In this document: piece by piece, positions 1 to 44,499 of the stretch
Layout: each line of letters opens with the position of its first letter
Numbering within the stretch: position 1 is the stretch's first letter
Origin: Candidatus Parcubacteria bacterium
GTDB lineage: Bacteria; Patescibacteriota; Minisyncoccia; UBA6257; 2-01-FULL-56-20
Assembly: GCA_027355945.1 (NCBI GenBank)
Contig: DAIEHA010000007.1
Location: 1-44,499 of the forward strand
Length of the DNA stretch: 44,499 nt
Direction of reading: 5' to 3'
The notes under the pieces: generated by a model
Database searches by the model: none
Seen by the model: only the letters and a program-made list of their open reading frames with translations
What the model was told of the DNA's origin: nothing
Program-made: the position numbers and the translations under genes

Positions 1-2
1 CC

Positions 3-167
3 GATCCTCTGATGCGGGACGTCGCCCTCGCTATGTACCGCAAGGAGCTTGCGCTCTTCCGGGACGTGCGGCTCCGTTTTAAAAAACGGTGGGACGATCC
101 CCGTGCGTTCCTCCAATCGCTCCGGGCCGGAGCACGGGCGAGCACACCGATGAAAGCGTGCCGCTGA
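3..167 (+). CDS. 3' end of a hypothetical protein, truncated by the window edge
   Basis: Frame open from position 3 (DPLMRDVALAMYRKEL...KACR) to TGA at 165-167, followed by a terminator-like hairpin. Confidence 0.5.
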   Translation, partial: DPLMRDVALAMYRKELALFRDVRLRFKKRWDDPRAFLQSLRAGARASTPMKACR

Positions 168-181
168 ACCATTCGGCCTTT

Positions 182-207
182 GCCCTGCATATCTGCGGGG
201 CTTTTTT
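182..207 (+). terminator. Rho-independent terminator
   Basis: gccctgca-tatc-tgcggggc stem (G-U wobble pairs) followed by tttttt. Confidence 0.7.
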
Positions 208-234
208 CTGCAATAGCCCCCCCGCACCCATATA

Positions 235-263
235 TTGACAAATGTGTTTTAATATGTAATAAT
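235..263 (+). promoter_or_regulatory. sigma70-type promoter for the 324..1043 ORF
   Basis: TTGACA at 235-240, with TAATAAT at 257-263, in an AT-rich intergenic patch. Confidence 0.6.
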
Positions 264-323
264 TTTCTCTAGGTCCTTGAGACCCCATTCCACCGCCCCA
301 AGGGGCAGAAAGAGAGGGCTGAG

Positions 324-1043
324 ATGCAGCCCATTTTCATAGCATGTACCGCAGGAGTTATGGACGGAAAGGCGCGGTGCCGCAACGAACGCGGCAAGTG
401 CTCCGTTCACGCCCGGCCAGAGTACTGGAGCCCGGCGCCGGAGCCTTCAGCGATCCTGCTGAAGGTAAACGTCAACGAACGCTGGGAACGCCGCCTGTTG
501 GCCGCCGGCATCACGATCCAAACGCGCACGTACGATCGTGCGCTCCAGCTCGAGGAACGCCGCGTGGCGTCCGCCTCCGCGCTCGGACGGAATGCGTATT
601 CCGTTCGGGAACTTTCGGGCCGCGATTCACACCACACGCCCGAGGCAGCGGACACGGGATGTCCCGTGTTCGGAAAGACCGGACTTTCAGAAATGAAGGT
701 GTCGGTCGCCGAGCTCATCAACGAGTTCTTCGCCGCAGGGTTTGTGCTCACGGGAGCGCATCTTCTCCGACGCGAGCATAAGCCGCCGGTGCGGCTGGTG
801 CTCGAATTCTCCAGGCCGTCATCGAAACCGGCACTCGCCCGCTTTCCCTGGAGCGCGGTGCGGGAGCTCCTCGAAACGTCGTTCGACCAGATTGACGTCT
901 GGGCGAACGAAACTGCGGCCGACGGTAAAACGGTGCACACCGTGAACTGCGGCCGTCGCGCGGATGGGGCAGCGTCAAAACTCCTTCTGCGGTATGCAGG
1001 CGGGACATGGGGGGTCGAAGAGGTTGCAGTTGCAACTTCTTGA
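324..1043 (+). CDS. hypothetical protein with N-terminal C-x10-C-x6-C-x2-H putative Zn finger
   Basis: 239-aa ORF with purine-rich RBS (agagaggg), its own promoter and a downstream hairpin; motif CTAGVMDGKARCRNERGKCSVH. Confidence 0.7.
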   Translation: MQPIFIACTAGVMDGKARCRNERGKCSVHARPEYWSPAPEPSAILLKVNVNERWERRLLAAGITIQTRTYDRALQLEERRVASASALGRNAYSVRELSGRDSHHTPEAADTGCPVFGKTGLSEMKVSVAELINEFFAAGFVLTGAHLLRREHKPPVRLVLEFSRPSSKPALARFPWSAVRELLETSFDQIDVWANETAADGKTVHTVNCGRRADGAASKLLLRYAGGTWGVEEVAVATS

Positions 1044-1069
1044 TTCTTGAGCTTCTTCCAATCACGATC

Positions 1070-1111
1070 AAGGGCCGTCATTGCGCATGCAATGCCGGCC
1101 CTTCACTTTTT
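1070..1111. terminator. hairpin terminator between convergent genes
   Basis: aagggccgtcattgc-gcat-gcaatgccggccctt inverted repeat followed by cacttttt. Confidence 0.65.
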
Positions 1112-1168
1112 ATATATTCCTTCATTTATCCGCCGCGGCGCCGCCTCGGATGCTCGCGCGTATCCGCC

Positions 1169-2605
1169 TTACTCCCCTCCCTCACCCGCATCAATATCCG
1201 CCTGGCGCCGCGCGAGCACCGTCCTGAACCGCGCGAGCACGGGCGCAAGCGTACCATCCCCGAGGATCGCCTTCGGATCGACGCTCTCCATGGAAATGCC
1301 CGGCACCACGGGGAGTCCCGACGCAAGAGAGAATATATTCATAAGAAAACTTGTGGCGTACGATCCCTTCGGGAGGAAGAACGATACCGCCCCCACATTC
1401 CCTTCGAACGATGCCTTATGGATATCGACCGTCTGCAGCGTCGCGCATTTCCGCGATTCGACCCTCACGAACGGGAAATCCCTCCAGGAACGCGCAGGAA
1501 GCGAAACGCCGTCGCGCGCGAGATATTCCGCATAAGGCTTCCAATCCTCCTGCCGGAACGACGTAAGGAACGGCAGTTCGAGCGGCACCTCGCCCGACCG
1601 GATGAGTGCCGAAAGTCTCTCATTGAAGAGAAGGCTGTCATACGCATAGAACCACAATCGCACCTGGTCCGGCACCTCCCGGAGCGCTCCCAAAAAATCG
1701 TCCGGCCGTTCCATGAGATGCGCCACGAAGGTCCGTTCTATGCCGAAGTGGTATGGGAATCGGTCGAACGCCTCCCGGAGCGCGCGCCAGTCGCCCCATC
1801 GCCCCTCCGCATCCTCCCGGATCGCCGCAAAGTAGGGTAGTTCGCGCGGAGACCGATGCGTGACGAACGCCTTCACGACATTCTCATACCTCCCCTGCAC
1901 GAGGAGACGGCCAAGCTCGTGCGCGATGAGCCTCGGCGTGCCGAAACGCTGAAGGTAGAAGAAATTCCAGAATCCCTCCTCCTTCGCGATCGCCAGCTGT
2001 TCTTCCACGAGATCCTTCGCCGCCCCCGTGAGCGGTTCGGCGAACCTCAGTGCGATCGTGAACTTGTTCCCTTTAAGATCCCCGTTCGCCATCGCACCCT
2101 TTCCTCGTCGGATATCCCTCAACAACAGATTCTCCTCGTGTACGCGCGCAAGCGCATCCCGGTCCGCAAGCCCTCGGATGCTGATCGCCTGCGATGTGAG
2201 TGCAAGGCGATCCTTCACACCCGCGAAGCCGATGTTCTTCCCTTCGATCCCGAGCACATGTGCAAGCTGGTCTTTCGCCTCGAGCGTGGATATCCCCACC
2301 TTCACGAGGTCCGCATAATACGTACTCCCTTCCTCCTCCTCGGCCGACACGGAAACAGACTCTTCTTCCGCTGTCGCGGCATGCACCCTCCCGTCGCGGC
2401 CCACCTCCTCCACGATGAAATCCTGCGGCATCAATTTCAGATATGCCGCAGGCCTCCCCGCCGGCAGGCCGTCGATGCCCACCGTACGGAGCACCTCGTC
2501 ATCATCGATCATCGGCGGCCGTATAAAAAGCTCCGGCGCGTTCCTCCGTTCCGCCTCAAAGAGCGCCCGTTCGCGCTCACGCTCCTCGTCCGTGATCCTC
2601 ATCAT
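1169..2605 (-). CDS. truD: tRNA pseudouridine(13) synthase TruD/Pus7 family
   Basis: Motifs PQDFIVEE, FAGVKDRLALTSQ (catalytic Asp), GDLKGNKFTI, NFFYLQRFG, FFLPKGSYAT. Confidence 0.93.
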   Translation of the reverse strand: MMRITDEERERERALFEAERRNAPELFIRPPMIDDDEVLRTVGIDGLPAGRPAAYLKLMPQDFIVEEVGRDGRVHAATAEEESVSVSAEEEEGSTYYADLVKVGISTLEAKDQLAHVLGIEGKNIGFAGVKDRLALTSQAISIRGLADRDALARVHEENLLLRDIRRGKGAMANGDLKGNKFTIALRFAEPLTGAAKDLVEEQLAIAKEEGFWNFFYLQRFGTPRLIAHELGRLLVQGRYENVVKAFVTHRSPRELPYFAAIREDAEGRWGDWRALREAFDRFPYHFGIERTFVAHLMERPDDFLGALREVPDQVRLWFYAYDSLLFNERLSALIRSGEVPLELPFLTSFRQEDWKPYAEYLARDGVSLPARSWRDFPFVRVESRKCATLQTVDIHKASFEGNVGAVSFFLPKGSYATSFLMNIFSLASGLPVVPGISMESVDPKAILGDGTLAPVLARFRTVLARRQADIDAGEGGE

Positions 2606-2715
2606 TACAGGAATTATCGCATAATGCGCTCTCGCATGGAATCGGAGCGCGGCCGACGTGCTTCATCCCCCGTGCGAGGCCGGGTTCATCGCCCCCTCCC
2701 CGAAACGCATGGATG

Positions 2716-3633
2716 CTATTTCTCGAAAATCAGGAGATGATGGATGTCGCGGATGGTCGGCTGATCATACCCGAGATCCCTTGACTCAACGACGCGCCAT
2801 CCATGCGCTTTGAACCTATCCTCCCATCCTTTCGGCGTCTCATAGGTGCCGGGGACCGGGACGTCGGCATCATGGAAAAGCCGGTTATACAGATAATCGT
2901 TCGCGAACGTACGCTCGGCATCTTTCTCGATCTCCTCCTCATCCTCCCCCGTCGGTACGGTTTCGATCACCACCAATCGCTTCGCTGCGATCCTTGAAAG
3001 CTCCTCGAGGATGATCTCGTTGTTCTTCTCATGGTGCGCGACATTCGTCATGAGTACGGCCTCGTATCCGCCGTCAGCCGAATCGACGTGCTTGTTGCTG
3101 AAGATCCTCACGGGGATCGTCACGCCGGCCGCCTTATAGTCCCTCACATCGCCGCCCTCGATGTCGAGATGCAGCTCGGGATCATCGTGCAGACGCTGTG
3201 CGACCTGTCCATCGCCCGTACCATAATCAAAAACCTTCCCTTTGATATCCTTGAAATACGGACGCACCTGCGATGCGATGAGTTCCGCGCGGCCCTTCAA
3301 CTTCTCGTGAAGGATGTCCACGAGATTCTTCGTGCCGCTGCCGTCATCGATATGGATGCCGTTGAACCGCGCAAGCATCTTCGCCTCGATCGCATCAAGC
3401 CGTCCTTCGCCGGAGAGCGCTGCGATCACCTCGTCGCATAATTCCTGCGCAGCAGCGCCATCAAGCCCAAGCTGCGTGAAGGTGTGGATGAAATCGCCCT
3501 CAACCCTCTTCCTGATCTCGGGATCGCCGAACGCTTCCATGAGGCGATCTTTCATCGTCCTCAGCTCCTCGGCTTTCTCCGGGGTGATATCCGCCTCATT
3601 CAGGGGAATACGATCGGGATTGTATGCATCCAT
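2716..3633 (-). CDS. class I SAM-dependent methyltransferase
   Basis: Motif I VFDYGTGDG, then GGDVRDY, YEAVLMTNVAHH, LVVIE. Confidence 0.85.
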   Translation of the reverse strand: MDAYNPDRIPLNEADITPEKAEELRTMKDRLMEAFGDPEIRKRVEGDFIHTFTQLGLDGAAAQELCDEVIAALSGEGRLDAIEAKMLARFNGIHIDDGSGTKNLVDILHEKLKGRAELIASQVRPYFKDIKGKVFDYGTGDGQVAQRLHDDPELHLDIEGGDVRDYKAAGVTIPVRIFSNKHVDSADGGYEAVLMTNVAHHEKNNEIILEELSRIAAKRLVVIETVPTGEDEEEIEKDAERTFANDYLYNRLFHDADVPVPGTYETPKGWEDRFKAHGWRVVESRDLGYDQPTIRDIHHLLIFEK

Positions 3634-3824
3634 GGTGATAATACCTCCATCATATCAAACCGGTCCCTGCCGGTAAACACAAGGCCTCTTTGCGTATGCA
3701 GTATTTTTTAATTGGTCCGAACGCACTTCGCCGCCGCAGGCGGCGAGGAAGTCCCCCCGCGAAAATTCGGAAAGGCGGCGGAGCCGCACCGATGACAATT
3801 TCGAGGTTTCTTTTGCGGAATTCC

Positions 3825-4448
3825 CTATGAAATCAATTCGGGATTCATCTTCAAAAATTCGTCTTGAGTATTTATACCGATACCCATTTTCGATTTCTCC
3901 TTGTCATCACCTCCGGTATAAAGAGTCATATGAGCCGGAGGAGCTTCGAGATCAGTGCCGAGAATAGCATTCAACTTATCATAAAAAATCTTCATGCCAG
4001 GCAAACTTACCATTTGTATATACGATTCTCTCCGCTCTCTTAATTCTGCGCCTTTATTTTTAGGGTCGGGAGAAATATATTCTTTTTCTATGTGGTATCT
4101 TTGGGGTTCAAGAACAAAACTAAAATCAGTTTCCTCCACAAGTGCTTTTATTTGTTCGAGAGCACTTTGTCTTTCCGACTCCGGTAATGCGTTGAGGGCT
4201 TTCTTAACCTCTCTACCATTTTTAAACCCCAAAACCGTAATATGGAACTCGCCTTTTTGCGTAAATCCATTTTTGTCAGCCATTTCCTGTATGCCGCTCA
4301 AATCTACGGCACCCTTATCAATACCGATAAGTAAGGTATTTTTACCGTCTTCAAAAGTTCTCTTTTCTGGAGTGATGGAACCTCTCTCTTGTCCTTCCGG
4401 TGTGGGGGTTTCTTGCGGAGGATTGTTAAGCGGATTTTTGATGCTCAT
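3825..4448 (-). CDS. 2H phosphoesterase superfamily protein
   Basis: Two HxT motifs about 105 aa apart (EFHITVL, PAHMTLY); start reassigned to ATG at 4448 (MSIKNPL); AT-rich codon usage. Confidence 0.75.
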   Translation of the reverse strand: MSIKNPLNNPPQETPTPEGQERGSITPEKRTFEDGKNTLLIGIDKGAVDLSGIQEMADKNGFTQKGEFHITVLGFKNGREVKKALNALPESERQSALEQIKALVEETDFSFVLEPQRYHIEKEYISPDPKNKGAELRERRESYIQMVSLPGMKIFYDKLNAILGTDLEAPPAHMTLYTGGDDKEKSKMGIGINTQDEFLKMNPELIS

Positions 4449-4812
4449 AGAGTTGATTGGTTGATTATTAAAAAGGATTTTATGGTTTGGATCAAAATTT
4501 TTTCTTCTCCCTAAATATGATTCGATCCGCTGGTTTTCTTCGTGGTGCCCCCTCGTGGTCTCGGATTGTAGGCATCGCCCCATTGAGCACGTCCCACAAG
4601 CACTTTTGATGATCGCATTCCGCCCTCCTTTGTTTCTCTCTTAAAGCACCTCGGTCACAACGAGACCTAAAGATATGACGATTCGGGATTACCCTTGCCA
4701 TAATGGCGTATCCCTTGCGTGGGGATATACGCTTTTTCGTTAACATTATACTCTGCCTTTCCTTCCATGTAGGCATTTTAGCACTAAAATCCGGCTTTTC
4801 AAACATATAATA

Positions 4813-4841
4813 TTGACGAATATGATGTATAATGCTATAAT
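4813..4841 (+). promoter_or_regulatory. near-consensus sigma70 promoter with extended -10
   Basis: TTGACG(4813-4818)-17 bp-TATAAT(4836-4841), TG at 4833-4834; AGGAG RBS before ATG 4878. Confidence 0.8.
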
Positions 4842-4877
4842 ACAATCCGTCCTCAAATTCACATCAGGAGAGTAATC

Positions 4878-5510
4878 ATGTCCCTTCTCGTATGCCGTGT
4901 GACGTTAGCGGCTCCACGACTCGTTCTTCGTCACGCGATCGGTGATACGAGTGGAGACATTCCCCTCTACTCGCTGCACCGCATTCGGCGCATGATGAAA
5001 AAACAGCCACCCGCCGTAAGCGACCAGCTGCAAACCTGGTTGATGCGCAGCCTGATCGCCGCGAATCTCGAATATAAAGAGAAAAGCGGGAATGATTGGA
5101 GCTGTCTCACCTCTAATAATCTGATTGATGCCATAGAAGCGACCGACCGGAGGATCGGCGGCGCAATCGAAGGCATCAATGACATTCCAAAAGAATGGGG
5201 AGGAATTCGAGAAAAGCTTTTTCAGAAGCTCCACAACGGACAGCGGGAGAGCGTCCTGACCATGAAGCAGTGGTTCGAGAGCAATTTCGAATCTCTGCAG
5301 TACGTCATGGACGGGAAGATCCCCTATCCGATAGTCCTCCGGCTTCGTCGCGGGCTCAGTCAATGGATCGCGGGCATATCCAATCCCTTTGGGCAAGACA
5401 TCGAAGAGATGATCATGGATGTCGCATCCAAAGAAGGCATCACGGCAGAGACCGCGGAGGATGCGTGGAAGCGCATGGGTGGAACGCTCTTCTCTACCAA
5501 TGATGACTAG
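4878..5510 (+). CDS. hypothetical protein, predicted helical
   Basis: 210-aa ORF with promoter, RBS and terminator; no motif recognised. Confidence 0.7.
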   Translation: MSLLVCRVTLAAPRLVLRHAIGDTSGDIPLYSLHRIRRMMKKQPPAVSDQLQTWLMRSLIAANLEYKEKSGNDWSCLTSNNLIDAIEATDRRIGGAIEGINDIPKEWGGIREKLFQKLHNGQRESVLTMKQWFESNFESLQYVMDGKIPYPIVLRLRRGLSQWIAGISNPFGQDIEEMIMDVASKEGITAETAEDAWKRMGGTLFSTNDD

Positions 5511-5520
5511 TAGTCGACTT

Positions 5521-5559
5521 GCGGCCCGTTCAAGGTAAAACCTTGCGGGCTGTTTTCTT
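5521..5559 (+). terminator. Rho-independent terminator
   Basis: gcggcccg-ttcaagg-taaaa-ccttg-cgggctgt stem followed by tttctt. Confidence 0.65.
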
Positions 5560-5788
5560 ATAACATCAGGGCCATCGCAATTCCTCTCGCTAAGACACCC
5601 ACCACCACAGATCCTTTTTTGTTCGCTACCATAAGTTCAGCATTTTACTCAACCGTCCCACGTTCAAACAGTTTCTATTATTTGAAAATATTCCATCGGA
5701 GCTATAAACTCATGTTTCAATTCCTGGCCGGCTCCTGTTTGACGCACTTCAACATAGCATTTATGCCTCATGGCCCGGTCTCGCTGCG

Positions 5789-5863
5789 TGGTGCTCTCGC
5801 GTGGAATCGAACCACGATCACCTCCTTCGGAGGGAGATATTCTATCCATTGAACTACGAGAGC
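5789..5863 (-). tRNA. tRNA-Arg(CCG), CCA encoded
   Basis: Minus strand GCTCTCGTAGTTCAATGGATAGAATATCTCCCTCCGAAGGAGGTGATCGTGGTTCGATTCCACGCGAGAGCACCA: acceptor stem, D-loop TGG, anticodon loop CTCCGAA, T-loop GTTCGATTC. Confidence 0.96.
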
Positions 5864-5912
5864 GCTGCATGGATGCCTTCGCACATATACCCCAGGACTC
5901 CGGCACCGCTTA

Positions 5913-7088
5913 CTAATGTACTACAAACGAGGCGATCTCGTAAACCGCGGCGGCGGCAAAGACCGCAGCGGCGAGATCGAGGAATGTCCTCTCGGCGCGC
6001 GTAAGGGAGAGCGCCCGGCGCCCCACCGAAATGATGAGGATGTACTGGACCGCAAGGAACACGCCCCCCACGATCCCCACGACCGCAAGGAAATCCTTGA
6101 GTCCGAACCCGATGAGCGCCGGAGGGACGAACATGATGATCGCACGCACGAAACTCTTGTTCCAGCCGAGATCCTTCTCGAGGGAATTCCGTATCTCCCG
6201 GGAGATGGGGATGTATGCCGTCCCCACCGCGATGAGCCCCATCAGCGCTCCCACTTCGCGCTCCCAGAGTGGCCATCCCGCGAGGCCCGAGGCGGTATCG
6301 GGCGTGATCACGGGAGCGGATCCGAGGATGCCCGCGGAAAAAAGCGTATAGAGCAGCGCGGCGAAGAAGGTTCCCTGCGCGAGTGCCACCCATGGAATGC
6401 GCTCTTTGGGGGATGAGGGGCTCGGCGCGGGCGTTCCCGTGCGCTCCGCTTCCGCCGCGGCCGCGGCACGCCGGGCCTCATAGACGGTCTCGATACCGGT
6501 CCATCCCGCGAGGGAGAAGAGCACCGCGCCAAAGGGAAGGAAAAAGGAATGCGGGTCCAAGAATGGCGCACCCGCAAAAAGCGCGCCGCCCGACAGGATC
6601 CTCGGGAACGCCGCCGAGAACATGGCGATCACCGCCGCCGCGGTGGCGGTGATACCCGCGAGCTCGAGCTCCCGCGCATAGCGGTTCGTGAGGAACAGCG
6701 GAACGGAGATAAGCGCCCAGAACGCAATGAATGCGAACCTCCAGGATACCCCGGGGAATGCGAGACGGATGAATTCCGCGCCAAGGAGCAGATAGGCGAG
6801 GAGCGTGAGAAGGAGGCCTCCGACGATCGCGGCAAGCGCGATCCAGAATCCCTCCCTGCCGAAATACGTCCGGGCAAGACCCACGAGGCGCTTCTTCTCA
6901 TCCTCCTTTTCGAGCGTCTCAAGATAGACGCGATGCGCAAGCACCACGATCGCTCCCAGTACCGCGAAATAACAGAGCGCCACGAACCATCCTGCGCGCA
7001 CGAACACATACGGAAGGGCGAAGATCCCGTCCCCCACCGTTGCGGCCGTCACGAGGGCCGCCATCTCGAGCCGCTTCATCGACGCCAT
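5913..7088 (-). CDS. amino-acid permease (aromatic amino acid/HAAAP-like, APC superfamily)
   Basis: About 11 hydrophobic segments; TM1 motif TVGDGIFALPY; PFGAVLFSLAG. Confidence 0.85.
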   Translation of the reverse strand: MASMKRLEMAALVTAATVGDGIFALPYVFVRAGWFVALCYFAVLGAIVVLAHRVYLETLEKEDEKKRLVGLARTYFGREGFWIALAAIVGGLLLTLLAYLLLGAEFIRLAFPGVSWRFAFIAFWALISVPLFLTNRYARELELAGITATAAAVIAMFSAAFPRILSGGALFAGAPFLDPHSFFLPFGAVLFSLAGWTGIETVYEARRAAAAAEAERTGTPAPSPSSPKERIPWVALAQGTFFAALLYTLFSAGILGSAPVITPDTASGLAGWPLWEREVGALMGLIAVGTAYIPISREIRNSLEKDLGWNKSFVRAIIMFVPPALIGFGLKDFLAVVGIVGGVFLAVQYILIISVGRRALSLTRAERTFLDLAAAVFAAAAVYEIASFVVH

Positions 7089-7103
7089 TGTCGCCGCGTT
7101 CCG

Positions 7104-7781
7104 TTACCCGTTCGCGCGTCGCGCGAACAGCTTTGCCTCGTCCACCAATATATCCTTCTCATCCTGGCGTACACGGGCAAGCACCTTTTTGACAAGGGAC
7201 TCCGGATCCGGATCGAACGTCACTTTGCCCATGCCGCGATGCGCGATCTTCAGGATCTTCTCGATCTCATCGCTCTCGCCGCCGCTTCCAGTAAGGACGC
7301 CCTGGGGCTTCTGATCCTCGAATGCGATCGTGAACTCGTTCAGCGTACCCACGCGTCCGAATACGGTGATGACCGCATCCGCGGAACGGATGAGGAGGAG
7401 GTTGCGCCCCGAATAGTCGAATCCCGTATAAATGATGAGGTCATGATATTCCACGGGAAGCCGATAGGTCTTCACGTGCGCGATCTTCGACACTGCCGGC
7501 GAAATGCCTATCACGATGCCGCCCGCCTCCTTCGCTCCCTTCGCAGCCCAGTACGGTACGCCGGTCGTCGCGCCCGTCACGAGCACCGCGCCCTGCTTCG
7601 CCACCTGACGTCCCACCTCCATCGCTTTCTCGATCGTGCCCGGAGGGGCATAGGTCATATCTGCAGCGCCCGAAATGCATACTTTGAATTTAAGATGCGC
7701 CTTCCCAAGCTCTGAAAGCGGCCTCTTTTTCTTCGTCGCATCCTTCTTTCCCTTTTCATTCCTGCTCGTTGCGTGTGCCAT
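7104..7781 (-). CDS. LOG/SLOG family nucleotide-binding protein (TIGR00725-like)
   Basis: LVTGATTGVP, AKEAGGIVIGISP, GRNLLLIRSADAVI, GTLNEF. Confidence 0.88.
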   Translation of the reverse strand: MAHATSRNEKGKKDATKKKRPLSELGKAHLKFKVCISGAADMTYAPPGTIEKAMEVGRQVAKQGAVLVTGATTGVPYWAAKGAKEAGGIVIGISPAVSKIAHVKTYRLPVEYHDLIIYTGFDYSGRNLLLIRSADAVITVFGRVGTLNEFTIAFEDQKPQGVLTGSGGESDEIEKILKIAHRGMGKVTFDPDPESLVKKVLARVRQDEKDILVDEAKLFARRANG

Positions 7782-7829
7782 CGTTATGCGTGTAATATTG
7801 TTTGTTTGCGTCGTTGTCGTACGAATGGA

Positions 7830-9200
7830 TCAGAGCACCACTTCCTCCCCCGGCGTAGGCACCTCGGCGGGGATCCCGAACCGCTCCGTGATCTTTCCCG
7901 CAAGCGCCGCGGACGAAGGGCCTTCCCCCTGCACCACAAATGCCTTTTTGAGATGCGCGATGGCACCCACCCAATCGAGGAGATGCGGCTGGTCGGCATG
8001 GGCGGAATAACCGGGAATATCCACCCGCTTCGCCCGCACCGGGATCGTCTCCCCGAAGATCTTCACCTCGTCCACTCCCGCGAGGAGCTGCCGTCCCATC
8101 GATCCCTCCGCTTGATATCCGACGAACACGATCGTGCTTTTCGGGTCCGGAAGATAGCGCATCTCATGATGGAGGATGCGCCCGCCGTTCGACATTCCCG
8201 ATCCCGCAATGATGATCTTGGGCGGCTTCACGTCATTGATCTCCTTCGATTGTTCGGTGGTGAGCGTGAGGCGCAGACCCGGGAAGTTGAGGATGTCGTC
8301 GCCCGTGCGGGCGATGACCTGCTCGAGCTCGGTATTGAAATATTCCTCGTGCTTCTTATAGACCGCCGTCAGCCGTATCGCGAGCGGGCTGTCGATGAAG
8401 ACGGGCACGCGAGGGATCTCGTTCGCCTGGAACATCTGATGGAGTTGGAAGAGGAGGTCCTGTGTGCGCTCCATCGCGAATGCGGGGATCATGAGCGTAC
8501 CCCCCGCATGGACGGTCTCGACGATCGCGCTCCGAAGGAGCTCCTGCCGGCGCCCCACGTCCTCGTGCACCCGGTCGCCATAGGTCGATTCCACGAGGCA
8601 ATAGTCCGCATCCGGCACCGTCTCGGTCGGTTTGATGATCGGCGCAGGGGAATTCCCAAGATCCCCCGAAAATGCGATCGTCTTCCCCTCCGCCTCGGCG
8701 CGCACGTGTACGATCGCCGAACCGAGGATATGCCCTGCATCGTACAATTCCACCGTGAACGCAGGCTTCTCCGACGATCCTCCCACCGTCACCTTTTCGT
8801 GGTACTTGAGGCCCTTCCACTGGCGCATCACTTCCTCTATCTCCGTGTTGTTATAGAGCGGAGGCCTCCCTTCGCGCTTCGCTTCGTCCTTCAGAAGATG
8901 CTCGGAATCGATGAGCATGAGCTCCGCAAAGTCCTCGGTGGCCGTCGTCGCATAGATAGGCCCCCGGTACCCCGCCTTCACGAGGGACGGCAGCCGTCCG
9001 ATATGGTCCAGATGCGAGTGCGTGATGAACACCGCCGCGATCTCCTTCACGTCATACGGGAACGGCTCGAAGTTCTCGCGTTCGGCATAGTGGCTTCCTT
9101 GATGGAGGCCGCAATCGATCATTATTTTCGTCCCCTCCGATTCGAGCACATAGTTCGCACCGGTTGCCTCGCCGCAGCCTCCGTAAAAAGTAAGTTTCAT
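7830..9200 (-). CDS. MBL-fold beta-CASP ribonuclease (YSH1-like)
   Basis: THSHLDHIG, AGHILGS, FSGDLG, ESTYG, GSGMSNGGRI, YSAHADQ. Confidence 0.93.
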   Translation of the reverse strand: MKLTFYGGCGEATGANYVLESEGTKIMIDCGLHQGSHYAERENFEPFPYDVKEIAAVFITHSHLDHIGRLPSLVKAGYRGPIYATTATEDFAELMLIDSEHLLKDEAKREGRPPLYNNTEIEEVMRQWKGLKYHEKVTVGGSSEKPAFTVELYDAGHILGSAIVHVRAEAEGKTIAFSGDLGNSPAPIIKPTETVPDADYCLVESTYGDRVHEDVGRRQELLRSAIVETVHAGGTLMIPAFAMERTQDLLFQLHQMFQANEIPRVPVFIDSPLAIRLTAVYKKHEEYFNTELEQVIARTGDDILNFPGLRLTLTTEQSKEINDVKPPKIIIAGSGMSNGGRILHHEMRYLPDPKSTIVFVGYQAEGSMGRQLLAGVDEVKIFGETIPVRAKRVDIPGYSAHADQPHLLDWVGAIAHLKKAFVVQGEGPSSAALAGKITERFGIPAEVPTPGEEVVL

Positions 9201-9264
9201 ATGGAAATTATACCACGGACGCCTCCCGCAGAGACCTCCCCGGCACGCACGCGCACCGTCGCGC

Positions 9265-9789
9265 TCATTTCCTTTTCAGAAGTTCCTCCCTTCCCGTGAT
9301 ACTCCCCATGCCGGCCATCCGGTCGAGGAACACCTTCCCCTCGAGATGGTCTTGCTCGTGCTGGACGATCCGGGCAAGAAGGCCTTCCACGCGCAAGACG
9401 AACCTCTTTCCATCGAGGCCGTAGGCGGCCACCATCACCGTATTTGCGCGGCGCACGATCCCGAAAAGCCCCGCATACGCCACGCTGCCGCATCCTTCAT
9501 AATCCGCGGTCTTGCGCGCGGAGACCTCGAGGATCTTCGGATTGATGAACACGCGGACAGGGTCCCTTCCGTCCGAACGCCTCGTGTCCGTCGTGCGGAT
9601 CTCCGTCACGAAGATCCTCTTGTTGATGCCTATCTGGGGCGCCGCCATTCCCACGAGGCCATTGGCCCTCATGGAATCCACGAGGTCTCTCACGATCTTC
9701 TTCACGGATGCCGAGGCCGGCAAAGGGACCGGCACGGATTTCGTCCGTATCGCGGGGTTCCCTATCTGCACCGTACGTTTCGTTGCCAT
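9265..9789 (-). CDS. def: peptide deformylase
   Basis: GMAAPQIG, EGCGSV, QHEQDHLEG motifs. Confidence 0.95.
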   Translation of the reverse strand: MATKRTVQIGNPAIRTKSVPVPLPASASVKKIVRDLVDSMRANGLVGMAAPQIGINKRIFVTEIRTTDTRRSDGRDPVRVFINPKILEVSARKTADYEGCGSVAYAGLFGIVRRANTVMVAAYGLDGKRFVLRVEGLLARIVQHEQDHLEGKVFLDRMAGMGSITGREELLKRK

Positions 9790-9801
9790 TGCGCGTGTTT
9801 C

Positions 9802-11103
9802 CTACCGATCGTGTGCGGCCTTTTCCTTTATCGCCCTTTCGAACATGTCCCGTTCGCTCCATGGCACCTTGCCGCCACCGCGCACATGGATCCATTCCTC
9901 GCTCCCCTTTCCCGTCCCGATCACGACATCGCCCGCCCGCGCCATCGAGAACCCCGCGCGCACCGCTTCGGCGCGGTCCAACACCCTTCGCACGCGCATC
10001 GCCTTCGCAGGATCGATCTCCCGGATCCCCTTCTCGATCTCGTCGAGGATCTCCCCGGGATCCTCATCATATGGATCTTCGTCCGTAAGGATGATCTCAT
10101 CGCACCACCGCGCAGCGGCCGCCCCCATTGCGGAACGCTTCCATCTATCCCTGCCGCCGCCCGCGGCGCCGAGCAGCGCGATAAGGCGCGGATGCGGATG
10201 CTCCGGCGTCGGTTTCGGCTTCACCGCGCGATATGCCGCCTCAAGGGAATCAGGAGTGTGGGCGTAATCCACTACGCCGGTATACCCGCCCTCCCGCACG
10301 AATTCCATCCTTCCCGGGACTCCTCCGAAATTCAGGATGGCACGTTCGATCGTCGCATCGTCCACGCCAAGCCGGCGCCCGATCGCCGCCGCGACGGCGA
10401 TGTGTTCTTTATTGAAATCGCTCAGCAGGAATCCTTGAGGGGCCTTCTCTCCCTCCGCGTGGCGCGCGGCCTCTATCCGCGGCATGCACCCCTTCACAAA
10501 CTCGTCATCCTTCGAATACCGCAGGGGAACCGATGAGAGCGCATCGAAGAAAAACCCGGATTCGCGGTCGTCCCGGTTCAGGAACACCTCCCCGCCTCCG
10601 CTCAGAACGTACCGCAAGAACGAAAGCTTCGCCGCACGATAGTTCTCGTACGACCCGTGCGCCTCGATATGCTCCGGATGAAGGTTCGTGAGGACCCCCA
10701 TATCCCATTTGATGAAACGATGCCGATGCGCGGCGACCCCCTGCGACGTCACTTCGATGAGCGCATACTCGCAGTTCGCGCGGACCGCCCTCCCGAGGAA
10801 GTGCTGGATGTAAGCCCTTCCCGGCATCGAATTCCCCGTATGGTTCCTCTCGCTCCCCTCCCCCGTCTTCACGCGCAGAGAGGAAAGCAGTGCGGTCCTC
10901 TTCCCTGCAGCCTCGAGGATCGCATTGATGAGCTCGAGGGCGGTCGTCTTCCCCTTTGTCCCCGTCACCCCTATCGTGAATATCCTCCTGCTCGGATTGC
11001 GGTACGCCGCAGAGCCTGTCCATGCCCATATGAAATGATACGCGGATACCGCTCCGGGAAGGCCGTAGAACAATCTTGCAAGCTGTGATCGTTTGATGTC
11101 CAT
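9802..11103 (-). CDS. murE: MurE-type UDP-MurNAc-tripeptide ligase lacking the N-terminal domain
   Basis: P-loop GVTGTKGKTT, IEVTSQG, TNLHPEHI, PGRME, DYAHTPDSL, GGGRDRWKR, GKGSE. Confidence 0.85.
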   Translation of the reverse strand: MDIKRSQLARLFYGLPGAVSAYHFIWAWTGSAAYRNPSRRIFTIGVTGTKGKTTALELINAILEAAGKRTALLSSLRVKTGEGSERNHTGNSMPGRAYIQHFLGRAVRANCEYALIEVTSQGVAAHRHRFIKWDMGVLTNLHPEHIEAHGSYENYRAAKLSFLRYVLSGGGEVFLNRDDRESGFFFDALSSVPLRYSKDDEFVKGCMPRIEAARHAEGEKAPQGFLLSDFNKEHIAVAAAIGRRLGVDDATIERAILNFGGVPGRMEFVREGGYTGVVDYAHTPDSLEAAYRAVKPKPTPEHPHPRLIALLGAAGGGRDRWKRSAMGAAAARWCDEIILTDEDPYDEDPGEILDEIEKGIREIDPAKAMRVRRVLDRAEAVRAGFSMARAGDVVIGTGKGSEEWIHVRGGGKVPWSERDMFERAIKEKAAHDR

Positions 11104-11165
11104 GTAGATGTGTTCGCGTCGATCCCCGCCCTTCGGAATGGATGCGGCCGGTCCCCGGGATGACG

Positions 11166-11759
11166 TCAGCGTTTCGCATTCGCGCCGAGGATCTTGAGCG
11201 CCGCCTTCAACCGTTCCTCGGTGCCCTTCACCTCCTCCCCGACCTTCGCGATCGCCGCACGAGCCTCGTCGCGCCGGTATCCCAGGCTTGCAAGCGCCTC
11301 GATGAGGTCCGAGTCGGTCTCCATCCGTTCCACCACCGCACCCGAACGCGTGGATTCCACCTTCGCCTTAAGCTCGAGGATCACCCGTTCGGCCGTCTTC
11401 CTCCCTATGCCTGCCGCACGAGTAAGCAGATCGGGGCGATTTTCCTTGATGGCTGCCGCAAGTTCCTCGAGTGGTCCGGTATCGAGGATCGCGAGCGCCG
11501 ATTTGGGACCCACGCCCGAAACGCTGATGAGCATCCCGAAGAACTCGAGCTCGTCCTGCGATGCGAACCCGTAAAGATCGAGTGCGTCCTCCTTCACGTG
11601 AAGGTGGGAAAAGAGCCTGACAACCCCCTCGCCTCCCGCCGCAGGAAGGGCCGTGCGCGTCCCTTTGCTCACATAGAGCCTCAATCCCACCCCGCCCGCC
11701 TCGACGACCACGAAATTCTCCCCTTTGAGCGCAAGCTTCCCGGAAACGCTGTAGATCAT
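11166..11759 (-). CDS. ruvA: Holliday junction branch migration protein RuvA
   Basis: MIYSVSGKL start, LYGF, LISVSGVGPKSAL, GIGRKTAERVILELK, ALASLGY. Confidence 0.96.
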   Translation of the reverse strand: MIYSVSGKLALKGENFVVVEAGGVGLRLYVSKGTRTALPAAGGEGVVRLFSHLHVKEDALDLYGFASQDELEFFGMLISVSGVGPKSALAILDTGPLEELAAAIKENRPDLLTRAAGIGRKTAERVILELKAKVESTRSGAVVERMETDSDLIEALASLGYRRDEARAAIAKVGEEVKGTEERLKAALKILGANAKR

Positions 11760-11765
11760 AAGGAT

Positions 11766-11826
11766 ATTATATAGGCCCCGGGGCATCTGGCATATCCCTT
11801 GCAAAAATCTCCGTTTCCTCTATAAT
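11766..11826. promoter_or_regulatory. divergent promoters for ruvA and rpsT
   Basis: Plus strand: TTGCAA(11799-11804)-16 bp-TATAAT(11821-11826), 7 nt before the rpsT ATG. Minus strand: TATAAT(11766-11771), 6 nt before the ruvA ATG. Confidence 0.7.
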
Positions 11827-11833
11827 AGTTCCC

Positions 11834-12109
11834 ATGCCGATAACCAGCTCAGCAAAGAAGGCTCTCCGTCAGAACGTCACCCGGCGGAAGCAGAACGAGG
11901 CCAGGAAAGAGGCCTATAAGAAAGCAGTGAAGGAATACCGTAAGCTCATCACCGCCAAGAAGTTCGACGATGCCAAAAAGTCGTTCCCTGCGGTTTTCAA
12001 GGCGCTCGATAAAGCGGCGAAGACCAAAGTGATCGAGAAGAACAAGGCAAGCCGTCTCAAGTCGCGCCTCGCTCAGCTCACCAATAGGTCCACCAAAGCC
12101 TCCTCGTAA
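11834..12109 (+). CDS. rpsT: 30S ribosomal protein S20
   Basis: MPITSSAKKALRQ...LDKAAKTKVIEKNKASRLKSRL. Confidence 0.97.
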   Translation: MPITSSAKKALRQNVTRRKQNEARKEAYKKAVKEYRKLITAKKFDDAKKSFPAVFKALDKAAKTKVIEKNKASRLKSRLAQLTNRSTKASS

Positions 12110-12864
12110 TCGACCTTCCCCGACTTCACCGCCAGATCATACTCCGCCATGTGCGGGGTTTTTTCTTGCCATTGCGCGGCGAGGATATTGAATATCTTTG
12201 CGGGGGGATCGGCGAGGGCAAGCATCGATTCGAATGCGTAAAGGCGGTTCCTCAGATCGTGGCTTTTGAGCCCGTTCATGAGCATCCAATAATCGGGCGC
12301 CGTCTCGAGCCCTAATTCCCCGAGATCGTTCTTTTCAATGGCGGCGGTGCGTCCAAAGGCGAGCGCTGCGATCTTCTCGAGCTCGGTCACAAGGCCCCAT
12401 GCATCCCCTTGGAACACGCTCCCGAGGAACTGCACCGCGGAGGGGGCGAGATCCGCGCCGCGATCGTTCGCCTCCTTCTTCACGAACGCAAGCCATTCCG
12501 CACCGACAAGCGCCTTGAACTCCTGGACGATCACCGGCTTTTTGAGCAGGAACGCGAGCGCTTTCACCGGTTTCTCCCGTTCCGCCACCAATACGGTGGC
12601 ATCCTTCGCATCGAGGAGCGGCTCAAGGAGCTTTGCGAGTCTCTTTGCTTCGAGCGCGAACGCATTCTCCAGCACCGCAAGCCTCGGCGCATCGAAGAGC
12701 GACTGCGTGGCAAGGAACCTTTCCGCCTCTTCCGGCGCCGTTTTGCTCTCGAAATCAAATTCGGCGAGGCCGATGTCCGAACGCTTTTTCACGAACTCCT
12801 CCACAACCGCGCGCCGTTTCGCGGTGCGCCGGTAGTCGTCGGGGCCATAAAGAAATACGATCAT
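12073..12864 (-). CDS. holA: DNA polymerase III delta subunit (short form)
   Basis: MIVFLYGPDDYR, QSLFDAPRLAVL, ELEKIA, DLAVKSGKVD; convergent with rpsT as in many bacteria. Confidence 0.85.
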   Translation of the reverse strand: MIVFLYGPDDYRRTAKRRAVVEEFVKKRSDIGLAEFDFESKTAPEEAERFLATQSLFDAPRLAVLENAFALEAKRLAKLLEPLLDAKDATVLVAEREKPVKALAFLLKKPVIVQEFKALVGAEWLAFVKKEANDRGADLAPSAVQFLGSVFQGDAWGLVTELEKIAALAFGRTAAIEKNDLGELGLETAPDYWMLMNGLKSHDLRNRLYAFESMLALADPPAKIFNILAAQWQEKTPHMAEYDLAVKSGKVDYEEALVDLLVS

Positions 12865-12882
12865 ACTGTAAGGATAAGGGGT

Positions 12883-12891
12883 TTATCCACA
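12883..12891 (+). promoter_or_regulatory. perfect DnaA-box 9-mer TTATCCACA upstream of holA
   Basis: Exact match to the consensus in the holA/orphan intergenic region. Confidence 0.55.
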
Positions 12892-12952
12892 AAATCAAAT
12901 TGCGGCCCTCCCATTATGGATCTACCATGAATATCAGAGGAGGAGTCCTTCT

Positions 12953-13282
12953 ATGACCCCCAACGTCCCCATTTCGGAAGAGATCCGTTTGGCCACCCTG
13001 CGCGACGTGTTCGCTTTGCACAACACTGCGCTCAACGTCAAGCAGCATTTCCAATTCGATAGCAGGTTCCTGAGGGTCGGTGCTTGGATCAATCTTGGTT
13101 GTCCAAGGATCAAGTGGAACGAGATAAGGAGCGATCTCCGGAATGTCGCAAGCCGCTTGCGGGATTTCGGAAATCTTTCCGAAGGAGAACGGGCCGCCAT
13201 GCAACGCCTTTTCGAGGAATCGATCAAACCCGAACCTGATTTCCGCCGCATTCAGGTATGCTGGGCCTACATCGATCTTTAA
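12953..13282 (+). CDS. hypothetical protein
   Basis: 109-aa ORF with strong RBS gaggaggag and a downstream hairpin; fills the gap between holA and pyrG. Confidence 0.65.
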   Translation: MTPNVPISEEIRLATLRDVFALHNTALNVKQHFQFDSRFLRVGAWINLGCPRIKWNEIRSDLRNVASRLRDFGNLSEGERAAMQRLFEESIKPEPDFRRIQVCWAYIDL

Positions 13283-13295
13283 CCTCACCCACATC

Positions 13296-13334
13296 AAAAA
13301 CCGGCGATCGCCCCCCCGACGATCGCCTTTTTTA
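13296..13334. terminator. bidirectional terminator
   Basis: aaaaa..ggcgatcg-cccccccga-cgatcgcc-tttttt between convergent genes. Confidence 0.65.
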
Positions 13335-15032
13335 TTCCTCGCCGCGGCGCGCCTGCGCGGCCCTCATGAACTCCCGGAACAGCGGACTGGGGCGCATTGG
13401 CCTTGATTTGAGCTCGGGGTGGAACTGAGTGCCCACAAAGAACGGGTGCTCACGTTTCGGAAGCTCCAGTACTTCCATGAGCCTTCTCGACGGAGACCTG
13501 CCGGAGAATACCGCACCCGCATGCTCGAGGCGCGATACGAAACGAGGATTCACTTCGAATCGATGTCTATGCCGCTCGCTGATCTTCGTCGCGCCGTAGG
13601 CGCGCTCGGCGATGGTCCCCTTCTTGAGCACCGCAGGATATGCACCGAGCCGCATCGTCGCGCCATACTTCTTCTCGGCCATGAGCTTCTTCTGTTCGGG
13701 CAGGATGTCGATGACGGGATGCTTCGTGCGGGGGTCTATCTCCGTCGTGTTCGCGTCCTTCCATCCGAGCACATCGCGCGCAATCTCGATCGTGGCCAGC
13801 TGCATGCCATAGCAAAGGCCGAGATAGGGTATCTTCCTTTCGCGGCAGTAGCGTATCGCCGCAAGCTTGCCCTCCACGCCTCGTGCGCCGAACCCGCCGG
13901 GAACGATCACACCGTCGTACGCGCCAAGTCCCTCGAGGTTCTCCACTGCAACCGCCTCTGCTTTCGCCACCCCCTCCTTCGAAGCTCCGCTTCCGATATG
14001 CGGCTCGAAATCCTCCGAATCGATCCAATGGATGTTCGGCTTCACCCCCCAGTGCGCCGCCGCGTGCCGGACCGCCTCTATCACCGAGAGATACGAATCG
14101 GCGAGCACGAACCTCCCGCTCGAAAAATATTTCCCCACGATGCCGATGTTCACGGAGCGTGTGGCCCCGTCCATGCGCTCGGTGAGCGCGCGCCACTCTT
14201 TGAGGTCCTTTTTTGCGGCCCTGATCCCCAGTTTCCCGAGAATGAGGTCGCCGAGCCGGTCCTTCTCGAAGTTCAGGGGGATGTCATAGATGTCTGCGAC
14301 ATCGGGCGCGGAGATCACATCCTCCTCGCTCACATTGCAGTTGAACGCGATCTTCTCCTTGCGTTTCGCATCGATCGGATATTTCGCGCGCGCGAGGATG
14401 AAGTCTGGCTGAAGCCCTACGGCGTTCAGGGCGCGCACCGCATGCTGCGTCGGCTTGGTCTTCAACTCATTGTCGTCGTTCATGATCGGGAGATGGCTCA
14501 CGAGAATGAGCACGACGTCCTTCGGCGATTTGATCTTCAGCATGCGCACCGCCTCGAGGAAAAGGATGTTCTCATATTCCCCCGCGGTGCCCCCTATCTC
14601 CGTGATCGCGATCCGGGCCTTTGCAAGTTCCGCCGCTTTGCGGATCCGATCGATCACTTCCATGGGGATGTACGGCACCACGCTCACCGAACGTCCGCCA
14701 TATCCCATGCTCCGCTCGCGCTCGATCACCGTTTTATACACGCTTCCGGTCGTCATGTAATTCGCCCCGGAAAGGTCCCTGTCGAGGAAACGTTCGTAAT
14801 TCCCCATATCCTGATCGCACTCCGTACCATCATCCAAAACAAAAACCTCACCGTGTTCGGTGGGGTTCATGGTGCCGGCGTCAACGTTGACGTACGGATC
14901 GATCTTGAGGGACGTGACCTCGATCCCGCGGGATTGCAGGATCTTCGCAATGGATGACGACGCCACTCCCTTGCCGACGCCCGACATCACTCCTCCTACT
15001 ACGAATATGAATTTCTGATCCGTGGAGGCCAT
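13332..15032 (-). CDS. pyrG: CTP synthase
   Basis: GGVMSGVGKG, KIDPYVNVDAGTMNPTEHGEVFV, KTKPTQH, GLCYGMQ, ERHRHRFE, QFHPE; start at ATG 15032. Confidence 0.98.
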   Translation of the reverse strand: MASTDQKFIFVVGGVMSGVGKGVASSSIAKILQSRGIEVTSLKIDPYVNVDAGTMNPTEHGEVFVLDDGTECDQDMGNYERFLDRDLSGANYMTTGSVYKTVIERERSMGYGGRSVSVVPYIPMEVIDRIRKAAELAKARIAITEIGGTAGEYENILFLEAVRMLKIKSPKDVVLILVSHLPIMNDDNELKTKPTQHAVRALNAVGLQPDFILARAKYPIDAKRKEKIAFNCNVSEEDVISAPDVADIYDIPLNFEKDRLGDLILGKLGIRAAKKDLKEWRALTERMDGATRSVNIGIVGKYFSSGRFVLADSYLSVIEAVRHAAAHWGVKPNIHWIDSEDFEPHIGSGASKEGVAKAEAVAVENLEGLGAYDGVIVPGGFGARGVEGKLAAIRYCRERKIPYLGLCYGMQLATIEIARDVLGWKDANTTEIDPRTKHPVIDILPEQKKLMAEKKYGATMRLGAYPAVLKKGTIAERAYGATKISERHRHRFEVNPRFVSRLEHAGAVFSGRSPSRRLMEVLELPKREHPFFVGTQFHPELKSRPMRPSPLFREFMRAAQARRGEE

Positions 15033-15074
15033 AACGCCTCTCAGTATACACGAGCGTTCCCGCAACGACAAATC

Positions 15075-16424
15075 CTATACGAGATCCGCCGATCCCATCT
15101 CGTGCCTTGGCACGAGCGCCGGGTCCGTCGGAATGGCAAACGAGACCGTCGTGCCGCGATCGAGCTCCGATTCGGCCCAAATCTGCCCTCCATGCGCCGC
15201 AACGACGCCCTTCGCGATATAAAGCCCGAGGCCCGAACCTTCCGTTTGCGCCTTCACCGCGTTGCCCGCGCGATAGAACTTCGTGAAAAGCTTCCCGAGG
15301 TCCTCTTTCGGGATGCCGATGCCCGTATCCCTCACGCTCACCACGAGATACGGCTTCCCCTGAAGCCGGTCCACCTTCACCGTCACCTCGCCGTTCTCCA
15401 CGTTATAGCGGATGGCATTCTCAAGGATGTTCGTGAGTGCAAGGGAGAGCTGCTTCGGGTCGATCATCACCTTGGGAAGCTCCTCCGAGGGACGATCGAG
15501 GTAGATCTTCACCCCCGCCTTGCGGGCTGCGGGCAGAACCCCCGCCAATACCCCGTTCACATACTGCACGAGATCCGTGCTTTCGAATGCATATCCCACC
15601 TGGCCGTCCTCCATCTTTGCGATGCCAAGGAGGTCCTCGATGCGCGTGAGGAGATTCTGGCTCGCGGCCGCCGCGGTCGCCGCGATCATCTTCTCCGTTT
15701 CGGAAAGTTCCTGCGCCTGGGAGAGCGACTGAAGCGCCCAATTGATATCCGTCGCCGGACCGCGCAGCTGATGCGATGCGACGGTGATGAAATCGCTCTT
15801 CGCACGAAGCGCGGCGATCTGCGGCGTACGGTCCCTCACGATCTTCACGAACGCACGAGTGCGGCCGTCGGCGTCCGTCACCGGCTCCGTCGATACCCGC
15901 AGTTCAAGCTCCGGATCGGCAAGGGAGACGTCGGCCACCTGGGGAAGCTCGCCCTCTCTGCTCCTCGGCATGACCCGGGGCGCAAGCGAAGGGAACACGA
16001 CCTGCGCAAGCGTCTTCCATCCGCCCTCGCCCTCGGCATCGCGCGGAGAAAGCACGTGCCCCACCGCTTCGGTCGCGGTGATCCCAAAAAGCTTTTCTGC
16101 AACATGATTGAAGTACGTGATGCGGAAATCGGTGCCGTAGATGATGAGCGCATCCTCGATCGCCCCAAGGATGCTCTTCAGTTCCCCGTCGCCGCTCTGC
16201 ACCTGGGCGAGAGGCGAAGCGCCCCGCTCCTGCATCCGCAAGGCCGCGATCGCGATGACCGCCACCGCAACAAGGGCCGCTCCTTCGGCGATCGCAAACG
16301 GCAGCGGCATCCTTGCCGCCGCTGCCACCCCCGCACCCGCCGCGACCGCAAAAATGATAAGCGCGGCAGGAATGGTCCCGGGCGGGATCGCTCCCTTTTT
16401 AGATGTAGCCTTTATATTCTCCAA
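15075..16424 (-). CDS. membrane PAS-domain sensor histidine kinase
   Basis: Two N-terminal hydrophobic helices, PAS (FNHVAEKLFG), H-box ASHQLRGP, N-box NILENAIRYN, DTGIGIP, GSGLGL; start uncertain (TTG at 16424 chosen to avoid overlap). Confidence 0.9.
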   Translation of the reverse strand: MENIKATSKKGAIPPGTIPAALIIFAVAAGAGVAAAARMPLPFAIAEGAALVAVAVIAIAALRMQERGASPLAQVQSGDGELKSILGAIEDALIIYGTDFRITYFNHVAEKLFGITATEAVGHVLSPRDAEGEGGWKTLAQVVFPSLAPRVMPRSREGELPQVADVSLADPELELRVSTEPVTDADGRTRAFVKIVRDRTPQIAALRAKSDFITVASHQLRGPATDINWALQSLSQAQELSETEKMIAATAAAASQNLLTRIEDLLGIAKMEDGQVGYAFESTDLVQYVNGVLAGVLPAARKAGVKIYLDRPSEELPKVMIDPKQLSLALTNILENAIRYNVENGEVTVKVDRLQGKPYLVVSVRDTGIGIPKEDLGKLFTKFYRAGNAVKAQTEGSGLGLYIAKGVVAAHGGQIWAESELDRGTTVSFAIPTDPALVPRHEMGSADLV

Positions 16425-16452
16425 TATAATAATGATACTCCACCCACCCTCC

Positions 16453-17430
16453 TTAAAACAGGGGATTCTGTCCTTCGGGACCCTTCCTTTTCCCCGCCCC
16501 ATTCCCTTTATGTTTTCCCACACTCTCCTTGTTCGCGCGTATTTCCCCGGCCGGCGCCGCATCTCCTTCGTAGATCCTTTTGAGAAGCGTCGCAAATCCC
16601 ATATTGATGAAATACTCCTCTATTCCCGGGTCCCGCAGATCGCTCCGCGGAACGAGCGCCTCGAGCTCCGGCATTTCGAGCGGCACGTGCCGCTCGAGCA
16701 CGACAAGCGAACGTGAACGCTCCGCCTCCATCCTGAACGGTCCTATCTTTTTCTCTGCCTTCGCATCCTCTCCCATGTGCGCGAAAATGCCCTCCACCGA
16801 CCCGTATTTCGTAAGAAGCTCCACCGCGGTCTTCGGCCCCACCCCGGGCACGCCCTTGATGTTGTCCGAGGCATCGCCGACGAGCGCCTTGTAATCCACC
16901 ATCTGTGCGGGCGTCACGCCAAATCGCCCCTTTACCCCCGCTTCATCGTAGATCGTGGTATCGCTCACGCCTTTGTTGAATGTCCGCACGGCGACGCATC
17001 CGTCCTCCACGAGCTGGAATGTATCCCTGTCGCCGGTAAGAATGACGACGCTCACCCCCTCCTCCCGCTTGAAACGCTCAGCGAACGTCGCAATGAGATC
17101 GTCCGCCTCATATCCGGGCATCTCGAACGTCCGTATGCCGAACGCGGGAAATAGCCTGTGCGCTTCAACGATCTGCGCAATGAGATCGTCGGGCGCCGGC
17201 GGCCGTTGAGCTTTGTATTCGGCATATGCCTGTTCGCGGAATGTAGGCTCGGGCCTGTCAAAGAGGGCTGCCGCATAATCCGGCCTCCCGTCGCGCCAAA
17301 GCTTCATAAGGATGCTCGCGATGCCGTAAATCGCCCCGCTCGGCCTCCCGTCCGGCGTCGTGAACGGCGGCAACGCGTGAAACGAACGATGGATGATCGA
17401 ATTTGCGTCGATGAGCAATAGTTGTTTCAT
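16453..17430 (-). CDS. stand-alone 5'-3' exonuclease (PolA N-terminal domain-like)
   Basis: LLIDANSIIHRSFHA, YKAQR, GYEADDLIAT, TGDRD, LVGDASDNIKGVPGVGPKTA; stops without a polymerase domain. Confidence 0.93.
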   Translation of the reverse strand: MKQLLLIDANSIIHRSFHALPPFTTPDGRPSGAIYGIASILMKLWRDGRPDYAAALFDRPEPTFREQAYAEYKAQRPPAPDDLIAQIVEAHRLFPAFGIRTFEMPGYEADDLIATFAERFKREEGVSVVILTGDRDTFQLVEDGCVAVRTFNKGVSDTTIYDEAGVKGRFGVTPAQMVDYKALVGDASDNIKGVPGVGPKTAVELLTKYGSVEGIFAHMGEDAKAEKKIGPFRMEAERSRSLVVLERHVPLEMPELEALVPRSDLRDPGIEEYFINMGFATLLKRIYEGDAAPAGEIRANKESVGKHKGNGAGKRKGPEGQNPLF

Positions 17431-17909
17431 GTGCGTCCTCCTTCGGTTATAGAGACGTTTCGCAACCCTTCCTTTTTACCGTATCCGAATTTTATCCATA
17501 CAGCACCCCGCGGGATCGCATCCTTTATCCGCTCACCCCATTCAATGAGGACGATGTTCCTCGGATCTTCGAGAAGCTCATCGAATCCGAGCACGGAGAG
17601 ATGGGACGCATCTTTCAATCGGTATGCATCCATATGGAATACGTGTTTCCGTGCCGCCCGCGCGACATAGCGCCGCATGATCACGAATGTGGGGCTCGGG
17701 ACCCGGCGGCGGACGCCCAACCCGTGCAGGAACCCCTGCACGAACGTCGTCTTTCCCGCCCCAAGCTCCCCGGAAAGCACCACGACAGAGGCTCCCTTAT
17801 CCCCCGGGGCCTCCTTCAGAAATCCTTCCGAGAACACCTCGCCGAGGCGTTTCGTCTCCTCCGAGGAGGATGTGCGATAGATAGTCGTTTTTTTTGACCG
17901 CATATGCAA
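17427..17909 (-). CDS. tsaE: tRNA t6A biosynthesis ATPase TsaE
   Basis: GELGAGKTT, SPTFVI, HMDAYRL, LIEWGE. Confidence 0.96.
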   Translation of the reverse strand: MHMRSKKTTIYRTSSSEETKRLGEVFSEGFLKEAPGDKGASVVVLSGELGAGKTTFVQGFLHGLGVRRRVPSPTFVIMRRYVARAARKHVFHMDAYRLKDASHLSVLGFDELLEDPRNIVLIEWGERIKDAIPRGAVWIKFGYGKKEGLRNVSITEGGRT

Positions 17910-18483
17910 ATAAGAGCATTATGACCGCGCCAAGACCCATTGCCGAAGCCGCAACCGATGCCGGCCCGGTCCCCGGATATCCAAGAGGAATGCCGATCCC
18001 GTACCGCGGCGGTGCCACAACATTCCCGAACGCCGCATTCGCGGACCCCGGCGTGGGATCCGTGAACATGAATATGCCCGCCGCAGCGCCTTCCTCGATG
18101 CGTGAAAAACTTCTCGCTTCTGGCGCAGCGCCCCGGAACGCGGCTTGATCGATGATTGTCCCGTCCGGGCCATATAACAATACTGCCCCATCCGTATTTT
18201 TGAAAGACGGCGCCCCTTCGCTGCGGACCACGAAAAGGTATCCTCTTCCGGGGATGGTCCTGTTCCCGAGCGGGAACGCTTTTGTGCGCGAAGGGACGAT
18301 CGCCGCCCCCCGTTCCGGGGTCGCAGTCCTCGTGCCCGTGCCAAGCGACCATCCATCCAGGCGCACCGCGGCGGGAGCGTCATTGAAAAGTTCGGCAAAT
18401 TCCCCCGAGGCATCGGGACCCGCGGGATTGGGCAGCCATTCATTGATGCGGACCACCGCGTGATCGTACCTCTCCGCGATCAA
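17797..18483 (-). CDS. lamin-tail-domain (LTD) protein with C-terminal TM helix
   Basis: INEWLPNPAGPD..EFAELFN..LDGWSL, PTPGSAN; hydrophobic C-terminal segment; start uncertain; 3' end overlaps tsaE. Confidence 0.75.
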   Translation of the reverse strand: MIAERYDHAVVRINEWLPNPAGPDASGEFAELFNDAPAAVRLDGWSLGTGTRTATPERGAAIVPSRTKAFPLGNRTIPGRGYLFVVRSEGAPSFKNTDGAVLLYGPDGTIIDQAAFRGAAPEARSFSRIEEGAAAGIFMFTDPTPGSANAAFGNVVAPPRYGIGIPLGYPGTGPASVAASAMGLGAVIMLLFAYAVKKNDYLSHILLGGDETPRRGVLGRISEGGPGG

Positions 18484-18562
18484 TAAAGGCTGAAGCCTTT
18501 GCTCCCCGTCGCTGCGTTGTGTGCGGAATGCGGCCCCTTCGGGATCCGCAACGAGGCCCGCC

Positions 18563-19531
18563 TCAGAATATCCTGAACAGAAGCTGCACGAGTACAAGAC
18601 CGATCACGCCGAGGATCGCGACATATGAGAACACGGAGGCATTCGGGAACCCGCCTTTGGGGACGGTCGTCGTGGGGGTATATTCCTCAAGCCGTTCATT
18701 GCCCGCAGCATCGAATGCCCGCACCGCGATGGTATCGGTGAGCGACTGGTCGGTAAGGAGATAGGGGCTTATTGCCCTCTTCCAATTCCATTGGTCCTCG
18801 GGGAGCTTGAGGTTGGAGGAAGGGATCTCGGCGACCTCATAATGATCGATGCCCGTCTGCTTGTCCACGGTCGAAAACGTGGCAAACCATTGATTATTGA
18901 AAAGCGAGGGGTCGCGATATACGCCGATCGCAAAAGGTTCGGGGGGGATGGTGTCATCCTCGAGCGCCTTCTGCCAGGTATCCACCGCTGCGAACTGCCC
19001 CTGCAGCAGCTCCCCGTACTTCGCACCCGCCGTCGTAAGAGGTGCGATCGTCCCCTCGCCGTCGTTCAGCGTCGCTTGGGTGCCGGGAAGGAACGTGAGC
19101 GATGCGTTTTCCGGGGCGGTGGAGGACCCTTCGCTCGTCGATGTGGCAAAGCGGAAATAGATGGTGGCAAGCTTATTGCTGAGCGACGGGTCTCCGGGAA
19201 CGCGTCCGCAATATCCTCCGGGAAGCCCCCCCACGAACGATACGATCCCATACTGCGGATAGATCGTGGGATTCTTCACCCACATGGAGAATATGGAATC
19301 CCCATCGCTCACGGCGACCGCCTGAAGCACGTCCGCCGGATATGCGATGTCCACCTCGGCCGCATTGATGCATTGCGATGCGCCCGTATCAAGACGCACG
19401 CTTACCGGAAAGGTGACGCCCGGCGGATATTTCCCCGTTGCCGGATCGATGTAGATCTGGGCCGCGTGCGCAAAGAAGGGCGCGAACCCCGCATACGCCA
19501 CAATCGCAAGGATGATACCGTTCCTTTTCAT
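18563..19531 (-). CDS. secreted cohesin-domain protein with C-terminal TM anchor (cohesin 2)
   Basis: Signal peptide (FAHA), GVTFPVSVRLDT..INAAEVDIAYP..SIFSMWV..SFVGG, Ig-like DTIPPEPF..GIDHYEV, terminal TM. Confidence 0.8.
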   Translation of the reverse strand: MKRNGIILAIVAYAGFAPFFAHAAQIYIDPATGKYPPGVTFPVSVRLDTGASQCINAAEVDIAYPADVLQAVAVSDGDSIFSMWVKNPTIYPQYGIVSFVGGLPGGYCGRVPGDPSLSNKLATIYFRFATSTSEGSSTAPENASLTFLPGTQATLNDGEGTIAPLTTAGAKYGELLQGQFAAVDTWQKALEDDTIPPEPFAIGVYRDPSLFNNQWFATFSTVDKQTGIDHYEVAEIPSSNLKLPEDQWNWKRAISPYLLTDQSLTDTIAVRAFDAAGNERLEEYTPTTTVPKGGFPNASVFSYVAILGVIGLVLVQLLFRIF

Positions 19532-19563
19532 TTATATTAAAATTATATCACACGGAGCGGGGG

Positions 19564-20724
19564 TCATCCCGTCCAATAGTAGAGAAGGATGCTCAGATCC
19601 GAAAGGTCCACCACGCCGTCGCCGTTCAGGTCCGCGGTGGGATTGCTGGTCCCCCAATAATAAAGGAGTATCGAGAAATCCGCGAGGTTCACCCTGCCGT
19701 CGCCGTTCAGGTCCGCAAGCAGCTTTTTGCTCGGCGTACCGCTGCCCACGTAAAAAGGCACTGCCTGGCTTATCGTGCTCCGCAGCGTCGCACCGTTCTC
19801 CATCGTAATGAAATCGGCGTCCACCGTATGATAAGCATCGTTCTGAAGCACCGACGTATCCACGGGCACCATCCATCCTCCCCCAGCGTTCGTACTCGTC
19901 GTCACCACGATATTACCCCCGGAATGCACATGTACCTCGATGGTTGACGACGGCACGGATTCCCCGGACACCGTCACGACACCTCCTTTCGCCACTTGGC
20001 GTTTATCGATGGATATCGTCGGAGGAAGAAGTTCACCGGAGATCGTGGTCGCGGCGTCCGCGGTGACGGTGAACGTCGTCGTGAGCGCGATCGACTTGAG
20101 CCCGGTCGAATCCTGGGCCCATATGCCGAATGTATATACCCCCGGGGAGATGTTCGTCGTCGAAAAATAGAAGTTCGCATTGGAATCGGCCTGGACGACG
20201 CCGATCGCCTGTCCGTCCTGGAGGATGTTCACGCTCGCACCCGGATATGCCTGTCCTTGGATGACCACGGTCGTAGGATTCGGCGCGGTGTAGCTTCCCG
20301 GAGAATAACCGAACGAGGGCGCGGGCGCGGGGCCGGGACCCGGCTGGGGCGCGAGCGACGTGATCTGGCACGTCGCCGAGCATCCGTACCCCGGCACTCC
20401 GTTCATCGCGCCGGCATCGCATTGCTCCCCGTACTGAGGCTGGAGGATCCCGTCGCCGCAATACGGCGCCCACGCCCGGCATCCCGGCATGCACTGCCGA
20501 TTGGCCGTCGACGTGGAATACTGCCCCGTGTTCGTCCCGGTGTCGCACACTTCGGTGGGGGCCTGCACGATGCCATCCCCGCACACACTGATCGTCACGG
20601 TGGTCGTTGCATAGCTCTGGGCGCGCGCCGGGCTTATCGGCCGCACCGAAGGGAACAGCGCTGCCGCCATGGCTGCCGCGGCGGAGAATATGCCTATGGA
20701 GCGCAGGGATGGCCGGCGGATCAT
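19564..20724 (-). CDS. secreted dockerin-domain protein with two Cys-rich CGDG repeats and two Ig-like domains
   Basis: C-terminal duplicated Ca-binding motifs DLNGDGRVNLADF / DLNGDGVVDLSDL; CGDGIVQ..EVCD and CGDGILQ..EQCD; start ATG 20724. Confidence 0.85.
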   Translation of the reverse strand: MIRRPSLRSIGIFSAAAAMAAALFPSVRPISPARAQSYATTTVTISVCGDGIVQAPTEVCDTGTNTGQYSTSTANRQCMPGCRAWAPYCGDGILQPQYGEQCDAGAMNGVPGYGCSATCQITSLAPQPGPGPAPAPSFGYSPGSYTAPNPTTVVIQGQAYPGASVNILQDGQAIGVVQADSNANFYFSTTNISPGVYTFGIWAQDSTGLKSIALTTTFTVTADAATTISGELLPPTISIDKRQVAKGGVVTVSGESVPSSTIEVHVHSGGNIVVTTSTNAGGGWMVPVDTSVLQNDAYHTVDADFITMENGATLRSTISQAVPFYVGSGTPSKKLLADLNGDGRVNLADFSILLYYWGTSNPTADLNGDGVVDLSDLSILLYYWTG

Positions 20725-20732
20725 ATGGATAA

Positions 20733-21737
20733 TTATGCCCTCGGCGCGTGCGGAGGAGGAGGCGTCGGAATACCCTTCTTTCGGCGGCGGCTTCGGAAAA
20801 ATCCTCGGATGAAGAAAAGGATCGCCCAGAGCACAAGCAGTATTCCTGCGAGGACCGCGAATGTGATGAGCTTCTCCTGCCATGGCAGGACGAGGAAGTT
20901 GTAAGGGATGTATCCGGGGATGCTTCCGGGCGGCAGCACGCTGAGGTCGAGGGTGCCCTGTCCGATAAGATCGCTATCATCCCTTCCGTAGATCTGATAG
21001 AAAACCTTGTAGGTTCCTTGGGGTAGATAGGTGGGCATCTCCGCGGTCACGGTCTTCGTCTGGAACGGATCGACGCTTGCAAGCCAATTCGTGTTCTGTT
21101 CCACCTCGAGCACCTTCTGCGTGAGATAATCGCTGTAGGTAAATACCACTTTTTCCGGACTTCCCGAGATGTTCCCGTCGTTCTCGATATCCATATTGAA
21201 CAGGACCTTGCCCGGGAAATGCATCCATAACCACGTGAACCCCTGTTCTGCGTTCGTCATCGACACGCGCCGCACTTTGAAATTGACGTTCTTCTCATTG
21301 ATGACGCGGAGGTTCACATCGATCTGCGCACCGATCGTGAGACCGACGGTCCCCGCTACGGGGCCGCTCATCGGAGAGACGACGACCTGGATGTTCCCCT
21401 GATACTGTCCGAGCTTCGCATTGCTCGGCACGTTCACGCTCACGATCATCGGCATCTCCTGGGTGCCCGAGGGCATCGCGAACTGCATGCCCTTATCGAT
21501 GGAAATCCAGCTTTCCGCGCCGGGGACGTTGATCGTCACTTTTGCGGTAAGGTCCTGGTCCGGCGCTCCGCGCACAAGGAGGATCCTCTGTTCATAATGA
21601 GAGCCTGGTGCGAGCGCATCGTTCGTCACATAAGGAGGAGTGATGCCGAACCCCTCGGCATCCGTCCGATGCACGCCGAACGGAAAACCGGCGCACACCA
21701 TAAGCGCCGCCGCCGCTATGAAGATCATCTTCCTCAT
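20733..21737 (-). CDS. divergent DUF916/WxL-interacting-like protein, membrane anchored
   Basis: Signal peptide, FGITPPY..LAPGS, SWISI, VNVPSNAKLGQYQGNI, IENDGNI, C-terminal TM plus basic tail. Confidence 0.65.
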   Translation of the reverse strand: MRKMIFIAAAALMVCAGFPFGVHRTDAEGFGITPPYVTNDALAPGSHYEQRILLVRGAPDQDLTAKVTINVPGAESWISIDKGMQFAMPSGTQEMPMIVSVNVPSNAKLGQYQGNIQVVVSPMSGPVAGTVGLTIGAQIDVNLRVINEKNVNFKVRRVSMTNAEQGFTWLWMHFPGKVLFNMDIENDGNISGSPEKVVFTYSDYLTQKVLEVEQNTNWLASVDPFQTKTVTAEMPTYLPQGTYKVFYQIYGRDDSDLIGQGTLDLSVLPPGSIPGYIPYNFLVLPWQEKLITFAVLAGILLVLWAILFFIRGFFRSRRRKKGIPTPPPPHAPRA

Positions 21738-21810
21738 TAGTCCGTGAAAAAAAGAACCCCGTGAACGTTTCGATAATTATAGCACAGCAACAACGGGACC
21801 GCGTCCGGTA

Positions 21811-23661
21811 CTACCAGTACTGTGCGGGGCTCTTCACGCCAATGAACGTGTTCTGCCCGGTATAGGCGCCCGAAAGCTGGATGGTGCTCGGCACCGCGAT
21901 TCCCCAGAAGGTCGATCCCGTGTTCGGCGAGGATGTGGCGGTCGATTTGGGGATCTGGATCGGCACAAGGGTCCCCGGATTCGTAAGAAGGGTTGCGCCC
22001 GAACCGTATGCGACGGTCGACGTGGCGTACTGTATCTGCCCCACCGGAATGGTCGAGGTGGTGGAGACGGCGCAGCTCGGATAGGTGGTACACATATTCG
22101 CGCCATACAGGGTCTCGTTCAGACCGACGTTCCCCGTCGATGCAAGGATCGTGGATGTTGCGAGTGTCGGCGTGCTGGAGCCCGGGCTCAAACCGCCGAA
22201 ATTGATCGCGGGGGTATCGAGCTGGGCCGCGAGGAAGCTCGCAACCTTGTTGCCGACCGCAGATTCCGTAAGCGGGCTCGATGACCCGTTATGGTTCGTC
22301 GCTTGCGCGCTCACGAGCCAGTTCTGATTGTAATATTGCGTATCGCTCGCGGTCGTACCGTCCGTGGGGTCTGCGACGTACCAAAGCGGGAAATAGCAGG
22401 TCCATGTCGCACTGATGGAGCTCGATCCATTGCACGATGCGGCATCCTGCGTACAGGTGACGGGCCACGTGGAGGATCCCACCGCCTCGGGGTAGCAATT
22501 ATCAGGATTGTAATTCGGTCCGGTCTGGCACGCTGCCTGGCCAATGCCCGAACGATACACGTTGATGAGGGCCGAGGTGATCTCCTGTCCTCCGGTGATC
22601 GTCTGACAGCTGTTATCGTCCGATACGGTGAACTTCACTGCGAATCCGTTCGTCTGCCCGTTGGGCACCGTGAGCGCAAGGGGGTTCGTGCTTCCGTCGG
22701 TGTTCAGAAGGCTTATGCTCGACGATGCGATCGTGGGAGCCACGCTGCTTATGGCGTATGTGGACGTCGCTCCCTCCGCACCACCCAATGCGGGAAGTCC
22801 GTGTTGATCCACGACGTATCCATAGGAAGGATAGGAACCGTCGGGGCGCGGCAGCGGGGTCGTATAGGAACAGGTGGGATTCAGGGTCGTCGTTGCGGAG
22901 GTGCAGTATGTCCCCGCGGGACCGCAGACCGAACCCGTGAAGTCGTTGGCTTTACAGACGAAAAGCTGAATGGTGTCGGTTGCTCCCGTGAACGTGTCGG
23001 TATCCGATGCGACCGCCGTCCAGCTGATGAGCGTACCGGGGTTCACCGGGCCGGTGTTCGAGATGGACGCGAAGATCGGAGGATGGTTCACCACGAAAGG
23101 CGATCCCGTCGTATATGTCGGGTTGCATTTGGCGCCGCCGAGATTGTTGTCGCAGATCCACGCATACCATGAATCGAACTGGGGATCGCTGCTCGACGCG
23201 GTATAGGTCGTCGTCGCCGTGGCCGTGCTCGGCGTGACCGCGGATACGCCCCACTGGTTGACGGTGCCGCCGCCGCACGTAGGCGAACCCCCTGACGTAC
23301 CGGGGGTCGGCGTGCTCGTCGATTTACAGAGAAGGAGGTAGTAGCTGTCGTTGTTGGGATCGGTCGCCACGGCATACCACGTCACTTTGCTCCCCACGTT
23401 CGTCGGTGCGGTGGTGGTGGACACCGGATTCTCGTATGCATTCGTCGTCCAGTTGGGCGGCGTATTGAGCACCGTCACCGTCGTCGTCGCCGTGCTTTGG
23501 GCGAACGTAAAGCGGGCATGATAGAGGGCTCCCGTCGTCCAGAAGTTCACCACGATGGCAACGACCGCCACAAGGATGCCCGAAAGAATCACGGCCATGC
23601 TCACGCGGCCCTTCACATCACGGACTCTCTCTTTCCACCAGGCGATCCAGCGAACGATCAT
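21811..23661 (-). CDS. secreted Cys/Thr-rich protein with C-terminal WxL/pilin-like domain (class B)
   Basis: N-terminal hydrophobic segment, two similar Cys-containing Ig-like repeats, C-terminus INFGGLSPG...FWGIAVP...GAYTGQNTFIGV. Confidence 0.75.
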   Translation of the reverse strand: MIVRWIAWWKERVRDVKGRVSMAVILSGILVAVVAIVVNFWTTGALYHARFTFAQSTATTTVTVLNTPPNWTTNAYENPVSTTTAPTNVGSKVTWYAVATDPNNDSYYLLLCKSTSTPTPGTSGGSPTCGGGTVNQWGVSAVTPSTATATTTYTASSSDPQFDSWYAWICDNNLGGAKCNPTYTTGSPFVVNHPPIFASISNTGPVNPGTLISWTAVASDTDTFTGATDTIQLFVCKANDFTGSVCGPAGTYCTSATTTLNPTCSYTTPLPRPDGSYPSYGYVVDQHGLPALGGAEGATSTYAISSVAPTIASSSISLLNTDGSTNPLALTVPNGQTNGFAVKFTVSDDNSCQTITGGQEITSALINVYRSGIGQAACQTGPNYNPDNCYPEAVGSSTWPVTCTQDAASCNGSSSISATWTCYFPLWYVADPTDGTTASDTQYYNQNWLVSAQATNHNGSSSPLTESAVGNKVASFLAAQLDTPAINFGGLSPGSSTPTLATSTILASTGNVGLNETLYGANMCTTYPSCAVSTTSTIPVGQIQYATSTVAYGSGATLLTNPGTLVPIQIPKSTATSSPNTGSTFWGIAVPSTIQLSGAYTGQNTFIGVKSPAQYW

Positions 23662-23714
23662 ATCGGGATTGTTTTATTCATTATATCCCATGTTGTCCCC
23701 AGAAAAAGGCCAGG

Positions 23715-23723
23715 TTATCCACA
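23715..23723 (+). promoter_or_regulatory. perfect DnaA-box 9-mer upstream of the 21811..23661 gene
   Basis: TTATCCACA in the intergenic region; minus-strand TATAAT lies between it and the ATG. Confidence 0.55.
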
Positions 23724-23763
23724 CCTTGTACAAAGTCGCCTCTTTCGGGGCGAATATCCCCTG

Positions 23764-24966
23764 CTATTTATAGCGTATTGCCTCGAGCGGACTTATGGAC
23801 GATGCCCTTCGCGCGGGGAATATTCCCGTAATGAAACCCACGAGAGCCGAGAAAACCGTGATAAATCCGAGGAAAGGCAGCGGGAATGCGAAAAGCGCCA
23901 CCGCAGCACCGCCAAAATGCGTAGCCACAAGGTTTAATAGGTAGTTGATGATGAGACCTCCGGCGATGCCTATGGCCATCCCCGTCATGCCTCCAAGAAA
24001 ACCGACCACGACCGCTTCCGCGAGGAAAAGAAACTGGATGTCCCGGGGCGACCCCCCGATCGTACGCATGACGCCGATCTCCCCCGTACGCTCGAGGAGC
24101 GTCACCGTCATGGTGTTCACCATGCCGATCGCCGATACGATAAGTGCGATACCCCCGAACCCGGCAAGGACCCACTGGACGCCGGTGAAGATCTGGTTTG
24201 CCTGGTCCACCGTCTTCGAAAGCGCCGAGACCACATAGCCGGCCTTCACGATGGCGGCCTGGACGCCGCCCAGATTGCCGCTCGCGTTCACGCGCACCTG
24301 CACTTTGTCGTACTGCTGGATCCCCACCTGGGAGGAAAGCGTGGCGAGCGGGATCATCGCATAGATGGAGGCGCTGTCATTCGTCACCCCCGTCACGGTG
24401 AAATTGCCGTTCAGAGGAACCTGCTCGCTCTGTCCCCCGTTTTGGGCCTGCGTCACGATCCGGAACGATACCGGTTTCCCGATGATCGCCTTCGGATCGC
24501 TCACGCCGAAAAGCTGCAGCGCCGCGCTTGAAAGAATGACGTCGTTCCCGTCCGACGGCTGGTCGGTGAACGGGCTCCCGGCCGCCATGGCAATACCGGC
24601 ATATTTGAAATACGACGCCTGTGAGCCCTCGAGGTCCGTGTTCGCCGAGAGGCCGTTGTAGGTGATGAGCGATTGGAACGTTGCAAGCGGCGAGACGTCC
24701 TGGACGTTCGGGATCGCTTTGAACTTCGCGAGTGCGCCATCGTCGAGGGCCACGGCGCTCGTCGCCGGTGGCGTGACGGTGAGACTGAGCAGCGTATCCC
24801 CGAACACGATCTTCTCGAGCAGGATGTTCTGGAGGCCGAACCCGAGGCCCACGAGCATCACGACCGCCGCAGTGCCCACGCCCATACCAAGGATCGTAAG
24901 CCACGTCCTCGCGGGATTGGTCTTGAACATCCTCGTGGAAAGCTTCAGTGAATCGGCGATCCTCAT
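23764..24966 (-). CDS. MacB/FtsX-family ABC transporter permease
   Basis: RTWLTILGMGVG, large extracytoplasmic domain, GMVNTM..LERTGEIGVMRTIG, FPARRASSISPLEAIRY. Confidence 0.93.
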   Translation of the reverse strand: MRIADSLKLSTRMFKTNPARTWLTILGMGVGTAAVVMLVGLGFGLQNILLEKIVFGDTLLSLTVTPPATSAVALDDGALAKFKAIPNVQDVSPLATFQSLITYNGLSANTDLEGSQASYFKYAGIAMAAGSPFTDQPSDGNDVILSSAALQLFGVSDPKAIIGKPVSFRIVTQAQNGGQSEQVPLNGNFTVTGVTNDSASIYAMIPLATLSSQVGIQQYDKVQVRVNASGNLGGVQAAIVKAGYVVSALSKTVDQANQIFTGVQWVLAGFGGIALIVSAIGMVNTMTVTLLERTGEIGVMRTIGGSPRDIQFLFLAEAVVVGFLGGMTGMAIGIAGGLIINYLLNLVATHFGGAAVALFAFPLPFLGFITVFSALVGFITGIFPARRASSISPLEAIRYK

Positions 24967-24985
24967 GGTTATAGTATAAAACGGT

Positions 24986-26296
24986 TCAGAGATACATGCC
25001 CTGCCCTATGAGCTTCTCGAGGTACCAACTTACATACCGCGCCGTGTCCGGATCGAGGCCCATGCCATCCCCCTCGAAGGGAGACTTGAGGCGACGGCGG
25101 AAATCCTCGGACTGGATGAATCCGCGAATGCGGAATTTCAGGAGCTCGTCCATACGCGCGATGTGCTCCGGCGGGATGCGAAACCCGCATTCCCGCATGA
25201 GATCCTCGCGCACCTCGGCGATACGGTCCCCTTGGCGCAGCGAGGCCACTTTCGCCGTGAAGTTATCGCGATAGGCGCGGATGTCCCTCGCCTCTTTAAG
25301 TACGATGTTCAATTTCTCCTCGAAAGTCTCCGCCCGATGCCGATCGATCTCCGGACCGCCTTCGTCCACGGATCTCGTGAGCTTGTCCACGAACCCCTCG
25401 TCCGTGAGCTTCCCGTCGATGAACATGCCGACCGTCCGCTCCAATCGCTCGATCTGATCGAACCCGATGTCCTGGGTGAGGAAGTTCACGACGCTCTTCA
25501 CCCGCAGCTCCTCCGGCGATGCATACGGATAGATGCGTGCCAACTTCTCTATCTCGGAAAGGATCGACGTGCCGGGATCCGTCTGCTTGATCTGCTTCTT
25601 CTCCGGGTTCACCACCTCGCGCTCCACGCCTCCGTCCTTCATATGATACACGCGGTGCGCGTACGGCAAGAGCTTCGCATCATGGGTGACGAGAATGACG
25701 GTCTTCTGCTGTTTTATGTTGATCTCCTCGAGCATGCCCATCACCTGGTCCGCCGAAACGCTGTCGAGGTTGCCGACCGGTTCGTCGGCGAAGAGGATCT
25801 CGGGATCGTTGATGAGCGAGCGGGCGACGGCGACGCGCTGCTGCTGTCCGCCGGAGAGGTCGGTCGACCGCTTGCGCGCCTGCTGTTCCACGCCGAACTG
25901 CTTGAGCAGCTTCATGGACCGGATATAGCGTTCCGCGGGCGGCACGTTCGCGAAGATGAGCGGCAGCGCGACGTTGTCGATCACGCTGAGCGAGGGGATG
26001 AGGTTGAACGATTGGAAGATGATCCCCACCGTGCTCCTTTGGAATCGCACCATGTCCTTCACGCCGTACTTATATGGATTCTCCCCTTTCACGAGGATCT
26101 CCCCGGACGACGGCGGAAGGATCCCGAGAAGGCTGTACAGCAGCGTTGATTTCCCGCAGCCCGAAGGACCGAAGAGGATTATGTATTCCTTGGGATAGAT
26201 CTCGAGCGTCTCTCCGCGCAGGGCGTTGTATTCGTTCGATTTGCCCTGGTTGTAGATGACCTTGATGTTGTTCACCCTGATGATCGGTTCAAGCAT
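24986..26296 (-). CDS. MacB/LolD-type ABC ATPase with about 200-aa C-terminal extension
   Basis: GPSGCGKST, FQSFNLI, LSGGQQQRVAVAR, ADEPVGNLD, VTHD; start ATG 26296. Confidence 0.92.
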   Translation of the reverse strand: MLEPIIRVNNIKVIYNQGKSNEYNALRGETLEIYPKEYIILFGPSGCGKSTLLYSLLGILPPSSGEILVKGENPYKYGVKDMVRFQRSTVGIIFQSFNLIPSLSVIDNVALPLIFANVPPAERYIRSMKLLKQFGVEQQARKRSTDLSGGQQQRVAVARSLINDPEILFADEPVGNLDSVSADQVMGMLEEINIKQQKTVILVTHDAKLLPYAHRVYHMKDGGVEREVVNPEKKQIKQTDPGTSILSEIEKLARIYPYASPEELRVKSVVNFLTQDIGFDQIERLERTVGMFIDGKLTDEGFVDKLTRSVDEGGPEIDRHRAETFEEKLNIVLKEARDIRAYRDNFTAKVASLRQGDRIAEVREDLMRECGFRIPPEHIARMDELLKFRIRGFIQSEDFRRRLKSPFEGDGMGLDPDTARYVSWYLEKLIGQGMYL

Positions 26297-26306
26297 GATG
26301 ATTCGA

Positions 26307-27788
26307 TTATTTTTTGGCGCCTCCCGAGAAGTTTCCGAGCCATCCGAATGTCCCCTGGAAGTTCTCGAGGATGATATCCACGATGCTCTTCTGCTGCTGC
26401 GGCGTAAGGAGCACGTAGTCCTCCGAGCTCGTCGTGTTCCCATCCACGTCGGTACAGGTCACCCAGTATTTATACACGGTCGCAGGCGTGAATGTCGTGA
26501 TGACGTCCACGTGCTTCACGACGGGGACGGTTTCGAGCGTCGTCGTCACGACGTCCGCGCCGCTCCCGCTCGAATATGAAAGGAAGCACATCGATGGCTC
26601 ATCGGTCGCCCACGAAATGACCGTCTGGACGGTCGTGTCCTGTCCCGGATAGAGCGTGGAGTCGTTGCTCACCTGCGAGATCACCGGAGGATAGATGTTC
26701 TTCGTCGTCACGAAGTAGACGGGGTCGCTCTTCACCGTATCGCCCGCCTGGTTCTGCGCGATGATGACGGCCGAATAGCGCGTCTGGTAGACGAGTCCCG
26801 CGATCTGGAGAATGTGCGTCGTAAGGTACGATGGATCCCCGATCGAGAGCGATTTGTTGTTCGCCATATCGGTATAGACGATCTCACCCGCCGACGGCAT
26901 GGGCGTACCCCAGCTTATCGTGACGTCGTGCTCGCCCACCGTCACGACGTGAGGATTGATGATCTGAGGAAGGACCGATTTGGTCGTGAACGTGAGATCG
27001 GCGCTCTCTCCCGGCGTGCCGATCCCTCCTGCGCGCGAGGATACCATGTAGTGATATTCCGTCGCCGGCGAGAGTCCGTAGACCGTCACCGTGTGCGTCT
27101 TCCCGAGCCCGTTCTGATCCGTTTCCTGCCGCGGATACGGGTTCGCATTCGAGGGATTGTACTCCGCGGCGGAGGCGATGGATACCGTGCCATCCGCGCT
27201 CTGATCGGTGTTCCAGACGACCGTCACATTATCCGTGCCGATGGTGAGCTGAGGGATACCCAGGATGTTCGGCGGCCCGATGCTTGCTTTGGCCTGCTGA
27301 TTCAGGGCTCCCGCGATCGCCTCGAGCGCCTGCGTGCTCGTGATCTGCTGGATGATGGAGAGCGCCTTTGCGGAAAGCTGCTGCTGCTGCGGATTCGTGA
27401 TGTTCGAAAGTTTGGAAAGGTCGATGGTGCTCGAGGTCGTGAACGTATAATCCCCCGAAACGTGCTGGTTGCCGTTCGCATCGGTGGAGCGTATGCGGAA
27501 ATAATACGTCGTCCCCGGATCAAGATTGGGAATGACGACCGAGTGCTGGGTGCCGAGAGGCCCCTGGTTCCTCATCCCGCAATAGTTCGTATCCTGGCTG
27601 AAGTTCACAAAACTGTCGGTGTTGGAATCCGTGGTCCATGTGACCGTGGTCGAGGTGGCGGTCACGCCCGCAACGACCACGTTCGAGATGTTCGGCGAGG
27701 TGTCCGCAAGCGCCCGCACGACGACCGCCGCGGACATGGCCGCGGCACCCATAAGCACCCCTATGGCGAACAGCGAGCGCGCCTTCAT
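26307..27788 (-). CDS. secreted protein with four fibronectin type III-like repeats
   Basis: Signal peptide; repeated V-x-W-x-T...H-x-V...L-x-P-x-T-x-Y pattern (TVTWTTD..HSVVIPNLDPGTTYYF etc.); start ATG 27788. Confidence 0.85.
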   Translation of the reverse strand: MKARSLFAIGVLMGAAAMSAAVVVRALADTSPNISNVVVAGVTATSTTVTWTTDSNTDSFVNFSQDTNYCGMRNQGPLGTQHSVVIPNLDPGTTYYFRIRSTDANGNQHVSGDYTFTTSSTIDLSKLSNITNPQQQQLSAKALSIIQQITSTQALEAIAGALNQQAKASIGPPNILGIPQLTIGTDNVTVVWNTDQSADGTVSIASAAEYNPSNANPYPRQETDQNGLGKTHTVTVYGLSPATEYHYMVSSRAGGIGTPGESADLTFTTKSVLPQIINPHVVTVGEHDVTISWGTPMPSAGEIVYTDMANNKSLSIGDPSYLTTHILQIAGLVYQTRYSAVIIAQNQAGDTVKSDPVYFVTTKNIYPPVISQVSNDSTLYPGQDTTVQTVISWATDEPSMCFLSYSSGSGADVVTTTLETVPVVKHVDVITTFTPATVYKYWVTCTDVDGNTTSSEDYVLLTPQQQKSIVDIILENFQGTFGWLGNFSGGAKK

Positions 27789-27839
27789 GTTGTTATGATA
27801 CCACACGCACGGGCATCGCCCCGTGCCACACCTCCTCGT

Positions 27840-29897
27840 TTATGGCCACGGCAGCGGAAGTTTCACGCCTACGAACGAATTCATCCCTGTGTACGTGGTC
27901 GCCATCTGCCCCGTGGGGATCGCAATGCCCCAATAGAACGTGGAACTTTCCACCGCGATCGTGGATGTGGGTTTCGGAAGATCGATCGCCACCGTCGATC
28001 CCGGATTGGGAAGCAACGCCGTTCCTGATGCATAGGAGATCACGGATGTCGCGAAGTGCTGCTGTCCCACGGGGATGCTGAACGACCCGTTCACCATGTT
28101 CGTGCCGTAGACGTCCACGTTCATCGCGACATTTCCCATCGATTGGATGACCGATGCAGGACCAAGGCTCGCGGTGCCGGAACCCTGCGTGAGGTTCCCG
28201 TAATTTATCGTCGAGGTGGTCTCGAACGCAAGGAGCGAGAGCAGCGTCACGCCGGTGGAGGATGCCGTGCCCGTAGCGCCGGCCGAGTCCACCGCAAGCA
28301 TCGAAGCCGACCAGGAATCCCCCGCCCACGGCGTCGATGCGTCCGTCGGCTGGGCGAAATACGCTACATGGAAATTGCAGGTCACGTTACAGGACGTTCC
28401 CGCGCAGTTACTGAATGAACAATCGCTCGGAACGCCTTGATAGCAATCATTCGGATCCGGCGTGCATGCCGGCCCGAGACTCGTGCGATAAAGGGTGCTC
28501 GTGACCGTCTGGACATCGGTATAGCCGTTGCCATCACTCACGGTTGCGGTCGCGGTGATGAGCGTCGTGGTCCCCTCGATGAGCGCGATGCTCTGTCCGC
28601 CGTTCAAGGTGACCGAGTTTATCGTCGGAGGGACGTTCCCGATGGTGACCTCCGGGTATGCGGCATAGGAGGTAAAGGCGGTGCCGTTCGATTCCACGGC
28701 GCGAAAGCAGAACGTGGACCCTCCGGGCGCACTGTTGTCGATGAGCGCGAAGTCCCACTTGCCATCCTCTCCGGCAGGAATGGCGCCCTGCGAATTGGTG
28801 AACGGGTTTGCTTCCCCATAGGTCTGATTCACGATCGTGTTCGTCCCGTCGATGGGATCGGTGGATGTGGGAATGAGAGGATCGCCGTTCGCGGGGGTGG
28901 GGTTGTTGTAATATTCGATGTATCCCGTCGAGGTCGCCACGTCGGCATACGCCCCCGTCGGCGCCGCGCACGTACCCGTCCCCATAGTAGCCATCTGGAG
29001 CTTGAAGGAACGGTTTCCCGCCGCAAGCGGATTCGTCGTCACATTGATGAGCATGCGGAGGCGGAAGGGCGCCGTAAGCGATGCGAGTACCGTCGATGCA
29101 TTCTGCAATGCGAGCGGGGGCCCGACGCCTGCGCTGTCCGTGTTCGAGAACCATCGGAATGCCGACTGCGTGAACGTGATCTGCGCCCTGAAGCTCACGA
29201 TCTGCCCGATCCATGCGCCCGATGCCGCCGCGGTGCCGACGGTGGAATAGGTCCCTGTTGCGTTCACCACGCGGTCCGCGCCGCTGTAGGTCGCACGGGT
29301 ATTGTGACTGCCATTCACGTTCGCAAAGTCATTTTCTTTCGTGAAGGAATTGCTCCAGGAAGAGAATGTCGTTTGCGCCACGATGGTGGTGGCGGCGAAG
29401 ATAAGTTCATCGGGCTGGGTCGTCGTGATGGATACGCCGTTCGTCGCCGTACCGGTGCCCGTCGTGGAGGTCGCCTGATCGAGCGGATTGGAGACCGATA
29501 GCCCGCTATATTCGTAAATATGGAGACCGAGCTGCAGCGAGGTTGCCGTCGTCACCGTGACCGCGGTCGGTTCGGCGGAACCCGCCAACTTATAAAAAAT
29601 GGCCTGGCTCGCCGTACCGCTCATATTGAGCGCCGCGGACCAGCCGGTCGGCACGTTGATGCCCGTATTTCCGCTCGCGCCGAGCACCGCGATCAGAAGA
29701 TCCCCGGAGGTCGGCGTCACGCCGAACGTCGCCGTCACGGTGTTCGCACTGCCGCCCGCGCTCGTATTGCTCGCCGTCTGCACGAGCGTCGTCGTGGCGT
29801 GAGCGAACGGCCACAGCACGAATATCCGGCTTACCGCAAGCCATGCGAGGAGTAAACCGGCAACAATGATGCCAAGGGAGTAGATGCGGCGCATCAT
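27840..29897 (-). CDS. secreted multidomain protein with C-terminal WxL/pilin-like domain (class B)
   Basis: Signal peptide (FAHA); C-terminal 260 aa paralogous to the 21811..23661 product (INYGNL...YWGIAIP...YTGMNSFVGV). Confidence 0.8.
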   Translation of the reverse strand: MMRRIYSLGIIVAGLLLAWLAVSRIFVLWPFAHATTTLVQTASNTSAGGSANTVTATFGVTPTSGDLLIAVLGASGNTGINVPTGWSAALNMSGTASQAIFYKLAGSAEPTAVTVTTATSLQLGLHIYEYSGLSVSNPLDQATSTTGTGTATNGVSITTTQPDELIFAATTIVAQTTFSSWSNSFTKENDFANVNGSHNTRATYSGADRVVNATGTYSTVGTAAASGAWIGQIVSFRAQITFTQSAFRWFSNTDSAGVGPPLALQNASTVLASLTAPFRLRMLINVTTNPLAAGNRSFKLQMATMGTGTCAAPTGAYADVATSTGYIEYYNNPTPANGDPLIPTSTDPIDGTNTIVNQTYGEANPFTNSQGAIPAGEDGKWDFALIDNSAPGGSTFCFRAVESNGTAFTSYAAYPEVTIGNVPPTINSVTLNGGQSIALIEGTTTLITATATVSDGNGYTDVQTVTSTLYRTSLGPACTPDPNDCYQGVPSDCSFSNCAGTSCNVTCNFHVAYFAQPTDASTPWAGDSWSASMLAVDSAGATGTASSTGVTLLSLLAFETTSTINYGNLTQGSGTASLGPASVIQSMGNVAMNVDVYGTNMVNGSFSIPVGQQHFATSVISYASGTALLPNPGSTVAIDLPKPTSTIAVESSTFYWGIAIPTGQMATTYTGMNSFVGVKLPLPWP

Positions 29898-29943
29898 GGT
29901 GTCATTTTACCATGCTCGCGGCCGCATCCATCCCTCTCGTCCT

Positions 29944-31959
29944 TTATTTCACCACAAGATTGAACTGGCAGAAGTTGGGGAGGACCCTCCCGTCCGTTTG
30001 CCGCTCTTTATATATGACGATCACGCCGTATGAGCCCGGTACCGTTGAAGGGGTTATGGTAAGACCGATCGTGTCGATCCCGGACGGCCCTCCGGGGACT
30101 ACGGTCCCGGTCACGCCCGTAGGCAGCGACCCAAGCGAAGCCTGATAGATCGGTGCGACCATGGGCGCCGGGGGCGGGATCGGAGGCGGAGGATACATCG
30201 TTGCCGACGATGCCGTTGCCGACGAGCTTGGCGCAACCGCCGGAGGCGGAGGCTGCGCGACCATCGAAAGGACGTAGGACACGCTCCCTCCGGGATATGC
30301 CTCGTTCGAGAACGGGGTAACGGAACATCGCTGTTCCGCCGAAGGATCGAACACATCCCGGAGCGCGTTCACGGGGGGCGTCGAGGAGGCGGATGCCGCG
30401 GAAGATGAGCTTTGTGAGAACACCGTGCTCGTGGAAGCCGATTGGTCCGTACCCGGAGCTATCGTACCGTTCGGCGCGTCGGCATAATCCACCTCAACCC
30501 CTATCGAATCAAGGTATACCTTCGGGGAATCCGTGGCGTTCAATCCCACAAGCGCCACTTGGAGATGCTGAAGCTCCTGCCATGAATAGATCGGTATGGA
30601 ATACCGCGCCGTCTGCCAATTCCCCGCGTTCACATCCACGACCGGCTGCCACGTGACGCCATCCGTCGAATACATGATGGCGAGAAAATCCCCCGGTGCG
30701 CCAGGCGGAAGCGTGATATTCTGGAACACCGATGTGTTCATTGTGATGGGAGCGGGTGCGGTAGTGGTCGAGGGGATGCCCTCTGTAAGCGAAGAGGTTG
30801 CTGTGGCAGCAGTGTTCGTCGACGATGCGGGCGATGCAGGCGATGCGGGAGCGGGAGCCGCAGCCGCAGAAGACGATGGTGCGCTGTCGTGCGCCGCAAC
30901 AACCGAGGATGCGTTTTCGGCAAACGCGGTCGGAACGATATTGAACAGCCACGACGTTCCAGATGACGATGCTGTCGTAGGTGACGGTGCGGGGGTCGGA
31001 GCGGGGGCGGGGGTTGGGGTTGGGGTTGATGCTGCACTAGATGCGGACGTAGGAGCGGGTGCGGGAGCGGGCGTGGGTGCGGGAGCGGACGTAGGAGTAG
31101 GCGTAGGTGTGGAGCTTGCACTAGATGCGGGCGCGGGCGCCGATGAAACAGTATTCGTATTCGCGGTCGCAGGGGTCGAAATCGGCGCGGGCGCCGATGT
31201 CTTCGTCATGTCGTTGCTCGCGGAAGCTGGAATGGAATTCGGGGAAGAGGTTGCGGTCGAAGCGGGCGCGGACACGCTTCCGGAATCCGTTGTGGATGCT
31301 GATGGCGCGCCTCCCGCCGCCGGAACGGAAACGGAGGATGATGCTATTGCAGCCGTGGACGATGCGAGGATCTTCGAACCTGTCGATGATGAGGCGCTCC
31401 CTTCCGTGGCAGAAGAAGTGGCTGCCTGTCCCGTGATCGCTCCATCCGTCGAGGTTGCTATGGGAACAGCCTCTGCCGATCCCCCTCCGGCCGCAGCGGG
31501 AATCGGCGCAATGGCCGCATACCAGGAAAGGACGAGCGACGCCGCACGGAACTGCTTCGCCTCAAGGTCCGCGATGTTCGTCTGTCCCGAAAAATTCCCG
31601 CAGAACATCTGCGCGTGCCCCGTCGAGAACACCGCCGAATTGAGCGGGGTGAACGCCGCTGCAGGCGCGCCGGGCGGAAGATCGGGCGCACCGAGCGCAT
31701 TCTGGACGTTGTCCCACGAACCAAGGCACGATGAAGGATAGAAATCCGCGGTGCTCGCGAACCCTATCATGAAGGAATATGCGAACCCGCCCGCTGCAAG
31801 CACCCCGCACATCGCAAGGAACCATGCTTTATGCGTTTTGATGAACGCGCGGACGCTCCGCGCGCTTATCTCGAACTGGACGCGATACGTCCGCTCGCGA
31901 AGCATCACCGTCCCTCCCCGGGAACTCTCTCGTATATCCCTTATCTTTTTTCCCTTCAT
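29944..31959 (-). CDS. membrane-anchored protein with long Pro/Ala/Ser/Thr-rich insert
   Basis: N-terminal TM, globular segments flanking about 270 aa of low complexity, C-terminal Ig-like segment. Confidence 0.75.
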   Translation of the reverse strand: MKGKKIRDIRESSRGGTVMLRERTYRVQFEISARSVRAFIKTHKAWFLAMCGVLAAGGFAYSFMIGFASTADFYPSSCLGSWDNVQNALGAPDLPPGAPAAAFTPLNSAVFSTGHAQMFCGNFSGQTNIADLEAKQFRAASLVLSWYAAIAPIPAAAGGGSAEAVPIATSTDGAITGQAATSSATEGSASSSTGSKILASSTAAIASSSVSVPAAGGAPSASTTDSGSVSAPASTATSSPNSIPASASNDMTKTSAPAPISTPATANTNTVSSAPAPASSASSTPTPTPTSAPAPTPAPAPAPTSASSAASTPTPTPAPAPTPAPSPTTASSSGTSWLFNIVPTAFAENASSVVAAHDSAPSSSAAAAPAPASPASPASSTNTAATATSSLTEGIPSTTTAPAPITMNTSVFQNITLPPGAPGDFLAIMYSTDGVTWQPVVDVNAGNWQTARYSIPIYSWQELQHLQVALVGLNATDSPKVYLDSIGVEVDYADAPNGTIAPGTDQSASTSTVFSQSSSSAASASSTPPVNALRDVFDPSAEQRCSVTPFSNEAYPGGSVSYVLSMVAQPPPPAVAPSSSATASSATMYPPPPIPPPAPMVAPIYQASLGSLPTGVTGTVVPGGPSGIDTIGLTITPSTVPGSYGVIVIYKERQTDGRVLPNFCQFNLVVK
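30975..31145 (-). repeat. PT/PA dipeptide-coding degenerate tandem repeats
   Basis: Encodes STPTPTPTSAPAPTPAPAPAPTSASSAASTPTPTPAPAPTPAPSP; tgcactagatgcgg occurs at 31033 and 31117. Confidence 0.75.
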
Positions 31960-33791
31960 CGCTTCGCTTCCCTCTCTTCCTCGCCCTCGTTCAATGCGCG
32001 ATCGACGTCGTCGACCTCCTTCGCGATGGTCGATTCGGAGATGGCAAGCGCATTCCTCATCGCATCGAGCACGTTCTCCGGCTCGAGTTTGATCTCGCCC
32101 TGTGCCGCCGCCGCGCCGCCCTCCATGTGGTTGATCTGGTCATCCACCTCCTCGCGCAACGCCTCGAATACCGCCTTCGTCTTCTGGCGCACATCCTCAT
32201 TCTCCCTCTTCGCGAGCGAGATGTGAATATCGTTTATCTTCTTCCGATAGAACCCGTACGTCACAAGTCCGCCGATGAACGAAAGAAGCAGGACGATGAT
32301 GATCCATCCGAACCGGTCGAGGAACGGTGCCGCAAGGACGTTCATCGGCGCGCCCGCGGTCGTGCTCGCAAACGCGCCCTGCGTCGTGACCATCGACGCG
32401 ACAAGCGTGTATCTCCCTCCAGGAAGACCGCCTTCCACCGCATAGAGCCAATGCCCCGTCGCATCCGCCACCATCTTCCCCTCGGACACCGTCTTTCCGG
32501 TCGAGTCATCGATATCGAGTGTCACGTTTGCGCCGCTATCCGCAACGCCTTCGATCACGATCGGGGACTGTTCGATCACCGTCGCCGGGAAATTCGTGAT
32601 CTCCGGACTTCCGATCCCTGAAATCTGGAATTGGCCGTCGGCCTCCGTGCTGTTGCCGGCCTTGTCTATCGCGAAGATGGCGACCGTATGCTTGCCCGGC
32701 AGGAGCGGCGGAGCGGTGTAGACCCCATTCTGCATATCCGAAAGCGCGATCGTCGACGACGCCCCTCCATCGAAGATCACCTCATAATGGTCCACCCCCG
32801 AAACCGTATCCGTCGCATTGAACGCGATCGTCGTCCTTCCTGAGATTCCCGCGCCCGGTGCGATCGTGAGCGTGAACGGCAGCGGGGACGTAAGGTCGAT
32901 CTGCACCGGCATGGCCATGGGATCACTCCAATCCCCCAGCGCATCCTCGAAGCGCACATGGAAATACCACACTCCTTCCCCGATGTTGGAATATTGCTTG
33001 CTTGAAATGAGGCCCTCGGACACCCTCTTGGGATACGTGTTGGGATTCCTATCGAACGCCGTGCTCACCCCCGCGACGTCGGGCGTCAGCTTCCATGAGA
33101 AGGATGGGTTCGGATTGCTGTACCACTTGGTGGGATCGGGATGCGTCGGCGAAGTGATCGTCACCGCAGGCGTGAACGACGAGGGGGTGCTCACGGGCTG
33201 GGCCGCCTGTCCCGACGATCCGCCTCCTTGGCTTGCCGCCGCAGCCTGACTCGCGGATGAGGGGGCAGGTGCGGGAGCGGCGGCACTGATGGTGAATGTG
33301 GCGCCCGTCGTTCCTCCGAGAGCGCTCGTCCCCTGGCCATCCGCCGCAAGCGCATCCGCGGACGCGAATTGGAGCGATGCGCTTCCCGCCTTCAATGCTT
33401 TGAATGTGACATCGAACACGTCGCCGGCATCGCCGGTGTACGCGTTGTTGCTCCCTCCGCTGAAATTCACGGTGCCATCCGTATTCGAGAACGAGGGATC
33501 GTTCACCCAAAGGTTGAACACCGAATTTCCCTTTGAGATGCTCTCGGCGGCCAGCATCGTGGGATCGAATGTGATCTTGCCGTCGGCGGCGTTCACTCCC
33601 ACGCCTCCTCCGCTCGCAAGCATGACGCTCACCGTGAATGTCTGGCCCACGGAATACGAACCGCTTGCCGGAGAAATGGATAATGAAGCCCCTCCCGCGG
33701 CCTTCGTATGCGGGGACGGGAGGATGAATGCCGCAACGAGGAACGCAGCGGCGACAATGCTACTTCCCAGCCTGATCCTTTGATGGTTCAT
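31956..33791 (-). CDS. cohesin-domain protein with Ig-like stalk, TM anchor and cytoplasmic coiled-coil tail (cohesin 1)
   Basis: SLSISPASGSYSVGQTFTVSV..VNAADGKITFDP..SVFNLWV..NFSGG; SPTHPDPTKWY; GVDHYEV; TM WIIIVLLLSFIGG; start ATG 33791. Confidence 0.85.
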   Translation of the reverse strand: MNHQRIRLGSSIVAAAFLVAAFILPSPHTKAAGGASLSISPASGSYSVGQTFTVSVMLASGGGVGVNAADGKITFDPTMLAAESISKGNSVFNLWVNDPSFSNTDGTVNFSGGSNNAYTGDAGDVFDVTFKALKAGSASLQFASADALAADGQGTSALGGTTGATFTISAAAPAPAPSSASQAAAASQGGGSSGQAAQPVSTPSSFTPAVTITSPTHPDPTKWYSNPNPSFSWKLTPDVAGVSTAFDRNPNTYPKRVSEGLISSKQYSNIGEGVWYFHVRFEDALGDWSDPMAMPVQIDLTSPLPFTLTIAPGAGISGRTTIAFNATDTVSGVDHYEVIFDGGASSTIALSDMQNGVYTAPPLLPGKHTVAIFAIDKAGNSTEADGQFQISGIGSPEITNFPATVIEQSPIVIEGVADSGANVTLDIDDSTGKTVSEGKMVADATGHWLYAVEGGLPGGRYTLVASMVTTQGAFASTTAGAPMNVLAAPFLDRFGWIIIVLLLSFIGGLVTYGFYRKKINDIHISLAKRENEDVRQKTKAVFEALREEVDDQINHMEGGAAAAQGEIKLEPENVLDAMRNALAISESTIAKEVDDVDRALNEGEEEREAKR

Positions 33792-34362
33792 CCGGAATTT
33801 CTTTAACCGAAAGCCTCTTCCCCTCTCCGGGGTGCTTCGCGGGCAATACGATGCGGAGCACTCCCCGCTCAAGGGACGCTTCCGCCTCCCCGCTATCGAA
33901 CGGTGCGGGAAGATAGACCTTCCTGTACCATTTCTTCCATTTCGTCTCCTGTTTCACATACCGCCCCTTCTCATCCCGATCGCCATCCTTCGCACCGGGA
34001 AGCGGAGGCGGCGCAGGACGCTGCTGTTCCGCTCGGATCGTGAGGGTGTTCGCTTCTTCGCTCATCACTATTTCGAGGCCGTCCTTCGCGACACCGGGCA
34101 ATTGCGCCACTACCACCATCCTTTCATCCGACTGGAAAAGGTCTATGTCGAGGGGTTCCGTCCCATCAGGAGGAAGATCGCTTCCTTGGTCCACTGCAAT
34201 GGATACCGGAGGTTCCCCGGGCCGTTGCGGCTGGTCCACGCGCTCTCCTGTGGCTTTGAAGGATGCCGTCCTCGAAGACGCGGACGGCGCCGGCGCGGCG
34301 GGTACCGCATCGGGATTGACTTCGTTCAGTTTGCTTTCGAGCTTCTGGTAGAACGAGAGCAT
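33760..34362 (-). CDS. Hsp20/alpha-crystallin family small heat-shock protein
   Basis: PLDIDLFQ..VVVAQLPGV..LTIRAE..YRKVYLP..ASLERGVLRIVLP; start ATG 34362. Confidence 0.88.
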   Translation of the reverse strand: MLSFYQKLESKLNEVNPDAVPAAPAPSASSRTASFKATGERVDQPQRPGEPPVSIAVDQGSDLPPDGTEPLDIDLFQSDERMVVVAQLPGVAKDGLEIVMSEEANTLTIRAEQQRPAPPPLPGAKDGDRDEKGRYVKQETKWKKWYRKVYLPAPFDSGEAEASLERGVLRIVLPAKHPGEGKRLSVKEIPDEPSKDQAGK

Positions 34363-34399
34363 ATTATATCTAAGTATACCACACCTCTTCGCCGCTCCC

Positions 34400-36088
34400 T
34401 CATCCTGTCCAGTTGTACAGCATGATACTGAGATCGGGGAGATCAACGACGCCATCGCCGTTCAGGTCTCCCGGGGACCATGCCTCTCCCCAATGGAAGA
34501 GGAGTATGGAAAAATCCACGAGATTCACCTTCCCATCGCCGTTCAGGTCTCCTTTTCCTCTGGGTTTCGGCACCGTGCCCACACCAAGATAGGATATGCT
34601 CGAAAAAGGGCTCTGCGTGTAGGCGGGAAGGAACGCCCTCGCTTTGATCTGATAGGTATCGGCCGGGAATCCTCCCGTTGAAAGACCGTAAGACCACGCT
34701 CCCGTCGCATTCGCGGTCGTGGTCGCCGTCACGGGAGCCTGTGCGCCGCTCTGGCTCGTCACCACGATTTCCACGGTCGAGGATGGTTCGGCGACGCCCG
34801 CGATCGTCGCGGTCCCTCCGATACCCACCGTGCTCGTGGCAAATGAAAGTCCCGGGGGGAGCAGGATGTTCGTGATCTGGTTCGTCGTCCCCGAAATGAG
34901 CGTGATCGTCGTCGTATACGAGGCGATCGCGGTCCCACCCGTACCGTTCTCAAGGAGCGTGAATGAATATGTCCCTTCCGGCATCGGCGGGATGGTGACG
35001 GAGAAATTCCCCGCGCTGTCCGCGATGGTGGAAGCGCTCGGCAGCAGAACGCCGTCCTCGAGCACCGAGATACTGACGTTCGGCAGCGCGATGCCCGAGA
35101 TGGCGAGCGCCGGCTCCGCCGGCCCTGCAGGATATGGCGCACCGCCGCCTCCGCCGCCTCCGCCTCCGCCCGAATAGGATTGGCCCGACGTCCCGCCGCC
35201 CAACCCGGTACCCGTCGGATCGCCCGCAATGAAAGAGATGACGTAATCGCTCGTATCGGTGTTCCCCGTAAAATCCATGCAGCGCGCATAGAGCGTATAC
35301 GTGGTCCCCTTGGTGATGCCGGTGATCGTCGTATATTGGAACGTCCCCGTATAGTCGCTCGAAAACGTCCCCGTCATCGCGCTATAGCTCACCCCCGAGG
35401 ATGTCGCATACCGACACGTGGAATACGTATCCGCATTGAACGATACGACGACCCCGAGAACGTTCGAGGGGATCGTGCCCGTCGGCAGCGCATTGGAGAG
35501 GACCGGCGGCGTGGTCCGATACTGGTTCACGTCGACACCGACCGCGGGAAGGATCGCGACCATCGCCGAACCGTAATCGATCGCGGTCCCCGAAGCGGCA
35601 TTCGTATCGATAAAGATGCGATAGGACGCCGTCGATGATGGATTGGTTATCTCATATCCTCCCGGTATGCCCAAGATCATTTTCACATATGCCCCCGGAG
35701 GAACGGAGGCTCCCGACGGCATGGCAACCGTGATCGGTCCCGTCCCCGGAACGATGGAGACCCCCGCATCCGAAATTCCCGCGGAAGGCCCCACCGCCCA
35801 CGGCACGAATCCGCCGGTCGGTGAAGACGTGGAGACCGCGAACGAAACATCCGTGTAATTGAAGGAGGGGTCCAATAAGAATGCATCGTTCTCGAACGAA
35901 ATGACCGCGGAGCCCGATGCGGGGATCCCTCCGGGGACGCCGAACACGATCGTGTGGGTCGTCGGCCATGAGGGCCGCGAATCCCCGATCGTATCGCTCA
36001 CATGGGACATGACCGCGGCATGCGCGAACTGCGGGATCGCGGACGCGCATATCCATATCGCCGCCAAAAGCAACAGATATCGTTTCAC
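34400..36088 (-). CDS. secreted dockerin-domain protein whose N-terminal domain is shared with the 37689..38822 subunit
   Basis: Signal peptide (FAHA); C-terminal DLNGDGKVNLVDF / DLNGDGVVDLPDL; poly-Gly linker; two Ig-like domains. Confidence 0.85.
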   Translation of the reverse strand: MKRYLLLLAAIWICASAIPQFAHAAVMSHVSDTIGDSRPSWPTTHTIVFGVPGGIPASGSAVISFENDAFLLDPSFNYTDVSFAVSTSSPTGGFVPWAVGPSAGISDAGVSIVPGTGPITVAMPSGASVPPGAYVKMILGIPGGYEITNPSSTASYRIFIDTNAASGTAIDYGSAMVAILPAVGVDVNQYRTTPPVLSNALPTGTIPSNVLGVVVSFNADTYSTCRYATSSGVSYSAMTGTFSSDYTGTFQYTTITGITKGTTYTLYARCMDFTGNTDTSDYVISFIAGDPTGTGLGGGTSGQSYSGGGGGGGGGGAPYPAGPAEPALAISGIALPNVSISVLEDGVLLPSASTIADSAGNFSVTIPPMPEGTYSFTLLENGTGGTAIASYTTTITLISGTTNQITNILLPPGLSFATSTVGIGGTATIAGVAEPSSTVEIVVTSQSGAQAPVTATTTANATGAWSYGLSTGGFPADTYQIKARAFLPAYTQSPFSSISYLGVGTVPKPRGKGDLNGDGKVNLVDFSILLFHWGEAWSPGDLNGDGVVDLPDLSIMLYNWTG

Positions 36089-36100
36089 CCTTTTATGGTA

Positions 36101-36544
36101 TCACGCCGCGGTCGGCGTTTCCTTCCCTTGTCCCATCCCCCTCTCCATGCGTTCGCGCCGTGCCCCGAGGTGGAAACTGAGTCCGACAAAAAACGCAGCG
36201 ATCCCCACCGCCACCATGAGATACCAGGGCACCGCCGAAGACGATGCGGGAGATCCCTTCGCCGCTTGGGATGCAAGCGCAGCCTTCTGGGACGCAAGGT
36301 CCGCAGCCTCCATGTCGAGCTGGGTCTTTTCCTGGCTCAATTGCGCGTTCAAAGTATTATACGGATTCGGCGCAACACCCACGACCACGCCCACCTGCGC
36401 AAGCATGCTCTTCGCCGGCGCAAATCCTCCCGGCGTTCTTGCGATGAAAAAGGTGCTTCCCACGACGACCGTTACGGCCGCCGCCATGAGTATCGTTCCT
36501 ATCCTTGCGTGTGGCATGCGCATGCCGGAAGCAGGACTATCCAA
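36101..36544 (-). CDS. small membrane protein with two TM segments and a short coiled coil
   Basis: Hydrophobic N- and C-terminal segments flanking NPYNTLNAQLSQEKTQLDMEAADL; start uncertain. Confidence 0.7.
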   Translation of the reverse strand: MDSPASGMRMPHARIGTILMAAAVTVVVGSTFFIARTPGGFAPAKSMLAQVGVVVGVAPNPYNTLNAQLSQEKTQLDMEAADLASQKAALASQAAKGSPASSSAVPWYLMVAVGIAAFFVGLSFHLGARRERMERGMGQGKETPTAA

Positions 36545-37640
36545 AGAAGAAGAACAGGATCATCAGGAATATGATCGCGAAGACCACCGTCGCCACGAGG
36601 ATGAAGACAAGGCGGGAGAACGGAAGCCTTCCTTCAGCGAGGAGTCGCTCCTCGGCGGAGATGGATGCTGCATTGCCCTGGCGGCCCCCGGTCATGGCCG
36701 CGATCCGCCTCCTCACATACGCCCTCACGCCCCAGATGAATCCGAAGACGATAAGCACGAGGATGATGAGAAGTGCGAGTATCGGCACGATCGGGATGAT
36801 CCAGAAGGAGGTCTCCTGGGACACCGTCTTCTGGGCGTTATCCCCGTAGGTAAGGGACATCACCGCATCGAACCTCCCCATCATGAACCCTCCGCTCGTC
36901 CAATTCACCGTGAATGTCCGGTCCTGTCCCGGAAAGATCGCGTCATTCGAATCATTCATGATGACCGTCCCCACCTTCTGTCCGAACATGTTCGTGATAT
37001 CGATCGGGCCGCGCGGGCGGAGCAGGACATTCCCGGTATCGGCCGCATCTGCCGCAAACGTCACGTTCGCATCCTGATAAAGACCCTTGTCCGTGGAGAA
37101 AGAACGTATCTCTGCCGTCTCATTCGCCTGTCCCGCGATCCTGAAATCGAGGAGCGAACCCACCTCATACCCGATGCCGGTCCCCGTAAACTGAGGGCGC
37201 GTGGCGCCATAGGTCACGAAAATCGCCCCATAATGGCCGCCGGGGGCGGCGGTCGAGGGGACGTTCACGGTGAACGGTACGATGACGGCCCCGCCTGCGG
37301 GGATGGTGATCACCGGACTCTGGATGCTCACCCAGGAAGTGATGCCGTATTCGGGCACCGAGGAGCTGCTGAACACCGGTTCGCCACCGCTGTTGAGGCC
37401 CGAGATGTCCTTCACGCTCACCGTGTAGGTCCGCGATACGGGATCCGGATTCGTGACGGTGATCGATGTCGAAAACTTATCGCCGGGATTCACGATCTGC
37501 TGGAAGATCGCGGGCTGCACCTTCACCCCTGTCGCATTGGCTCCCGGGGTTCCCGGAGCGGACTGCGCGAATGCGATCCCTCCAATAAGAGTCGCGACGG
37601 CTGCACCGGCAAGGACCGCTCCCCACGCCTTTTTCTTCAT
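36537..37640 (-). CDS. DUF916/WxL-interacting-like membrane-anchored protein
   Basis: VKVQPAI..VNPGD..ITVTN, ITSWVSI..IPAG..VPFTVNVPSTAAPGGHYGAI, DTGNVLLRPRG; two C-terminal TM helices. Confidence 0.8.
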   Translation of the reverse strand: MKKKAWGAVLAGAAVATLIGGIAFAQSAPGTPGANATGVKVQPAIFQQIVNPGDKFSTSITVTNPDPVSRTYTVSVKDISGLNSGGEPVFSSSSVPEYGITSWVSIQSPVITIPAGGAVIVPFTVNVPSTAAPGGHYGAIFVTYGATRPQFTGTGIGYEVGSLLDFRIAGQANETAEIRSFSTDKGLYQDANVTFAADAADTGNVLLRPRGPIDITNMFGQKVGTVIMNDSNDAIFPGQDRTFTVNWTSGGFMMGRFDAVMSLTYGDNAQKTVSQETSFWIIPIVPILALLIILVLIVFGFIWGVRAYVRRRIAAMTGGRQGNAASISAEERLLAEGRLPFSRLVFILVATVVFAIIFLMILFFFFG

Positions 37641-37688
37641 TACATGCATCGTATCATGCGCCGCCGCACCCTTTCAAGCCTTGAGGGC

Positions 37689-38822
37689 TTAGAAGGTCGG
37701 GGTTGCGACGTAGATGAGGTTGTTCGTGTAGTCGTTCGCGGCAGGCTGCAATGTACCGATCTCGATCCGATAGGCCACCTTCGCGGTTCCCACGTTCTGC
37801 GTCGTTCCGTCCGCAGGACCGTTCCATGCGAACACGGTGAGCGTGGAGGTGGGATTGATGCTGCCGGCATAGAGCGGCGTGGACGTACCGAAGCTTGGCG
37901 CACCGACGATCGAACTGCTCACATCGTCGCTCGTGACGCCGAGATGGCCGTAGGTCGCAGGCTGATTGATGACGTTGCTCGGCGCGGCCCACGGACTCGG
38001 CGTGGATGTCGCATTGCCGTTATCGAAAAGATGGATGGTGTTCCCCGTCTGGCTCGTAAGGTCCTGGTCCTCGTGGACGGTCACCGCAAAGCCGTTTGCG
38101 GCGTTCGTCGTCACATACAGCTGCTGACCGAGCTCGGCGTGGGTGTTCGGTGAGATCACGCCGAATGGGACCGTGGTCGAGGTGGATGCGCCCGTCGTCG
38201 TTGCGCCGTTTCCAAGCGTCGTGGAGGTCGCAAGCCCCGCCACCGTAAAGGTGAAGGTCGTAGCAACCGCCGCCGTCACATTGACGCCATTCACGATCGC
38301 GACGCGGGTTGCCGCGGAATTCGTGCCTGCCGCGACGTTTATCACATAGGACCCGGTGCTCGTCGGGTTCGTGATCGTATTATTCAAAACTTTGAGGGTG
38401 ACCGTTCCCGCGGGGATCGTTGCGCCGCCGCATACGGTGAATACAAGGGAGTTCGTGGTGGTCGCCACGCTGACATTGTTACCTCCGTTGTTACAGGTAT
38501 ATCCGGTGATGGTCATCCCGGTCGAAGTCACATCTGCAAGCACGACGCCGCCTACGTTGCCGAATGCGCTCGTGTTGGGATCGAAGGTATACGTGATCGT
38601 CTGCCCCGTCAACGTGCTCGTCGAATCAGTGAATACTATCGTATGATTCGCTGCAAACCCCGGGCGGGAATCGGACAATGTGTCGCTCACTGAAGTAAGG
38701 CTCACTGCGTGGGCGGTGTTCACAAATCGAAGCATCGTGCTCCACGAAACAAGACTTACGATCAGACCTGCTGCGACCGCGATTGCGACATCGCGATTTG
38801 TCATCGTCCTTTTACTAAACAT
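37689..38822 (-). CDS. secreted two-domain WxL/pilin-like protein (class A), candidate major subunit
   Basis: Signal peptide (TAHA), Thr-rich beta domains, VPFGVI..VTTNAANGFAVTV..., C-terminus DYTNNLIYVATPTF; own promoter. Confidence 0.75.
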   Translation of the reverse strand: MFSKRTMTNRDVAIAVAAGLIVSLVSWSTMLRFVNTAHAVSLTSVSDTLSDSRPGFAANHTIVFTDSTSTLTGQTITYTFDPNTSAFGNVGGVVLADVTSTGMTITGYTCNNGGNNVSVATTTNSLVFTVCGGATIPAGTVTLKVLNNTITNPTSTGSYVINVAAGTNSAATRVAIVNGVNVTAAVATTFTFTVAGLATSTTLGNGATTTGASTSTTVPFGVISPNTHAELGQQLYVTTNAANGFAVTVHEDQDLTSQTGNTIHLFDNGNATSTPSPWAAPSNVINQPATYGHLGVTSDDVSSSIVGAPSFGTSTPLYAGSINPTSTLTVFAWNGPADGTTQNVGTAKVAYRIEIGTLQPAANDYTNNLIYVATPTF

Positions 38823-38889
38823 TGGATACTCTTTGTTGAAAGAGGGGTTTGCTTTTTTATTCGACTTGTATTCATTCTATCACAACAGG

Positions 38890-38920
38890 TTATCCACATC
38901 GCAAGGGGTACTTATCCACA
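38890..38920 (+). promoter_or_regulatory. tandem perfect DnaA-box 9-mers in the promoter of the 37689..38822 gene
   Basis: TTATCCACA at 38890-38898 and 38912-38920, same orientation and 22 bp apart; minus-strand TGnTAGAAT just downstream. Confidence 0.65.
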
Positions 38921-38952
38921 GGCGCTCAAGAATGCGCGCACTCGGTCCGCGA

Positions 38953-40062
38953 TCACTTCTTTCGAAGGTCGACTGTCCCCTTCGGATCGCTTCGCGGAAC
39001 CTGCGGACGAGGAGGTTCGTGCGGCGCACTCGGTCCCGAAGAACCATATCTTCCCATCTCGCGTTCGAGCATCTTCTTCACGTATCGACGGAGCAATATC
39101 ACAAACCCTCCTATGACAAGAAGTGCGATCACGCCGTCCTCCGCGAGCATTCCGAGCGGCAGGACCCAGAATGTGAGGGTCTGGGACACGCTCTTCGTCC
39201 CATCGACGCCATAGGCAAGGGTCACTATTGCGGTAAAACGCCCGATATCCCATAGATTTCCTGGGCCCTGCCATTCTTCGCTGAACTTACGGCTGCTCGA
39301 TGGCAGCACGTATCCGAACGTCTCCTCTTGGTTCACCGGGACCGTTCCCTCCTCCTTTCCGAACGCATTATAGATCTGGATCTCCCCCACCGGACGCACA
39401 TGGACGTTGCCGGTGTTCGCGAACACCAGATTGAAATTCACATCCGGCCGCTGATAGAATCCTTTGTCCGTGGAAAATTCCTGGATGTTCCCGGATTCCT
39501 TTATATCCCCCGATACGGTGACGAATATGAGCGCCGAGATGAAGCTCGATATGCCGATATGCGACCCCGACGCGGGAGACCCCTCCGGCGATTGAGTCCC
39601 GATCAGGATACCGGCGTAATGTCCTCCCGGGGATGCGTCTTTCGGGATGTTGATCGAAAAAGGGACGTCAGCCGCGCTTCCCGGCGGCACCACCGCGGTG
39701 GACGATCCGAGTGTTATCCAGTTCGCCAAGGCGTCGGGATCTCCCGCAATCTCCGAAAGATTCTTGAAGGTGCCATGACCCTCCTGATCTGAGGGCGCAA
39801 ATCCCATCACGGTCGCCACCACGGGAAGCGGCGCCGCATTGGTGTTCACCACGCGGATCGAACTCGCCCATGCGTCCCCCGGCGATGCGTTCAACGTAAA
39901 GAACGGGGGGGTGATGGTGAGCGATGTCGCATCGGCCGACTGGGCCGCCGCACGGGGAAGGAAGCACGGCGCACCTGCCGCAAGCGCGACGAGGATGAGC
40001 ACCGCACCTGCCGCAGCGCGGCGCGCATTCGCAAACGTCATTGTGTGCGTAGCATCATTCAT
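38953..40062 (-). CDS. DUF916/WxL-interacting-like membrane-anchored protein
   Basis: LTITPPF..ASPGD..IRVVN, LANWITL..VPPG..VPFSINIPKDASPGGHYAGI, NTGNVHVRPVG; C-terminal TM. Confidence 0.8.
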   Translation of the reverse strand: MNDATHTMTFANARRAAAGAVLILVALAAGAPCFLPRAAAQSADATSLTITPPFFTLNASPGDAWASSIRVVNTNAAPLPVVATVMGFAPSDQEGHGTFKNLSEIAGDPDALANWITLGSSTAVVPPGSAADVPFSINIPKDASPGGHYAGILIGTQSPEGSPASGSHIGISSFISALIFVTVSGDIKESGNIQEFSTDKGFYQRPDVNFNLVFANTGNVHVRPVGEIQIYNAFGKEEGTVPVNQEETFGYVLPSSSRKFSEEWQGPGNLWDIGRFTAIVTLAYGVDGTKSVSQTLTFWVLPLGMLAEDGVIALLVIGGFVILLRRYVKKMLEREMGRYGSSGPSAPHEPPRPQVPRSDPKGTVDLRKK

Positions 40063-41059
40063 GATGGTGGGGGTGCTTCAGGTCTATCACCTGCTTGTTC
40101 TTCAGAAGATGCTCGATGAGTTGGCGCCTGCGATGATGCCGCTTCGCATATCCTCGATGCATGAACACGGCGGCCGCGATCACAAGAATGAGCAATATGA
40201 TGAAGATCACGAACAGCTCCTTCCATGGAAGGATCCAGAAGAGCGCCGTATCCGCGAGCTGGGCGTTCTGCGCTCCATAGGTTGCTTCCAATCCTACCTT
40301 ATATTCCCCCATGCTGCCGCCCGCACCATTCCATGTGGCGGTGAACTGCTTGGTGGTTCCCGGCGCGATGGAATCGCCGCCTGGATTCACGGACACCGAC
40401 CCGAGCTCGTGGCCGATGCGATCATAGAAGATCACGTCCCCTCCCGGATCCGATGGGATGTCGCCCGTGTTCTTGATGGCGTAATCGACCGTCATCGGGA
40501 ATCCCGATGATATTCTTTTTTCCGGACCGAAACTCACAAGCTGAAGTTCCTCTTTGAGATCGGAGATGACCGTGAAGTTCACGAGTGCCTGAGGGGCGCC
40601 ATTAAGATTCTTCTCCGCCTCGTCCCTCGTCCCTCCCTCCACAAAGGCAACCACGGCATGATAATCCCCCGCCGTCGCATACGGATTGATCGTCACGTTC
40701 ATGGGAATGGTCTTGGTCTCTCCGGGAGCGAAGATCATCGCCCCGCGAGAGATCCCGATCCAGTCGGCAAGGAGCTCCGGCCTGTTGGAACTCGCCGGAT
40801 CTATGAAGGGTTGCGTTCCGCTCGCGGTAAGTTCGTATACCGATGCAAAGATGTTGAGCTGCCTGCCGCTCGTGTTCGTGACCGTGAGGGTGTAGTTGAA
40901 CATGTCATCCGGGATCCCGTTCCCATCGATCACCGCGGGTGCGACCGTAAGATCCGCGGCATGCGCAACGCGCGTGGCGAATGCGCCCGCCGCAGCGGAA
41001 AACGCCGCGATGGCGACGATGAGCAGGAGCAGGTGTTTCATATTCTTCTTCATTGTCAT
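40055..41059 (-). CDS. DUF916/WxL-interacting-like membrane-anchored protein
   Basis: LTVAPAV..LTVTN, LADWIGI..APGETK..ATAGDYHAVV, NTGDIPSDPGG; C-terminal TM plus basic/His tail. Confidence 0.78.
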   Translation of the reverse strand: MTMKKNMKHLLLLIVAIAAFSAAAGAFATRVAHAADLTVAPAVIDGNGIPDDMFNYTLTVTNTSGRQLNIFASVYELTASGTQPFIDPASSNRPELLADWIGISRGAMIFAPGETKTIPMNVTINPYATAGDYHAVVAFVEGGTRDEAEKNLNGAPQALVNFTVISDLKEELQLVSFGPEKRISSGFPMTVDYAIKNTGDIPSDPGGDVIFYDRIGHELGSVSVNPGGDSIAPGTTKQFTATWNGAGGSMGEYKVGLEATYGAQNAQLADTALFWILPWKELFVIFIILLILVIAAAVFMHRGYAKRHHRRRQLIEHLLKNKQVIDLKHPHHHE

Positions 41060-41066
41060 GGCGTCA

Positions 41067-44000
41067 TCAGAAGACGGGGGTTGCGATATAGATCACGTTA
41101 TCGTTGTAGTTCCCGTTCACCTGCGTCAGTCCCGCTTGAACGCGGTATACGACATTGATCGTGCTCGTGGCGGGTCCGCTCGAATATCCTATCTCCGCCG
41201 GCGTGGACGTGAGCGCGGCATATGAATCGTCCGCGGCGAACCGCGTCGATCCTCCCGAGAGCACCGGACTTCCCGGATGATACCCGTAGCAGGCCGTTGA
41301 GGTCGCGGTGCACGCCGATGACCATGGCAGCGGACTTCCGTTCGTGGCATCCACGCCCGGCAGGATATAGCCGCGTCCGTTCATGAGCGGCGCATCCTGG
41401 AACGCGTACAGTTCGAACCCGTTGGGCGCATCGGTCGAGATGAGAAGCTGCTGCGCCGCCATGGAGCTTGTGGCGATCGTGAGCGTTCCAAACGAGATCC
41501 CCGCCGGTGTGGATGATGCGGTCGTTACGACGCCGTCGGTCGAAGTCCCTTGCGGCATGCCGCTCACCGTAAAGGTGAGGAGCGCCCCTTCCACCGCAAG
41601 ACTTGGATACGATGAGGTGCTGTAAAGTGCCACGGGTGCTCCGGTGCCGTTGTTCACAAGGCGGAAGAAATAGGTCGCGTTCGTCGTCGCACCGTCCCCG
41701 ACGATGGTGAACTCGTACTCGGTGATGGCGCTCGCCTGCTGCGCAAAGGTCGAGGAGCTTATTCCCGATGTGTTGTGCGTACCGCATCCCGGTCCCACGC
41801 CGCTCGCGCATGCATTCGAGTCTGAAAGCACCGCGGTCGAGATCACTGCATTATCCGTACCCCCCGTCGATGTGGCATAGCACCATTGCGACGCAGAGGT
41901 GCAACTCCCCGTCTCCGCGACATACCCCACCCCTGAGGAAAAATTGCTATACGTGGAATATTGAAGTCTGAACTTCACATCGCTCCCCGAAACATTGTTC
42001 GCCTCCGCTACCGCCACGCGAAGCTTGATGATGCTCCCGTTCTGCGCGGTCGAGGGCGCGACATTCTCCCCCGCGAGCGGGTTCACCGGCGTCTCATCGT
42101 TCGCGTCGCCGTAAAATCTCCAGTTCGCCGATTCCGGGTTGAACGGCGCCGTCGTCACGGCAGGATAATATACGTATGAATCGAGTGGCGTCCCGCTGCT
42201 CTTCACCATGCGGAAGCAATACGATGCCGAGGAGCTCGTGCTGTTGTATTGGAGCGCCCAATCATATTCGATGTTGTCCCCGATAAGCGAACGATAGGGG
42301 TTCGCCGCGGATGGATTGGCATCCGTATACACACCGTCGCGCGTGGATACGGAGAGCAGGAGCGTGGTGAGCGGCGTACCGTTCGCCACGCCCGCATTCG
42401 CATATCCGGTCCATGGCCCCGCGCCGCCGATCGCGCCCACGTCGCTCCATGATGCGACCGCGCTGCACGACGTCGTCATCACCCCGTACTGCAGCTTGAA
42501 TGCCTGCGTTGATGTCGGGAGCACCGCGCCGCCGAGCGTCACCGCCATGCGAAGACGCAGCACGCTTCCGTTCGTCGGAGGAGAATCCGCGGCCGTGATC
42601 GCCATATTCTCCCCGAGCGTCGACGTGCCCGCGGGCCACGCCGCGGTCGGCGTGAGCGCGTTCGCATTCGTATACCACCGGTAATAGTTCTCTGCGAACG
42701 TGGAGCTCGCGGCGATCACGCTTATCTGAGGATAGACAGTATACGTACCGATCGACGCCCCGTTGTTCGTCGCTTGAAAGTAATATGTCTGCCCGAAGGA
42801 AGCGCCCTCCGTCGCCTGGATGTTCCATTCGAGCTCCGTGAATTGATTCGTGTTGAGCGTGATCACCGGCGCAGGGGTCGTGCTTTCCAGCATGAAGCCG
42901 CTCACGAATGCCGCTGCCGCCGGAGTGAGAAGATTGTGGGTCGGATCAAGATCTGCGAAATATCCCGATGGACATTCGCGGAACGCCGCGGCGATCGTAG
43001 AACAGGTGGGGTCGACGGGCACGGGGGTCCACGGCCCCGCCGTGGAGGTCGCATATTCCAGACGGAACGCCGCGCTTGCCGCAACATTCCCGTTATTGGA
43101 AAATTCCATGCGCAGCCGCACGCTCGTGTCCTCTGTCGTGCTCGTCGGGGTCGTTTCCGCGGCGCGCCATGTCGCCGAGGGAACCGTGTCCACCTCGGGG
43201 TAGTTCACGTAGCCGTCAAGTGAGGCCCCTGCGCCGGTCATCATGCGGAAACAATATGCCGCACCGGAGGATGCATCGTTGTCCTGCACGACGAAATCCC
43301 ATTCGCCCGCCCCGTTCGCGGGAATGGGGTTCGGGTTCGTCGGCGAGGGATTCTGCTCCACGTACGATTCGGGGACGGTGGAGCTCGCGAGGAGCGTTGC
43401 GGCGAGCGTCGTACCGTTCGTCGTGCCCGCATTGCTGTAGCCGCGCCACGGCACGGACGATCCTGATGCTCCGACATCCGCAAAATTCGCCGATGGCACT
43501 CCGCTGCACGATGCCGCGGTTCCTTTGGGTGCATATTGCAGCTTGAACGATTGCGTGGAACTCGGGAATGCCGCGCCGCCCACCGCGATATTCATCACGA
43601 TCCTCACCGCCCCTCCCGAGACGGTTCCTGTCGCCGCAACGTCCGGCGCGGCGAGCGAGGATGTTGGTTGGACCGCGTCGGCATTTTTGTATATCTGGAA
43701 ATCCTGCTGAGTGAGCGTGGCCGAGGGCATTGCGGTGAACCCCCCAAGCCCCACCCCCGTCGCAGGTCCCACGGTGCCCGCCGCAACCGTGACGTTCGCC
43801 GAGGGATTCGCGATCGTAAGCTCGAAGGTCTGGCCTCCGGGAGAGGAGGATGCGATATCCACTTTTGCATAGATGCAGACGTTCGCGGTACCCACGGGCA
43901 TGGTGCCCGTCACGGTCGCTTGTTCCGATGCATTGAATGAGCCTCCTGTTGCGTTGAAGAGGGTCGCTCCCGCAGGGATGCTCGAGGTGGCGCAGGTGGT

Positions 44001-44498
44001 CGACGCCTGATAATAGAGGGCGAGGTTCCCGAGGTATGCGTTCGCGTTCAGGGTGCCCGAGGCGGTCACTGCGATCTGCGTGACGTTCGTGGAACCGGAA
44101 TCCCTCGCCATCGTGAATGCGCCGCCGGTGTAGAAGCCGGCTGCGGGGACGGTCGTCGTCGCGAACTGGGATCCCGTCGCTCCCACCGCGACCGAGGCGG
44201 GGGCATAGGTGATGACGATGATGCCCTGGGTGCCTGCGGCGCCGGCGCCCGCGACGCACCCGGCATTCGCGCATCCTCCTCCGCCGCCTCCACCCGCACC
44301 CCGTACACCCGCAACGCCGCCGCCCGCACCCGCATTCGTTTTGAAATTCGCACCTCCTCCTCCGCCGCCTCCTCCACCGGACCCGTATGTGGTCCACTCT
44401 GTGCCGGCTGTTCCGGTGCTGCCCACGACAGTGGTACGGCCGCCGGTCCCTCCTCCTCCGCCTGCACCGCCAAAAGTACCATCGCCCTGCCCGCCCGT
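41067..44498 (-). CDS. large adhesin-like surface protein, 5' partial: Gly-rich domain, four about 160-190-aa repeats, class A WxL/pilin-like C-terminus
   Basis: Frame stays open to the window edge (TGGQGDGTFGGAGGGGG...); C-terminus GNYNDNVIYIATPVF paralogous to the 37689..38822 product. Confidence 0.85.
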   Translation of the reverse strand, partial: TGGQGDGTFGGAGGGGGTGGRTTVVGSTGTAGTEWTTYGSGGGGGGGGGANFKTNAGAGGGVAGVRGAGGGGGGGCANAGCVAGAGAAGTQGIIVITYAPASVAVGATGSQFATTTVPAAGFYTGGAFTMARDSGSTNVTQIAVTASGTLNANAYLGNLALYYQASTTCATSSIPAGATLFNATGGSFNASEQATVTGTMPVGTANVCIYAKVDIASSSPGGQTFELTIANPSANVTVAAGTVGPATGVGLGGFTAMPSATLTQQDFQIYKNADAVQPTSSLAAPDVAATGTVSGGAVRIVMNIAVGGAAFPSSTQSFKLQYAPKGTAASCSGVPSANFADVGASGSSVPWRGYSNAGTTNGTTLAATLLASSTVPESYVEQNPSPTNPNPIPANGAGEWDFVVQDNDASSGAAYCFRMMTGAGASLDGYVNYPEVDTVPSATWRAAETTPTSTTEDTSVRLRMEFSNNGNVAASAAFRLEYATSTAGPWTPVPVDPTCSTIAAAFRECPSGYFADLDPTHNLLTPAAAAFVSGFMLESTTPAPVITLNTNQFTELEWNIQATEGASFGQTYYFQATNNGASIGTYTVYPQISVIAASSTFAENYYRWYTNANALTPTAAWPAGTSTLGENMAITAADSPPTNGSVLRLRMAVTLGGAVLPTSTQAFKLQYGVMTTSCSAVASWSDVGAIGGAGPWTGYANAGVANGTPLTTLLLSVSTRDGVYTDANPSAANPYRSLIGDNIEYDWALQYNSTSSSASYCFRMVKSSGTPLDSYVYYPAVTTAPFNPESANWRFYGDANDETPVNPLAGENVAPSTAQNGSIIKLRVAVAEANNVSGSDVKFRLQYSTYSNFSSGVGYVAETGSCTSASQWCYATSTGGTDNAVISTAVLSDSNACASGVGPGCGTHNTSGISSSTFAQQASAITEYEFTIVGDGATTNATYFFRLVNNGTGAPVALYSTSSYPSLAVEGALLTFTVSGMPQGTSTDGVVTTASSTPAGISFGTLTIATSSMAAQQLLISTDAPNGFELYAFQDAPLMNGRGYILPGVDATNGSPLPWSSACTATSTACYGYHPGSPVLSGGSTRFAADDSYAALTSTPAEIGYSSGPATSTINVVYRVQAGLTQVNGNYNDNVIYIATPVF

Positions 44499-44499
44499 G

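Follow-up and report, generated by a model that had tools for sequence, protein, structure and literature searches.

A putative chaperone-assembled pilus locus with a candidate cohesin–dockerin anchor in a Parcubacteria genome

Two pili that are built by membrane-bound chaperones were described in 2026 and these are, alongside the TLP-1a/b fibrils from pond water (CryoSeek, PMC11494351), among the closest known systems to the locus considered here. [quoted passage not shown] It has been reported mainly from Saccharimonadia and Microgenomatia, with an ATP synthase neighbourhood noted for the pam operons, and the available main text of the preprint makes no mention of DUF916, WxL, dockerin, cohesin or ABC (PMC13278184). 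The WxL/Elr pilus was described in Enterococcus faecalis and is considered here together with the csc/WxL clusters of Bacillota, the phylum to which the system is stated to be confined (Sleutel et al., bioRxiv 10.64898/2026.10.17.759780). As far as the available text of the two preprints goes, neither mentions the other's system (PMC13278184; bioRxiv 10.64898/2026.10.17.759780). Among the matches listed in the wider literature, the sole mention of Patescibacteria alongside WxL or DUF916 was a gut-microbiota study that is unrelated by its title, and neither DUF916 nor WxL was present in those for CPR names. Judged by titles and the starts of abstracts, the matches listed for dockerin with Patescibacteria contained no pilus, and those for dockerin with pilin and chaperone-usher were reviews or broad surveys.

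The window analysed here is a stretch of 44,499 nucleotides from a Candidatus Parcubacteria genome of 735 kb (91.8% complete). Eighteen co-directional open reading frames, numbered g1 to g18 by rising coordinate, occupy the minus strand between positions 17797 and 44498, amounting to ~27 kb or ~3.6% of the genome; all features below lie on that strand. The last of them, g18, is open at the window end and the locus therefore extends past the window. As listed, the frames are separated by short gaps or overlaps, the sole exception being the 448 bp between g14 and g13 (36089..36536), which follow the pilin–chaperone pair. A single terminator-like hairpin in this gap (36195-36214) is a mere lead, because terminator-like sites, and promoter-like sites too, were no more numerous in the scanned region than in shuffled sequences. 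The original prediction, made from the DNA letters, had listed two dockerin proteins, two TM-anchored cohesins, an ABC permease/ATPase pair and Hsp20, FN3 and LTD proteins within ~27 kb of co-directional genes, and this inventory was recovered by the open reading frames and by Pfam. It had also recognised no catalytic CAZyme domain, sortase or LPxTG motif. Indeed, no catalytic and no carbohydrate-binding Pfam family scored above its cut-off in any of the 18 proteins, the LP.[TSA]G motif is absent from all of them, and sortase PF04203 is absent from the 91.8%-complete genome. The CPR origin that had been supposed fits the small genome and the Patescibacteria-type names of those homologue records that carry an organism name. 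A search of NCBIfam gave no match for the subunits or the chaperones.

The DUF916-like, TM-anchored proteins, of which four had been claimed, were found by hhalign to form a single family: g4 (20733..21737), g14 (36537..37649), g16 (38953..40062) and g17 (40055..41059). Each has an N-terminal hydrophobic segment (a signal segment in g4 and g17) and a C-terminal TM segment, with g14 carrying two TM helices. Proteins g16 and g17 are paralogues of g14 (E 2.8e-49 and 2.7e-28; hhalign E 5.7e-75 and 8e-47, respectively), and g4, which belongs to a second module of the locus, is a distant member of the family (hhalign E 1.9e-12 to 1.7e-14 against the other three). The match of g14 to PF06030 is, like all those in the window, sub-threshold (19.2 bits vs a cut-off of 27.3; 18.2 bits for g16). 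At E<=0.01 the same family was matched by 15 of 16 g14 orthologues and 6 of 11 g16 orthologues, with two and one of these, respectively, above the cut-off, and by none of nine g4 orthologues. The chaperone family profile matches EfmWxLIP1 at E 2.4e-5. In addition, fold searches with the model of g14, which has beta domains at 43-171 and 179-284, returned PapD/FimC-like folds, and its best solved-structure match is the E. faecium WxLIP, with a structural alignment (40-286) that covers both domains. By sequence profile and fold, the relationship of these partners to WxL-interacting proteins is real, and g14 is a candidate membrane-anchored WxLIP/PapD-like chaperone. A sequence match to DUF3324 (PF11797) was absent from the genome at E<=1. 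The chaperone family is present in 198 of 401 sampled Patescibacteria genomes, a count that takes in one unpublished genome (G154), and the gene occurs in 73 of the 79 related loci.

The neighbouring gene encodes g15 (37689..38822; 377 aa), which is predicted from its AF2 model (pLDDT 82.5) to be a two-domain pilin. A signal peptide is followed by an N-domain (~40-180), a linker strand (~180-196) and a C-domain (190-377); in the model the strands of the N-domain lie within 43-176 and the C-domain covers 190-375, with a hinge of low confidence at 182-185 between them. The N-domain is a beta-sandwich with the conserved pair Cys110/Cys131, the mature N-terminus reads VSLTSVSDTLSDS and the C-domain terminates in YTNNLIYVATPTF. 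Conservation peaks in the linker (V180, A184, F192) and at the C-terminal strand (Y365, Y371-P375), with invariant residues in both, and in the modelled monomer the N-terminal strand and the linker are packed into the protein's own domains. More than 921 homologues were found, none of the 120 listed having a Pfam family. The gene is present in 77 of the 401 sampled genomes, 75 of which also carry the chaperone. When homology to PamA/PamB/PamE was sought, the A1 profile found no match among PDB sequences; the PDB entries 25PZ and 25QA are absent from every search made. Chains of 9i25 (WxLIP with a long WxL protein) are absent among the listed fold matches of the g15 model, most of which are N-domain matches. 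A second, much larger secreted protein, g18 (41067..44498; >1143 aa, 5'-open), consists of repeated beta-rich modules without a Pfam family and of a C-terminal domain homologous to that of the pilin (g15 190-377 vs g18 974-1143, BLASTP E 4e-13; hhalign E 2.5e-24), the two proteins being alike only over this part of g15. In 43 of the 79 loci the chaperone pair has a g18-like gene upstream, and g18 is a candidate tip or adhesin subunit.

Pairing between the subunits and their DUF916-like partners had been anticipated, and complex modelling, which covered one chaperone–subunit pair, bears this out in that g14 is predicted to bind g15 (ipSAE 0.80, 0.77 and 0.79 against 0.00 for the best control). 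The runs agree in at least 86% of their contacts, with a partner pLDDT no lower than 81. When the tool was calibrated, 58 of the 80 solved complexes reached the ipSAE mark, as did 2 of the 110 mismatched pairs, figures that are only a rough guide for our own alignments, and the g14–g15 pass may partly reflect likeness, because such complexes resemble solved chaperone-usher complexes and 9i25. In the model, residues 158-166 of g14, within its predicted donor strand (~157-166, TGIGYEVGSL), lie in register and parallel with g15 368-375, beside g15 187-196, whilst g14 38-48 pairs with g15 190-192. [quoted passage not shown] A comparable geometry has been reported for the Elr chaperone (bioRxiv 10.64898/2026.10.17.759780) and predicted for PamC/D (PMC13278184).

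The proposal that the subunits are WxL-like was not borne out by any sequence test made. WxL identity was rejected for g5, g9, g15 and g18, none of which matched PF13731 in the Pfam search; a six-frame search of the genome likewise gave no PF13731 match at E<=1, nor did any of 29 family members. When aligned by hhalign with ten CPR proteins that do match PF13731, the probability was 0.7%, and it was still below 1% with C-domain-only profiles and looser settings. Short relatives consisting of the C-domain alone (13 proteins) have no Pfam family, and the mature N-terminus of g15 misfits the donor consensus [ST]-x-[GA]-x-[VI]-x-F (Elr preprint, section 8). A language-model lead (0.87) is the sole signal that points the pilin towards WxL.

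Downstream of the gap, the secreted product of g13 (34400..36088) combines an N-domain of the pilin type with Ig-like domains and, at its C-terminus, a type I dockerin (Dockerin_1, 30.3 bits; cut-off 22.9). Its resemblance to the pilin is confined to the N-domain (g15 37-182 vs g13 22-185, BLASTP E 4e-10; hhalign E 5.8e-26), which makes it complementary to g18, and it is a candidate terminator or anchor subunit. The candidate membrane socket for its dockerin is g11 (31956..33872), in which a Cohesin domain (42.6 bits; cut-off 24.1) is combined with Ig-like domains (Big_13), a TM helix (511-543) and a cytoplasmic tail of ~95 aa. The survey of other genomes supports the dockerin and cohesin genes as conserved parts of the locus: a dockerin protein, sharing its N-domain with the pilin, was found in all 46 loci with at least 4 kb downstream of the g14-like gene, and of the 35 loci with at least 8 kb downstream a cohesin homologue was present in 24 and missing by BLAST in 11. 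An Hsp20 gene was present in 22 of these 35; here it is g12 (33760..34455, probable start 34362), an Hsp20/alpha-crystallin protein (HSP20, 40.9 bits) with no hydrophobic or TM segment. The Ser/Thr/Pro/Ala-rich, low-complexity protein g10 (29944..31959), with an N-terminal TM helix (47-68) and no Pfam family, has homologues in 7 of the 79 loci, in close relatives only.

The second module contains two subunits of its own, g5 (21811..23661; 616 aa, mature N-terminus ATTTVTV) and g9 (27840..29897; 685 aa, mature N-terminus ATTTL), the latter secreted and without a Pfam family. They share a C-terminal domain (hhalign E 1.2e-36), and ATTTLTVLNTPP is conserved among g5 orthologues. The claim that four secreted proteins have a common style of C-terminal domain therefore stands for the pairs g15/g18 and g5/g9 and fails between them, where the C-domains align with an hhalign probability of ~1% or less and have only a similar terminal motif in common. 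The dockerin protein of this module is g3 (19564..20883, probable start 20724), secreted, with a mature N-terminus ATTTVTISVC, a Cys-rich repeat, an Ig-like domain and a C-terminal Dockerin_1 (39.7 bits; cut-off 22.9), and with matches to DUF4215, Big_6 and myxo_disulf_rpt. Its cohesin-like partner candidate, g2 (18563..19531), scores just under the Cohesin cut-off (23.0 bits vs 24.1) and has a C-terminal TM helix (295-322). A g2-type gene neighbours a g3-type dockerin gene in 11 of the 79 loci, with a pilin gene in between in 8 of the 11. The ABC pair comprises a MacB-type permease, g6 (23764..24966; MacB_PCD 78.4 bits, FtsX 54.5 bits), and an ATPase of LolD/FtsE/MacB type, g7 (24986..26443, probable start 26296; ABC_tran 105.7 bits), which scores 182.9 bits against LolD and 175 bits against FtsE, both under the equivalog cut-offs, and which has a C-terminal extension of ~210 aa without a family match. 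The permease has homologues in 8 of the 79 loci, always within the order g9-g8-g7-g6-g5-g4-g3. Gene g8 (26307..27806) encodes a membrane-anchored or secreted protein with FN3 and purple-acid-phosphatase-N-like repeats (fn3 63.1 bits, Pur_ac_phosph_N 76.4 bits), and g8-like genes, also found in 8 of the 79 loci, sit between g9-like and g7-like genes where those exist. At the edge of the locus lies g1 (17797..18597, start codon uncertain), a lamin-tail-domain protein (LTD 37.1 bits; cut-off 34.3) with a C-terminal TM helix (211-235); no homologue was found in the 79 loci, which span only 10 kb from the pilin.

Taken as a whole, the locus probably encodes a pilus built by membrane-bound chaperones, a machine of the same kind as the Pam and WxL/Elr pili and organized in two modules. 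The polymerisation and anchoring roles given here are those that we infer. [quoted passage not shown] A strand from the next subunit would then displace the chaperone, such that g15 polymerises; the conserved inter-domain linker of g15 may be the counterpart of the strand that is donated in Pam pili. With an acceptor domain only, below its large variable modules, g18 could act as an adhesin at the tip or along the fibre, whilst g13, in which the pilin N-domain and the beginning of the linker are present but the acceptor domain is missing, would end growth. Its C-terminal dockerin would plug into the membrane-anchored cohesin g11, so that the pilus is apparently fastened to the cell by a cohesin–dockerin plug in place of sortase, and the pair would stand where Elr has its LPxTG/sortase anchor and Pam its TM terminator, PamR. 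The same logic may recur in the second module (g9, g5, g4, the dockerin protein g3 and the cohesin protein g2), with the addition of a MacB-type ABC transporter and the FN3 protein.

The likeness to Pam is one of descriptions and models, and extends as far as the available account of that system (PMC13278184). Both occur in CPR hosts and have Sec-exported two-domain pilins of comparable size (PamB 38.7 kDa; g15 377 aa), in which a linker strand joins a beta-sandwich N-domain to a truncated Ig-like C-domain, features that are read from the AF2 model in g15, whose architecture agrees with the nine-strand sandwich of the Pam N-domain. The two also have in common a set of PapD/FimC-like chaperones that carry a TM helix at the C-terminus, a chaperone strand (that of g14 here) predicted to enter the pilin C-domain, a subunit that can only accept a strand and a membrane-tethered terminator that can only donate one (candidates here), and the lack of an usher and a sortase. 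The Pam terminator PamR, a single RbmA-like protein, includes a TM helix of its own, whereas here the terminator candidate carries a dockerin and the TM helix belongs to a different protein, the one with the cohesin; no single PamR-like terminator with donor strand and TM helix was recognised, and g13 with g11 could act as a two-piece equivalent. Further features that set the locus apart from Pam are its chaperone paralogues, three plus one in number, the great size of its acceptor-domain protein, and the presence of Hsp20 and of an ABC module of MacB type. ATP synthase genes, in contrast to the pam operons, were found within 10 kb in none of the 79 loci by a crude Walker-motif scan. [quoted passage not shown] It differs in that its subunits are not PF13731 proteins, its pilin has an extra N-domain and an N-terminus off the donor consensus, and DUF3324, LPxTG proteins and sortase are lacking by sequence. 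Classical chaperone-usher pili (Pap, Fim, CFA/I, Caf1) are set apart by the membrane-anchored chaperone and the monoderm cell of the present system; usher PF00577 and PapD_N had no sequence match in the genome.

Other readings of these genes have to be weighed. The WxLIP-like proteins could be permanent anchors for the single adhesins g15, g18, g5 and g9 with no fibre at all, a static display which would suit the four chaperone-like genes beside four subunits, the binding rather than exchange seen in the g14–g15 model, and the proposal that DUF916/DUF3324 proteins bind WxL and link surfaces (PMC10599100, 2023). This is nonetheless unlikely: the same protein class has been shown to be a transient chaperone in Enterococcus (bioRxiv 10.64898/2026.10.17.759780), the parallel, groove-filling strand is the geometry of a chaperone, an N-domain-only g13 and a C-domain-only g18 fit a polymer, and g15 is strongly conserved, related genomes showing 66-78% identity. 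A two-dimensional coat, in which an S-layer-like or sheath-like lattice of subunits is held by the TM proteins, is also quite improbable, given that partners of the chaperone type, and the geometry of strand complementation, are known in fibres and that the N-domain match is to a generic Ig-like sandwich.

The dockerin and cohesin domains are bona fide and, as in cellulosome pairs, a type I dockerin with two Ca-binding repeats forms the very C-terminus and the Pfam cohesin belongs to a protein that is bound to the cell; moreover, an essential dockerin-domain protein of a Saccharibacterium has been speculated to target host glycans (Cell 2023). A cellulosome-like scaffold that holds substrate-binding or substrate-degrading proteins for glycan capture, the other genes being unrelated, is however very unlikely, as enzymes and carbohydrate-binding families are missing from the 18 proteins above cut-off and the dockerin is found on a pilin-like protein that follows the pilin–chaperone pair in 46/46 loci. 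The cohesins differ from those of cellulosomes in being TM-anchored, and g2 and g11 are not multi-cohesin scaffoldins, because they have one cohesin each. That unrelated surface-protein genes lie side by side by chance, with no joint function, is scarcely credible: g1, g8, g10 and g12 have no assigned role and g1 and g10 are not kept beyond close relatives, yet the gene order recurs, in two different arrangements, across dozens of genomes that belong to several named CPR lineages. The co-occurrence in other genomes that was looked for in the synteny survey was found for both the chaperone and the dockerin genes.

A chaperone-built fibre for host contact is the best reading, host-cell contact being, by analogy, its likely use. 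CPR bacteria are believed to spend their lives fixed to other cells, and little is known of how they attach. The original prediction of a non-covalent, sortase-free fibre for host attachment survives in its DUF916-like partners, the lack of sortase and LPxTG, and the conserved dockerin and cohesin; it does not in its WxL subunits, nor in calling the system undescribed, which has been overtaken by the two 2026 descriptions (PMC13278184; bioRxiv 10.64898/2026.10.17.759780). The cohesin–dockerin coupling, the pilin family and the ABC and Hsp20 additions are apparently new. The locus widens the reach of the chaperone-driven monoderm pilus, adding a further CPR lineage and a different family of pilins, and its chaperone links a CPR pilus system to a Firmicute one. 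This link is strengthened because a true Pfam WxL protein adjoins a g14-family chaperone in 5 of 12 CPR loci, which also runs against the WxL system being confined to Bacillota. More tentatively, Pam and WxL/Elr pili could be branches of one old monoderm pilus superfamily, defined by a membrane-anchored WxLIP/PapD-like chaperone that is present in about half of sampled Patescibacteria genomes and serves several unrelated pilin families; here the covalent or TM anchor would have been replaced by a dockerin-tipped terminator held in a membrane cohesin, and a MacB-type ABC motor coupled to the second fibre module. If the dockerin–cohesin anchor is true, it is a new, simple and testable use of a well-known protein plug, and would be the first cohesin–dockerin pair to serve as a pilus socket. 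No RNA runs were listed for the stretch, which is present in four DNA runs from one study.

The locus is real in what was observed of it, namely its genes, how they are related, their order in other genomes and their spread, and the best reading is a new form of chaperone-assisted donor-strand-exchange pilus. It comprises 18 open reading frames (g1–g18), all on the minus strand, which extend from 17797 up to the end of the window, itself contig C25 of a genome (G000) of 734,791 bases in 27 contigs with 91.8% completeness. The first 17.8 kb carry housekeeping genes encoding TruD, peptide deformylase, a Mur ligase, RuvA and CTP synthase, alongside a histidine kinase, a 5'-3' exonuclease and TsaE. 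Most of the domain labels of the original prediction were borne out by Pfam, which placed LTD in g1, Cohesin in g11 (42.6 bits) and, slightly below the cut-off of 24.1, in g2 (23.0 bits), type I dockerin in g3 and g13, MacB_PCD and FtsX in g6, ABC_tran in g7, FN3-type repeats in g8 and HSP20 in g12. The ABC ATPase g7 also has a C-terminal extension of ~210 residues (residues about 276–485; 24986–25620) with no family match. The claim that catalytic domains, sortase and LPxTG motifs are absent held in each search: no catalytic family scored above cut-off in Pfam across the 18 proteins, no sortase was matched in the 91.8% complete genome, and a motif scan found no LPxTG-like motif in any of the 18 proteins. 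Export signals and the predicted C-terminal TM anchors are likewise consistent with a hydrophobicity scan.

Gene order is kept well beyond this genome. Among species-representative genomes, a scan located 236 places encoding a relative of the candidate pilin g15; the best 80 were retained and reduced to 79 distinct loci, with Paceibacteria-type lineages or Saccharibacteria as the label of many. When the 18 proteins were mapped onto these by BLAST, two modules of conserved order were found, g18-g17-g16-g15-g14-g13-g12-g11 (module A) and g9-g8-g7-g6-g5-g4-g3-(pilin)-g2-(cohesin) (module B). Of the 79 loci, 73 include a chaperone gene and six hold lone pilin genes, and a dockerin protein lies downstream of the g14-like gene in all 46 loci with at least 4 kb downstream; where at least 8 kb is available (n=35), cohesin is found in 24 and Hsp20 in 22. 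Across 401 evenly sampled Patescibacteria genomes, the chaperone family occurs in 198 (counting the unpublished genome G154), the g15 family in 77, and the WxL family PF13731 in 25, 10 of them above cut-off and G000 not among them. The chaperone accompanies the pilin in 75/77 genomes and WxL in 24/25, and in 105 of the 198 chaperone-positive genomes both subunit types, g15 and WxL, are missing. Among 12 CPR loci that encode a PF13731 protein, five have a g14-family chaperone as the next ORF (E 1.6e-22 to 5.9e-7); these neighbours are found in loci L089, L091, L094, L095 and L099 of Patescibacteria genomes.

The membrane-anchored chaperone candidates g14, g16 and g17 are clear paralogues, and g4 groups with them (hhalign, E 1.9e-12 to 1.7e-14). 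Matches to PF06030 (DUF916) inside the window are sub-threshold, but the support from orthologues is consistent: at E<=0.01 it is matched by 15/16 orthologues of g14 (two exceeding the cut-off), 6/11 of g16, 1/11 of g17 and 0/9 of g4. The suggested subunit–DUF916 interaction was modelled for one pair, using the mature form of g15, the ectodomain of g14 and a separate family alignment for each, and the complex was predicted with ipSAE values of 0.80, 0.77 and 0.79 vs 0.00 for the best of three controls; the runs had at least 86% of contacts in common, with partner pLDDT of at least 81. In calibration, 58/80 solved complexes and 2/110 mismatched pairs reached the mark used, counts that are only roughly valid for the alignments used here, and since similar solved complexes exist the pass may partly reflect likeness to these. 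In the model, the closest contacts place g14 158–166 parallel to, and in register with, the C-terminal strand of g15 (368–375), beside g15 187–196, whilst g14 38–48 contacts g15 190–192. Residues of the g14 strand are conserved (G156 98%, V163 82%), as are the partner residues Y371–P375 of g15 (100%).

This geometry matches that reported for ElrE–ElrD of the Enterococcus Elr pilus, whose WxL pilins are shown to assemble through donor-strand exchange after priming by a DUF916/DUF3324 chaperone anchored in the membrane (bioRxiv 10.64898/2026.10.17.759780). That preprint screened one RefSeq proteome per genus and describes the system as restricted to Bacillota; it makes no mention of CPR. The model also matches the geometry predicted for PamC/D of the CPR Pam pilus, for which two pilins have been solved, their two-domain plan resembling g15 in architecture as described (PMC13278184). 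The Pam chaperones are predicted to be PapD-like and anchored by a TM helix, and a tip pilin and a terminator with a TM helix are predicted as well; DUF916, WxL, dockerin, cohesin and ABC are not mentioned in the main text of this preprint.

Whether the subunits are themselves WxL proteins, as originally predicted, was answered negatively by every sequence WxL test, the sole exception being a language-model lead (0.87). Their C-terminal motif, Y-x-x-x-hydrophobic, presumably resembles the WxL motif. The g15 family (377 aa) is large, with >921 proteins at E<=0.001 among 8000 candidates; the 120 homologues listed contain no Pfam family, and the few bearing source names are labelled Paceibacterota or Minisyncoccia. 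An AF2 model of g15 (pLDDT 82.5) has three parts with a hinge among them. The C-domain alone is common to g18 and g15 (E 4e-13), and the N-domain and linker start alone to g13 and g15 (E 4e-10); g5 and g9 have a C-domain in common that is distinct from, and without profile similarity to, that of g15. Directly after the signal segment, g3, g5 and g9, otherwise unrelated, each carry ATTT[VL], a start that would fit a common N-terminal donor strand. Repeated beta-rich modules of no known family are common to g18 (41067–44498) and g9 (27840–29897) (hhalign probability 89%, E 2.1e-6), upstream of differing C-terminal domains, and small g18-like proteins of other genomes have N-terminal repeated SSTDF-type motifs.

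In such a pilus the subunits would polymerise, with some as candidate tip and terminator and the dockerin–cohesin pair as a putative anchor; roles for the ABC, Hsp20 and FN3 proteins are likewise putative, and the assembly could serve in host attachment. No paper joining a dockerin or cohesin to a chaperone-built pilus was found in the literature searched; a Cell paper of 2023 notes only a Saccharibacterium with an essential dockerin-domain protein. G000 also encodes another g15-type pilin (56% identity) on a different contig (C11:31103–32140, locus L002), and a search of this genome beyond the window gave no additional chaperone gene; by analogy with PamA and PamB, this pilin may be a second major one served by the same chaperones.

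A low-GC patch at 3800–5900 (GC 0.475 over 4001–6000 vs about 0.60 elsewhere) contains two ORFs, 3825–4583 (-) and 4878–5510 (+), neither with a Pfam family, and adjoins tRNA-Arg(CCG) at 5789–5863; a short piece of foreign DNA may have inserted at the tRNA. Four DNA runs of one study, labelled mine drainage metagenome, contain 77–96% of the sampled words of 36500–40100, with no RNA run among those listed. The g15-g14 pair is followed by a long gap of 448 bp (36089–36536) with a terminator-like hairpin at 36195–36214 (-), and at the matching position the spacing in other loci ranges from a few hundred bases up to about 3.6 kb.

Follow-up and report, generated by a model that had tools for sequence, protein, structure and literature searches.

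Organization of the gene array

The window, which is the whole 44,499-nucleotide stretch of DNA that was analyzed, comes from a Candidatus Parcubacteria bacterium with a genome size of 735 kb. An earlier note on this DNA had pointed to a gene order, subunit > DUF916-like > dockerin > cohesin, that occurs twice in the window, and we located all eight ORFs on the minus strand (Table 1). The note had also described the paralogues as highly diverged but kept in order. Pairwise BLASTP identities are 26 to 39% per matching pair: 36.5% over 241 aa for the dockerin proteins (E = 1.6e-34), 39% over 89 aa for the cohesin proteins (E = 1.9e-15), and 26% over 160 aa for m1c and the module-2 DUF916-like protein (E = 1.6e-4). 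Subunits A and B yield no BLASTP match at E ≤ 1. Two more DUF916-like genes (m1a and m1b) and two more large subunit genes (encoding the 1119+ and 685-aa proteins) had been missed. A third module is present on contig C22 of the same genome, wherein genes for 1779-aa and 320-aa subunits are followed by DUF916-like, dockerin, and two cohesin genes.

Table 1. Features of the array, listed in order of transcription.
Feature	Coordinates	Strand	Remarks
Large subunit, 1119+ aa	41067..44499	-	5′ end truncated by contig end
DUF916/WxLIP-like chaperone candidate m1a, 334 aa	40055..41059	-	Signal peptide and C-terminal TM (271-306); profile E 4e-81
DUF916/WxLIP-like chaperone candidate m1b, 369 aa	38953..40062	-	32% to 370-aa copy, E 4e-49
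Subunit A, two-domain pilin candidate, 377 aa	37689..38822	-	
DUF916/WxLIP-like chaperone candidate m1c, 370 aa	36537..37649	-	Adjoins module-1 dockerin gene
Small two-TM protein, 140-147 aa	36101..36544	-	
Module-1 dockerin protein, 562 aa	34400..36088	-	Dockerin_1
Hsp20 gene	33760..34455	-	Between dockerin and cohesin genes
L-type cohesin protein, 638 aa	31956..33872	-	Cohesin, 42.6 bits
Low-complexity secreted protein, 671 aa	29944..31959	-	
Large B-type subunit, 685 aa	27840..29897	-	C-terminal acceptor domain, last residues ...YTGMNSFVGVKLPLPWP
Fn3-repeat protein (499 aa), ABC ATPase (485 aa), MacB/FtsX-type permease (400 aa)	23764..27806	-	
Subunit B, 616 aa	21811..23661	-	B-type C-terminal acceptor domain
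Divergent DUF916/WxLIP-like chaperone candidate, module 2, 334 aa	20733..21737	-	Profile E 3.9e-46; TM 287-316
Module-2 dockerin protein	19564..20883	-	Dockerin_1
S-type cohesin protein, 322 aa	18563..19531	-	Signal peptide, cohesin, C-terminal TM at extreme end

Module junctions mostly overlap or span fewer than 10 bp, and the modules together occupy approximately 37 kb, or 5% of the genome. The small two-TM protein keeps its place in module 1 and in the orthologue of this module from another family (locus L058, E = 1e-6); the Hsp20 gene keeps its position within the genus and is not present in the L058 orthologue. The N-terminal FYPxxCLGxW domain of the 671-aa protein is found again beside modules, and on C22 it forms a fusion with the 1779-aa subunit. 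The genes for the Fn3-repeat protein, the ABC ATPase, and the MacB/FtsX-type permease are kept inside the array across the genus.

Conservation of the gene order

The whole 26-kb array is syntenic in five other genomes of the genus, at 55 to 93% identity. The earlier note had suggested examining gene neighborhoods in relatives, and the four-part order proved to be kept at 10 of 40 loci representing 40 other families of the phylum. Subunit and chaperone genes are adjacent at 37 of these loci, and the chaperone gene is followed by a dockerin gene at 11 of the 12 loci that have one. All dockerins (three) and cohesins (four) recognized by Pfam in the genome lie inside modules.

The four parts make up a single functional unit that is conserved, so the WxL-like and cohesin-dockerin parts very probably cooperate, as had been proposed. 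The order kept in three modules and 10 of 40 loci, the confinement of every dockerin and cohesin of the genome to modules, and a pilin N-terminal domain on the module-1 dockerin protein (described below) all argue for joint action. The label "WxL-like" suits the DUF916-like chaperone but not the subunits, which have no match to Pfam WxL. We consider it most likely that the gene set builds thin surface fibers.

DUF916-like proteins are related to WxL-interacting proteins

In searches with Pfam models, m1c matched WxLIP_PGBD (DUF916) with 19.2 bits (E = 1.3e-3), below the gathering score of 27.3 bits, and the module-2 protein instead gave a CopC match of 25.7 bits. The profile of the DUF916-like family matched the PDB entry for EfmWxLIP1 with E = 5e-9 and with both domains covered. 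Among 48 family members, 33 match Pfam PF06030 at E ≤ 0.01, and none matches PF11797, the model for the second domain (DUF3324), at this threshold. These profile matches mark the DUF916-like proteins as genuine, if distant, homologues of the WxL-interacting protein from Bacillota. WxLIP (DUF916 + DUF3324 + TM; PMC10599100; PDB 9i25/9i1y, EfmWxLIP1) has the same plan of two Ig-like domains and a C-terminal TM helix, although identity is only about 20 to 25%, the second-domain model is not matched, and the hosts here are ultrasmall CPR bacteria.

A signal peptide and a C-terminal TM segment are present in each of the five DUF916-like copies of the genome, and one relative is labeled a PapD chaperone by its source. 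Of 401 genomes sampled across the phylum, 209 encode members of the chaperone family.

Subunits share a C-terminal domain

Subunit A is composed of a signal peptide, an N-terminal domain (about residues 40-172), a conserved linker (about 172-195), and a C-terminal acceptor domain (about 190-377), includes near-invariant Cys110 and Cys131, and has neither a C-terminal TM segment nor an LPxTG motif. None of its 921 relatives carries a protein name. Subunit B begins with an N-terminal hydrophobic segment, has a mature start of QSTATTTVTV..., and is Cys-rich in the middle. Direct HHalign comparison of the two subunits gave 0.25%, and they are connected only via a third, small-pilin family (2287 representatives), to which the subunit A and subunit B families align with HHalign values of 97.7% and 91.9%, respectively. 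Among the 150 of these representatives that were listed, the small-pilin domain is C-terminal in proteins of 114 to 3107 aa.

All subunits carry one family of C-terminal domain, always at the extreme end of the protein. An HMM of this C-domain finds a subunit gene at 38 of the 40 loci, directly upstream of the chaperone gene at 37. The 1119+ aa subunit, whose Gly-rich N-terminal part is accompanied by internal repeats common to the 685-aa protein, likewise ends in a pilin-type acceptor domain (last residues ...YNDNVIYIATPVF; C-domain HMM E = 1.8e-24), its C terminus being 30% identical to subunit A (BLASTP E = 3e-12), and is a candidate tip adhesin. The 685-aa subunit is 31% identical to subunit B (BLASTP E = 6e-29).

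Even at E ≤ 10, Pfam WxL (PF13731) matches nothing in the entire genome, and it recognizes none of 89 and none of 67 subunit domains; the subunits also have no sequence match in the PDB. The nearest named clusters according to a protein language model are WxL (0.87), a value that serves only as a lead.

Dockerin proteins resemble terminator subunits

With Pfam cut-offs of 22.9 bits for Dockerin_1 and 24.1 bits for Cohesin, the module-1 and module-2 dockerin proteins score 30.3 and 39.7 bits, and a third in the genome scores 33.7 bits. The module-1 protein consists of a signal peptide, a pilin-type N-terminal domain with linker, Ig-like spacers, a Gly run, and a C-terminal type I dockerin with two Ca-loop repeats. 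Its family (DOC562) aligns with the subunit A family (HHalign 99.4%, E = 1.6e-21) over subunit A residues 25-185, that is, over the N-terminal domain and linker only, and the C-domain HMM, which represents the acceptor domain, matches none of 29 dockerin ORFs. In these sequence features the dockerin proteins resemble terminator subunits of a donor-only type, and the module-1 protein is a candidate terminator/anchor subunit.

The module-2 dockerin protein has a mature start of QSYATTTVTISV..., Cys-rich repeats, Ig-like domains, and a type I dockerin; when judged against relatives, its true start is likely the Met at about 20724. Its mature N-terminal strand is common to subunit B, but resemblance between the N-terminal strand of a dockerin protein and the neighboring pilin is not constant.

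At 11 of the 28 loci without a dockerin gene, the last chaperone is followed by a protein of ≤500 aa that combines a signal peptide with a C-terminal TM segment. Ten of these 11 have Ig-like domains, and two can be aligned with the bodies of dockerin proteins (E = 9e-25 and 3e-19), a TM helix taking the place of the dockerin in these homologues. LPxTG-like motifs are absent from the last 60 residues of subunit and dockerin proteins, and a search of the 92%-complete genome yielded no sortase (PF04203).

Cohesin proteins are membrane anchored

The L-type cohesin protein comprises a signal peptide, a cohesin, Ig-like domains, a TM segment (511-543), and a charged cytoplasmic tail of approximately 95 aa, and is a candidate membrane socket. 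The S-type cohesin scores 23.0 bits, slightly below the cut-off, and 24.1 bits in a six-frame search; another cohesin in the genome scores 27.6 bits. Each cohesin protein contains a single cohesin. At other loci, only 7 of 21 cohesin ORFs pass the Pfam model at E ≤ 0.01.

Cohesin-dockerin pairs are a hallmark of the cellulosome, in which enzymes bear dockerins and a scaffoldin carries several cohesins. The likeness extends to the type I dockerins with two Ca-binding repeats and to cohesins that score above or near Pfam cut-offs, and one could therefore imagine a glycan-degrading or glycan-binding complex that merely sits beside unrelated surface-protein genes. A Cell 2023 paper speculated on glycan targeting by an essential dockerin protein of a Saccharibacterium. 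We judge such a complex to be highly improbable here. The genome has only three dockerin proteins, and these carry Ig-like, Fn3, and Cys-rich repeats with no catalytic or carbohydrate-binding domain; the dockerin resides on a pilin-like or Ig-rich protein rather than on an enzyme, the cohesin proteins are TM-anchored and none is a multi-cohesin scaffoldin, and the genes keep a conserved order relative to that of the chaperone. Dockerins do extend beyond this system: 138 of the 401 genomes are dockerin-positive, 55 of them without a detectable chaperone, and some genomes carry 10 to 15 dockerins.

Descent of the two modules

The modules had been interpreted as an old duplication of one functional unit, to be assessed by the congruence of component trees. 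Note that our trees were obtained by "quick" searches and have long branches. The duplication reading finds only partial support. The dockerins accord with it, as the C-terminal halves from modules 1 and 2 are sisters (SH-aLRT 86). The remaining components accord less well: the dockerin-adjacent chaperones belong to different deep clades (support 97-100), with the module-2 copy grouping with that of C22 (support 100), the subunits lack direct likeness, and the cohesins represent two lineages, S and L (split support 93). S and L cohesins are encoded in tandem behind one dockerin gene at L058, L072, L077, L085, L044, and C22, and this includes the module-1 orthologue itself (L058). Furthermore, the S cohesin gene is not behind the module-2 dockerin gene in two of the five syntenic genomes (G022 and G014), where it is located approximately 5 kb upstream of the array.

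Given these lineages and the S/L tandems, the window looks like two different module types with a common set of one S and one L cohesin, and not like a clean pair of duplicates. The window could be one composite system, in which A-type and B-type modules of separate descent use a single S and L cohesin pair, as do individual modules at other loci, and we give this reading close to even weight. The sister relationship of the dockerin halves counts against it, as does an AU test that did not reject a cohesin clade uniting modules 1 and 2 (p = 0.20), and the nature of the trees adds caution. This reading rivals that of duplication and fits the pilus mechanism outlined below.

A model for fiber assembly and anchoring

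Two known systems form donor-strand-exchange fibers made by membrane-anchored chaperones, according to two 2026 preprints: the Pam pili of CPR bacteria, described for Ca. Mycosynbacter amalyticus (Troman et al., bioRxiv 10.64898/2026.03.03.709456, PMC13278184), and the Elr/WxL pilus of Enterococcus faecalis (Sleutel et al., bioRxiv 10.64898/2026.10.17.759780). On balance, we think it probable that the modules, two in the window and a third elsewhere in the genome, constitute a chaperone-assisted donor-strand-exchange pilus system of this kind with a cohesin-dockerin anchor. Counting against this view are the missing Pfam WxL and PDB matches of the subunits, the small share of cohesin ORFs at other loci that pass the Pfam model, the occurrence of dockerins in genomes with no detectable chaperone, and the inconstant likeness of N-terminal strands between dockerin proteins and neighboring pilins.

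Pam pili occur in the same phylum, and Pam proteins are compared here by their description. In the preprint, Pam pilins are two-domain proteins of about 38 to 55 kDa with a signal peptide, paired cysteines, a conserved linker, and a conserved C-terminal domain; their N-terminal domain is a beta-sandwich, the linker is the donor strand, and the C-terminal domain has a truncated Ig-like fold. At the sequence level, subunit A has two domains and a linker region that are all conserved, together with a Cys pair. Pam chaperones are PapD/FimC-like with a C-terminal TM helix and are encoded beside the pilins; the chaperones here form a TM-anchored family that adjoins subunit genes at 37 of 40 loci and is homologous to the two-domain WxLIP. 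A C-domain-only small pilin has its counterpart in the small-pilin family, and neither system has an usher or a sortase. The terminator PamR combines an N-terminal strand, Ig/FnIII domains, and a membrane anchor, and resembles our terminator candidate. However, PamR ends in a TM helix, whereas its equivalents in the window have a dockerin at this end, with the cohesins borne by separate membrane proteins; PamR-like TM proteins are those found behind the chaperone at 11 of 28 other loci. The preprint hosts are Saccharimonadia and Microgenomatia, whereas relatives of the window are assigned to Paceibacterota/Minisyncoccia by their sources. Loci of the same architecture do exist in Saccharimonadales MAGs, with a three-gene order visible at five of six. 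The words dockerin, cohesin, DUF916, and WxL are absent from the available Pam text.

The Elr system, as its preprint presents it, likewise employs a membrane-anchored DUF916/DUF3324 chaperone, to which homology is established above, small and large subunits with a C-terminal polymerization domain, and a donor-only base subunit that anchors the fiber. Its subunits are recognized by Pfam WxL and its anchor is LPxTG/sortase, unlike the subunits and the dockerin-cohesin pair here. The system was considered confined to Bacillota from a screen of RefSeq proteomes at Pfam thresholds, and the proteins described here fall below these thresholds. As both preprints portray them, chaperone-usher pili (Pap/Fim) also have a two-domain chaperone, rely on donor-strand complementation and exchange, and finish in a terminator subunit at the base; by this description they differ from the present system, which has no outer membrane or usher and a membrane-anchored chaperone.

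Polymerization and anchoring are both inferred from protein sequences. In the proposed mechanism, the chaperone would hold the open C-terminal domain of each secreted subunit, and subunits would polymerize as a strand is donated to the previous subunit, by the linker in the case of two-domain pilins. The large subunits (1119, 685, and 616 aa) may carry payloads at the tip or close to it. Last to enter would be the dockerin protein, as a donor-only terminator; its C-terminal type I dockerin would plug into a cohesin whose own protein is fixed in the membrane through a C-terminal helix. The cohesin-dockerin pair would thus replace the TM helix of PamR and the LPxTG/sortase anchor of Elr. Modules of the A and B types in the window probably have a single S-type and a single L-type cohesin in common, and these two cohesin types, of which L has a cytoplasmic tail, may allow fiber exchange or release.

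The same genes might instead form a static surface platform, wherein the DUF916-like protein holds single large adhesins and cohesin-dockerin pairing tethers a further Ig-rich protein with no fiber. The very large size of several subunits (616-1779 aa) would suit this arrangement, which matches the older WxLIP model as given in PMC10599100. Nevertheless, we consider it unlikely, given that both 2026 preprints present fibers for the related systems, that small and two-domain subunits with a conserved linker and C-terminal strand are abundant, and that donor-only proteins make sense mainly in a chain.

Implications

What seems to be new in the pilus system that we favor is the anchor, a fiber foot clipped to the membrane by cohesin-dockerin pairing, unlike the anchors of related systems. 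More tentatively, Pam pili (CPR) and WxL/Elr pili (Bacillota) may belong to one ancient superfamily of usher-less, membrane-chaperone-built donor-strand-exchange fibers that is present in approximately half of Patescibacteria genomes, and at one-quarter of the loci the fiber would be plugged noncovalently into membrane cohesins by a dockerin-bearing terminator pilin. If our reading is right, it would link two systems published separately in 2026, of which one was declared to belong to CPR alone and the other to be limited to Bacillota, with neither preprint naming the other system in the available text, and would extend Pam-type pili to Paceibacteria. The glue of cellulosomes would gain a new job as a pilus-to-membrane anchor, the first structural role of that kind. 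For the ultrasmall CPR/Patescibacteria, whose way of life is attachment to other microbes, the means of holding on is a central question; a noncovalent, Ca-dependent anchor would account for easily shed fibers.

The module recurs in the window and on a second contig

The window is the complete 44.5-kb contig C25 of a 735-kb genome (27 contigs, ~60% G+C) whose protein relatives are labelled Candidatus Paceibacterota or Minisyncoccia by their sources. The order subunit, DUF916-like protein, dockerin, cohesin, which the earlier note had read twice in this DNA (module 1 with subunit A, module 2 with subunit B), does recur there: both dockerins and the long cohesin lie above the Pfam cut-off and the short cohesin at it. 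For the DUF916 domain itself, Pfam gives only a sub-threshold match in the window. By searching the genome with the array proteins (tblastn), we located a third module on contig C22, flanked by housekeeping genes, in which B-type subunits of 1779 and 320 aa are followed by a DUF916-like protein, a dockerin protein, and two cohesins. An orphan paralogue of subunit A was located on contig C11 by the same means.

Genes of the window array in transcription order, all on the minus strand, and other sites in the window and in loci (L numbers) of this genome and its relatives
Feature	Description	Source	Coordinates	Strand	Pfam
Array gene 1	1119+ aa protein, truncated by contig end	window		minus	
Array genes 2-3	DUF916-like proteins, 334 and 369 aa	window		minus	
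Array gene 4	subunit A, 377 aa	window		minus	
Array gene 5	third DUF916-like protein, 370 aa	window	36537-37649	minus	
Array gene 6	small two-TM protein	window		minus	
Array gene 7	dockerin protein, 562 aa	window		minus	above cut-off
Array gene 8	Hsp20	window	33760-34455	minus	
Array gene 9	cohesin protein, 638 aa	window		minus	above cut-off
Array gene 10	low-complexity protein, 671 aa (FYP(S/T)xCLGxWxN family)	window	29944-31959	minus	
Array gene 11	685-aa protein	window		minus	
Array genes 12-14	Fn3 protein, then MacB-type ABC pair	window	23764-27806	minus	
Array gene 15	subunit B, 616 aa	window		minus	
Array gene 16	fourth DUF916-like protein, 334 aa	window		minus	
Array gene 17	dockerin protein, 439-aa ORF, start probably Met54	window		minus	above cut-off
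Array gene 18	cohesin protein, 322 aa	window		minus	score at cut-off
LTD protein	lamin-tail-domain protein	window	17797-18597		
tRNA	tRNA-Arg(CCG)	window	5789-5863		
G+C dip	0.475 vs ~0.60 elsewhere	window	4001-6000		
Hsp20	Hsp20	L034	7547-8017		
Hsp20	Hsp20	L037	10980-11504		
FYP(S/T)xCLGxWxN	family member	L001 (C22)	2950-8289		
FYP(S/T)xCLGxWxN	family member	L038	494-2269		
FYP(S/T)xCLGxWxN	family member	L043	1081-2577		
FYP(S/T)xCLGxWxN	family member	L044	16057-17907		
Gene after chaperone	~1060-1080-aa protein	L071	6196-9531		
Gene after chaperone	~1060-1080-aa protein	L081	2256-5588		

Custom HMMs identified 5 chaperone-like, 3 dockerin, 4 cohesin, and 6-7 subunit C-domain (acceptor domain) genes in the genome, and by Pfam there are exactly three dockerins. 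All of these genes except the orphan fall in two clusters (~37 kb, 5% of the genome). A search of the genome, which is 92% complete, found no sortase, and no RNA data on expression were found among sequencing runs.

Several neighboring genes were also noted. The LTD protein, which has a C-terminal TM segment, is encoded after the short cohesin gene and is conserved in genome G004. The Fn3-repeat protein and MacB/FtsX-type ABC transporter are conserved in their position between the 685-aa subunit and subunit B, and modules in three other loci (L053, L058, and L044) likewise have ABC ATPase genes nearby. Secreted proteins in which an N-terminal FYP(S/T)xCLGxWxN motif accompanies long stretches rich in Ala, Ser, Thr, and Pro adjoin modules in several genomes, and on C22 the 1779-aa subunit has such a protein fused to its N-terminus; this family may be a payload of the proposed fibers.

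Module order is conserved in the genus and across the phylum

The 370-aa DUF916-like protein has matches in 12 of 41 genomes, including the window's own and its closest relatives, and the 26-kb array is syntenic throughout in five genomes of the genus at 55-93% identity. In two of these five (G022 and G014), the short cohesin is found ~5 kb upstream of the array and not after the module-2 dockerin; a second, distant Hsp20-like gene adjoins the relocated cohesin in both. The Hsp20 gene between the module-1 dockerin and cohesin genes is present in all five syntenic genomes and lacking in a module-1 orthologue from another family of the order (L058). Four more genomes of the genus have a module of the C22 type, and varied forms of it occur in three other families of the order.

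A profile made from 48 DUF916-like proteins matched 209 of 401 sampled phylum genomes, or 169 of 320 genera (E <= 1e-5). Note that genome G194, flagged as unpublished, was counted only in this tally, in the dockerin counts, and in the dockerin-chaperone co-occurrence reported below. From the top of the match list, we sampled 20 kb around the best chaperone match in 40 genomes of 40 different families, and labelled the ORFs with HMMs that were made from this genome's proteins and then iterated on the loci. Gene order in these relatives is non-random. A subunit C-domain gene (custom HMM) is present in 38 of the 40 loci and in 37 a subunit gene lies directly upstream of a chaperone gene on the same strand. 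Dockerin genes are found in 12 loci. In 11 of these the dockerin gene comes directly after the chaperone gene, in 11 it is itself directly followed by a cohesin gene, and the full four-gene order is present in 10. The junctions are mostly overlaps or gaps of <10 bp. When these ORFs were checked against Pfam, Dockerin_1 was matched by 12 of 12 dockerin ORFs and Cohesin by only 7 of 21 cohesin ORFs, and therefore the S-type (short) cohesin calls rest largely on the custom HMM.

The DUF916-like proteins and subunits have the anatomy of a probable pilus system

The anatomy of the module is that described in two 2026 preprints. In enterococci, WxL clusters encode a pilus that assembles by donor-strand exchange, wherein a DUF916/DUF3324 membrane protein is the chaperone and a donor-only LPxTG protein is the sortase-anchored base (Sleutel et al., 10.64898/2026.10.17.759780); on the basis of RefSeq proteomes screened at Pfam thresholds, that preprint states that only Bacillota have the system. 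The second preprint gives the structure of Pam pili from a CPR bacterium of the Saccharimonadia (Troman et al., PMC13278184). Pam pilins have two domains and a linker strand that fills the neighbor's truncated Ig-like C-domain, the chaperones are PapD-like with a C-terminal TM helix, the tip is a C-domain-only pilin, and PamR, which combines an N-terminal strand with two FnIII domains and a TM helix, is predicted to terminate and anchor the pilus. The text of neither preprint mentions the other system, dockerin, or cohesin (PMC13278184; 10.64898/2026.10.17.759780).

The family profile of the chaperone candidates matches the Enterococcus faecium WxL-interacting protein structures 9i25_C and 9i1y_A over both domains (E 5e-9), 33 of the 48 family members match Pfam WxLIP_PGBD (E <= 0.01), and all copies carry a signal peptide and a C-terminal TM helix. 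A CopC match of the module-2 chaperone, seen in 1 of 48 members, was taken for fold-level noise. The 370-aa protein has a second hydrophobic segment (residues 340-370) at its extreme C-terminus, beyond the usual TM segment (278-313), and this segment with its ...FFFFG end is conserved in relatives. A tblastn search with a DUF916-like protein against plasmids gave no match, and a literature search found no paper on DUF916 in Patescibacteria.

The subunits have only an N-terminal hydrophobic segment, with no LPxTG motif and no C-terminal TM segment, and their common C-domain ends in a conserved strand of the type ...Q.AG.Y...(I/L)TY(I/V)AT..F. Subunit A fits a Pam-type pilin as the Pam proteins are described, having two conserved domains in 377 aa, a conserved linker, and near-invariant Cys110 and Cys131. 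Loci of like gene architecture occur in Saccharimonadales: the three-gene core of small pilin, two-domain pilin, and chaperone is found in 5 of 6 loci from named MAGs. The small-pilin family aligns with the subunit A family (HHalign 97.7%, E 1.8e-12) and with the subunit B/685 family (91.9%, E 6.8e-7). Direct homology of A and B was not taken as shown (HHalign 0.25% for the families, a weak 8.7% for seed-only C-domains), and only the link via this third family was kept. The small-pilin profile matched 2287 cluster representatives (E <= 1e-3); among the 150 listed, the match ends, as we read the listing, within ~6 residues of the end of proteins ranging from 114 to 3107 aa.

Pfam WxL has no match in the genome or in any subunit set, and the nearest named clusters in a language-model search are WxL (0.77 for the whole protein, 0.87 for the C-domain), which we take as leads only. 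Subunit profiles A1, A5, and A7 and one Saccharimonadales pilin yielded no relevant sequence match among PDB chains, and the single A7 match, with an Ig-like strand of a glycosidase (E 0.039), was put down to chance. The only Pfam family repeatedly matched by small pilins (alignments A5 and A7) is DUF4402, with 5 of 67 (best E 0.002) and 1 of 89 (E 9e-6) subunit C-domains; a literature search found no paper mentioning this family. In two loci (L071 and L081), the chaperone gene is followed by one whose product begins with the pilin N-terminal motif ...ASNH(T/E)I.F and has no C-domain match, dockerin, or TM segment. These proteins may be another kind of donor-only subunit.

Dockerin and cohesin proteins as a proposed anchor

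The acceptor C-domain was detected by HMM in none of 29 dockerin ORFs. The family of DOC562, the module-1 dockerin protein, aligns with the subunit A family (HHalign 99.4%, E 1.6e-21; subunit A 25-185, DOC562 11-188) over the N-terminal domain and linker region only, and beyond this part DOC562 continues with Ig-like spacers and a two-repeat type I dockerin. Likewise, the module-2 dockerin protein and subunit B have the same strand after the signal peptide, QSYATTTVTISV and QSTATTTVTV. All cohesin proteins have an anchoring C-terminal TM helix, to which the L (long) type adds a charged cytoplasmic tail of ~95 aa.

In 11 of the 28 dockerin-less loci, the protein encoded after the last chaperone is <=500 aa long and has both a signal peptide and a TM segment at its C-terminus; 10 of these 11 proteins contain Ig-like domains. 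Two of them align with the body of a dockerin protein from another locus (L078 with L062, E 9e-25 over ~215 residues; L064 with L060, E 3e-19). As for every step of the mechanism past homology, topology, and gene order, we infer what follows: in the simplest reading, the dockerin and cohesin proteins would jointly stand in for a PamR-like membrane-anchored terminator.

Modules 1 and 2 differ in type

The earlier note had explained the paired modules as an old duplication of one unit, from which congruent component trees would be expected. Within the window, paralogy was recovered by BLASTP for the dockerins (E 1.6e-34) and cohesins (E 1.9e-15) and weakly for the DUF916-like pair (E 1.6e-4), and was not confirmed for subunits A and B. 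In quick maximum-likelihood trees, the module-1 and module-2 dockerin halves come out as sisters (86), as a duplication would have it, and the C22 type falls elsewhere. However, the chaperones adjoining the two dockerin genes belong to different deep clades (97-100), and that of module 2 groups with the C22 chaperone. The cohesins split (93) into an S clade, which unites that of module 2 with the first cohesin of C22 and of five further loci, and an L clade, which unites that of module 1 with second cohesins, although an AU test did not reject modules 1 and 2 as one cohesin clade (p 0.20).

The module-1 orthologue in L058 extends to the small TM protein and has tandem S and L cohesins. Together with the dockerin, cohesin, and chaperone trees, this locus indicates that the unit is conserved but that the window modules are of different types. 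A single clean duplication of the two is thus not supported, although it may have occurred. One S and one L cohesin may be common to both window modules.

Dockerins have other uses in the phylum

Co-occurrence of dockerins and chaperones across genomes is weak (odds ratio 1.6, uncorrected for kinship) and therefore was not used as support. Dockerins are present in 138 of 401 phylum genomes, with up to 15 per genome, and 55 of the 138 have no detectable chaperone; the cohesin-dockerin pair therefore serves other purposes in these bacteria as well. In the cultivated Saccharibacterium Southlakia epibionticum, the dockerin-domain protein SEML1_0315 is reported as essential (PMC10633639). Some genomes of ~1 Mb (G210, G342, G206, G359, and G227) carry 10-15 dockerin genes away from chaperone genes, often in tandem arrays and encoding proteins of 600-900 aa. 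Such genomes put dockerins to a distinct and more extensive use.

Follow-up and report, generated by a model that had tools for sequence, protein, structure and literature searches.

In two 2026 preprints, as far as their available text goes, cryo-EM showed donor-strand exchange to be the way in which surface fibres of the kind considered here polymerise (10.64898/2026.10.17.759780; PMC13278184). [quoted passage not shown] In the WxL/Elr pilus of Enterococcus faecalis and other Bacillota, ElrD and ElrC are the WxL pilins, ElrA is the tip, ElrB the LPxTG base and ElrE a DUF916/DUF3324 chaperone. The available text presents this system as confined to Bacillota (10.64898/2026.10.17.759780); the underlying screen, run on RefSeq reference proteomes, applied Pfam gathering thresholds, and because of these settings the proteins described below would escape it.

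The window, a stretch of 44,499 nt analysed as a whole, carries genes, all on its minus strand, of what is probably a chaperone-assisted donor-strand pilus system of Patescibacteria (Paceibacterota/Minisyncoccia-like), Pam-like in architecture and WxL/Elr-like in its working, with the class B gene 21811 and the partner gene 20733 as part of a probable second system (genes are named by their first coordinate). The most likely product is a thin surface pilus built by strand swapping from fibre subunits and membrane-anchored helper proteins. Because systems of this kind were first described in the 2026 preprints, the locus adds another case, with a few additional parts, rather than a new kind. 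What has, as far as checked, gone unreported is a dockerin-ended pilin-like protein and a membrane-anchored cohesin following the subunit/partner pair, found in about 60 of 80 related loci.

Going by the available text of PMC13278184, the locus shares with the Pam system a CPR host, operons with several two-domain proteins bearing a C-terminal membrane helix, the lack of an usher, and the predicted entry of a chaperone strand into the C-terminal domain. The pilins are alike in architecture (N-terminal beta-sandwich, linker, truncated Ig-like C-terminal domain) and in mass (38.4 kDa for 37689, 38.7 kDa for PamB). Pam pilins occur mainly in Saccharimonadia and Microgenomatia, whereas the labels of the window and its nearest relatives are Paceibacterota or Minisyncoccia. 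The main text of that preprint mentions no DUF916, WxL, dockerin or cohesin, and the part of it that is available states no counterpart for the ends of class B or for a partner of the 20733 type.

[quoted passage not shown] In contrast, the subunit ends of the window do not match the WxL model, class A has F or Y at the expected W position, the second chaperone domain has no DUF3324 match, and instead of the LPxTG base ElrB there is a conserved dockerin/cohesin pair, with no LPxTG or sortase component among the Pfam matches within the window. Chaperone-usher pili (PapD/FimC; Pap, Fim, Csu) also rely on donor-strand complementation followed by exchange, which is predicted or inferred here; the predicted complex likewise uses the first strand and a hairpin strand of the chaperone, and Pap, Fim, Csu and Cfa subunits are among the best class B fold matches. 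The present system, however, has no outer membrane and no usher, and its chaperone is membrane-anchored and without a PapD_N match. TasA and TasA-like proteins form donor-strand fibres in monoderm bacteria and archaea, and the best class B fold matches, weak as they are, include TLP-1a and TasA (E=8.6e-3 and 3.4e-2); TasA fibres need no dedicated two-domain chaperone.

Class A subunits and their partners

The small class A subunit 37689 (37689-38822; 377 aa) has a signal peptide and, in the AF2 monomer (mean pLDDT 85.9), an N-terminal beta-sandwich domain (residues ~42-176), a conserved linker (177-189; window 38256-38294) modelled as coil with low pLDDT, and a C-terminal acceptor domain (190-377; window 37689-38255). 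The protein ends in YTNNLIYVATPTF and has the motif FGVI...TTNAANGF. The large subunit 41067 (41067-44498), whose 5' part lies beyond the window edge, is longer than 1143 aa in translation and consists of repeated N-terminal domains and a class A C-terminal domain (~41067-41603); it ends in YNDNVIYIATPVF and has the motif FGTL...STDAPNGF. The shared motifs listed in the preliminary description were confirmed, and the two ends are homologous (37689 residues 190-377 against 41067 residues 974-1143, 30% identity, E=2.7e-12, blastp); the class A HMM matched 41067 over residues 966-1143 with E=1.1e-43. The middle repeats of 41067 match the class B protein 27840 (E=1e-16 and 5e-14, blastp). The class A family comprises 416 proteins at E<=0.001. 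In the 80 related loci the domain formed the protein C-terminus in 93 of 94 cases, with the end motif Y-x3-[LVI]-x-[YF]-[IV]-[AV]-[TVA]-P-x-[FY]. The listed matches of class A and class B contain no Pfam domain and are all named 'hypothetical protein', and the class A profile search matched no solved structure.

The class A genes are flanked by three partner genes: P1, 36537 (36537-37649, GGHY, 370 aa), P2, 38953 (38953-40062, GGHY, 369 aa) and P3, 40055 (40055-41059, GDYH, 334 aa). Their similarity, noted before, is that of paralogues: blastp gave E=3.6e-49 for P2 with P1, and E=5.8e-21 and 5.4e-21 for P3 with the other two; P3 also matched the partner HMM (E=3.7e-85). One partner gene follows each class A gene. 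The partners are secreted proteins with two Ig-like domains and, C-terminally, a membrane helix, which in P1 begins at residue ~284; P2 and P3 have a signal peptide. The proposed likeness to DUF916 held as well, and the first partner domain belongs, judged by sequence, to the DUF916/WxLIP lineage. PF06030 matched P1 with E=0.0013 (19.2 bits; cutoff 27.3) and P2, also below cutoff, with E=0.015 (15.8 bits; profile positions 17-118 of 121), and the generic fn3_5 model fits the window partners about as well. At E<=0.01, PF06030 matched 14 of 15 close relatives and 29 of 43 diverse ones (best 9.9e-10). The top PDB sequence match of the partners was EfmWxLIP1 (E=7.5e-9 with a 43-row and 0.0017 with a 15-row profile). 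In the Pfam scans of window proteins and partner relatives, neither PF11797 (for the second partner domain) nor PapD_N was matched. Among the relatives, one bears the name 'P pilus assembly chaperone PapD', given by its source.

To compare gene order, relatives were sought in species-representative genomes; 240 were found, and 80 loci were retained, almost all of them with labels of Patescibacteria groups. A class A gene was directly upstream of the partner gene in 73 loci (71 detected by script, L079 and L080 by reading), at a median distance of 124 bp; in five of the remaining seven the sequence on the upstream side is shorter than 520 bp. The five-gene cassette of large class A, P3, P2, small class A and P1 was present in 18 loci, with large forms at the head.

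The preliminary description had regarded the subunit ends as WxL domains in which Y or F replaces W. A true WxL cluster as in Bacillota, diverged beyond the reach of Pfam, would agree with the DUF916/WxLIP lineage of the partners, with the C-terminal position of the domain, with the aromatic residues at both motif positions and with the nearest named language-model clusters, which are WxL for both ends (0.87, 44% of members with PF13731, and 0.80, 20%) and serve as leads only. However, PF13731 matched none of the four window ends and none of 35 family members at E<=10; the sequence data thus do not bear out the assignment, and of the replacement of W what stands is the motif position and the language-model lead. 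Moreover, the pilin layout of N-terminal domain, linker donor and C-terminal domain is unlike that of ElrD, in which, according to the available text, an N-terminal donor strand is followed by the WxL domain. We consider a WxL cluster in the strict sense rather unlikely.

The predicted complex of 37689 and 36537

For complex prediction one subunit/partner pair was used, 37689 residues 185-377 with 36537 residues 30-283. The score was 0.89 (0.89, 0.88 and 0.89 in three runs), as compared with 0.00 for the best of three controls. In calibration, 58 of 80 solved complexes and 2 of 110 mismatched pairs attained this mark, counts that hold roughly here, own alignments having been used; the score expresses model confidence and may in part reflect likeness to solved chaperone-pilin complexes. 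The three runs shared at least 90% of contacts, and the partner had a pLDDT of at least 81.

The residue pairs with the lowest predicted error (37689:36537) were 373:163, 371:161, 370:160 and 368:158, whose constant offset indicates a parallel strand, and pairs 192:163 and 190-191:42-44 put this partner strand between the first and last strands of the subunit domain. Such a position, parallel to the last strand, amounts to predicted donor-strand complementation. On 36537 the predicted interface is formed by residues 148-166 and 36-48. The P1 hairpin (136-172; window 37134-37244) comprises the GGHY strand and a return strand, and the latter (G158-L166), not the former, is the predicted donor. 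The same donor geometry is given in the available texts for ElrE-ElrD (10.64898/2026.10.17.759780) and WxLIP-WxL (PMC10599100). For 36537, the suggested pairing of subunits with cognate chaperones or anchors is thus backed by a high-confidence prediction, in which its hairpin strand completes the 37689 end, and by the conserved gene pair.

Class B and the dockerin/cohesin genes

The class B subunits are 21811 (21811-23661; 616 aa, 16 Cys), with IPVGQ..ATS..NPG, FWGIAVP and YTGQNTFIGV, and 27840 (27840-29897; 685 aa), with IPVGQ..ATS..NPG, YWGIAIP and YTGMNSFVGV. As with class A, the motifs described earlier are present and the ends homologous (residues 242-612 of 21811 against 307-681 of 27840, 31% identity, E=5e-29, blastp). 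The family has 475 proteins at E<=0.001. In 21811 (AF2 mean pLDDT 84.3) a C-terminal domain of predicted pilin-like fold covers residues ~475-616 (window 21811-22239); the C-terminal domain of 27840 covers window ~27840-28361 (class B HMM E=3.8e-47). Each of the two subclasses named earlier is homologous within, with the qualification that hhalign detected no relation between their ends (2.2% probability over 24 columns at the FG motif). The interval that separates the class B genes (23764-26443) holds genes for a MacB/FtsX-type permease (23764-24966; MacB_PCD 1.2e-21, FtsX 1.6e-14) and an ABC ATPase (24986-26443; ABC_tran 3.8e-30). Relatives of 27840 lie ~7 kb downstream of P1 in loci L001-L007.

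The partner 20733 (20733-21737, GQYQ, 334 aa), which starts 74 bp downstream of 21811, has a signal peptide, two Ig-like domains and a membrane helix. It was rightly called divergent: it is a distant relative of the other three partners (E=1.2e-5, 1.3e-4 and 0.004, blastp), from a family of 690 representatives at E<=0.001.

Dockerin_1 was found at the C-terminus of 34400 (34400-36088, 562 aa; E=5e-7), which has a pilin-like N-terminal domain (residues 22-185 against 37689 residues 37-182, E=5e-9, blastp) and a linker and lacks the acceptor domain. This architecture occurs in 61 of the 80 loci, and by analogy 34400 is a candidate terminator or base subunit. The cohesin protein 31956 (31956-33872, 638 aa; Cohesin E=8.6e-11) has a hydrophobic membrane segment near residue 521; homologues, usually with such a segment after the cohesin domain, were present in 59 of the 80 loci. 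It is a candidate membrane anchor for 34400. Directly after 20733 this order is mirrored: a second dockerin protein (19564-20883; Dockerin_1 5.4e-10) comes first, then another cohesin protein, which has its membrane helix at the C-terminus (18563-19531; Cohesin 9.9e-5, slightly under the cutoff). The dockerin proteins of the two sets are homologous (E=1.3e-34, blastp), as are the cohesins (E=1.5e-15).

Most likely, although with less certainty than for class A, 21811, 20733 and their own dockerin and cohesin form another system of this type, parallel to the first. The pairing of class B with 20733 is weakly suggested by adjacency in this window (the 80 loci end short of it), by partner homology and by a weak fold match. 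It is conceivable, if doubtful, that only class A forms such a system, the class B ends being complete, unrelated Ig-like domains on large surface proteins and 20733 adjoining 21811 without binding it. The lack of profile homology between the classes, the absence of a partner next to 27840, the single window in which the adjacency is known and the absence of PF06030 matches in the 20733 family (0 of 45 members) would fit this, as would the weakness of the class B Foldseek matches (none at E<=0.001, TM-scores 0.32-0.52). Against it, 14 of the first 15 fold matches listed are with subunits of donor-strand fibres (TasA-like, PapG pilin domain, CsuA/B, Fim, CfaB, PapH), and the 20733 and 36537 families are homologous over both domains including the hairpin region (hhalign, 98.4% probability, E=6.5e-15, 211 columns). 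In addition, both window proteins carry the class B domain at the C-terminus (reaching residue 616 of 616 in 21811 and 680 of 685 in 27840), its aromatic end motifs are invariant in a 36-row alignment, and the order subunit, partner, dockerin, cohesin follows both 37689 and 21811.

Proposed assembly

In the predicted model, the partner would insert the return strand of its GGHY hairpin (36537, 158-166) between the first and last strands of the subunit, parallel to the last, and would hold the subunit assembly-ready at the membrane. By analogy with PamA/PamB, the conserved linker of the next 37689 would then displace the chaperone strand so that the fibre grows, with 41067, a candidate tip or adhesin subunit, at the tip; 34400 would end the fibre and dock it through its dockerin on the membrane-anchored cohesin 31956. 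The inter-domain linker of 37689 is, on the same analogy, the likely polymerising donor strand, an idea absent from the preliminary description. Among 68 homologues, conservation was highest in the last strand (3.69 bits); next came the N-terminal strand at 3.34, the NGF region at 3.31, the strand that opens the C-terminal domain at 3.11 and the linker at 3.08, as compared with 2.25 in the remaining N-terminal domain. Because the AF2 monomer places it inside the N-terminal domain, the conserved N-terminal strand is kept as a second candidate donor.

Polymerisation by strand complementation, proposed earlier, agrees with the predicted complex and with the cryo-EM results of the preprints as far as available. 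An improbable alternative is static display, in which the partners would be permanent membrane anchors completing the C-terminal domains of monomeric adhesins or enzymes, with no fibre: the membrane helix and predicted strand complementation suit an anchor no less than a chaperone, many of the local proteins have a different non-covalent pair for anchoring (dockerin/cohesin), three partners for two class A subunits exceed the needs of a catalytic chaperone, and an older 'platform' model of WxL clusters was proposed for WxLIP (PMC10599100, available text); but, going by the available texts, that model is revised by the cryo-EM fibres and SDS-stable ladders of the Elr preprint (10.64898/2026.10.17.759780), and the CPR filaments solved in the Pam preprint (PMC13278184) are built of two-domain pilins of equal size and layout. 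Also against static display, the 37689 linker has the conservation of a donor strand, and the small class A protein shows ~75-80% identity across the first ~50 of 120 matches listed, a very high conservation that suits a structural subunit.

The run of surface genes and the class A subunits

The window has a G+C content of about 60%. Housekeeping genes (TruD, deformylase, Mur ligase, RuvA, CTP synthase and others) lie in its left 17 kb, and from 17.8 kb to the right end it is occupied by genes for secreted or membrane-anchored proteins, all on the minus strand. Read in the 5' to 3' direction, this run starts with the large class A subunit (41067-44498), which is followed by partner P3 (40055-41059), partner P2 (38953-40062), the small class A subunit (37689-38822) and partner P1 (36537-37649). 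Next come a dockerin protein (34400-36088) and a cohesin protein (31956-33872), with a gene for the small heat-shock protein Hsp20 (33760-34455) sitting between them among the surface genes, and then a low-complexity protein of 671 aa with a long Ala/Pro/Ser/Thr-rich middle and no family match (29944-31959). The run continues with a class B subunit (27840-29897), a secreted protein with several FN3 or purple-acid-phosphatase-N-like repeats (26307-27806), an ABC ATPase (24986-26443), a MacB/FtsX permease (23764-24966), the other class B subunit (21811-23661), the divergent partner (20733-21737), a second dockerin protein (19564-20883), a second cohesin protein (18563-19531) and, in the same run of genes, a secreted lamin-tail-domain protein (17797-18597). 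The ATPase and permease genes (23764-26443) separate the class B genes 27840 and 21811. As listed, the ATPase ORF extends 137 bases into the upstream FN3 gene, and for this reason its true start is probably further in. Two ORFs (3825-4583 and 4878-5510) for which no Pfam family was matched lie in a patch of low G+C content at window 4001-6000 (0.475 versus about 0.60 elsewhere).

All motifs quoted in the preliminary description were found at the ends of the class A and class B ORFs. The ends of the class A proteins 37689 and 41067 are homologous (30% identity, E=2.7e-12) and belong to a family of 416 proteins at E<=0.001; none of the matches listed carries a Pfam domain. Pfam and NCBIfam scans of all subunits placed none of the class A and class B proteins in a known family, and when the class A profile was compared with PDB sequences, only chance-level matches to flavivirus envelope proteins were obtained (E>=0.44). 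The AF2 model of 37689, a protein of 38.4 kDa, had a mean pLDDT of 85.9 and consisted of an N-terminal beta-sandwich with about nine to ten strands (residues 42-176), a coil linker of low confidence (177-189) and a C-terminal beta domain (190-377). Conservation was highest in the last strand, the N-terminal strand, the NGF region, the first strand of the C-terminal domain and the linker. A Foldseek search with the full-length model returned generic two-domain MSCRAMM adhesins (TM 0.2-0.27) and was uninformative on the C-terminal domain.

Relatives of P1 were sought in species-representative genomes with a 15-row alignment of the partner; 240 were found, and the best 80 loci were kept. A class A gene was located directly upstream of the partner gene in 73 of these 80 loci (71 identified by script, and L079 and L080 by reading the table), with a median gap of 124 bp. 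In five of the seven loci in which the pair was not seen, the upstream DNA is shorter than 520 bp; the other two, L024 and L032, lack the pair. The five-gene cassette (large class A, P3, P2, small class A, P1) was present in 18 loci, and small class A plus P1 only in 53. Of the 94 class A domains in the best 80 loci, 93 reach to within 5 residues of the C-terminus of the protein, their terminal motif Y-x3-L-x-Y-[IV]-A-T-P-x-F is near-invariant, and the proteins carrying them are either small (about 375 aa) or large (430-1381 aa).

Repeats in the middle of the large class A protein 41067 match those in the class B protein 27840 (E=1e-16 and 5e-14), which points to variable 'payload' domains exchanged between the two classes. 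A conserved WRWY..ETP motif occurs in this middle region of large class A relatives. In large relatives of about 440 aa (for example 4856-6178 in locus L013 and 4816-6111 in L031), the signal peptide is followed by three short repeats, each consisting of S-[ST]-x-F and then one hydrophobic residue.

The partner proteins and the predicted subunit-partner complex

P1, P2 and P3, the partners that flank class A, are paralogous (E=3.6e-49 to 5.8e-21), and the divergent partner 20733 is distantly related to them (E=1.2e-5 to 0.004). Profile-profile comparison of the 20733 and P1 families gave a probability of 98.4% and E=6.5e-15 over 211 columns across both domains. At E<=0.001 the 20733 family comprises 690 representative clusters. 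All four partners carry a signal peptide and two Ig-like domains and end, after a conserved FW-x-x-P motif, in a hydrophobic helix and basic residues; this membrane helix was read from the sequence.

Several observations bear on a probable link between the partners and the DUF916/WxLIP proteins. P1 (36537) and P2 (38953) scored 19.2 and 15.8 bits against PF06030 (DUF916), both below the cutoff of 27.3, with matches spanning nearly the whole profile; no PF06030 match was obtained for 40055 and 20733. At E<=0.01, PF06030 was matched by 14 of 15 close and 29 of 43 diverse relatives (best E=9.9e-10), the generic fn3_5 model matching partner relatives nearly as often. The top match of the partner profiles among PDB sequences was EfmWxLIP1 (E=7.5e-9 and 0.0017). 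PF11797 (DUF3324) was absent among the listed Pfam matches of the window proteins and the partner families, and the second Ig-like domain is evident from the alignment without such a match. No member of the 20733 family matched PF06030 (0 of 45), so that this family is joined to the DUF916/WxLIP lineage solely through its homology to the P1 family. One partner relative bears the source name 'P pilus assembly chaperone PapD'. A tblastn search of plasmids with P0205, a relative carrying PF06030, gave no match.

The complex between the C-terminal part of 37689 (residues 185-377) and its downstream neighbour 36537 (residues 30-283) was predicted with our own alignments in three runs and with 3 controls. 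The median run scored 0.89 and the best control 0.00; 58 of 80 solved complexes and 2 of 110 mismatched pairs attain the mark in question, rates that are only rough with our own alignments. Contacts agreed to at least 90% between the three runs, and the pLDDT of the partner was at least 81. In the prediction, the contacts of lowest error join subunit residues 367-373 to partner residues 158-164, and their constant offset indicates that the two strands would be parallel. Subunit residues 190-192 contact partner residue 163 and partner residues 42-44; taken together, these contacts would place the return strand of the GGHY hairpin (G158-L166) between the first and the last strands of the subunit domain. 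The first strand of the partner is predicted to clamp the other edge of the domain. This predicted geometry is that described for ElrE-ElrD (10.64898/2026.10.17.759780) and for WxLIP-WxL (PMC10599100). The high score may come partly from the model's memory of solved chaperone-pilin complexes, and it indicates likeness, not binding. The proposal of subunit-chaperone/anchor pairs joined by strand complementation is thus well supported for class A, by the predicted complex and by the conservation of the gene pair.

The class B set and the dockerin and cohesin genes

The class B proteins 21811 and 27840 align over about 370 residues (E=5e-29). At E<=0.001 their family comprises 475 proteins, and here too the matches listed carry no Pfam domain. 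Organisms named among the listed matches of the class A and class B families were Paceibacterota, Minisyncoccia and other Patescibacteria. When the C-terminal profiles of the two classes were compared with hhalign, no relationship was detected (probability 2.2%); a common origin of the two kinds of end is therefore unsupported by sequence. The model of the class B C-terminal domain was confident (mean pLDDT 84.3). Its Foldseek matches in the PDB were weak, none reaching E<=0.001, and 14 of the first 15 listed were donor-strand fibre subunits, namely TasA-like proteins, the PapG pilin domain, CsuA/B, Fim subunits, CfaB and PapH.

In the window, the order subunit, partner, dockerin protein, cohesin protein is repeated for the class A and class B sets: the second dockerin and cohesin proteins (18563-20883) directly follow 20733 as the first ones follow 36537. 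Four features lead us to infer that class B and 20733, whose adjacency is known from this window alone, probably constitute a second, parallel system: a fold resembling that of pilins, a partner homologous to those of class A, the location of the domain at the C-terminus and the repeated gene order. Class B relatives were seen only in the seven closest of the 80 loci, about 7 kb downstream. No 20733-type partner was detected in the 80 loci, all of which stop before the position corresponding to 21811 and 20733. If the pairing holds for the class B and 20733-type families generally, their 475 proteins and 690 representative clusters would form a large unannotated second branch.

The dockerin protein 34400 has the pilin N-terminal domain and linker (E=5e-9 to 37689) and a C-terminal dockerin, without an acceptor domain. 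Proteins of this architecture follow the subunit-partner pair in 61 of 80 loci (for example 11436-13166 in L002), and 59 of 80 contain a cohesin protein whose cohesin domain is followed by a hydrophobic segment (13614-15611 in L002). In L034 (11127-12665) and L079 (11341-12249), a C-terminal membrane helix replaces the dockerin, and the protein of L010 (2596-4824) joins a pilin-like N-terminal domain to a cohesin domain (residues 453-593) with a hydrophobic tail. These variants argue for a functional link between the products of the dockerin and cohesin genes. The architecture suggests that 34400 is a putative terminator that would plug the last groove and be held at the membrane through the dockerin-cohesin pair, and the conservation of the two genes suggests a way in which a fibre could be fixed without a sortase. 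DUF4215 Cys-rich repeats and a Big_6 domain are present in the second dockerin protein, whose C-terminal half shares 36.5% identity (E=1.3e-34) with that of the first.

Relation to WxL proteins and to pili described in 2026

The preliminary description had also regarded the subunit ends as WxL-like, with Tyr or Phe in place of Trp. The sequences did not bear out a WxL identity: none of the 4 subunit ends of the window and none of 35 class A relatives matched PF13731 (WxL) at E<=10. According to PMC9772566, the WxL domain has two conserved Trp-x-Leu motifs. At the places we take to correspond, by position and not by alignment, class A has NGF-x-[VL] and Y-[IV]-A instead of Trp-x-Leu, and class B has, on the same positional reasoning, an invariant W-G-I and then F-[IV]-G. 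Likeness to WxL proteins is found in organization: the class A domain forms the very end of small and large proteins alike, its gene is clustered with a DUF916-like gene and, in the predicted complex, the acceptor domain is completed by a hairpin strand of the partner parallel to its long strand. In a language-model search the nearest named clusters were WxL (0.87 for class A, 0.80 for class B) and SCPU (0.79), values that are all below 0.9 and serve as leads only. A literature search found no paper linking the Candidate Phyla Radiation (CPR) with WxL.

The closest parallels come from two preprints. In the first (PMC13278184), filaments of a cultured CPR bacterium were solved; they are built of the two-domain pilins PamA (55.3 kDa) and PamB (38.7 kDa), in which a nine-strand N-terminal sandwich is followed by a linker that is donated to the truncated Ig-like C-terminal domain of the neighbour, and the pilin operon encodes the membrane-anchored PapD-like chaperones PamC and PamD. 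Protein 37689 resembles PamB in size (38.4 kDa) and both pilins in N-terminal sandwich, linker and C-terminal domain, the likeness being one of layout and the donor role of the conserved linker being assigned by analogy. Neither the PDB sequence matches of the class A profile nor the listed Foldseek rows of the 37689 model included a Pam chain, in PDB copies that apparently lacked entries 25PZ/25QA. The operons are also alike in having membrane-anchored chaperone-like partners, a strand of which is predicted here to enter the C-terminal domain of the pilin. The words 'dockerin' and 'cohesin' are absent from the main text of the Pam preprint. The second preprint (10.64898/2026.10.17.759780) describes a pilus formed by Enterococcus faecalis WxL proteins through donor-strand exchange, with ElrE (DUF916/DUF3324) as membrane-anchored chaperone; according to its authors, this system occurs in Bacillota alone. 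They screened RefSeq proteomes at Pfam gathering thresholds, and a screen of this design would fail to detect the proteins described here. In their available text, neither preprint mentions the system of the other. Classical chaperone-usher genes were not apparent, as no Usher or PapD_N match was found by Pfam among the 44 window ORFs and the partner families.

What the sequences themselves establish is the order of the genes, their homologies and the placing of the acceptor domains at the C-terminus. The class A set is a further example of the kind of pilus described in 2026; added here are the DUF916 link between CPR and Bacillota, the dockerin/cohesin module and the large second family pair. 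In the mechanism that we envisage, partner 36537 would complement the C-terminal domain of 37689 with a donor strand, as predicted, and by analogy with the known pili the linker of the next 37689 subunit would replace the chaperone strand to yield a fibre. On the same analogy, the large class A protein 41067 would be the tip, and P2 and P3 may serve as chaperones or base factors for the other subunit.

The sequence evidence for a relationship between the CPR chaperones and the DUF916/WxLIP chaperones of enterococci and lactobacilli, a link missing from the available text of both preprints, is relevant to the claimed restriction of the WxL system to Bacillota. We tentatively put forward a wider reading, which we regard as possible rather than probable: the Pam-type pili of CPR and the WxL/Elr pili of Bacillota would be two branches of a single ancient chaperone-pilin system in bacteria that lack an outer membrane, sharing membrane-anchored chaperones of the DUF916/WxLIP lineage and not confined to Bacillota. 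In Patescibacteria it would have split into two or more parallel branches, one pairing class A with GGHY-type partners and another pairing class B with the large 20733-type family, and a terminator that keeps the donor linker but has lost the acceptor domain would be fixed by its dockerin on a membrane-anchored cohesin instead of by a sortase.

Patescibacteria/CPR make up a large share of bacterial diversity, and most are attached to hosts, with which surface fibres are thought to make contact. The 240 chaperone relatives in species-representative genomes indicate that Pam-type pilus genes are widespread in Paceibacterota-like lineages too. The best 80 loci were labelled nearly all as Patescibacteria groups (Paceibacterota, Saccharibacteria, Kaiserbacteria, Nomurabacteria and others). 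One locus, L070 (contig CAZVIU010000020.1), has the full class A and partner gene set and is labelled 'uncultured Gammaproteobacteria', all others being of Patescibacteria-type or unspecific label; the label of L070 may be a binning or labelling error.

Follow-up and report, generated by a model that had tools for sequence, protein, structure and literature searches.

The dockerin protein encoded at 34400..36088 of a Candidatus Parcubacteria contig is, on balance, probably the cell-proximal base of a surface structure that a bacterium of the Candidate Phyla Radiation (CPR) assembles head to tail, non-covalently and with the help of chaperones. It carries at its N-terminus a domain of about 150 residues that is also N-terminal in a 377-aa subunit encoded nearby, and the C-terminal domain of that subunit (class A) recurs in a large surface protein of the same locus. 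A controlled complex prediction brings the dockerin protein's copy of the shared domain into contact with class A of the 377-aa subunit. The window, meaning the whole stretch of DNA analysed, is 44,499 nucleotides long, and the features considered here are as follows.

41067..44499, minus strand: large surface protein, >1143 aa, with repeated payload modules and a C-terminal class A domain; its 5' end lies beyond the window
40055..41059, minus strand: chaperone-like paralogue C, 334 aa, with a signal peptide, two beta domains and a C-terminal membrane helix
38953..40062, minus strand: chaperone-like paralogue B, 369 aa, with a hydrophobic helix at residues 300-318
37689..38822, minus strand: 377-aa subunit, candidate shaft, with a signal peptide ending AHA, the shared N-domain and a class A C-domain
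38277-38705, minus strand: shared N-domain of the 377-aa subunit (residues ~40-182)
37689-38276, minus strand: class A C-domain of the 377-aa subunit (residues ~183-377)
36537..37649, minus strand: chaperone-like paralogue A, 370 aa, a membrane protein resembling WxLIP (DUF916/DUF3324); adjoins the gene for the 377-aa subunit
36101..36544, minus strand: 147-aa protein, two hydrophobic helices (19-mers at 15-33 and 104-122)
34400..36088, minus strand: dockerin protein of 562 aa with a GTG start, proposed as base or anchor subunit
35519-36016, minus strand: shared N-domain of the dockerin protein (residues ~25-190)
34403-34582, minus strand: dockerin domain (residues ~503-562)
33760..34455, minus strand: Hsp20/alpha-crystallin protein (Pfam HSP20, 40.9 bits), between the dockerin and cohesin genes
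31956..33872, minus strand: membrane cohesin protein, candidate dockerin socket; 638 aa when counted from the listed TTG

The dockerin protein and the shared domain

The dockerin protein consists of a signal peptide, the shared N-domain, a Big_13-like Ig domain, a Gly-rich linker, two further Ig-like domains and the dockerin. The last of these matched Pfam Dockerin_1 with 30.3 bits (cut-off 22.9), or 35.1 bits with its neighbours in frame, and showed the duplicated calcium-loop segment as two DLNGDG repeats, kept across 29 homologues. The public gene call (P0121, 536 aa) begins at Met27 and needs correcting: read from the upstream GTG, the protein gains a signal peptide that ends in AHA and is conserved in an 85%-identical homologue (L015).

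According to the original prediction, the products of 34400 and 37689 have a common N-terminal domain, after which one ends in a dockerin and the other in a class A domain, and each of these points was borne out. Both of the peptide strings quoted for them were found in the minus-strand ORFs 34400..36088 and 37689..38822. The pairwise alignment proposed as a check returned a significant similarity, with 54/190 identities (28%) and an E-value of 4e-10 in a single BLASTP comparison; the aligned stretch is 5-185 in the dockerin protein and 20-182 in the 377-aa protein. When profiles were compared, one built from 41 relatives of the 377-aa protein (alignment A1) and the other from 29 relatives of the dockerin protein (A2), the probability was 99.5% and the E-value 3.3e-22 over 153 aligned columns. 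At the other end, the C-terminus of the first product is a Pfam dockerin, that of the second a domain held in common with the 41067..44499 protein. Ser, Thr, Gly and Ala abound in both sequences.

The HMM of the shared domain recovered all of the ORFs already classed by BLAST as carriers (45/45 pilin-type and 44/44 dockerin-type), as well as 17/22 pilin-type and 7/9 dockerin-type ORFs that were divergent or truncated. The most conserved parts of the domain are the mature N-terminal strand, with the motif L-T-x-V-S-D-T-L-S-D-S-x-P, and the last strands. The sequence of the mature N-terminus is V-S-L-T-S-V-S-D-T-L-S-D-S-R-P; the AF2 model has it within a folded domain, yet it also contributes to the intermolecular contact predicted below.

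The class A domain and its neighbours in the conserved locus

The AF2 model of the 377-aa subunit (pLDDT 89.5) has two beta domains. There were 921 homologues of this protein at E<=1e-3, all of them unnamed or 'hypothetical' and from Paceibacterota/Minisyncoccia records. Its class A domain is common to the large protein (30% identity, 199 columns, E 3e-11), the last ~170 residues of which match the C-domain of the 377-aa protein and score 217.7 bits with the class A profile A4; the large protein matched no Pfam family. Profile A4 was present in 120/401 sampled genomes of the phylum. The solved structures that match class A best include the donor-strand fibrils TLP-1a and TLP-1b, with middling Z-scores of 8.8 and 8.6 over 142-143 aligned residues. 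In both the large and the 377-aa proteins, class A opens with a cis strand of the form TFTV-x-G, which the AF2 monomer packs into the domain (pLDDT ~96), so the acceptor may have a complete fold and no open groove.

An assignment of class A to the WxL domain at the level of Pfam was rejected. None of 71 class A domains matched PF13731 at E<=1, and there was no match to this family genome-wide at E<=10; profile-profile comparison (hhalign) with 13 Pfam-positive CPR WxL proteins returned an E-value of 0.033 and a probability of 1.5%, reciprocal HMM searches yielded no hit below E 0.02, and no WxL chain was among the 50 best structural matches. In a low-stringency alignment, the places of the WxL motif read G-F-A-V and I-Y-V-A in class A, not Trp-x-Leu. 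Among the named neighbours in the ESM Atlas, ranks 2 and 3 were WxL clusters (score 0.86), a lead to a distant relation only.

The three chaperone-like proteins are WxLIP (DUF916)-like in fold and family. Thirty-four of 43 family members matched Pfam PF06030 at E<=0.01 (best 8.4e-9), and the only two matches in the genome both lie in this locus, one of them paralogue B (E 1.2e-3), which also gave a match to WxLIP_PGBD below the cut-off (E 0.015). Paralogue A fell below the PF06030 cut-off (19.2 vs 27.3 bits), and PF11797 (DUF3324) was not detected. The AF2 model of paralogue A (pLDDT 86.9) had as its top Foldseek matches the Enterococcus faecium WxLIP structures 9i25_C and 9i1y (E 4.8e-13), followed by CfaA, YadV, FimC, Caf1M and CsuC; in a structural comparison with VIA, 9i1y_A aligned over 232 residues spanning both beta domains (Z 16.7, rmsd 6.5; next entry 12.7). 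Paralogue C, with hydrophobic 19-mers at 9-27 and 271-289, is 24% identical to paralogue A (alignment A3), and in related loci its orthologues lie beside the large class A protein. These WxLIP-like membrane proteins would serve as chaperones.

The candidate socket at 31956..33872 has an N-terminal signal or hydrophobic segment, a cohesin, Ig-like spacers, a helix and a charged tail of ~100 aa, with hydrophobic 19-mers at 33-51 and 512-530; it matched Pfam Cohesin with 42.6 bits (cut-off 24.1) and also Big_13. The genome carries three dockerin and two cohesin genes; the 34400 dockerin may pair with the 31956 cohesin. No sortase (PF04203) was found in the 91.8%-complete genome and no LPxTG-type C-terminal signal in the proteins of the locus, so that an anchor of the Elr type is not on hand; the dockerin stands in the place of LPxTG in the donor-only protein.

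This gene order is conserved in Patescibacteria (CPR): large class A protein, three WxLIP-like chaperones, 377-aa subunit, dockerin protein, Hsp20 and membrane cohesin. Where at least 4 kb of upstream flank was available, pilin-type and chaperone-type genes preceded the dockerin gene in 42/46 related loci, and where at least 3.5 kb was available downstream, a cohesin-type membrane protein followed it in 34/49, the other 15 having no cohesin gene within the available flank. Both upstream neighbours and downstream cohesin occurred together in 27/36 loci. The Hsp20 gene lay downstream of the dockerin gene in 32/49 loci, and the small 147-aa protein was detectable by BLAST at the same position in 16 related loci.

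The predicted contact and the proposed assembly

Modelling of a complex had been suggested in the original prediction and was run for its 37689:34400 part, using residues 40-377 of the 377-aa protein and 25-200 of the dockerin protein. The score was 0.81 (runs of 0.83, 0.80 and 0.81) while the best of three controls reached 0.00. Such a score expresses the confidence of the model and is not a measurement; the score mark was reached by 58/80 solved complexes and 2/110 mismatched pairs, a calibration that is rough here since our own alignments were used. The runs shared at least 99% of contacts, and the partner had a pLDDT of at least 89. No solved chain matched A1 or A4 in sequence at E<=10, which makes a pass through sequence memory unlikely. 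Since the partner and the N-domain of the first chain are homologues, the prediction might reproduce a contact made within one chain.

On the 377-aa protein, the predicted contacts fall entirely within the class A domain (188-377), at 188-194, 215-223 and 359-377 together with scattered others, and those on the dockerin protein at 27-38 (the N-terminal motif) and 173-190 (the last strand and the trailing strand). [quoted passage not shown] On each side, the predicted contact is formed by the best-conserved motifs of the family. Interface conservation was 0.68 in class A, vs 0.49 elsewhere (57 diverse sequences, p 2e-8), 0.82 vs 0.68 in A1 (p 4e-5), and 0.72 vs 0.66 in the N-domain of the dockerin family (p 0.043). 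The two window proteins are identical at 13/33 interface positions vs 27/140 others (Fisher p 0.015).

The idea that the chimera is an adaptor joining the 37689 product to the membrane cohesin is partly supported, with three independent lines speaking for it: synteny, the complex prediction and the distribution of domains. The predicted partner of the shared domain is the class A domain and not another shared domain, which the wording of the original prediction might lead one to expect. In the assembly that we propose, the class A domain of the large and 377-aa proteins would be the acceptor, and the shared domain of the 377-aa and dockerin proteins the donor, acting through its mature N-terminal strand and its trailing strand. 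The large protein, having class A and no shared domain, would only accept, making it, by analogy with ElrA, the candidate distal tip; the 377-aa protein would both accept and donate, so it would be a shaft or linker, and may polymerise; and the dockerin protein would donate only, ending the chain, which its dockerin would plug onto the 31956 cohesin. The three WxLIP-like membrane proteins would hold acceptor domains until hand-over, like ElrE with the Enterococcus WxL pilins. By analogy with the Elr pilus, this distribution of domains (class A only, shared plus class A, shared plus dockerin) is that expected of tip, shaft and base. More tentatively, and with somewhat less than an even chance in our estimate, the locus may specify a non-covalent CPR pilus that is built by a WxLIP-chaperone pathway with a whole Ig-like domain as donor and is fixed via dockerin and cohesin to a membrane protein.

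Three other explanations were weighed. The 377-aa and dockerin proteins might never touch, and instead present one functional head, perhaps an Ig domain that is surface-active like BslA or binds metal like YcnI, on two anchors, a wall-binding class A domain and a dockerin. The best solved folds for the shared N-domain were indeed BslA (4bhu; Z 10.9, rmsd 2.9, 115 aligned) and YweA and YcnI (Z 10.7-10.8), at 11-16% identity, but a Z of ~11 for a small beta sandwich is a likeness of fold only. The domain matched neither a Pfam family nor a PDB sequence, and the mature N-terminus is not the His of a YcnI-like copper site. Among the best 150 of 1737 representative clusters, some other proteins carried the domain in tandem arrays of 2, 9 or 10 copies, which suggests a self-sufficient, free-standing module and not a donor alone, and the available text on WxL domains records that they were first described as wall-binding anchors (PMC10599100). 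Against this, in 149 of those 150 representatives the first copy follows straight after the signal peptide, starting no more than 60 residues from the N-terminus, the most conserved strands of the domain are those of the predicted contact, the controlled complex prediction passed, and WxLIP-like chaperones are neighbours in 42/46 loci. We consider separate anchoring of a common head to be unlikely.

The contact could also be real without a long fibre being made, the 377-aa protein acting as a single-copy linker from the large protein to the base, or as the block of a two-dimensional surface layer tethered by the dockerin protein. Many homologues of the 377-aa protein share 65-77% identity with it, so that the family is very well conserved, and a second copy, a stand-alone paralogue, lies on contig C11 among housekeeping genes, as might be the case for an abundant envelope protein; the class A fold, moreover, looks complete in cis. 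However, the neighbouring genes are homologous to chaperones of the pilus type, a subunit that is both donor and acceptor permits chains of any length, and class A matches the TLP-1a/b fibrils, if with middling scores. An assembly of this shorter or flatter kind has, in our judgement, a small though real chance of being correct. As for the last explanation, a chance or compositional likeness of two Ser/Thr/Gly/Ala-rich beta proteins, it is refuted by the composition-adjusted BLASTP and profile-profile E-values given above and by the specificity of the HMM, which found the domain in only 3/4341 ORFs (>=80 aa, whole 735-kb genome), namely those of the dockerin protein, the 377-aa protein and the C11 paralogue.

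Significance and comparison with known systems

The CPR, or Patescibacteria, make up a large part of bacterial diversity and live attached to other cells, and to our knowledge their surface structures are almost wholly without assigned genes. If the head-to-tail assembly proposed here is correct, it would assign genes to each part (tip, shaft, base, chaperones and socket) of a widespread CPR appendage that, given the occurrence of the class A profile in the sampled genomes, would perhaps be a main attachment organelle of these episymbionts. If the more tentative pilus reading holds, it would be the first pilus anchored by cohesin and dockerin. Such anchoring would be a new and sortase-free way to fasten a fibre to a cell, and would account for the frequency of cohesin and dockerin genes in genomes that degrade no cellulose. 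It would also extend the chaperone-guided donor-exchange pathway from Bacillota to a distant phylum, the first instance outside Bacillota. Through the predicted contact, two small recombinant domains would suffice for a direct test of the model. No paper was found that joins dockerin, cohesin and Parcubacteria, and a search for WxL in Patescibacteria returned nothing related; for dockerin in the Candidate Phyla Radiation, titles and opening lines of abstracts among the matches listed pointed to no such system.

[quoted passage not shown] Of the criteria given for Elr loci, a DUF916 plus DUF3324 chaperone that carries a membrane helix at its C-terminus and is encoded no more than 10 kb from a pilin gene is present by fold and partly by sequence, while Pfam WxL domains, a free donor strand and an LPxTG/sortase terminator were not found. 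The differences from the published account are that the class A acceptor is not Pfam WxL; that the donor would be a whole Ig-like domain of ~150 residues plus N-terminal and trailing strands, instead of a free strand of ~15 residues (S/T-x-G/A-x-V/I-x-F); that a dockerin and membrane cohesin replace LPxTG and sortase; and that there are three chaperone paralogues, in a patescibacterial host rather than one of the Bacillota.

The E. faecium WxLIP (9i1y/9i25), the best solved match of the 36537 product, shares with it a C-terminal membrane helix but only 14-17% identity, and the 36537 product has an extra C-terminal hydrophobic helix. Cellulosome-type systems resemble the locus in the two-loop Pfam dockerin and in the Pfam cohesin on a membrane-anchored neighbour; they differ in that no glycoside hydrolases are attached here, the cargo would be the base of a fibre, and the membrane protein has a single cohesin. 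The freshwater TLP-1 fibrils, which in the accessible part of their description polymerise through an N-terminal donor strand and are closest to a Flavobacteriales protein (PMC11494351), have a protomer with which class A aligns as noted above, though at 11-12% identity, and they have no N-domain. Unlike the chaperone-usher systems of Proteobacteria, the proposed assembly has a membrane-tethered chaperone and would do without an outer membrane and an usher, and the three chaperone-like proteins gave no PapD_N Pfam match at E<=0.1; the chaperone fold nevertheless resembles theirs, with matches to CfaA, YadV, FimC, Caf1M, CsuC and PapD (Foldseek E 2e-10 to 5e-8), and the proposed logic of tip, shaft and terminator is the same.

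Organization and conservation of the locus

The source genome (735 kb in 27 contigs, 91.8% complete) contains the window as a complete 44.5-kb contig, C25, and the closest homologues of the studied proteins belong to records of Candidatus Paceibacterota, Minisyncoccia, and Kaiser-, Lloyd-, Adler- and Nomurabacteria, that is, to CPR/Patescibacteria. From 27.8 to 44.5 kb, the minus strand encodes a series of membrane or secreted proteins. Domains in the locus were assigned by a Pfam scan and a scan for hydrophobic segments, as follows.

41067-44499, minus strand: large protein of more than 1143 aa, with a class A domain as its C-terminus
40055, 38953 and 36537, minus strand: three chaperone-like paralogues (C, B and A) of 334-370 aa; all have a signal peptide, a pair of beta domains and a hydrophobic helix towards the C-terminus
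37689-38822, minus strand: 377-aa protein, with the shared N-domain and a class A domain
36101-36544, minus strand: 147-aa protein between the chaperone A and dockerin genes, two hydrophobic helices with a predicted coiled stretch between them
34400-36088, minus strand: dockerin protein of 562 aa, with the shared N-domain and a dockerin
33760-34455, minus strand: Hsp20/alpha-crystallin protein without a signal peptide, between the dockerin and cohesin genes
31956, minus strand: cohesin protein of 638 aa, with a cohesin domain, a hydrophobic helix at 512-530 and then a charged tail

The dockerin protein is given here in a longer form than the 536-aa database version, which begins at Met27 and so lacks a signal peptide. 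Initiation at the GTG of 36088 adds back a signal peptide that ends in AHA, as in the 377-aa protein, and this is kept in homologues, including one that is 85% identical (locus L015). The 147-aa protein has no family match, and is detectable by BLAST at the same place in 16 related loci. The charged tail of the cohesin protein comprises about 100 cytoplasmic residues, which the Hsp20 protein might meet. A scan for promoters and terminators gave counts not above those in shuffled sequence.

Conservation of gene order was assessed in 80 loci fetched via the dockerin family, 66 of which have a dockerin gene of this type; as the loci were picked by this gene, it is the neighbours that provide the test. 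The genes recur in the order large class A protein, chaperone C, chaperone B, pilin type, chaperone A, (small TM protein), dockerin protein, Hsp20, and cohesin membrane protein. A pilin-type and a chaperone-type gene lie upstream in 42 of the 46 loci with at least 4 kb of upstream sequence, while a cohesin-type gene is found downstream in 34, and an Hsp20 gene in 32, of the 49 loci with at least 3.5 kb of downstream sequence. Both neighbours are present in 27/36 loci with both flanks.

Downstream of the cohesin gene, the block at 21811-29897 (minus strand) specifies two large secreted proteins (27840 and 21811) with repeat modules that the 41067 product also has in its N-terminal part, an fn3/purple-acid-phosphatase-N protein (26307), and a MacB-type ABC pair (24986 and 23764); in the closest relatives (L015-L019), this block likewise comes after the locus. 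A second cohesin-dockerin module lies at 17797-21737 (minus strand), made up of a CopC-domain protein (20733), a 439-aa dockerin protein (19564), a 322-aa cohesin protein (18563) and a lamin-tail-domain protein (17797). Related loci, such as L072, L079, L086, L090 and L094, repeatedly show the order CopC, dockerin, cohesin, cohesin. The third dockerin gene of the genome is on contig C22 (38358-38498).

The shared N-terminal domain and its predicted partner

The original prediction was that the dockerin protein and the 377-aa protein share their N-terminal domain and then diverge, one ending in a dockerin (34400 product) and the other in class A (37689 product). The strings it quoted are present in both ORFs, the two C-termini are as described, and the similarity is significant, with 28% identity over 190 columns in BLASTP (E 4e-10) and a profile-profile probability of 99.5% (E 3.3e-22, 153 columns) between 41 homologues of the 377-aa protein and 29 of the dockerin protein. 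That the shared domain is real is thus virtually certain. It is also present in divergent members that escaped BLAST (17 of 22 and 7 of 9, all others being cut ORFs), and its best conserved part in both families is a motif directly after the signal peptide, L-T-x-V-S-D-T-L-S-D-S-x-P ... N-H-T-I-x-F. The large protein, in turn, ends in a counterpart of the C-terminal half of the 377-aa protein (30% identity, 199 columns, E 3e-11).

Among 4341 ORFs of at least 80 aa in the genome, the domain is carried only by these two proteins and a paralogue on contig C11. The latter (31040-32143, plus strand) is a stand-alone relative of the 377-aa subunit, 45% identical in the N-domain and 65% in class A, with housekeeping genes as neighbours and the chaperone and dockerin genes absent nearby. 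A search of 1.84 billion representatives recovered 1737 clusters with the shared domain at E<=1e-3. In 149 of the best 150 of these clusters the first copy begins within 60 residues of the N-terminus; a dockerin is also present in 103, class A in 8, and neither in 34, many of which are fragments. Three of the same 150 have two tandem copies (P0172, P0268 and P0161; 378-533 aa, without class A or dockerin), and two are giant proteins with 10 or 9 (P0155, 3077 aa; P0303, 2725 aa).

It had further been proposed that the shared domain mediates contact between the two subunits, and complex modelling supports this. The 377-aa protein (residues 40-377) and the dockerin protein (residues 25-200) were modelled together, each with its own alignment; the predicted complex scored 0.81 (runs 0.83, 0.80 and 0.81), while the best of three controls scored 0.00. 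Among solved complexes 58 of 80 attained a mark of 0.81, versus 2 of 110 mismatched pairs, a calibration that is rough since custom alignments were used. The runs shared at least 99% of contacts, with a partner pLDDT of at least 89. In the model, the contacts of the 377-aa protein all fall in class A (188-194, 215-223 and 359-377, with scattered others) and none in its own N-domain, while those of the dockerin protein fall in the N-terminal motif (27-38) and in the last strand and a trailing strand (173-190). Residues 31-38 of the dockerin protein would run antiparallel along the C-terminal strand of class A (370-376), and the trailing strand would lie between two class A segments, as residue 184 contacts both 217 and 368. 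A donor role of strand 190-196 (TFTFTV) was considered and rejected, as this strand is also found in cis in the large tip candidate.

Conservation is higher in interface columns than elsewhere in the class A profile (0.68 vs 0.49, p 2e-8) and in the alignments of the 377-aa (p 4e-5) and dockerin (p 0.043) families, with the caveat that buried strands are conserved for folding as well. The window pair is identical at 13 of 33 interface positions versus 27 of 140 elsewhere (p 0.015), an excess that one would expect of two N-domains docking on one acceptor. One of the two main rival explanations is that a single functional head is displayed on two anchors, and that the proteins have no mutual contact. 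The complex score speaks against this, with the reservation that the partner is homologous to the N-domain of the first chain, so that the prediction might mimic an intramolecular contact. On balance, the dockerin protein is judged somewhat more likely than not to bind the class A domain of the 377-aa protein.

Relationship to WxL proteins and their chaperones

In its AF2 model (pLDDT 89.5, pTM 0.61), the 377-aa protein consists of two beta-sandwich domains. The N-domain matches BslA, YweA and YcnI (Z 10.7-10.9) and, more weakly, Gram-positive pilin domains and cohesins (Z 7-9), likenesses that are taken as ones of predicted fold only. A cohesin-like reading is unsupported, as several cohesins at Z 7.1-7.8 are not above the pilin/adhesin Ig background, and a likeness of the whole model to two-domain MSCRAMM adhesins had a Foldseek E of 3e-7 but a TM of 0.2 and an rmsd of 25-28 Å, and was discounted as probably generic tandem Ig. 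Class A matches the N-terminal domain of plant hexosaminidase (Z 9.0-9.2) and the fibril protomers TLP-1a/b (Z 8.8 and 8.6, 142-143 aligned), which polymerise through a donor strand (PMC11494351).

Class A was not assigned as a WxL domain, given that Pfam, profile-profile and HMM comparisons were negative. Pfam WxL matched 0/71 class A domains and none of the 41 homologues; hhalign aligned only the C-terminal motif (E 0.033 with the tool, about 0.03 locally); and HMM searches in both directions gave nothing under E 0.02. WxL chains were absent among the best 50 structural matches listed for the whole 377-aa model, lists that are dominated by the N-domain, and PDB sequence searches with three alignments (A1, the 377-aa family; A4, class A; and A5) and one CPR WxL protein returned 0 matches at E<=10 each. 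In an ESM Atlas feature search, WxL clusters took ranks 2 and 3 (score 0.86), which is counted as a lead only. The class A profile is present in 120/401 genomes of the phylum, a tally that takes in one genome flagged as unpublished (G154).

All three chaperone-like paralogues are homologous to WxLIP, a DUF916/DUF3324 protein encoded in WxL loci. Of 43 family members, 34 match PF06030 with E<=0.01 (best value 8.4e-9), and the window copies are under the Pfam cut-off (E 1.3e-3 and 0.015), these two being the sole PF06030 matches in the genome. The 36537 product, modelled with AF2 (pLDDT 86.9), had WxLIP of E. faecium as its top match in both Foldseek (9i25_C, E 4.8e-13) and VIA (9i1y_A, Z 16.7, rmsd 6.5, 232 aligned; next entry 12.7), followed by the chaperone-usher pilus chaperones CfaA, YadV, FimC, Caf1M, CsuC, EcpB and PapD. 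The same protein (36537-37649, minus strand) has a second hydrophobic helix at its extreme C-terminus (residues 341-369), beyond the usual membrane helix, and paralogues B and C have a single hydrophobic C-terminal helix only. It is highly probable that the locus specifies a surface assembly associated with WxLIP chaperones.

Elsewhere in the phylum, Pfam WxL genes occur in 30/401 genomes at E<=0.01 (10 over the cut-off), and in several cases they adjoin PF06030 genes that pass the cut-off. Such pairs of a WxL protein and a PF06030 (WxLIP_PGBD) membrane protein lie at L001:1039-3221, L003:565-2049, L006:76-3009 and L007:67-2998, with both partners passing Pfam cut-offs in L001 and L003. Together with the chaperone matches above, this suggests that Patescibacteria have canonical as well as divergent versions; the Elr system, the Enterococcus WxL pilus used here for comparison, is reported in its preprint as confined to Bacillota (10.64898/2026.10.17.759780).

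A possible assembly and its relation to known systems

In the proposed assembly, class A would act as acceptor and the shared N-domain as donor, so that the large protein, with class A only, would form the tip, and the 377-aa protein, with both domains, the shaft or a linker. The dockerin protein would be the base, in which the N-domain is followed by about 300 residues made up of an Ig spacer and a Gly-rich linker, and then by the dockerin, which would plug into a cohesin held off the membrane by the Ig spacers of the 31956 product itself. No sortase was detectable in the genome (91.8% complete) and no LPxTG motif in the locus proteins, and a non-covalent socket would accordingly take the place of the Elr anchor. 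Taken as a whole, the model of tip, shaft, base and socket is given slight preference.

Several observations count against it. Class A fails the Pfam-level WxL test, and the N-domain occurs in tandem arrays too. Both the tip and the shaft candidate carry the first strand of class A, TFTV-x-G, in cis, where it is folded in with high confidence, and class A may be a complete fold as modelled. The cohesin gene is absent nearby in 15 of the 49 loci with sufficient downstream sequence, and the genome total of three dockerin and two cohesin genes counts against regarding the dockerin-cohesin pairing as settled. The other main rival accepts the predicted contact, but not the fibre: the product would be a short complex or a two-dimensional layer.

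For the preferred fibre model, the nearest comparison is the Elr pilus, described in a preprint from October 2026 (10.64898/2026.10.17.759780). The WxL pilins of E. faecalis are reported there to polymerise via exchange of an N-terminal donor strand; ElrA, a large WxL protein, is proposed from AlphaFold modelling to be an acceptor-only tip, and ElrB, a small donor-only LPxTG protein, to be the fibre end, with the fibre kept on the wall in a sortase-dependent manner. No published account of a system like the present one was found by literature searches on dockerin, cohesin or WxL proteins in Parcubacteria, Patescibacteria or CPR. Its parts are of known kinds, namely a WxLIP chaperone, a head-to-tail logic of donor and acceptor, and a cohesin and a dockerin, while it would differ from known systems in three respects: their combination, the use of a whole domain as donor, and the host phylum.
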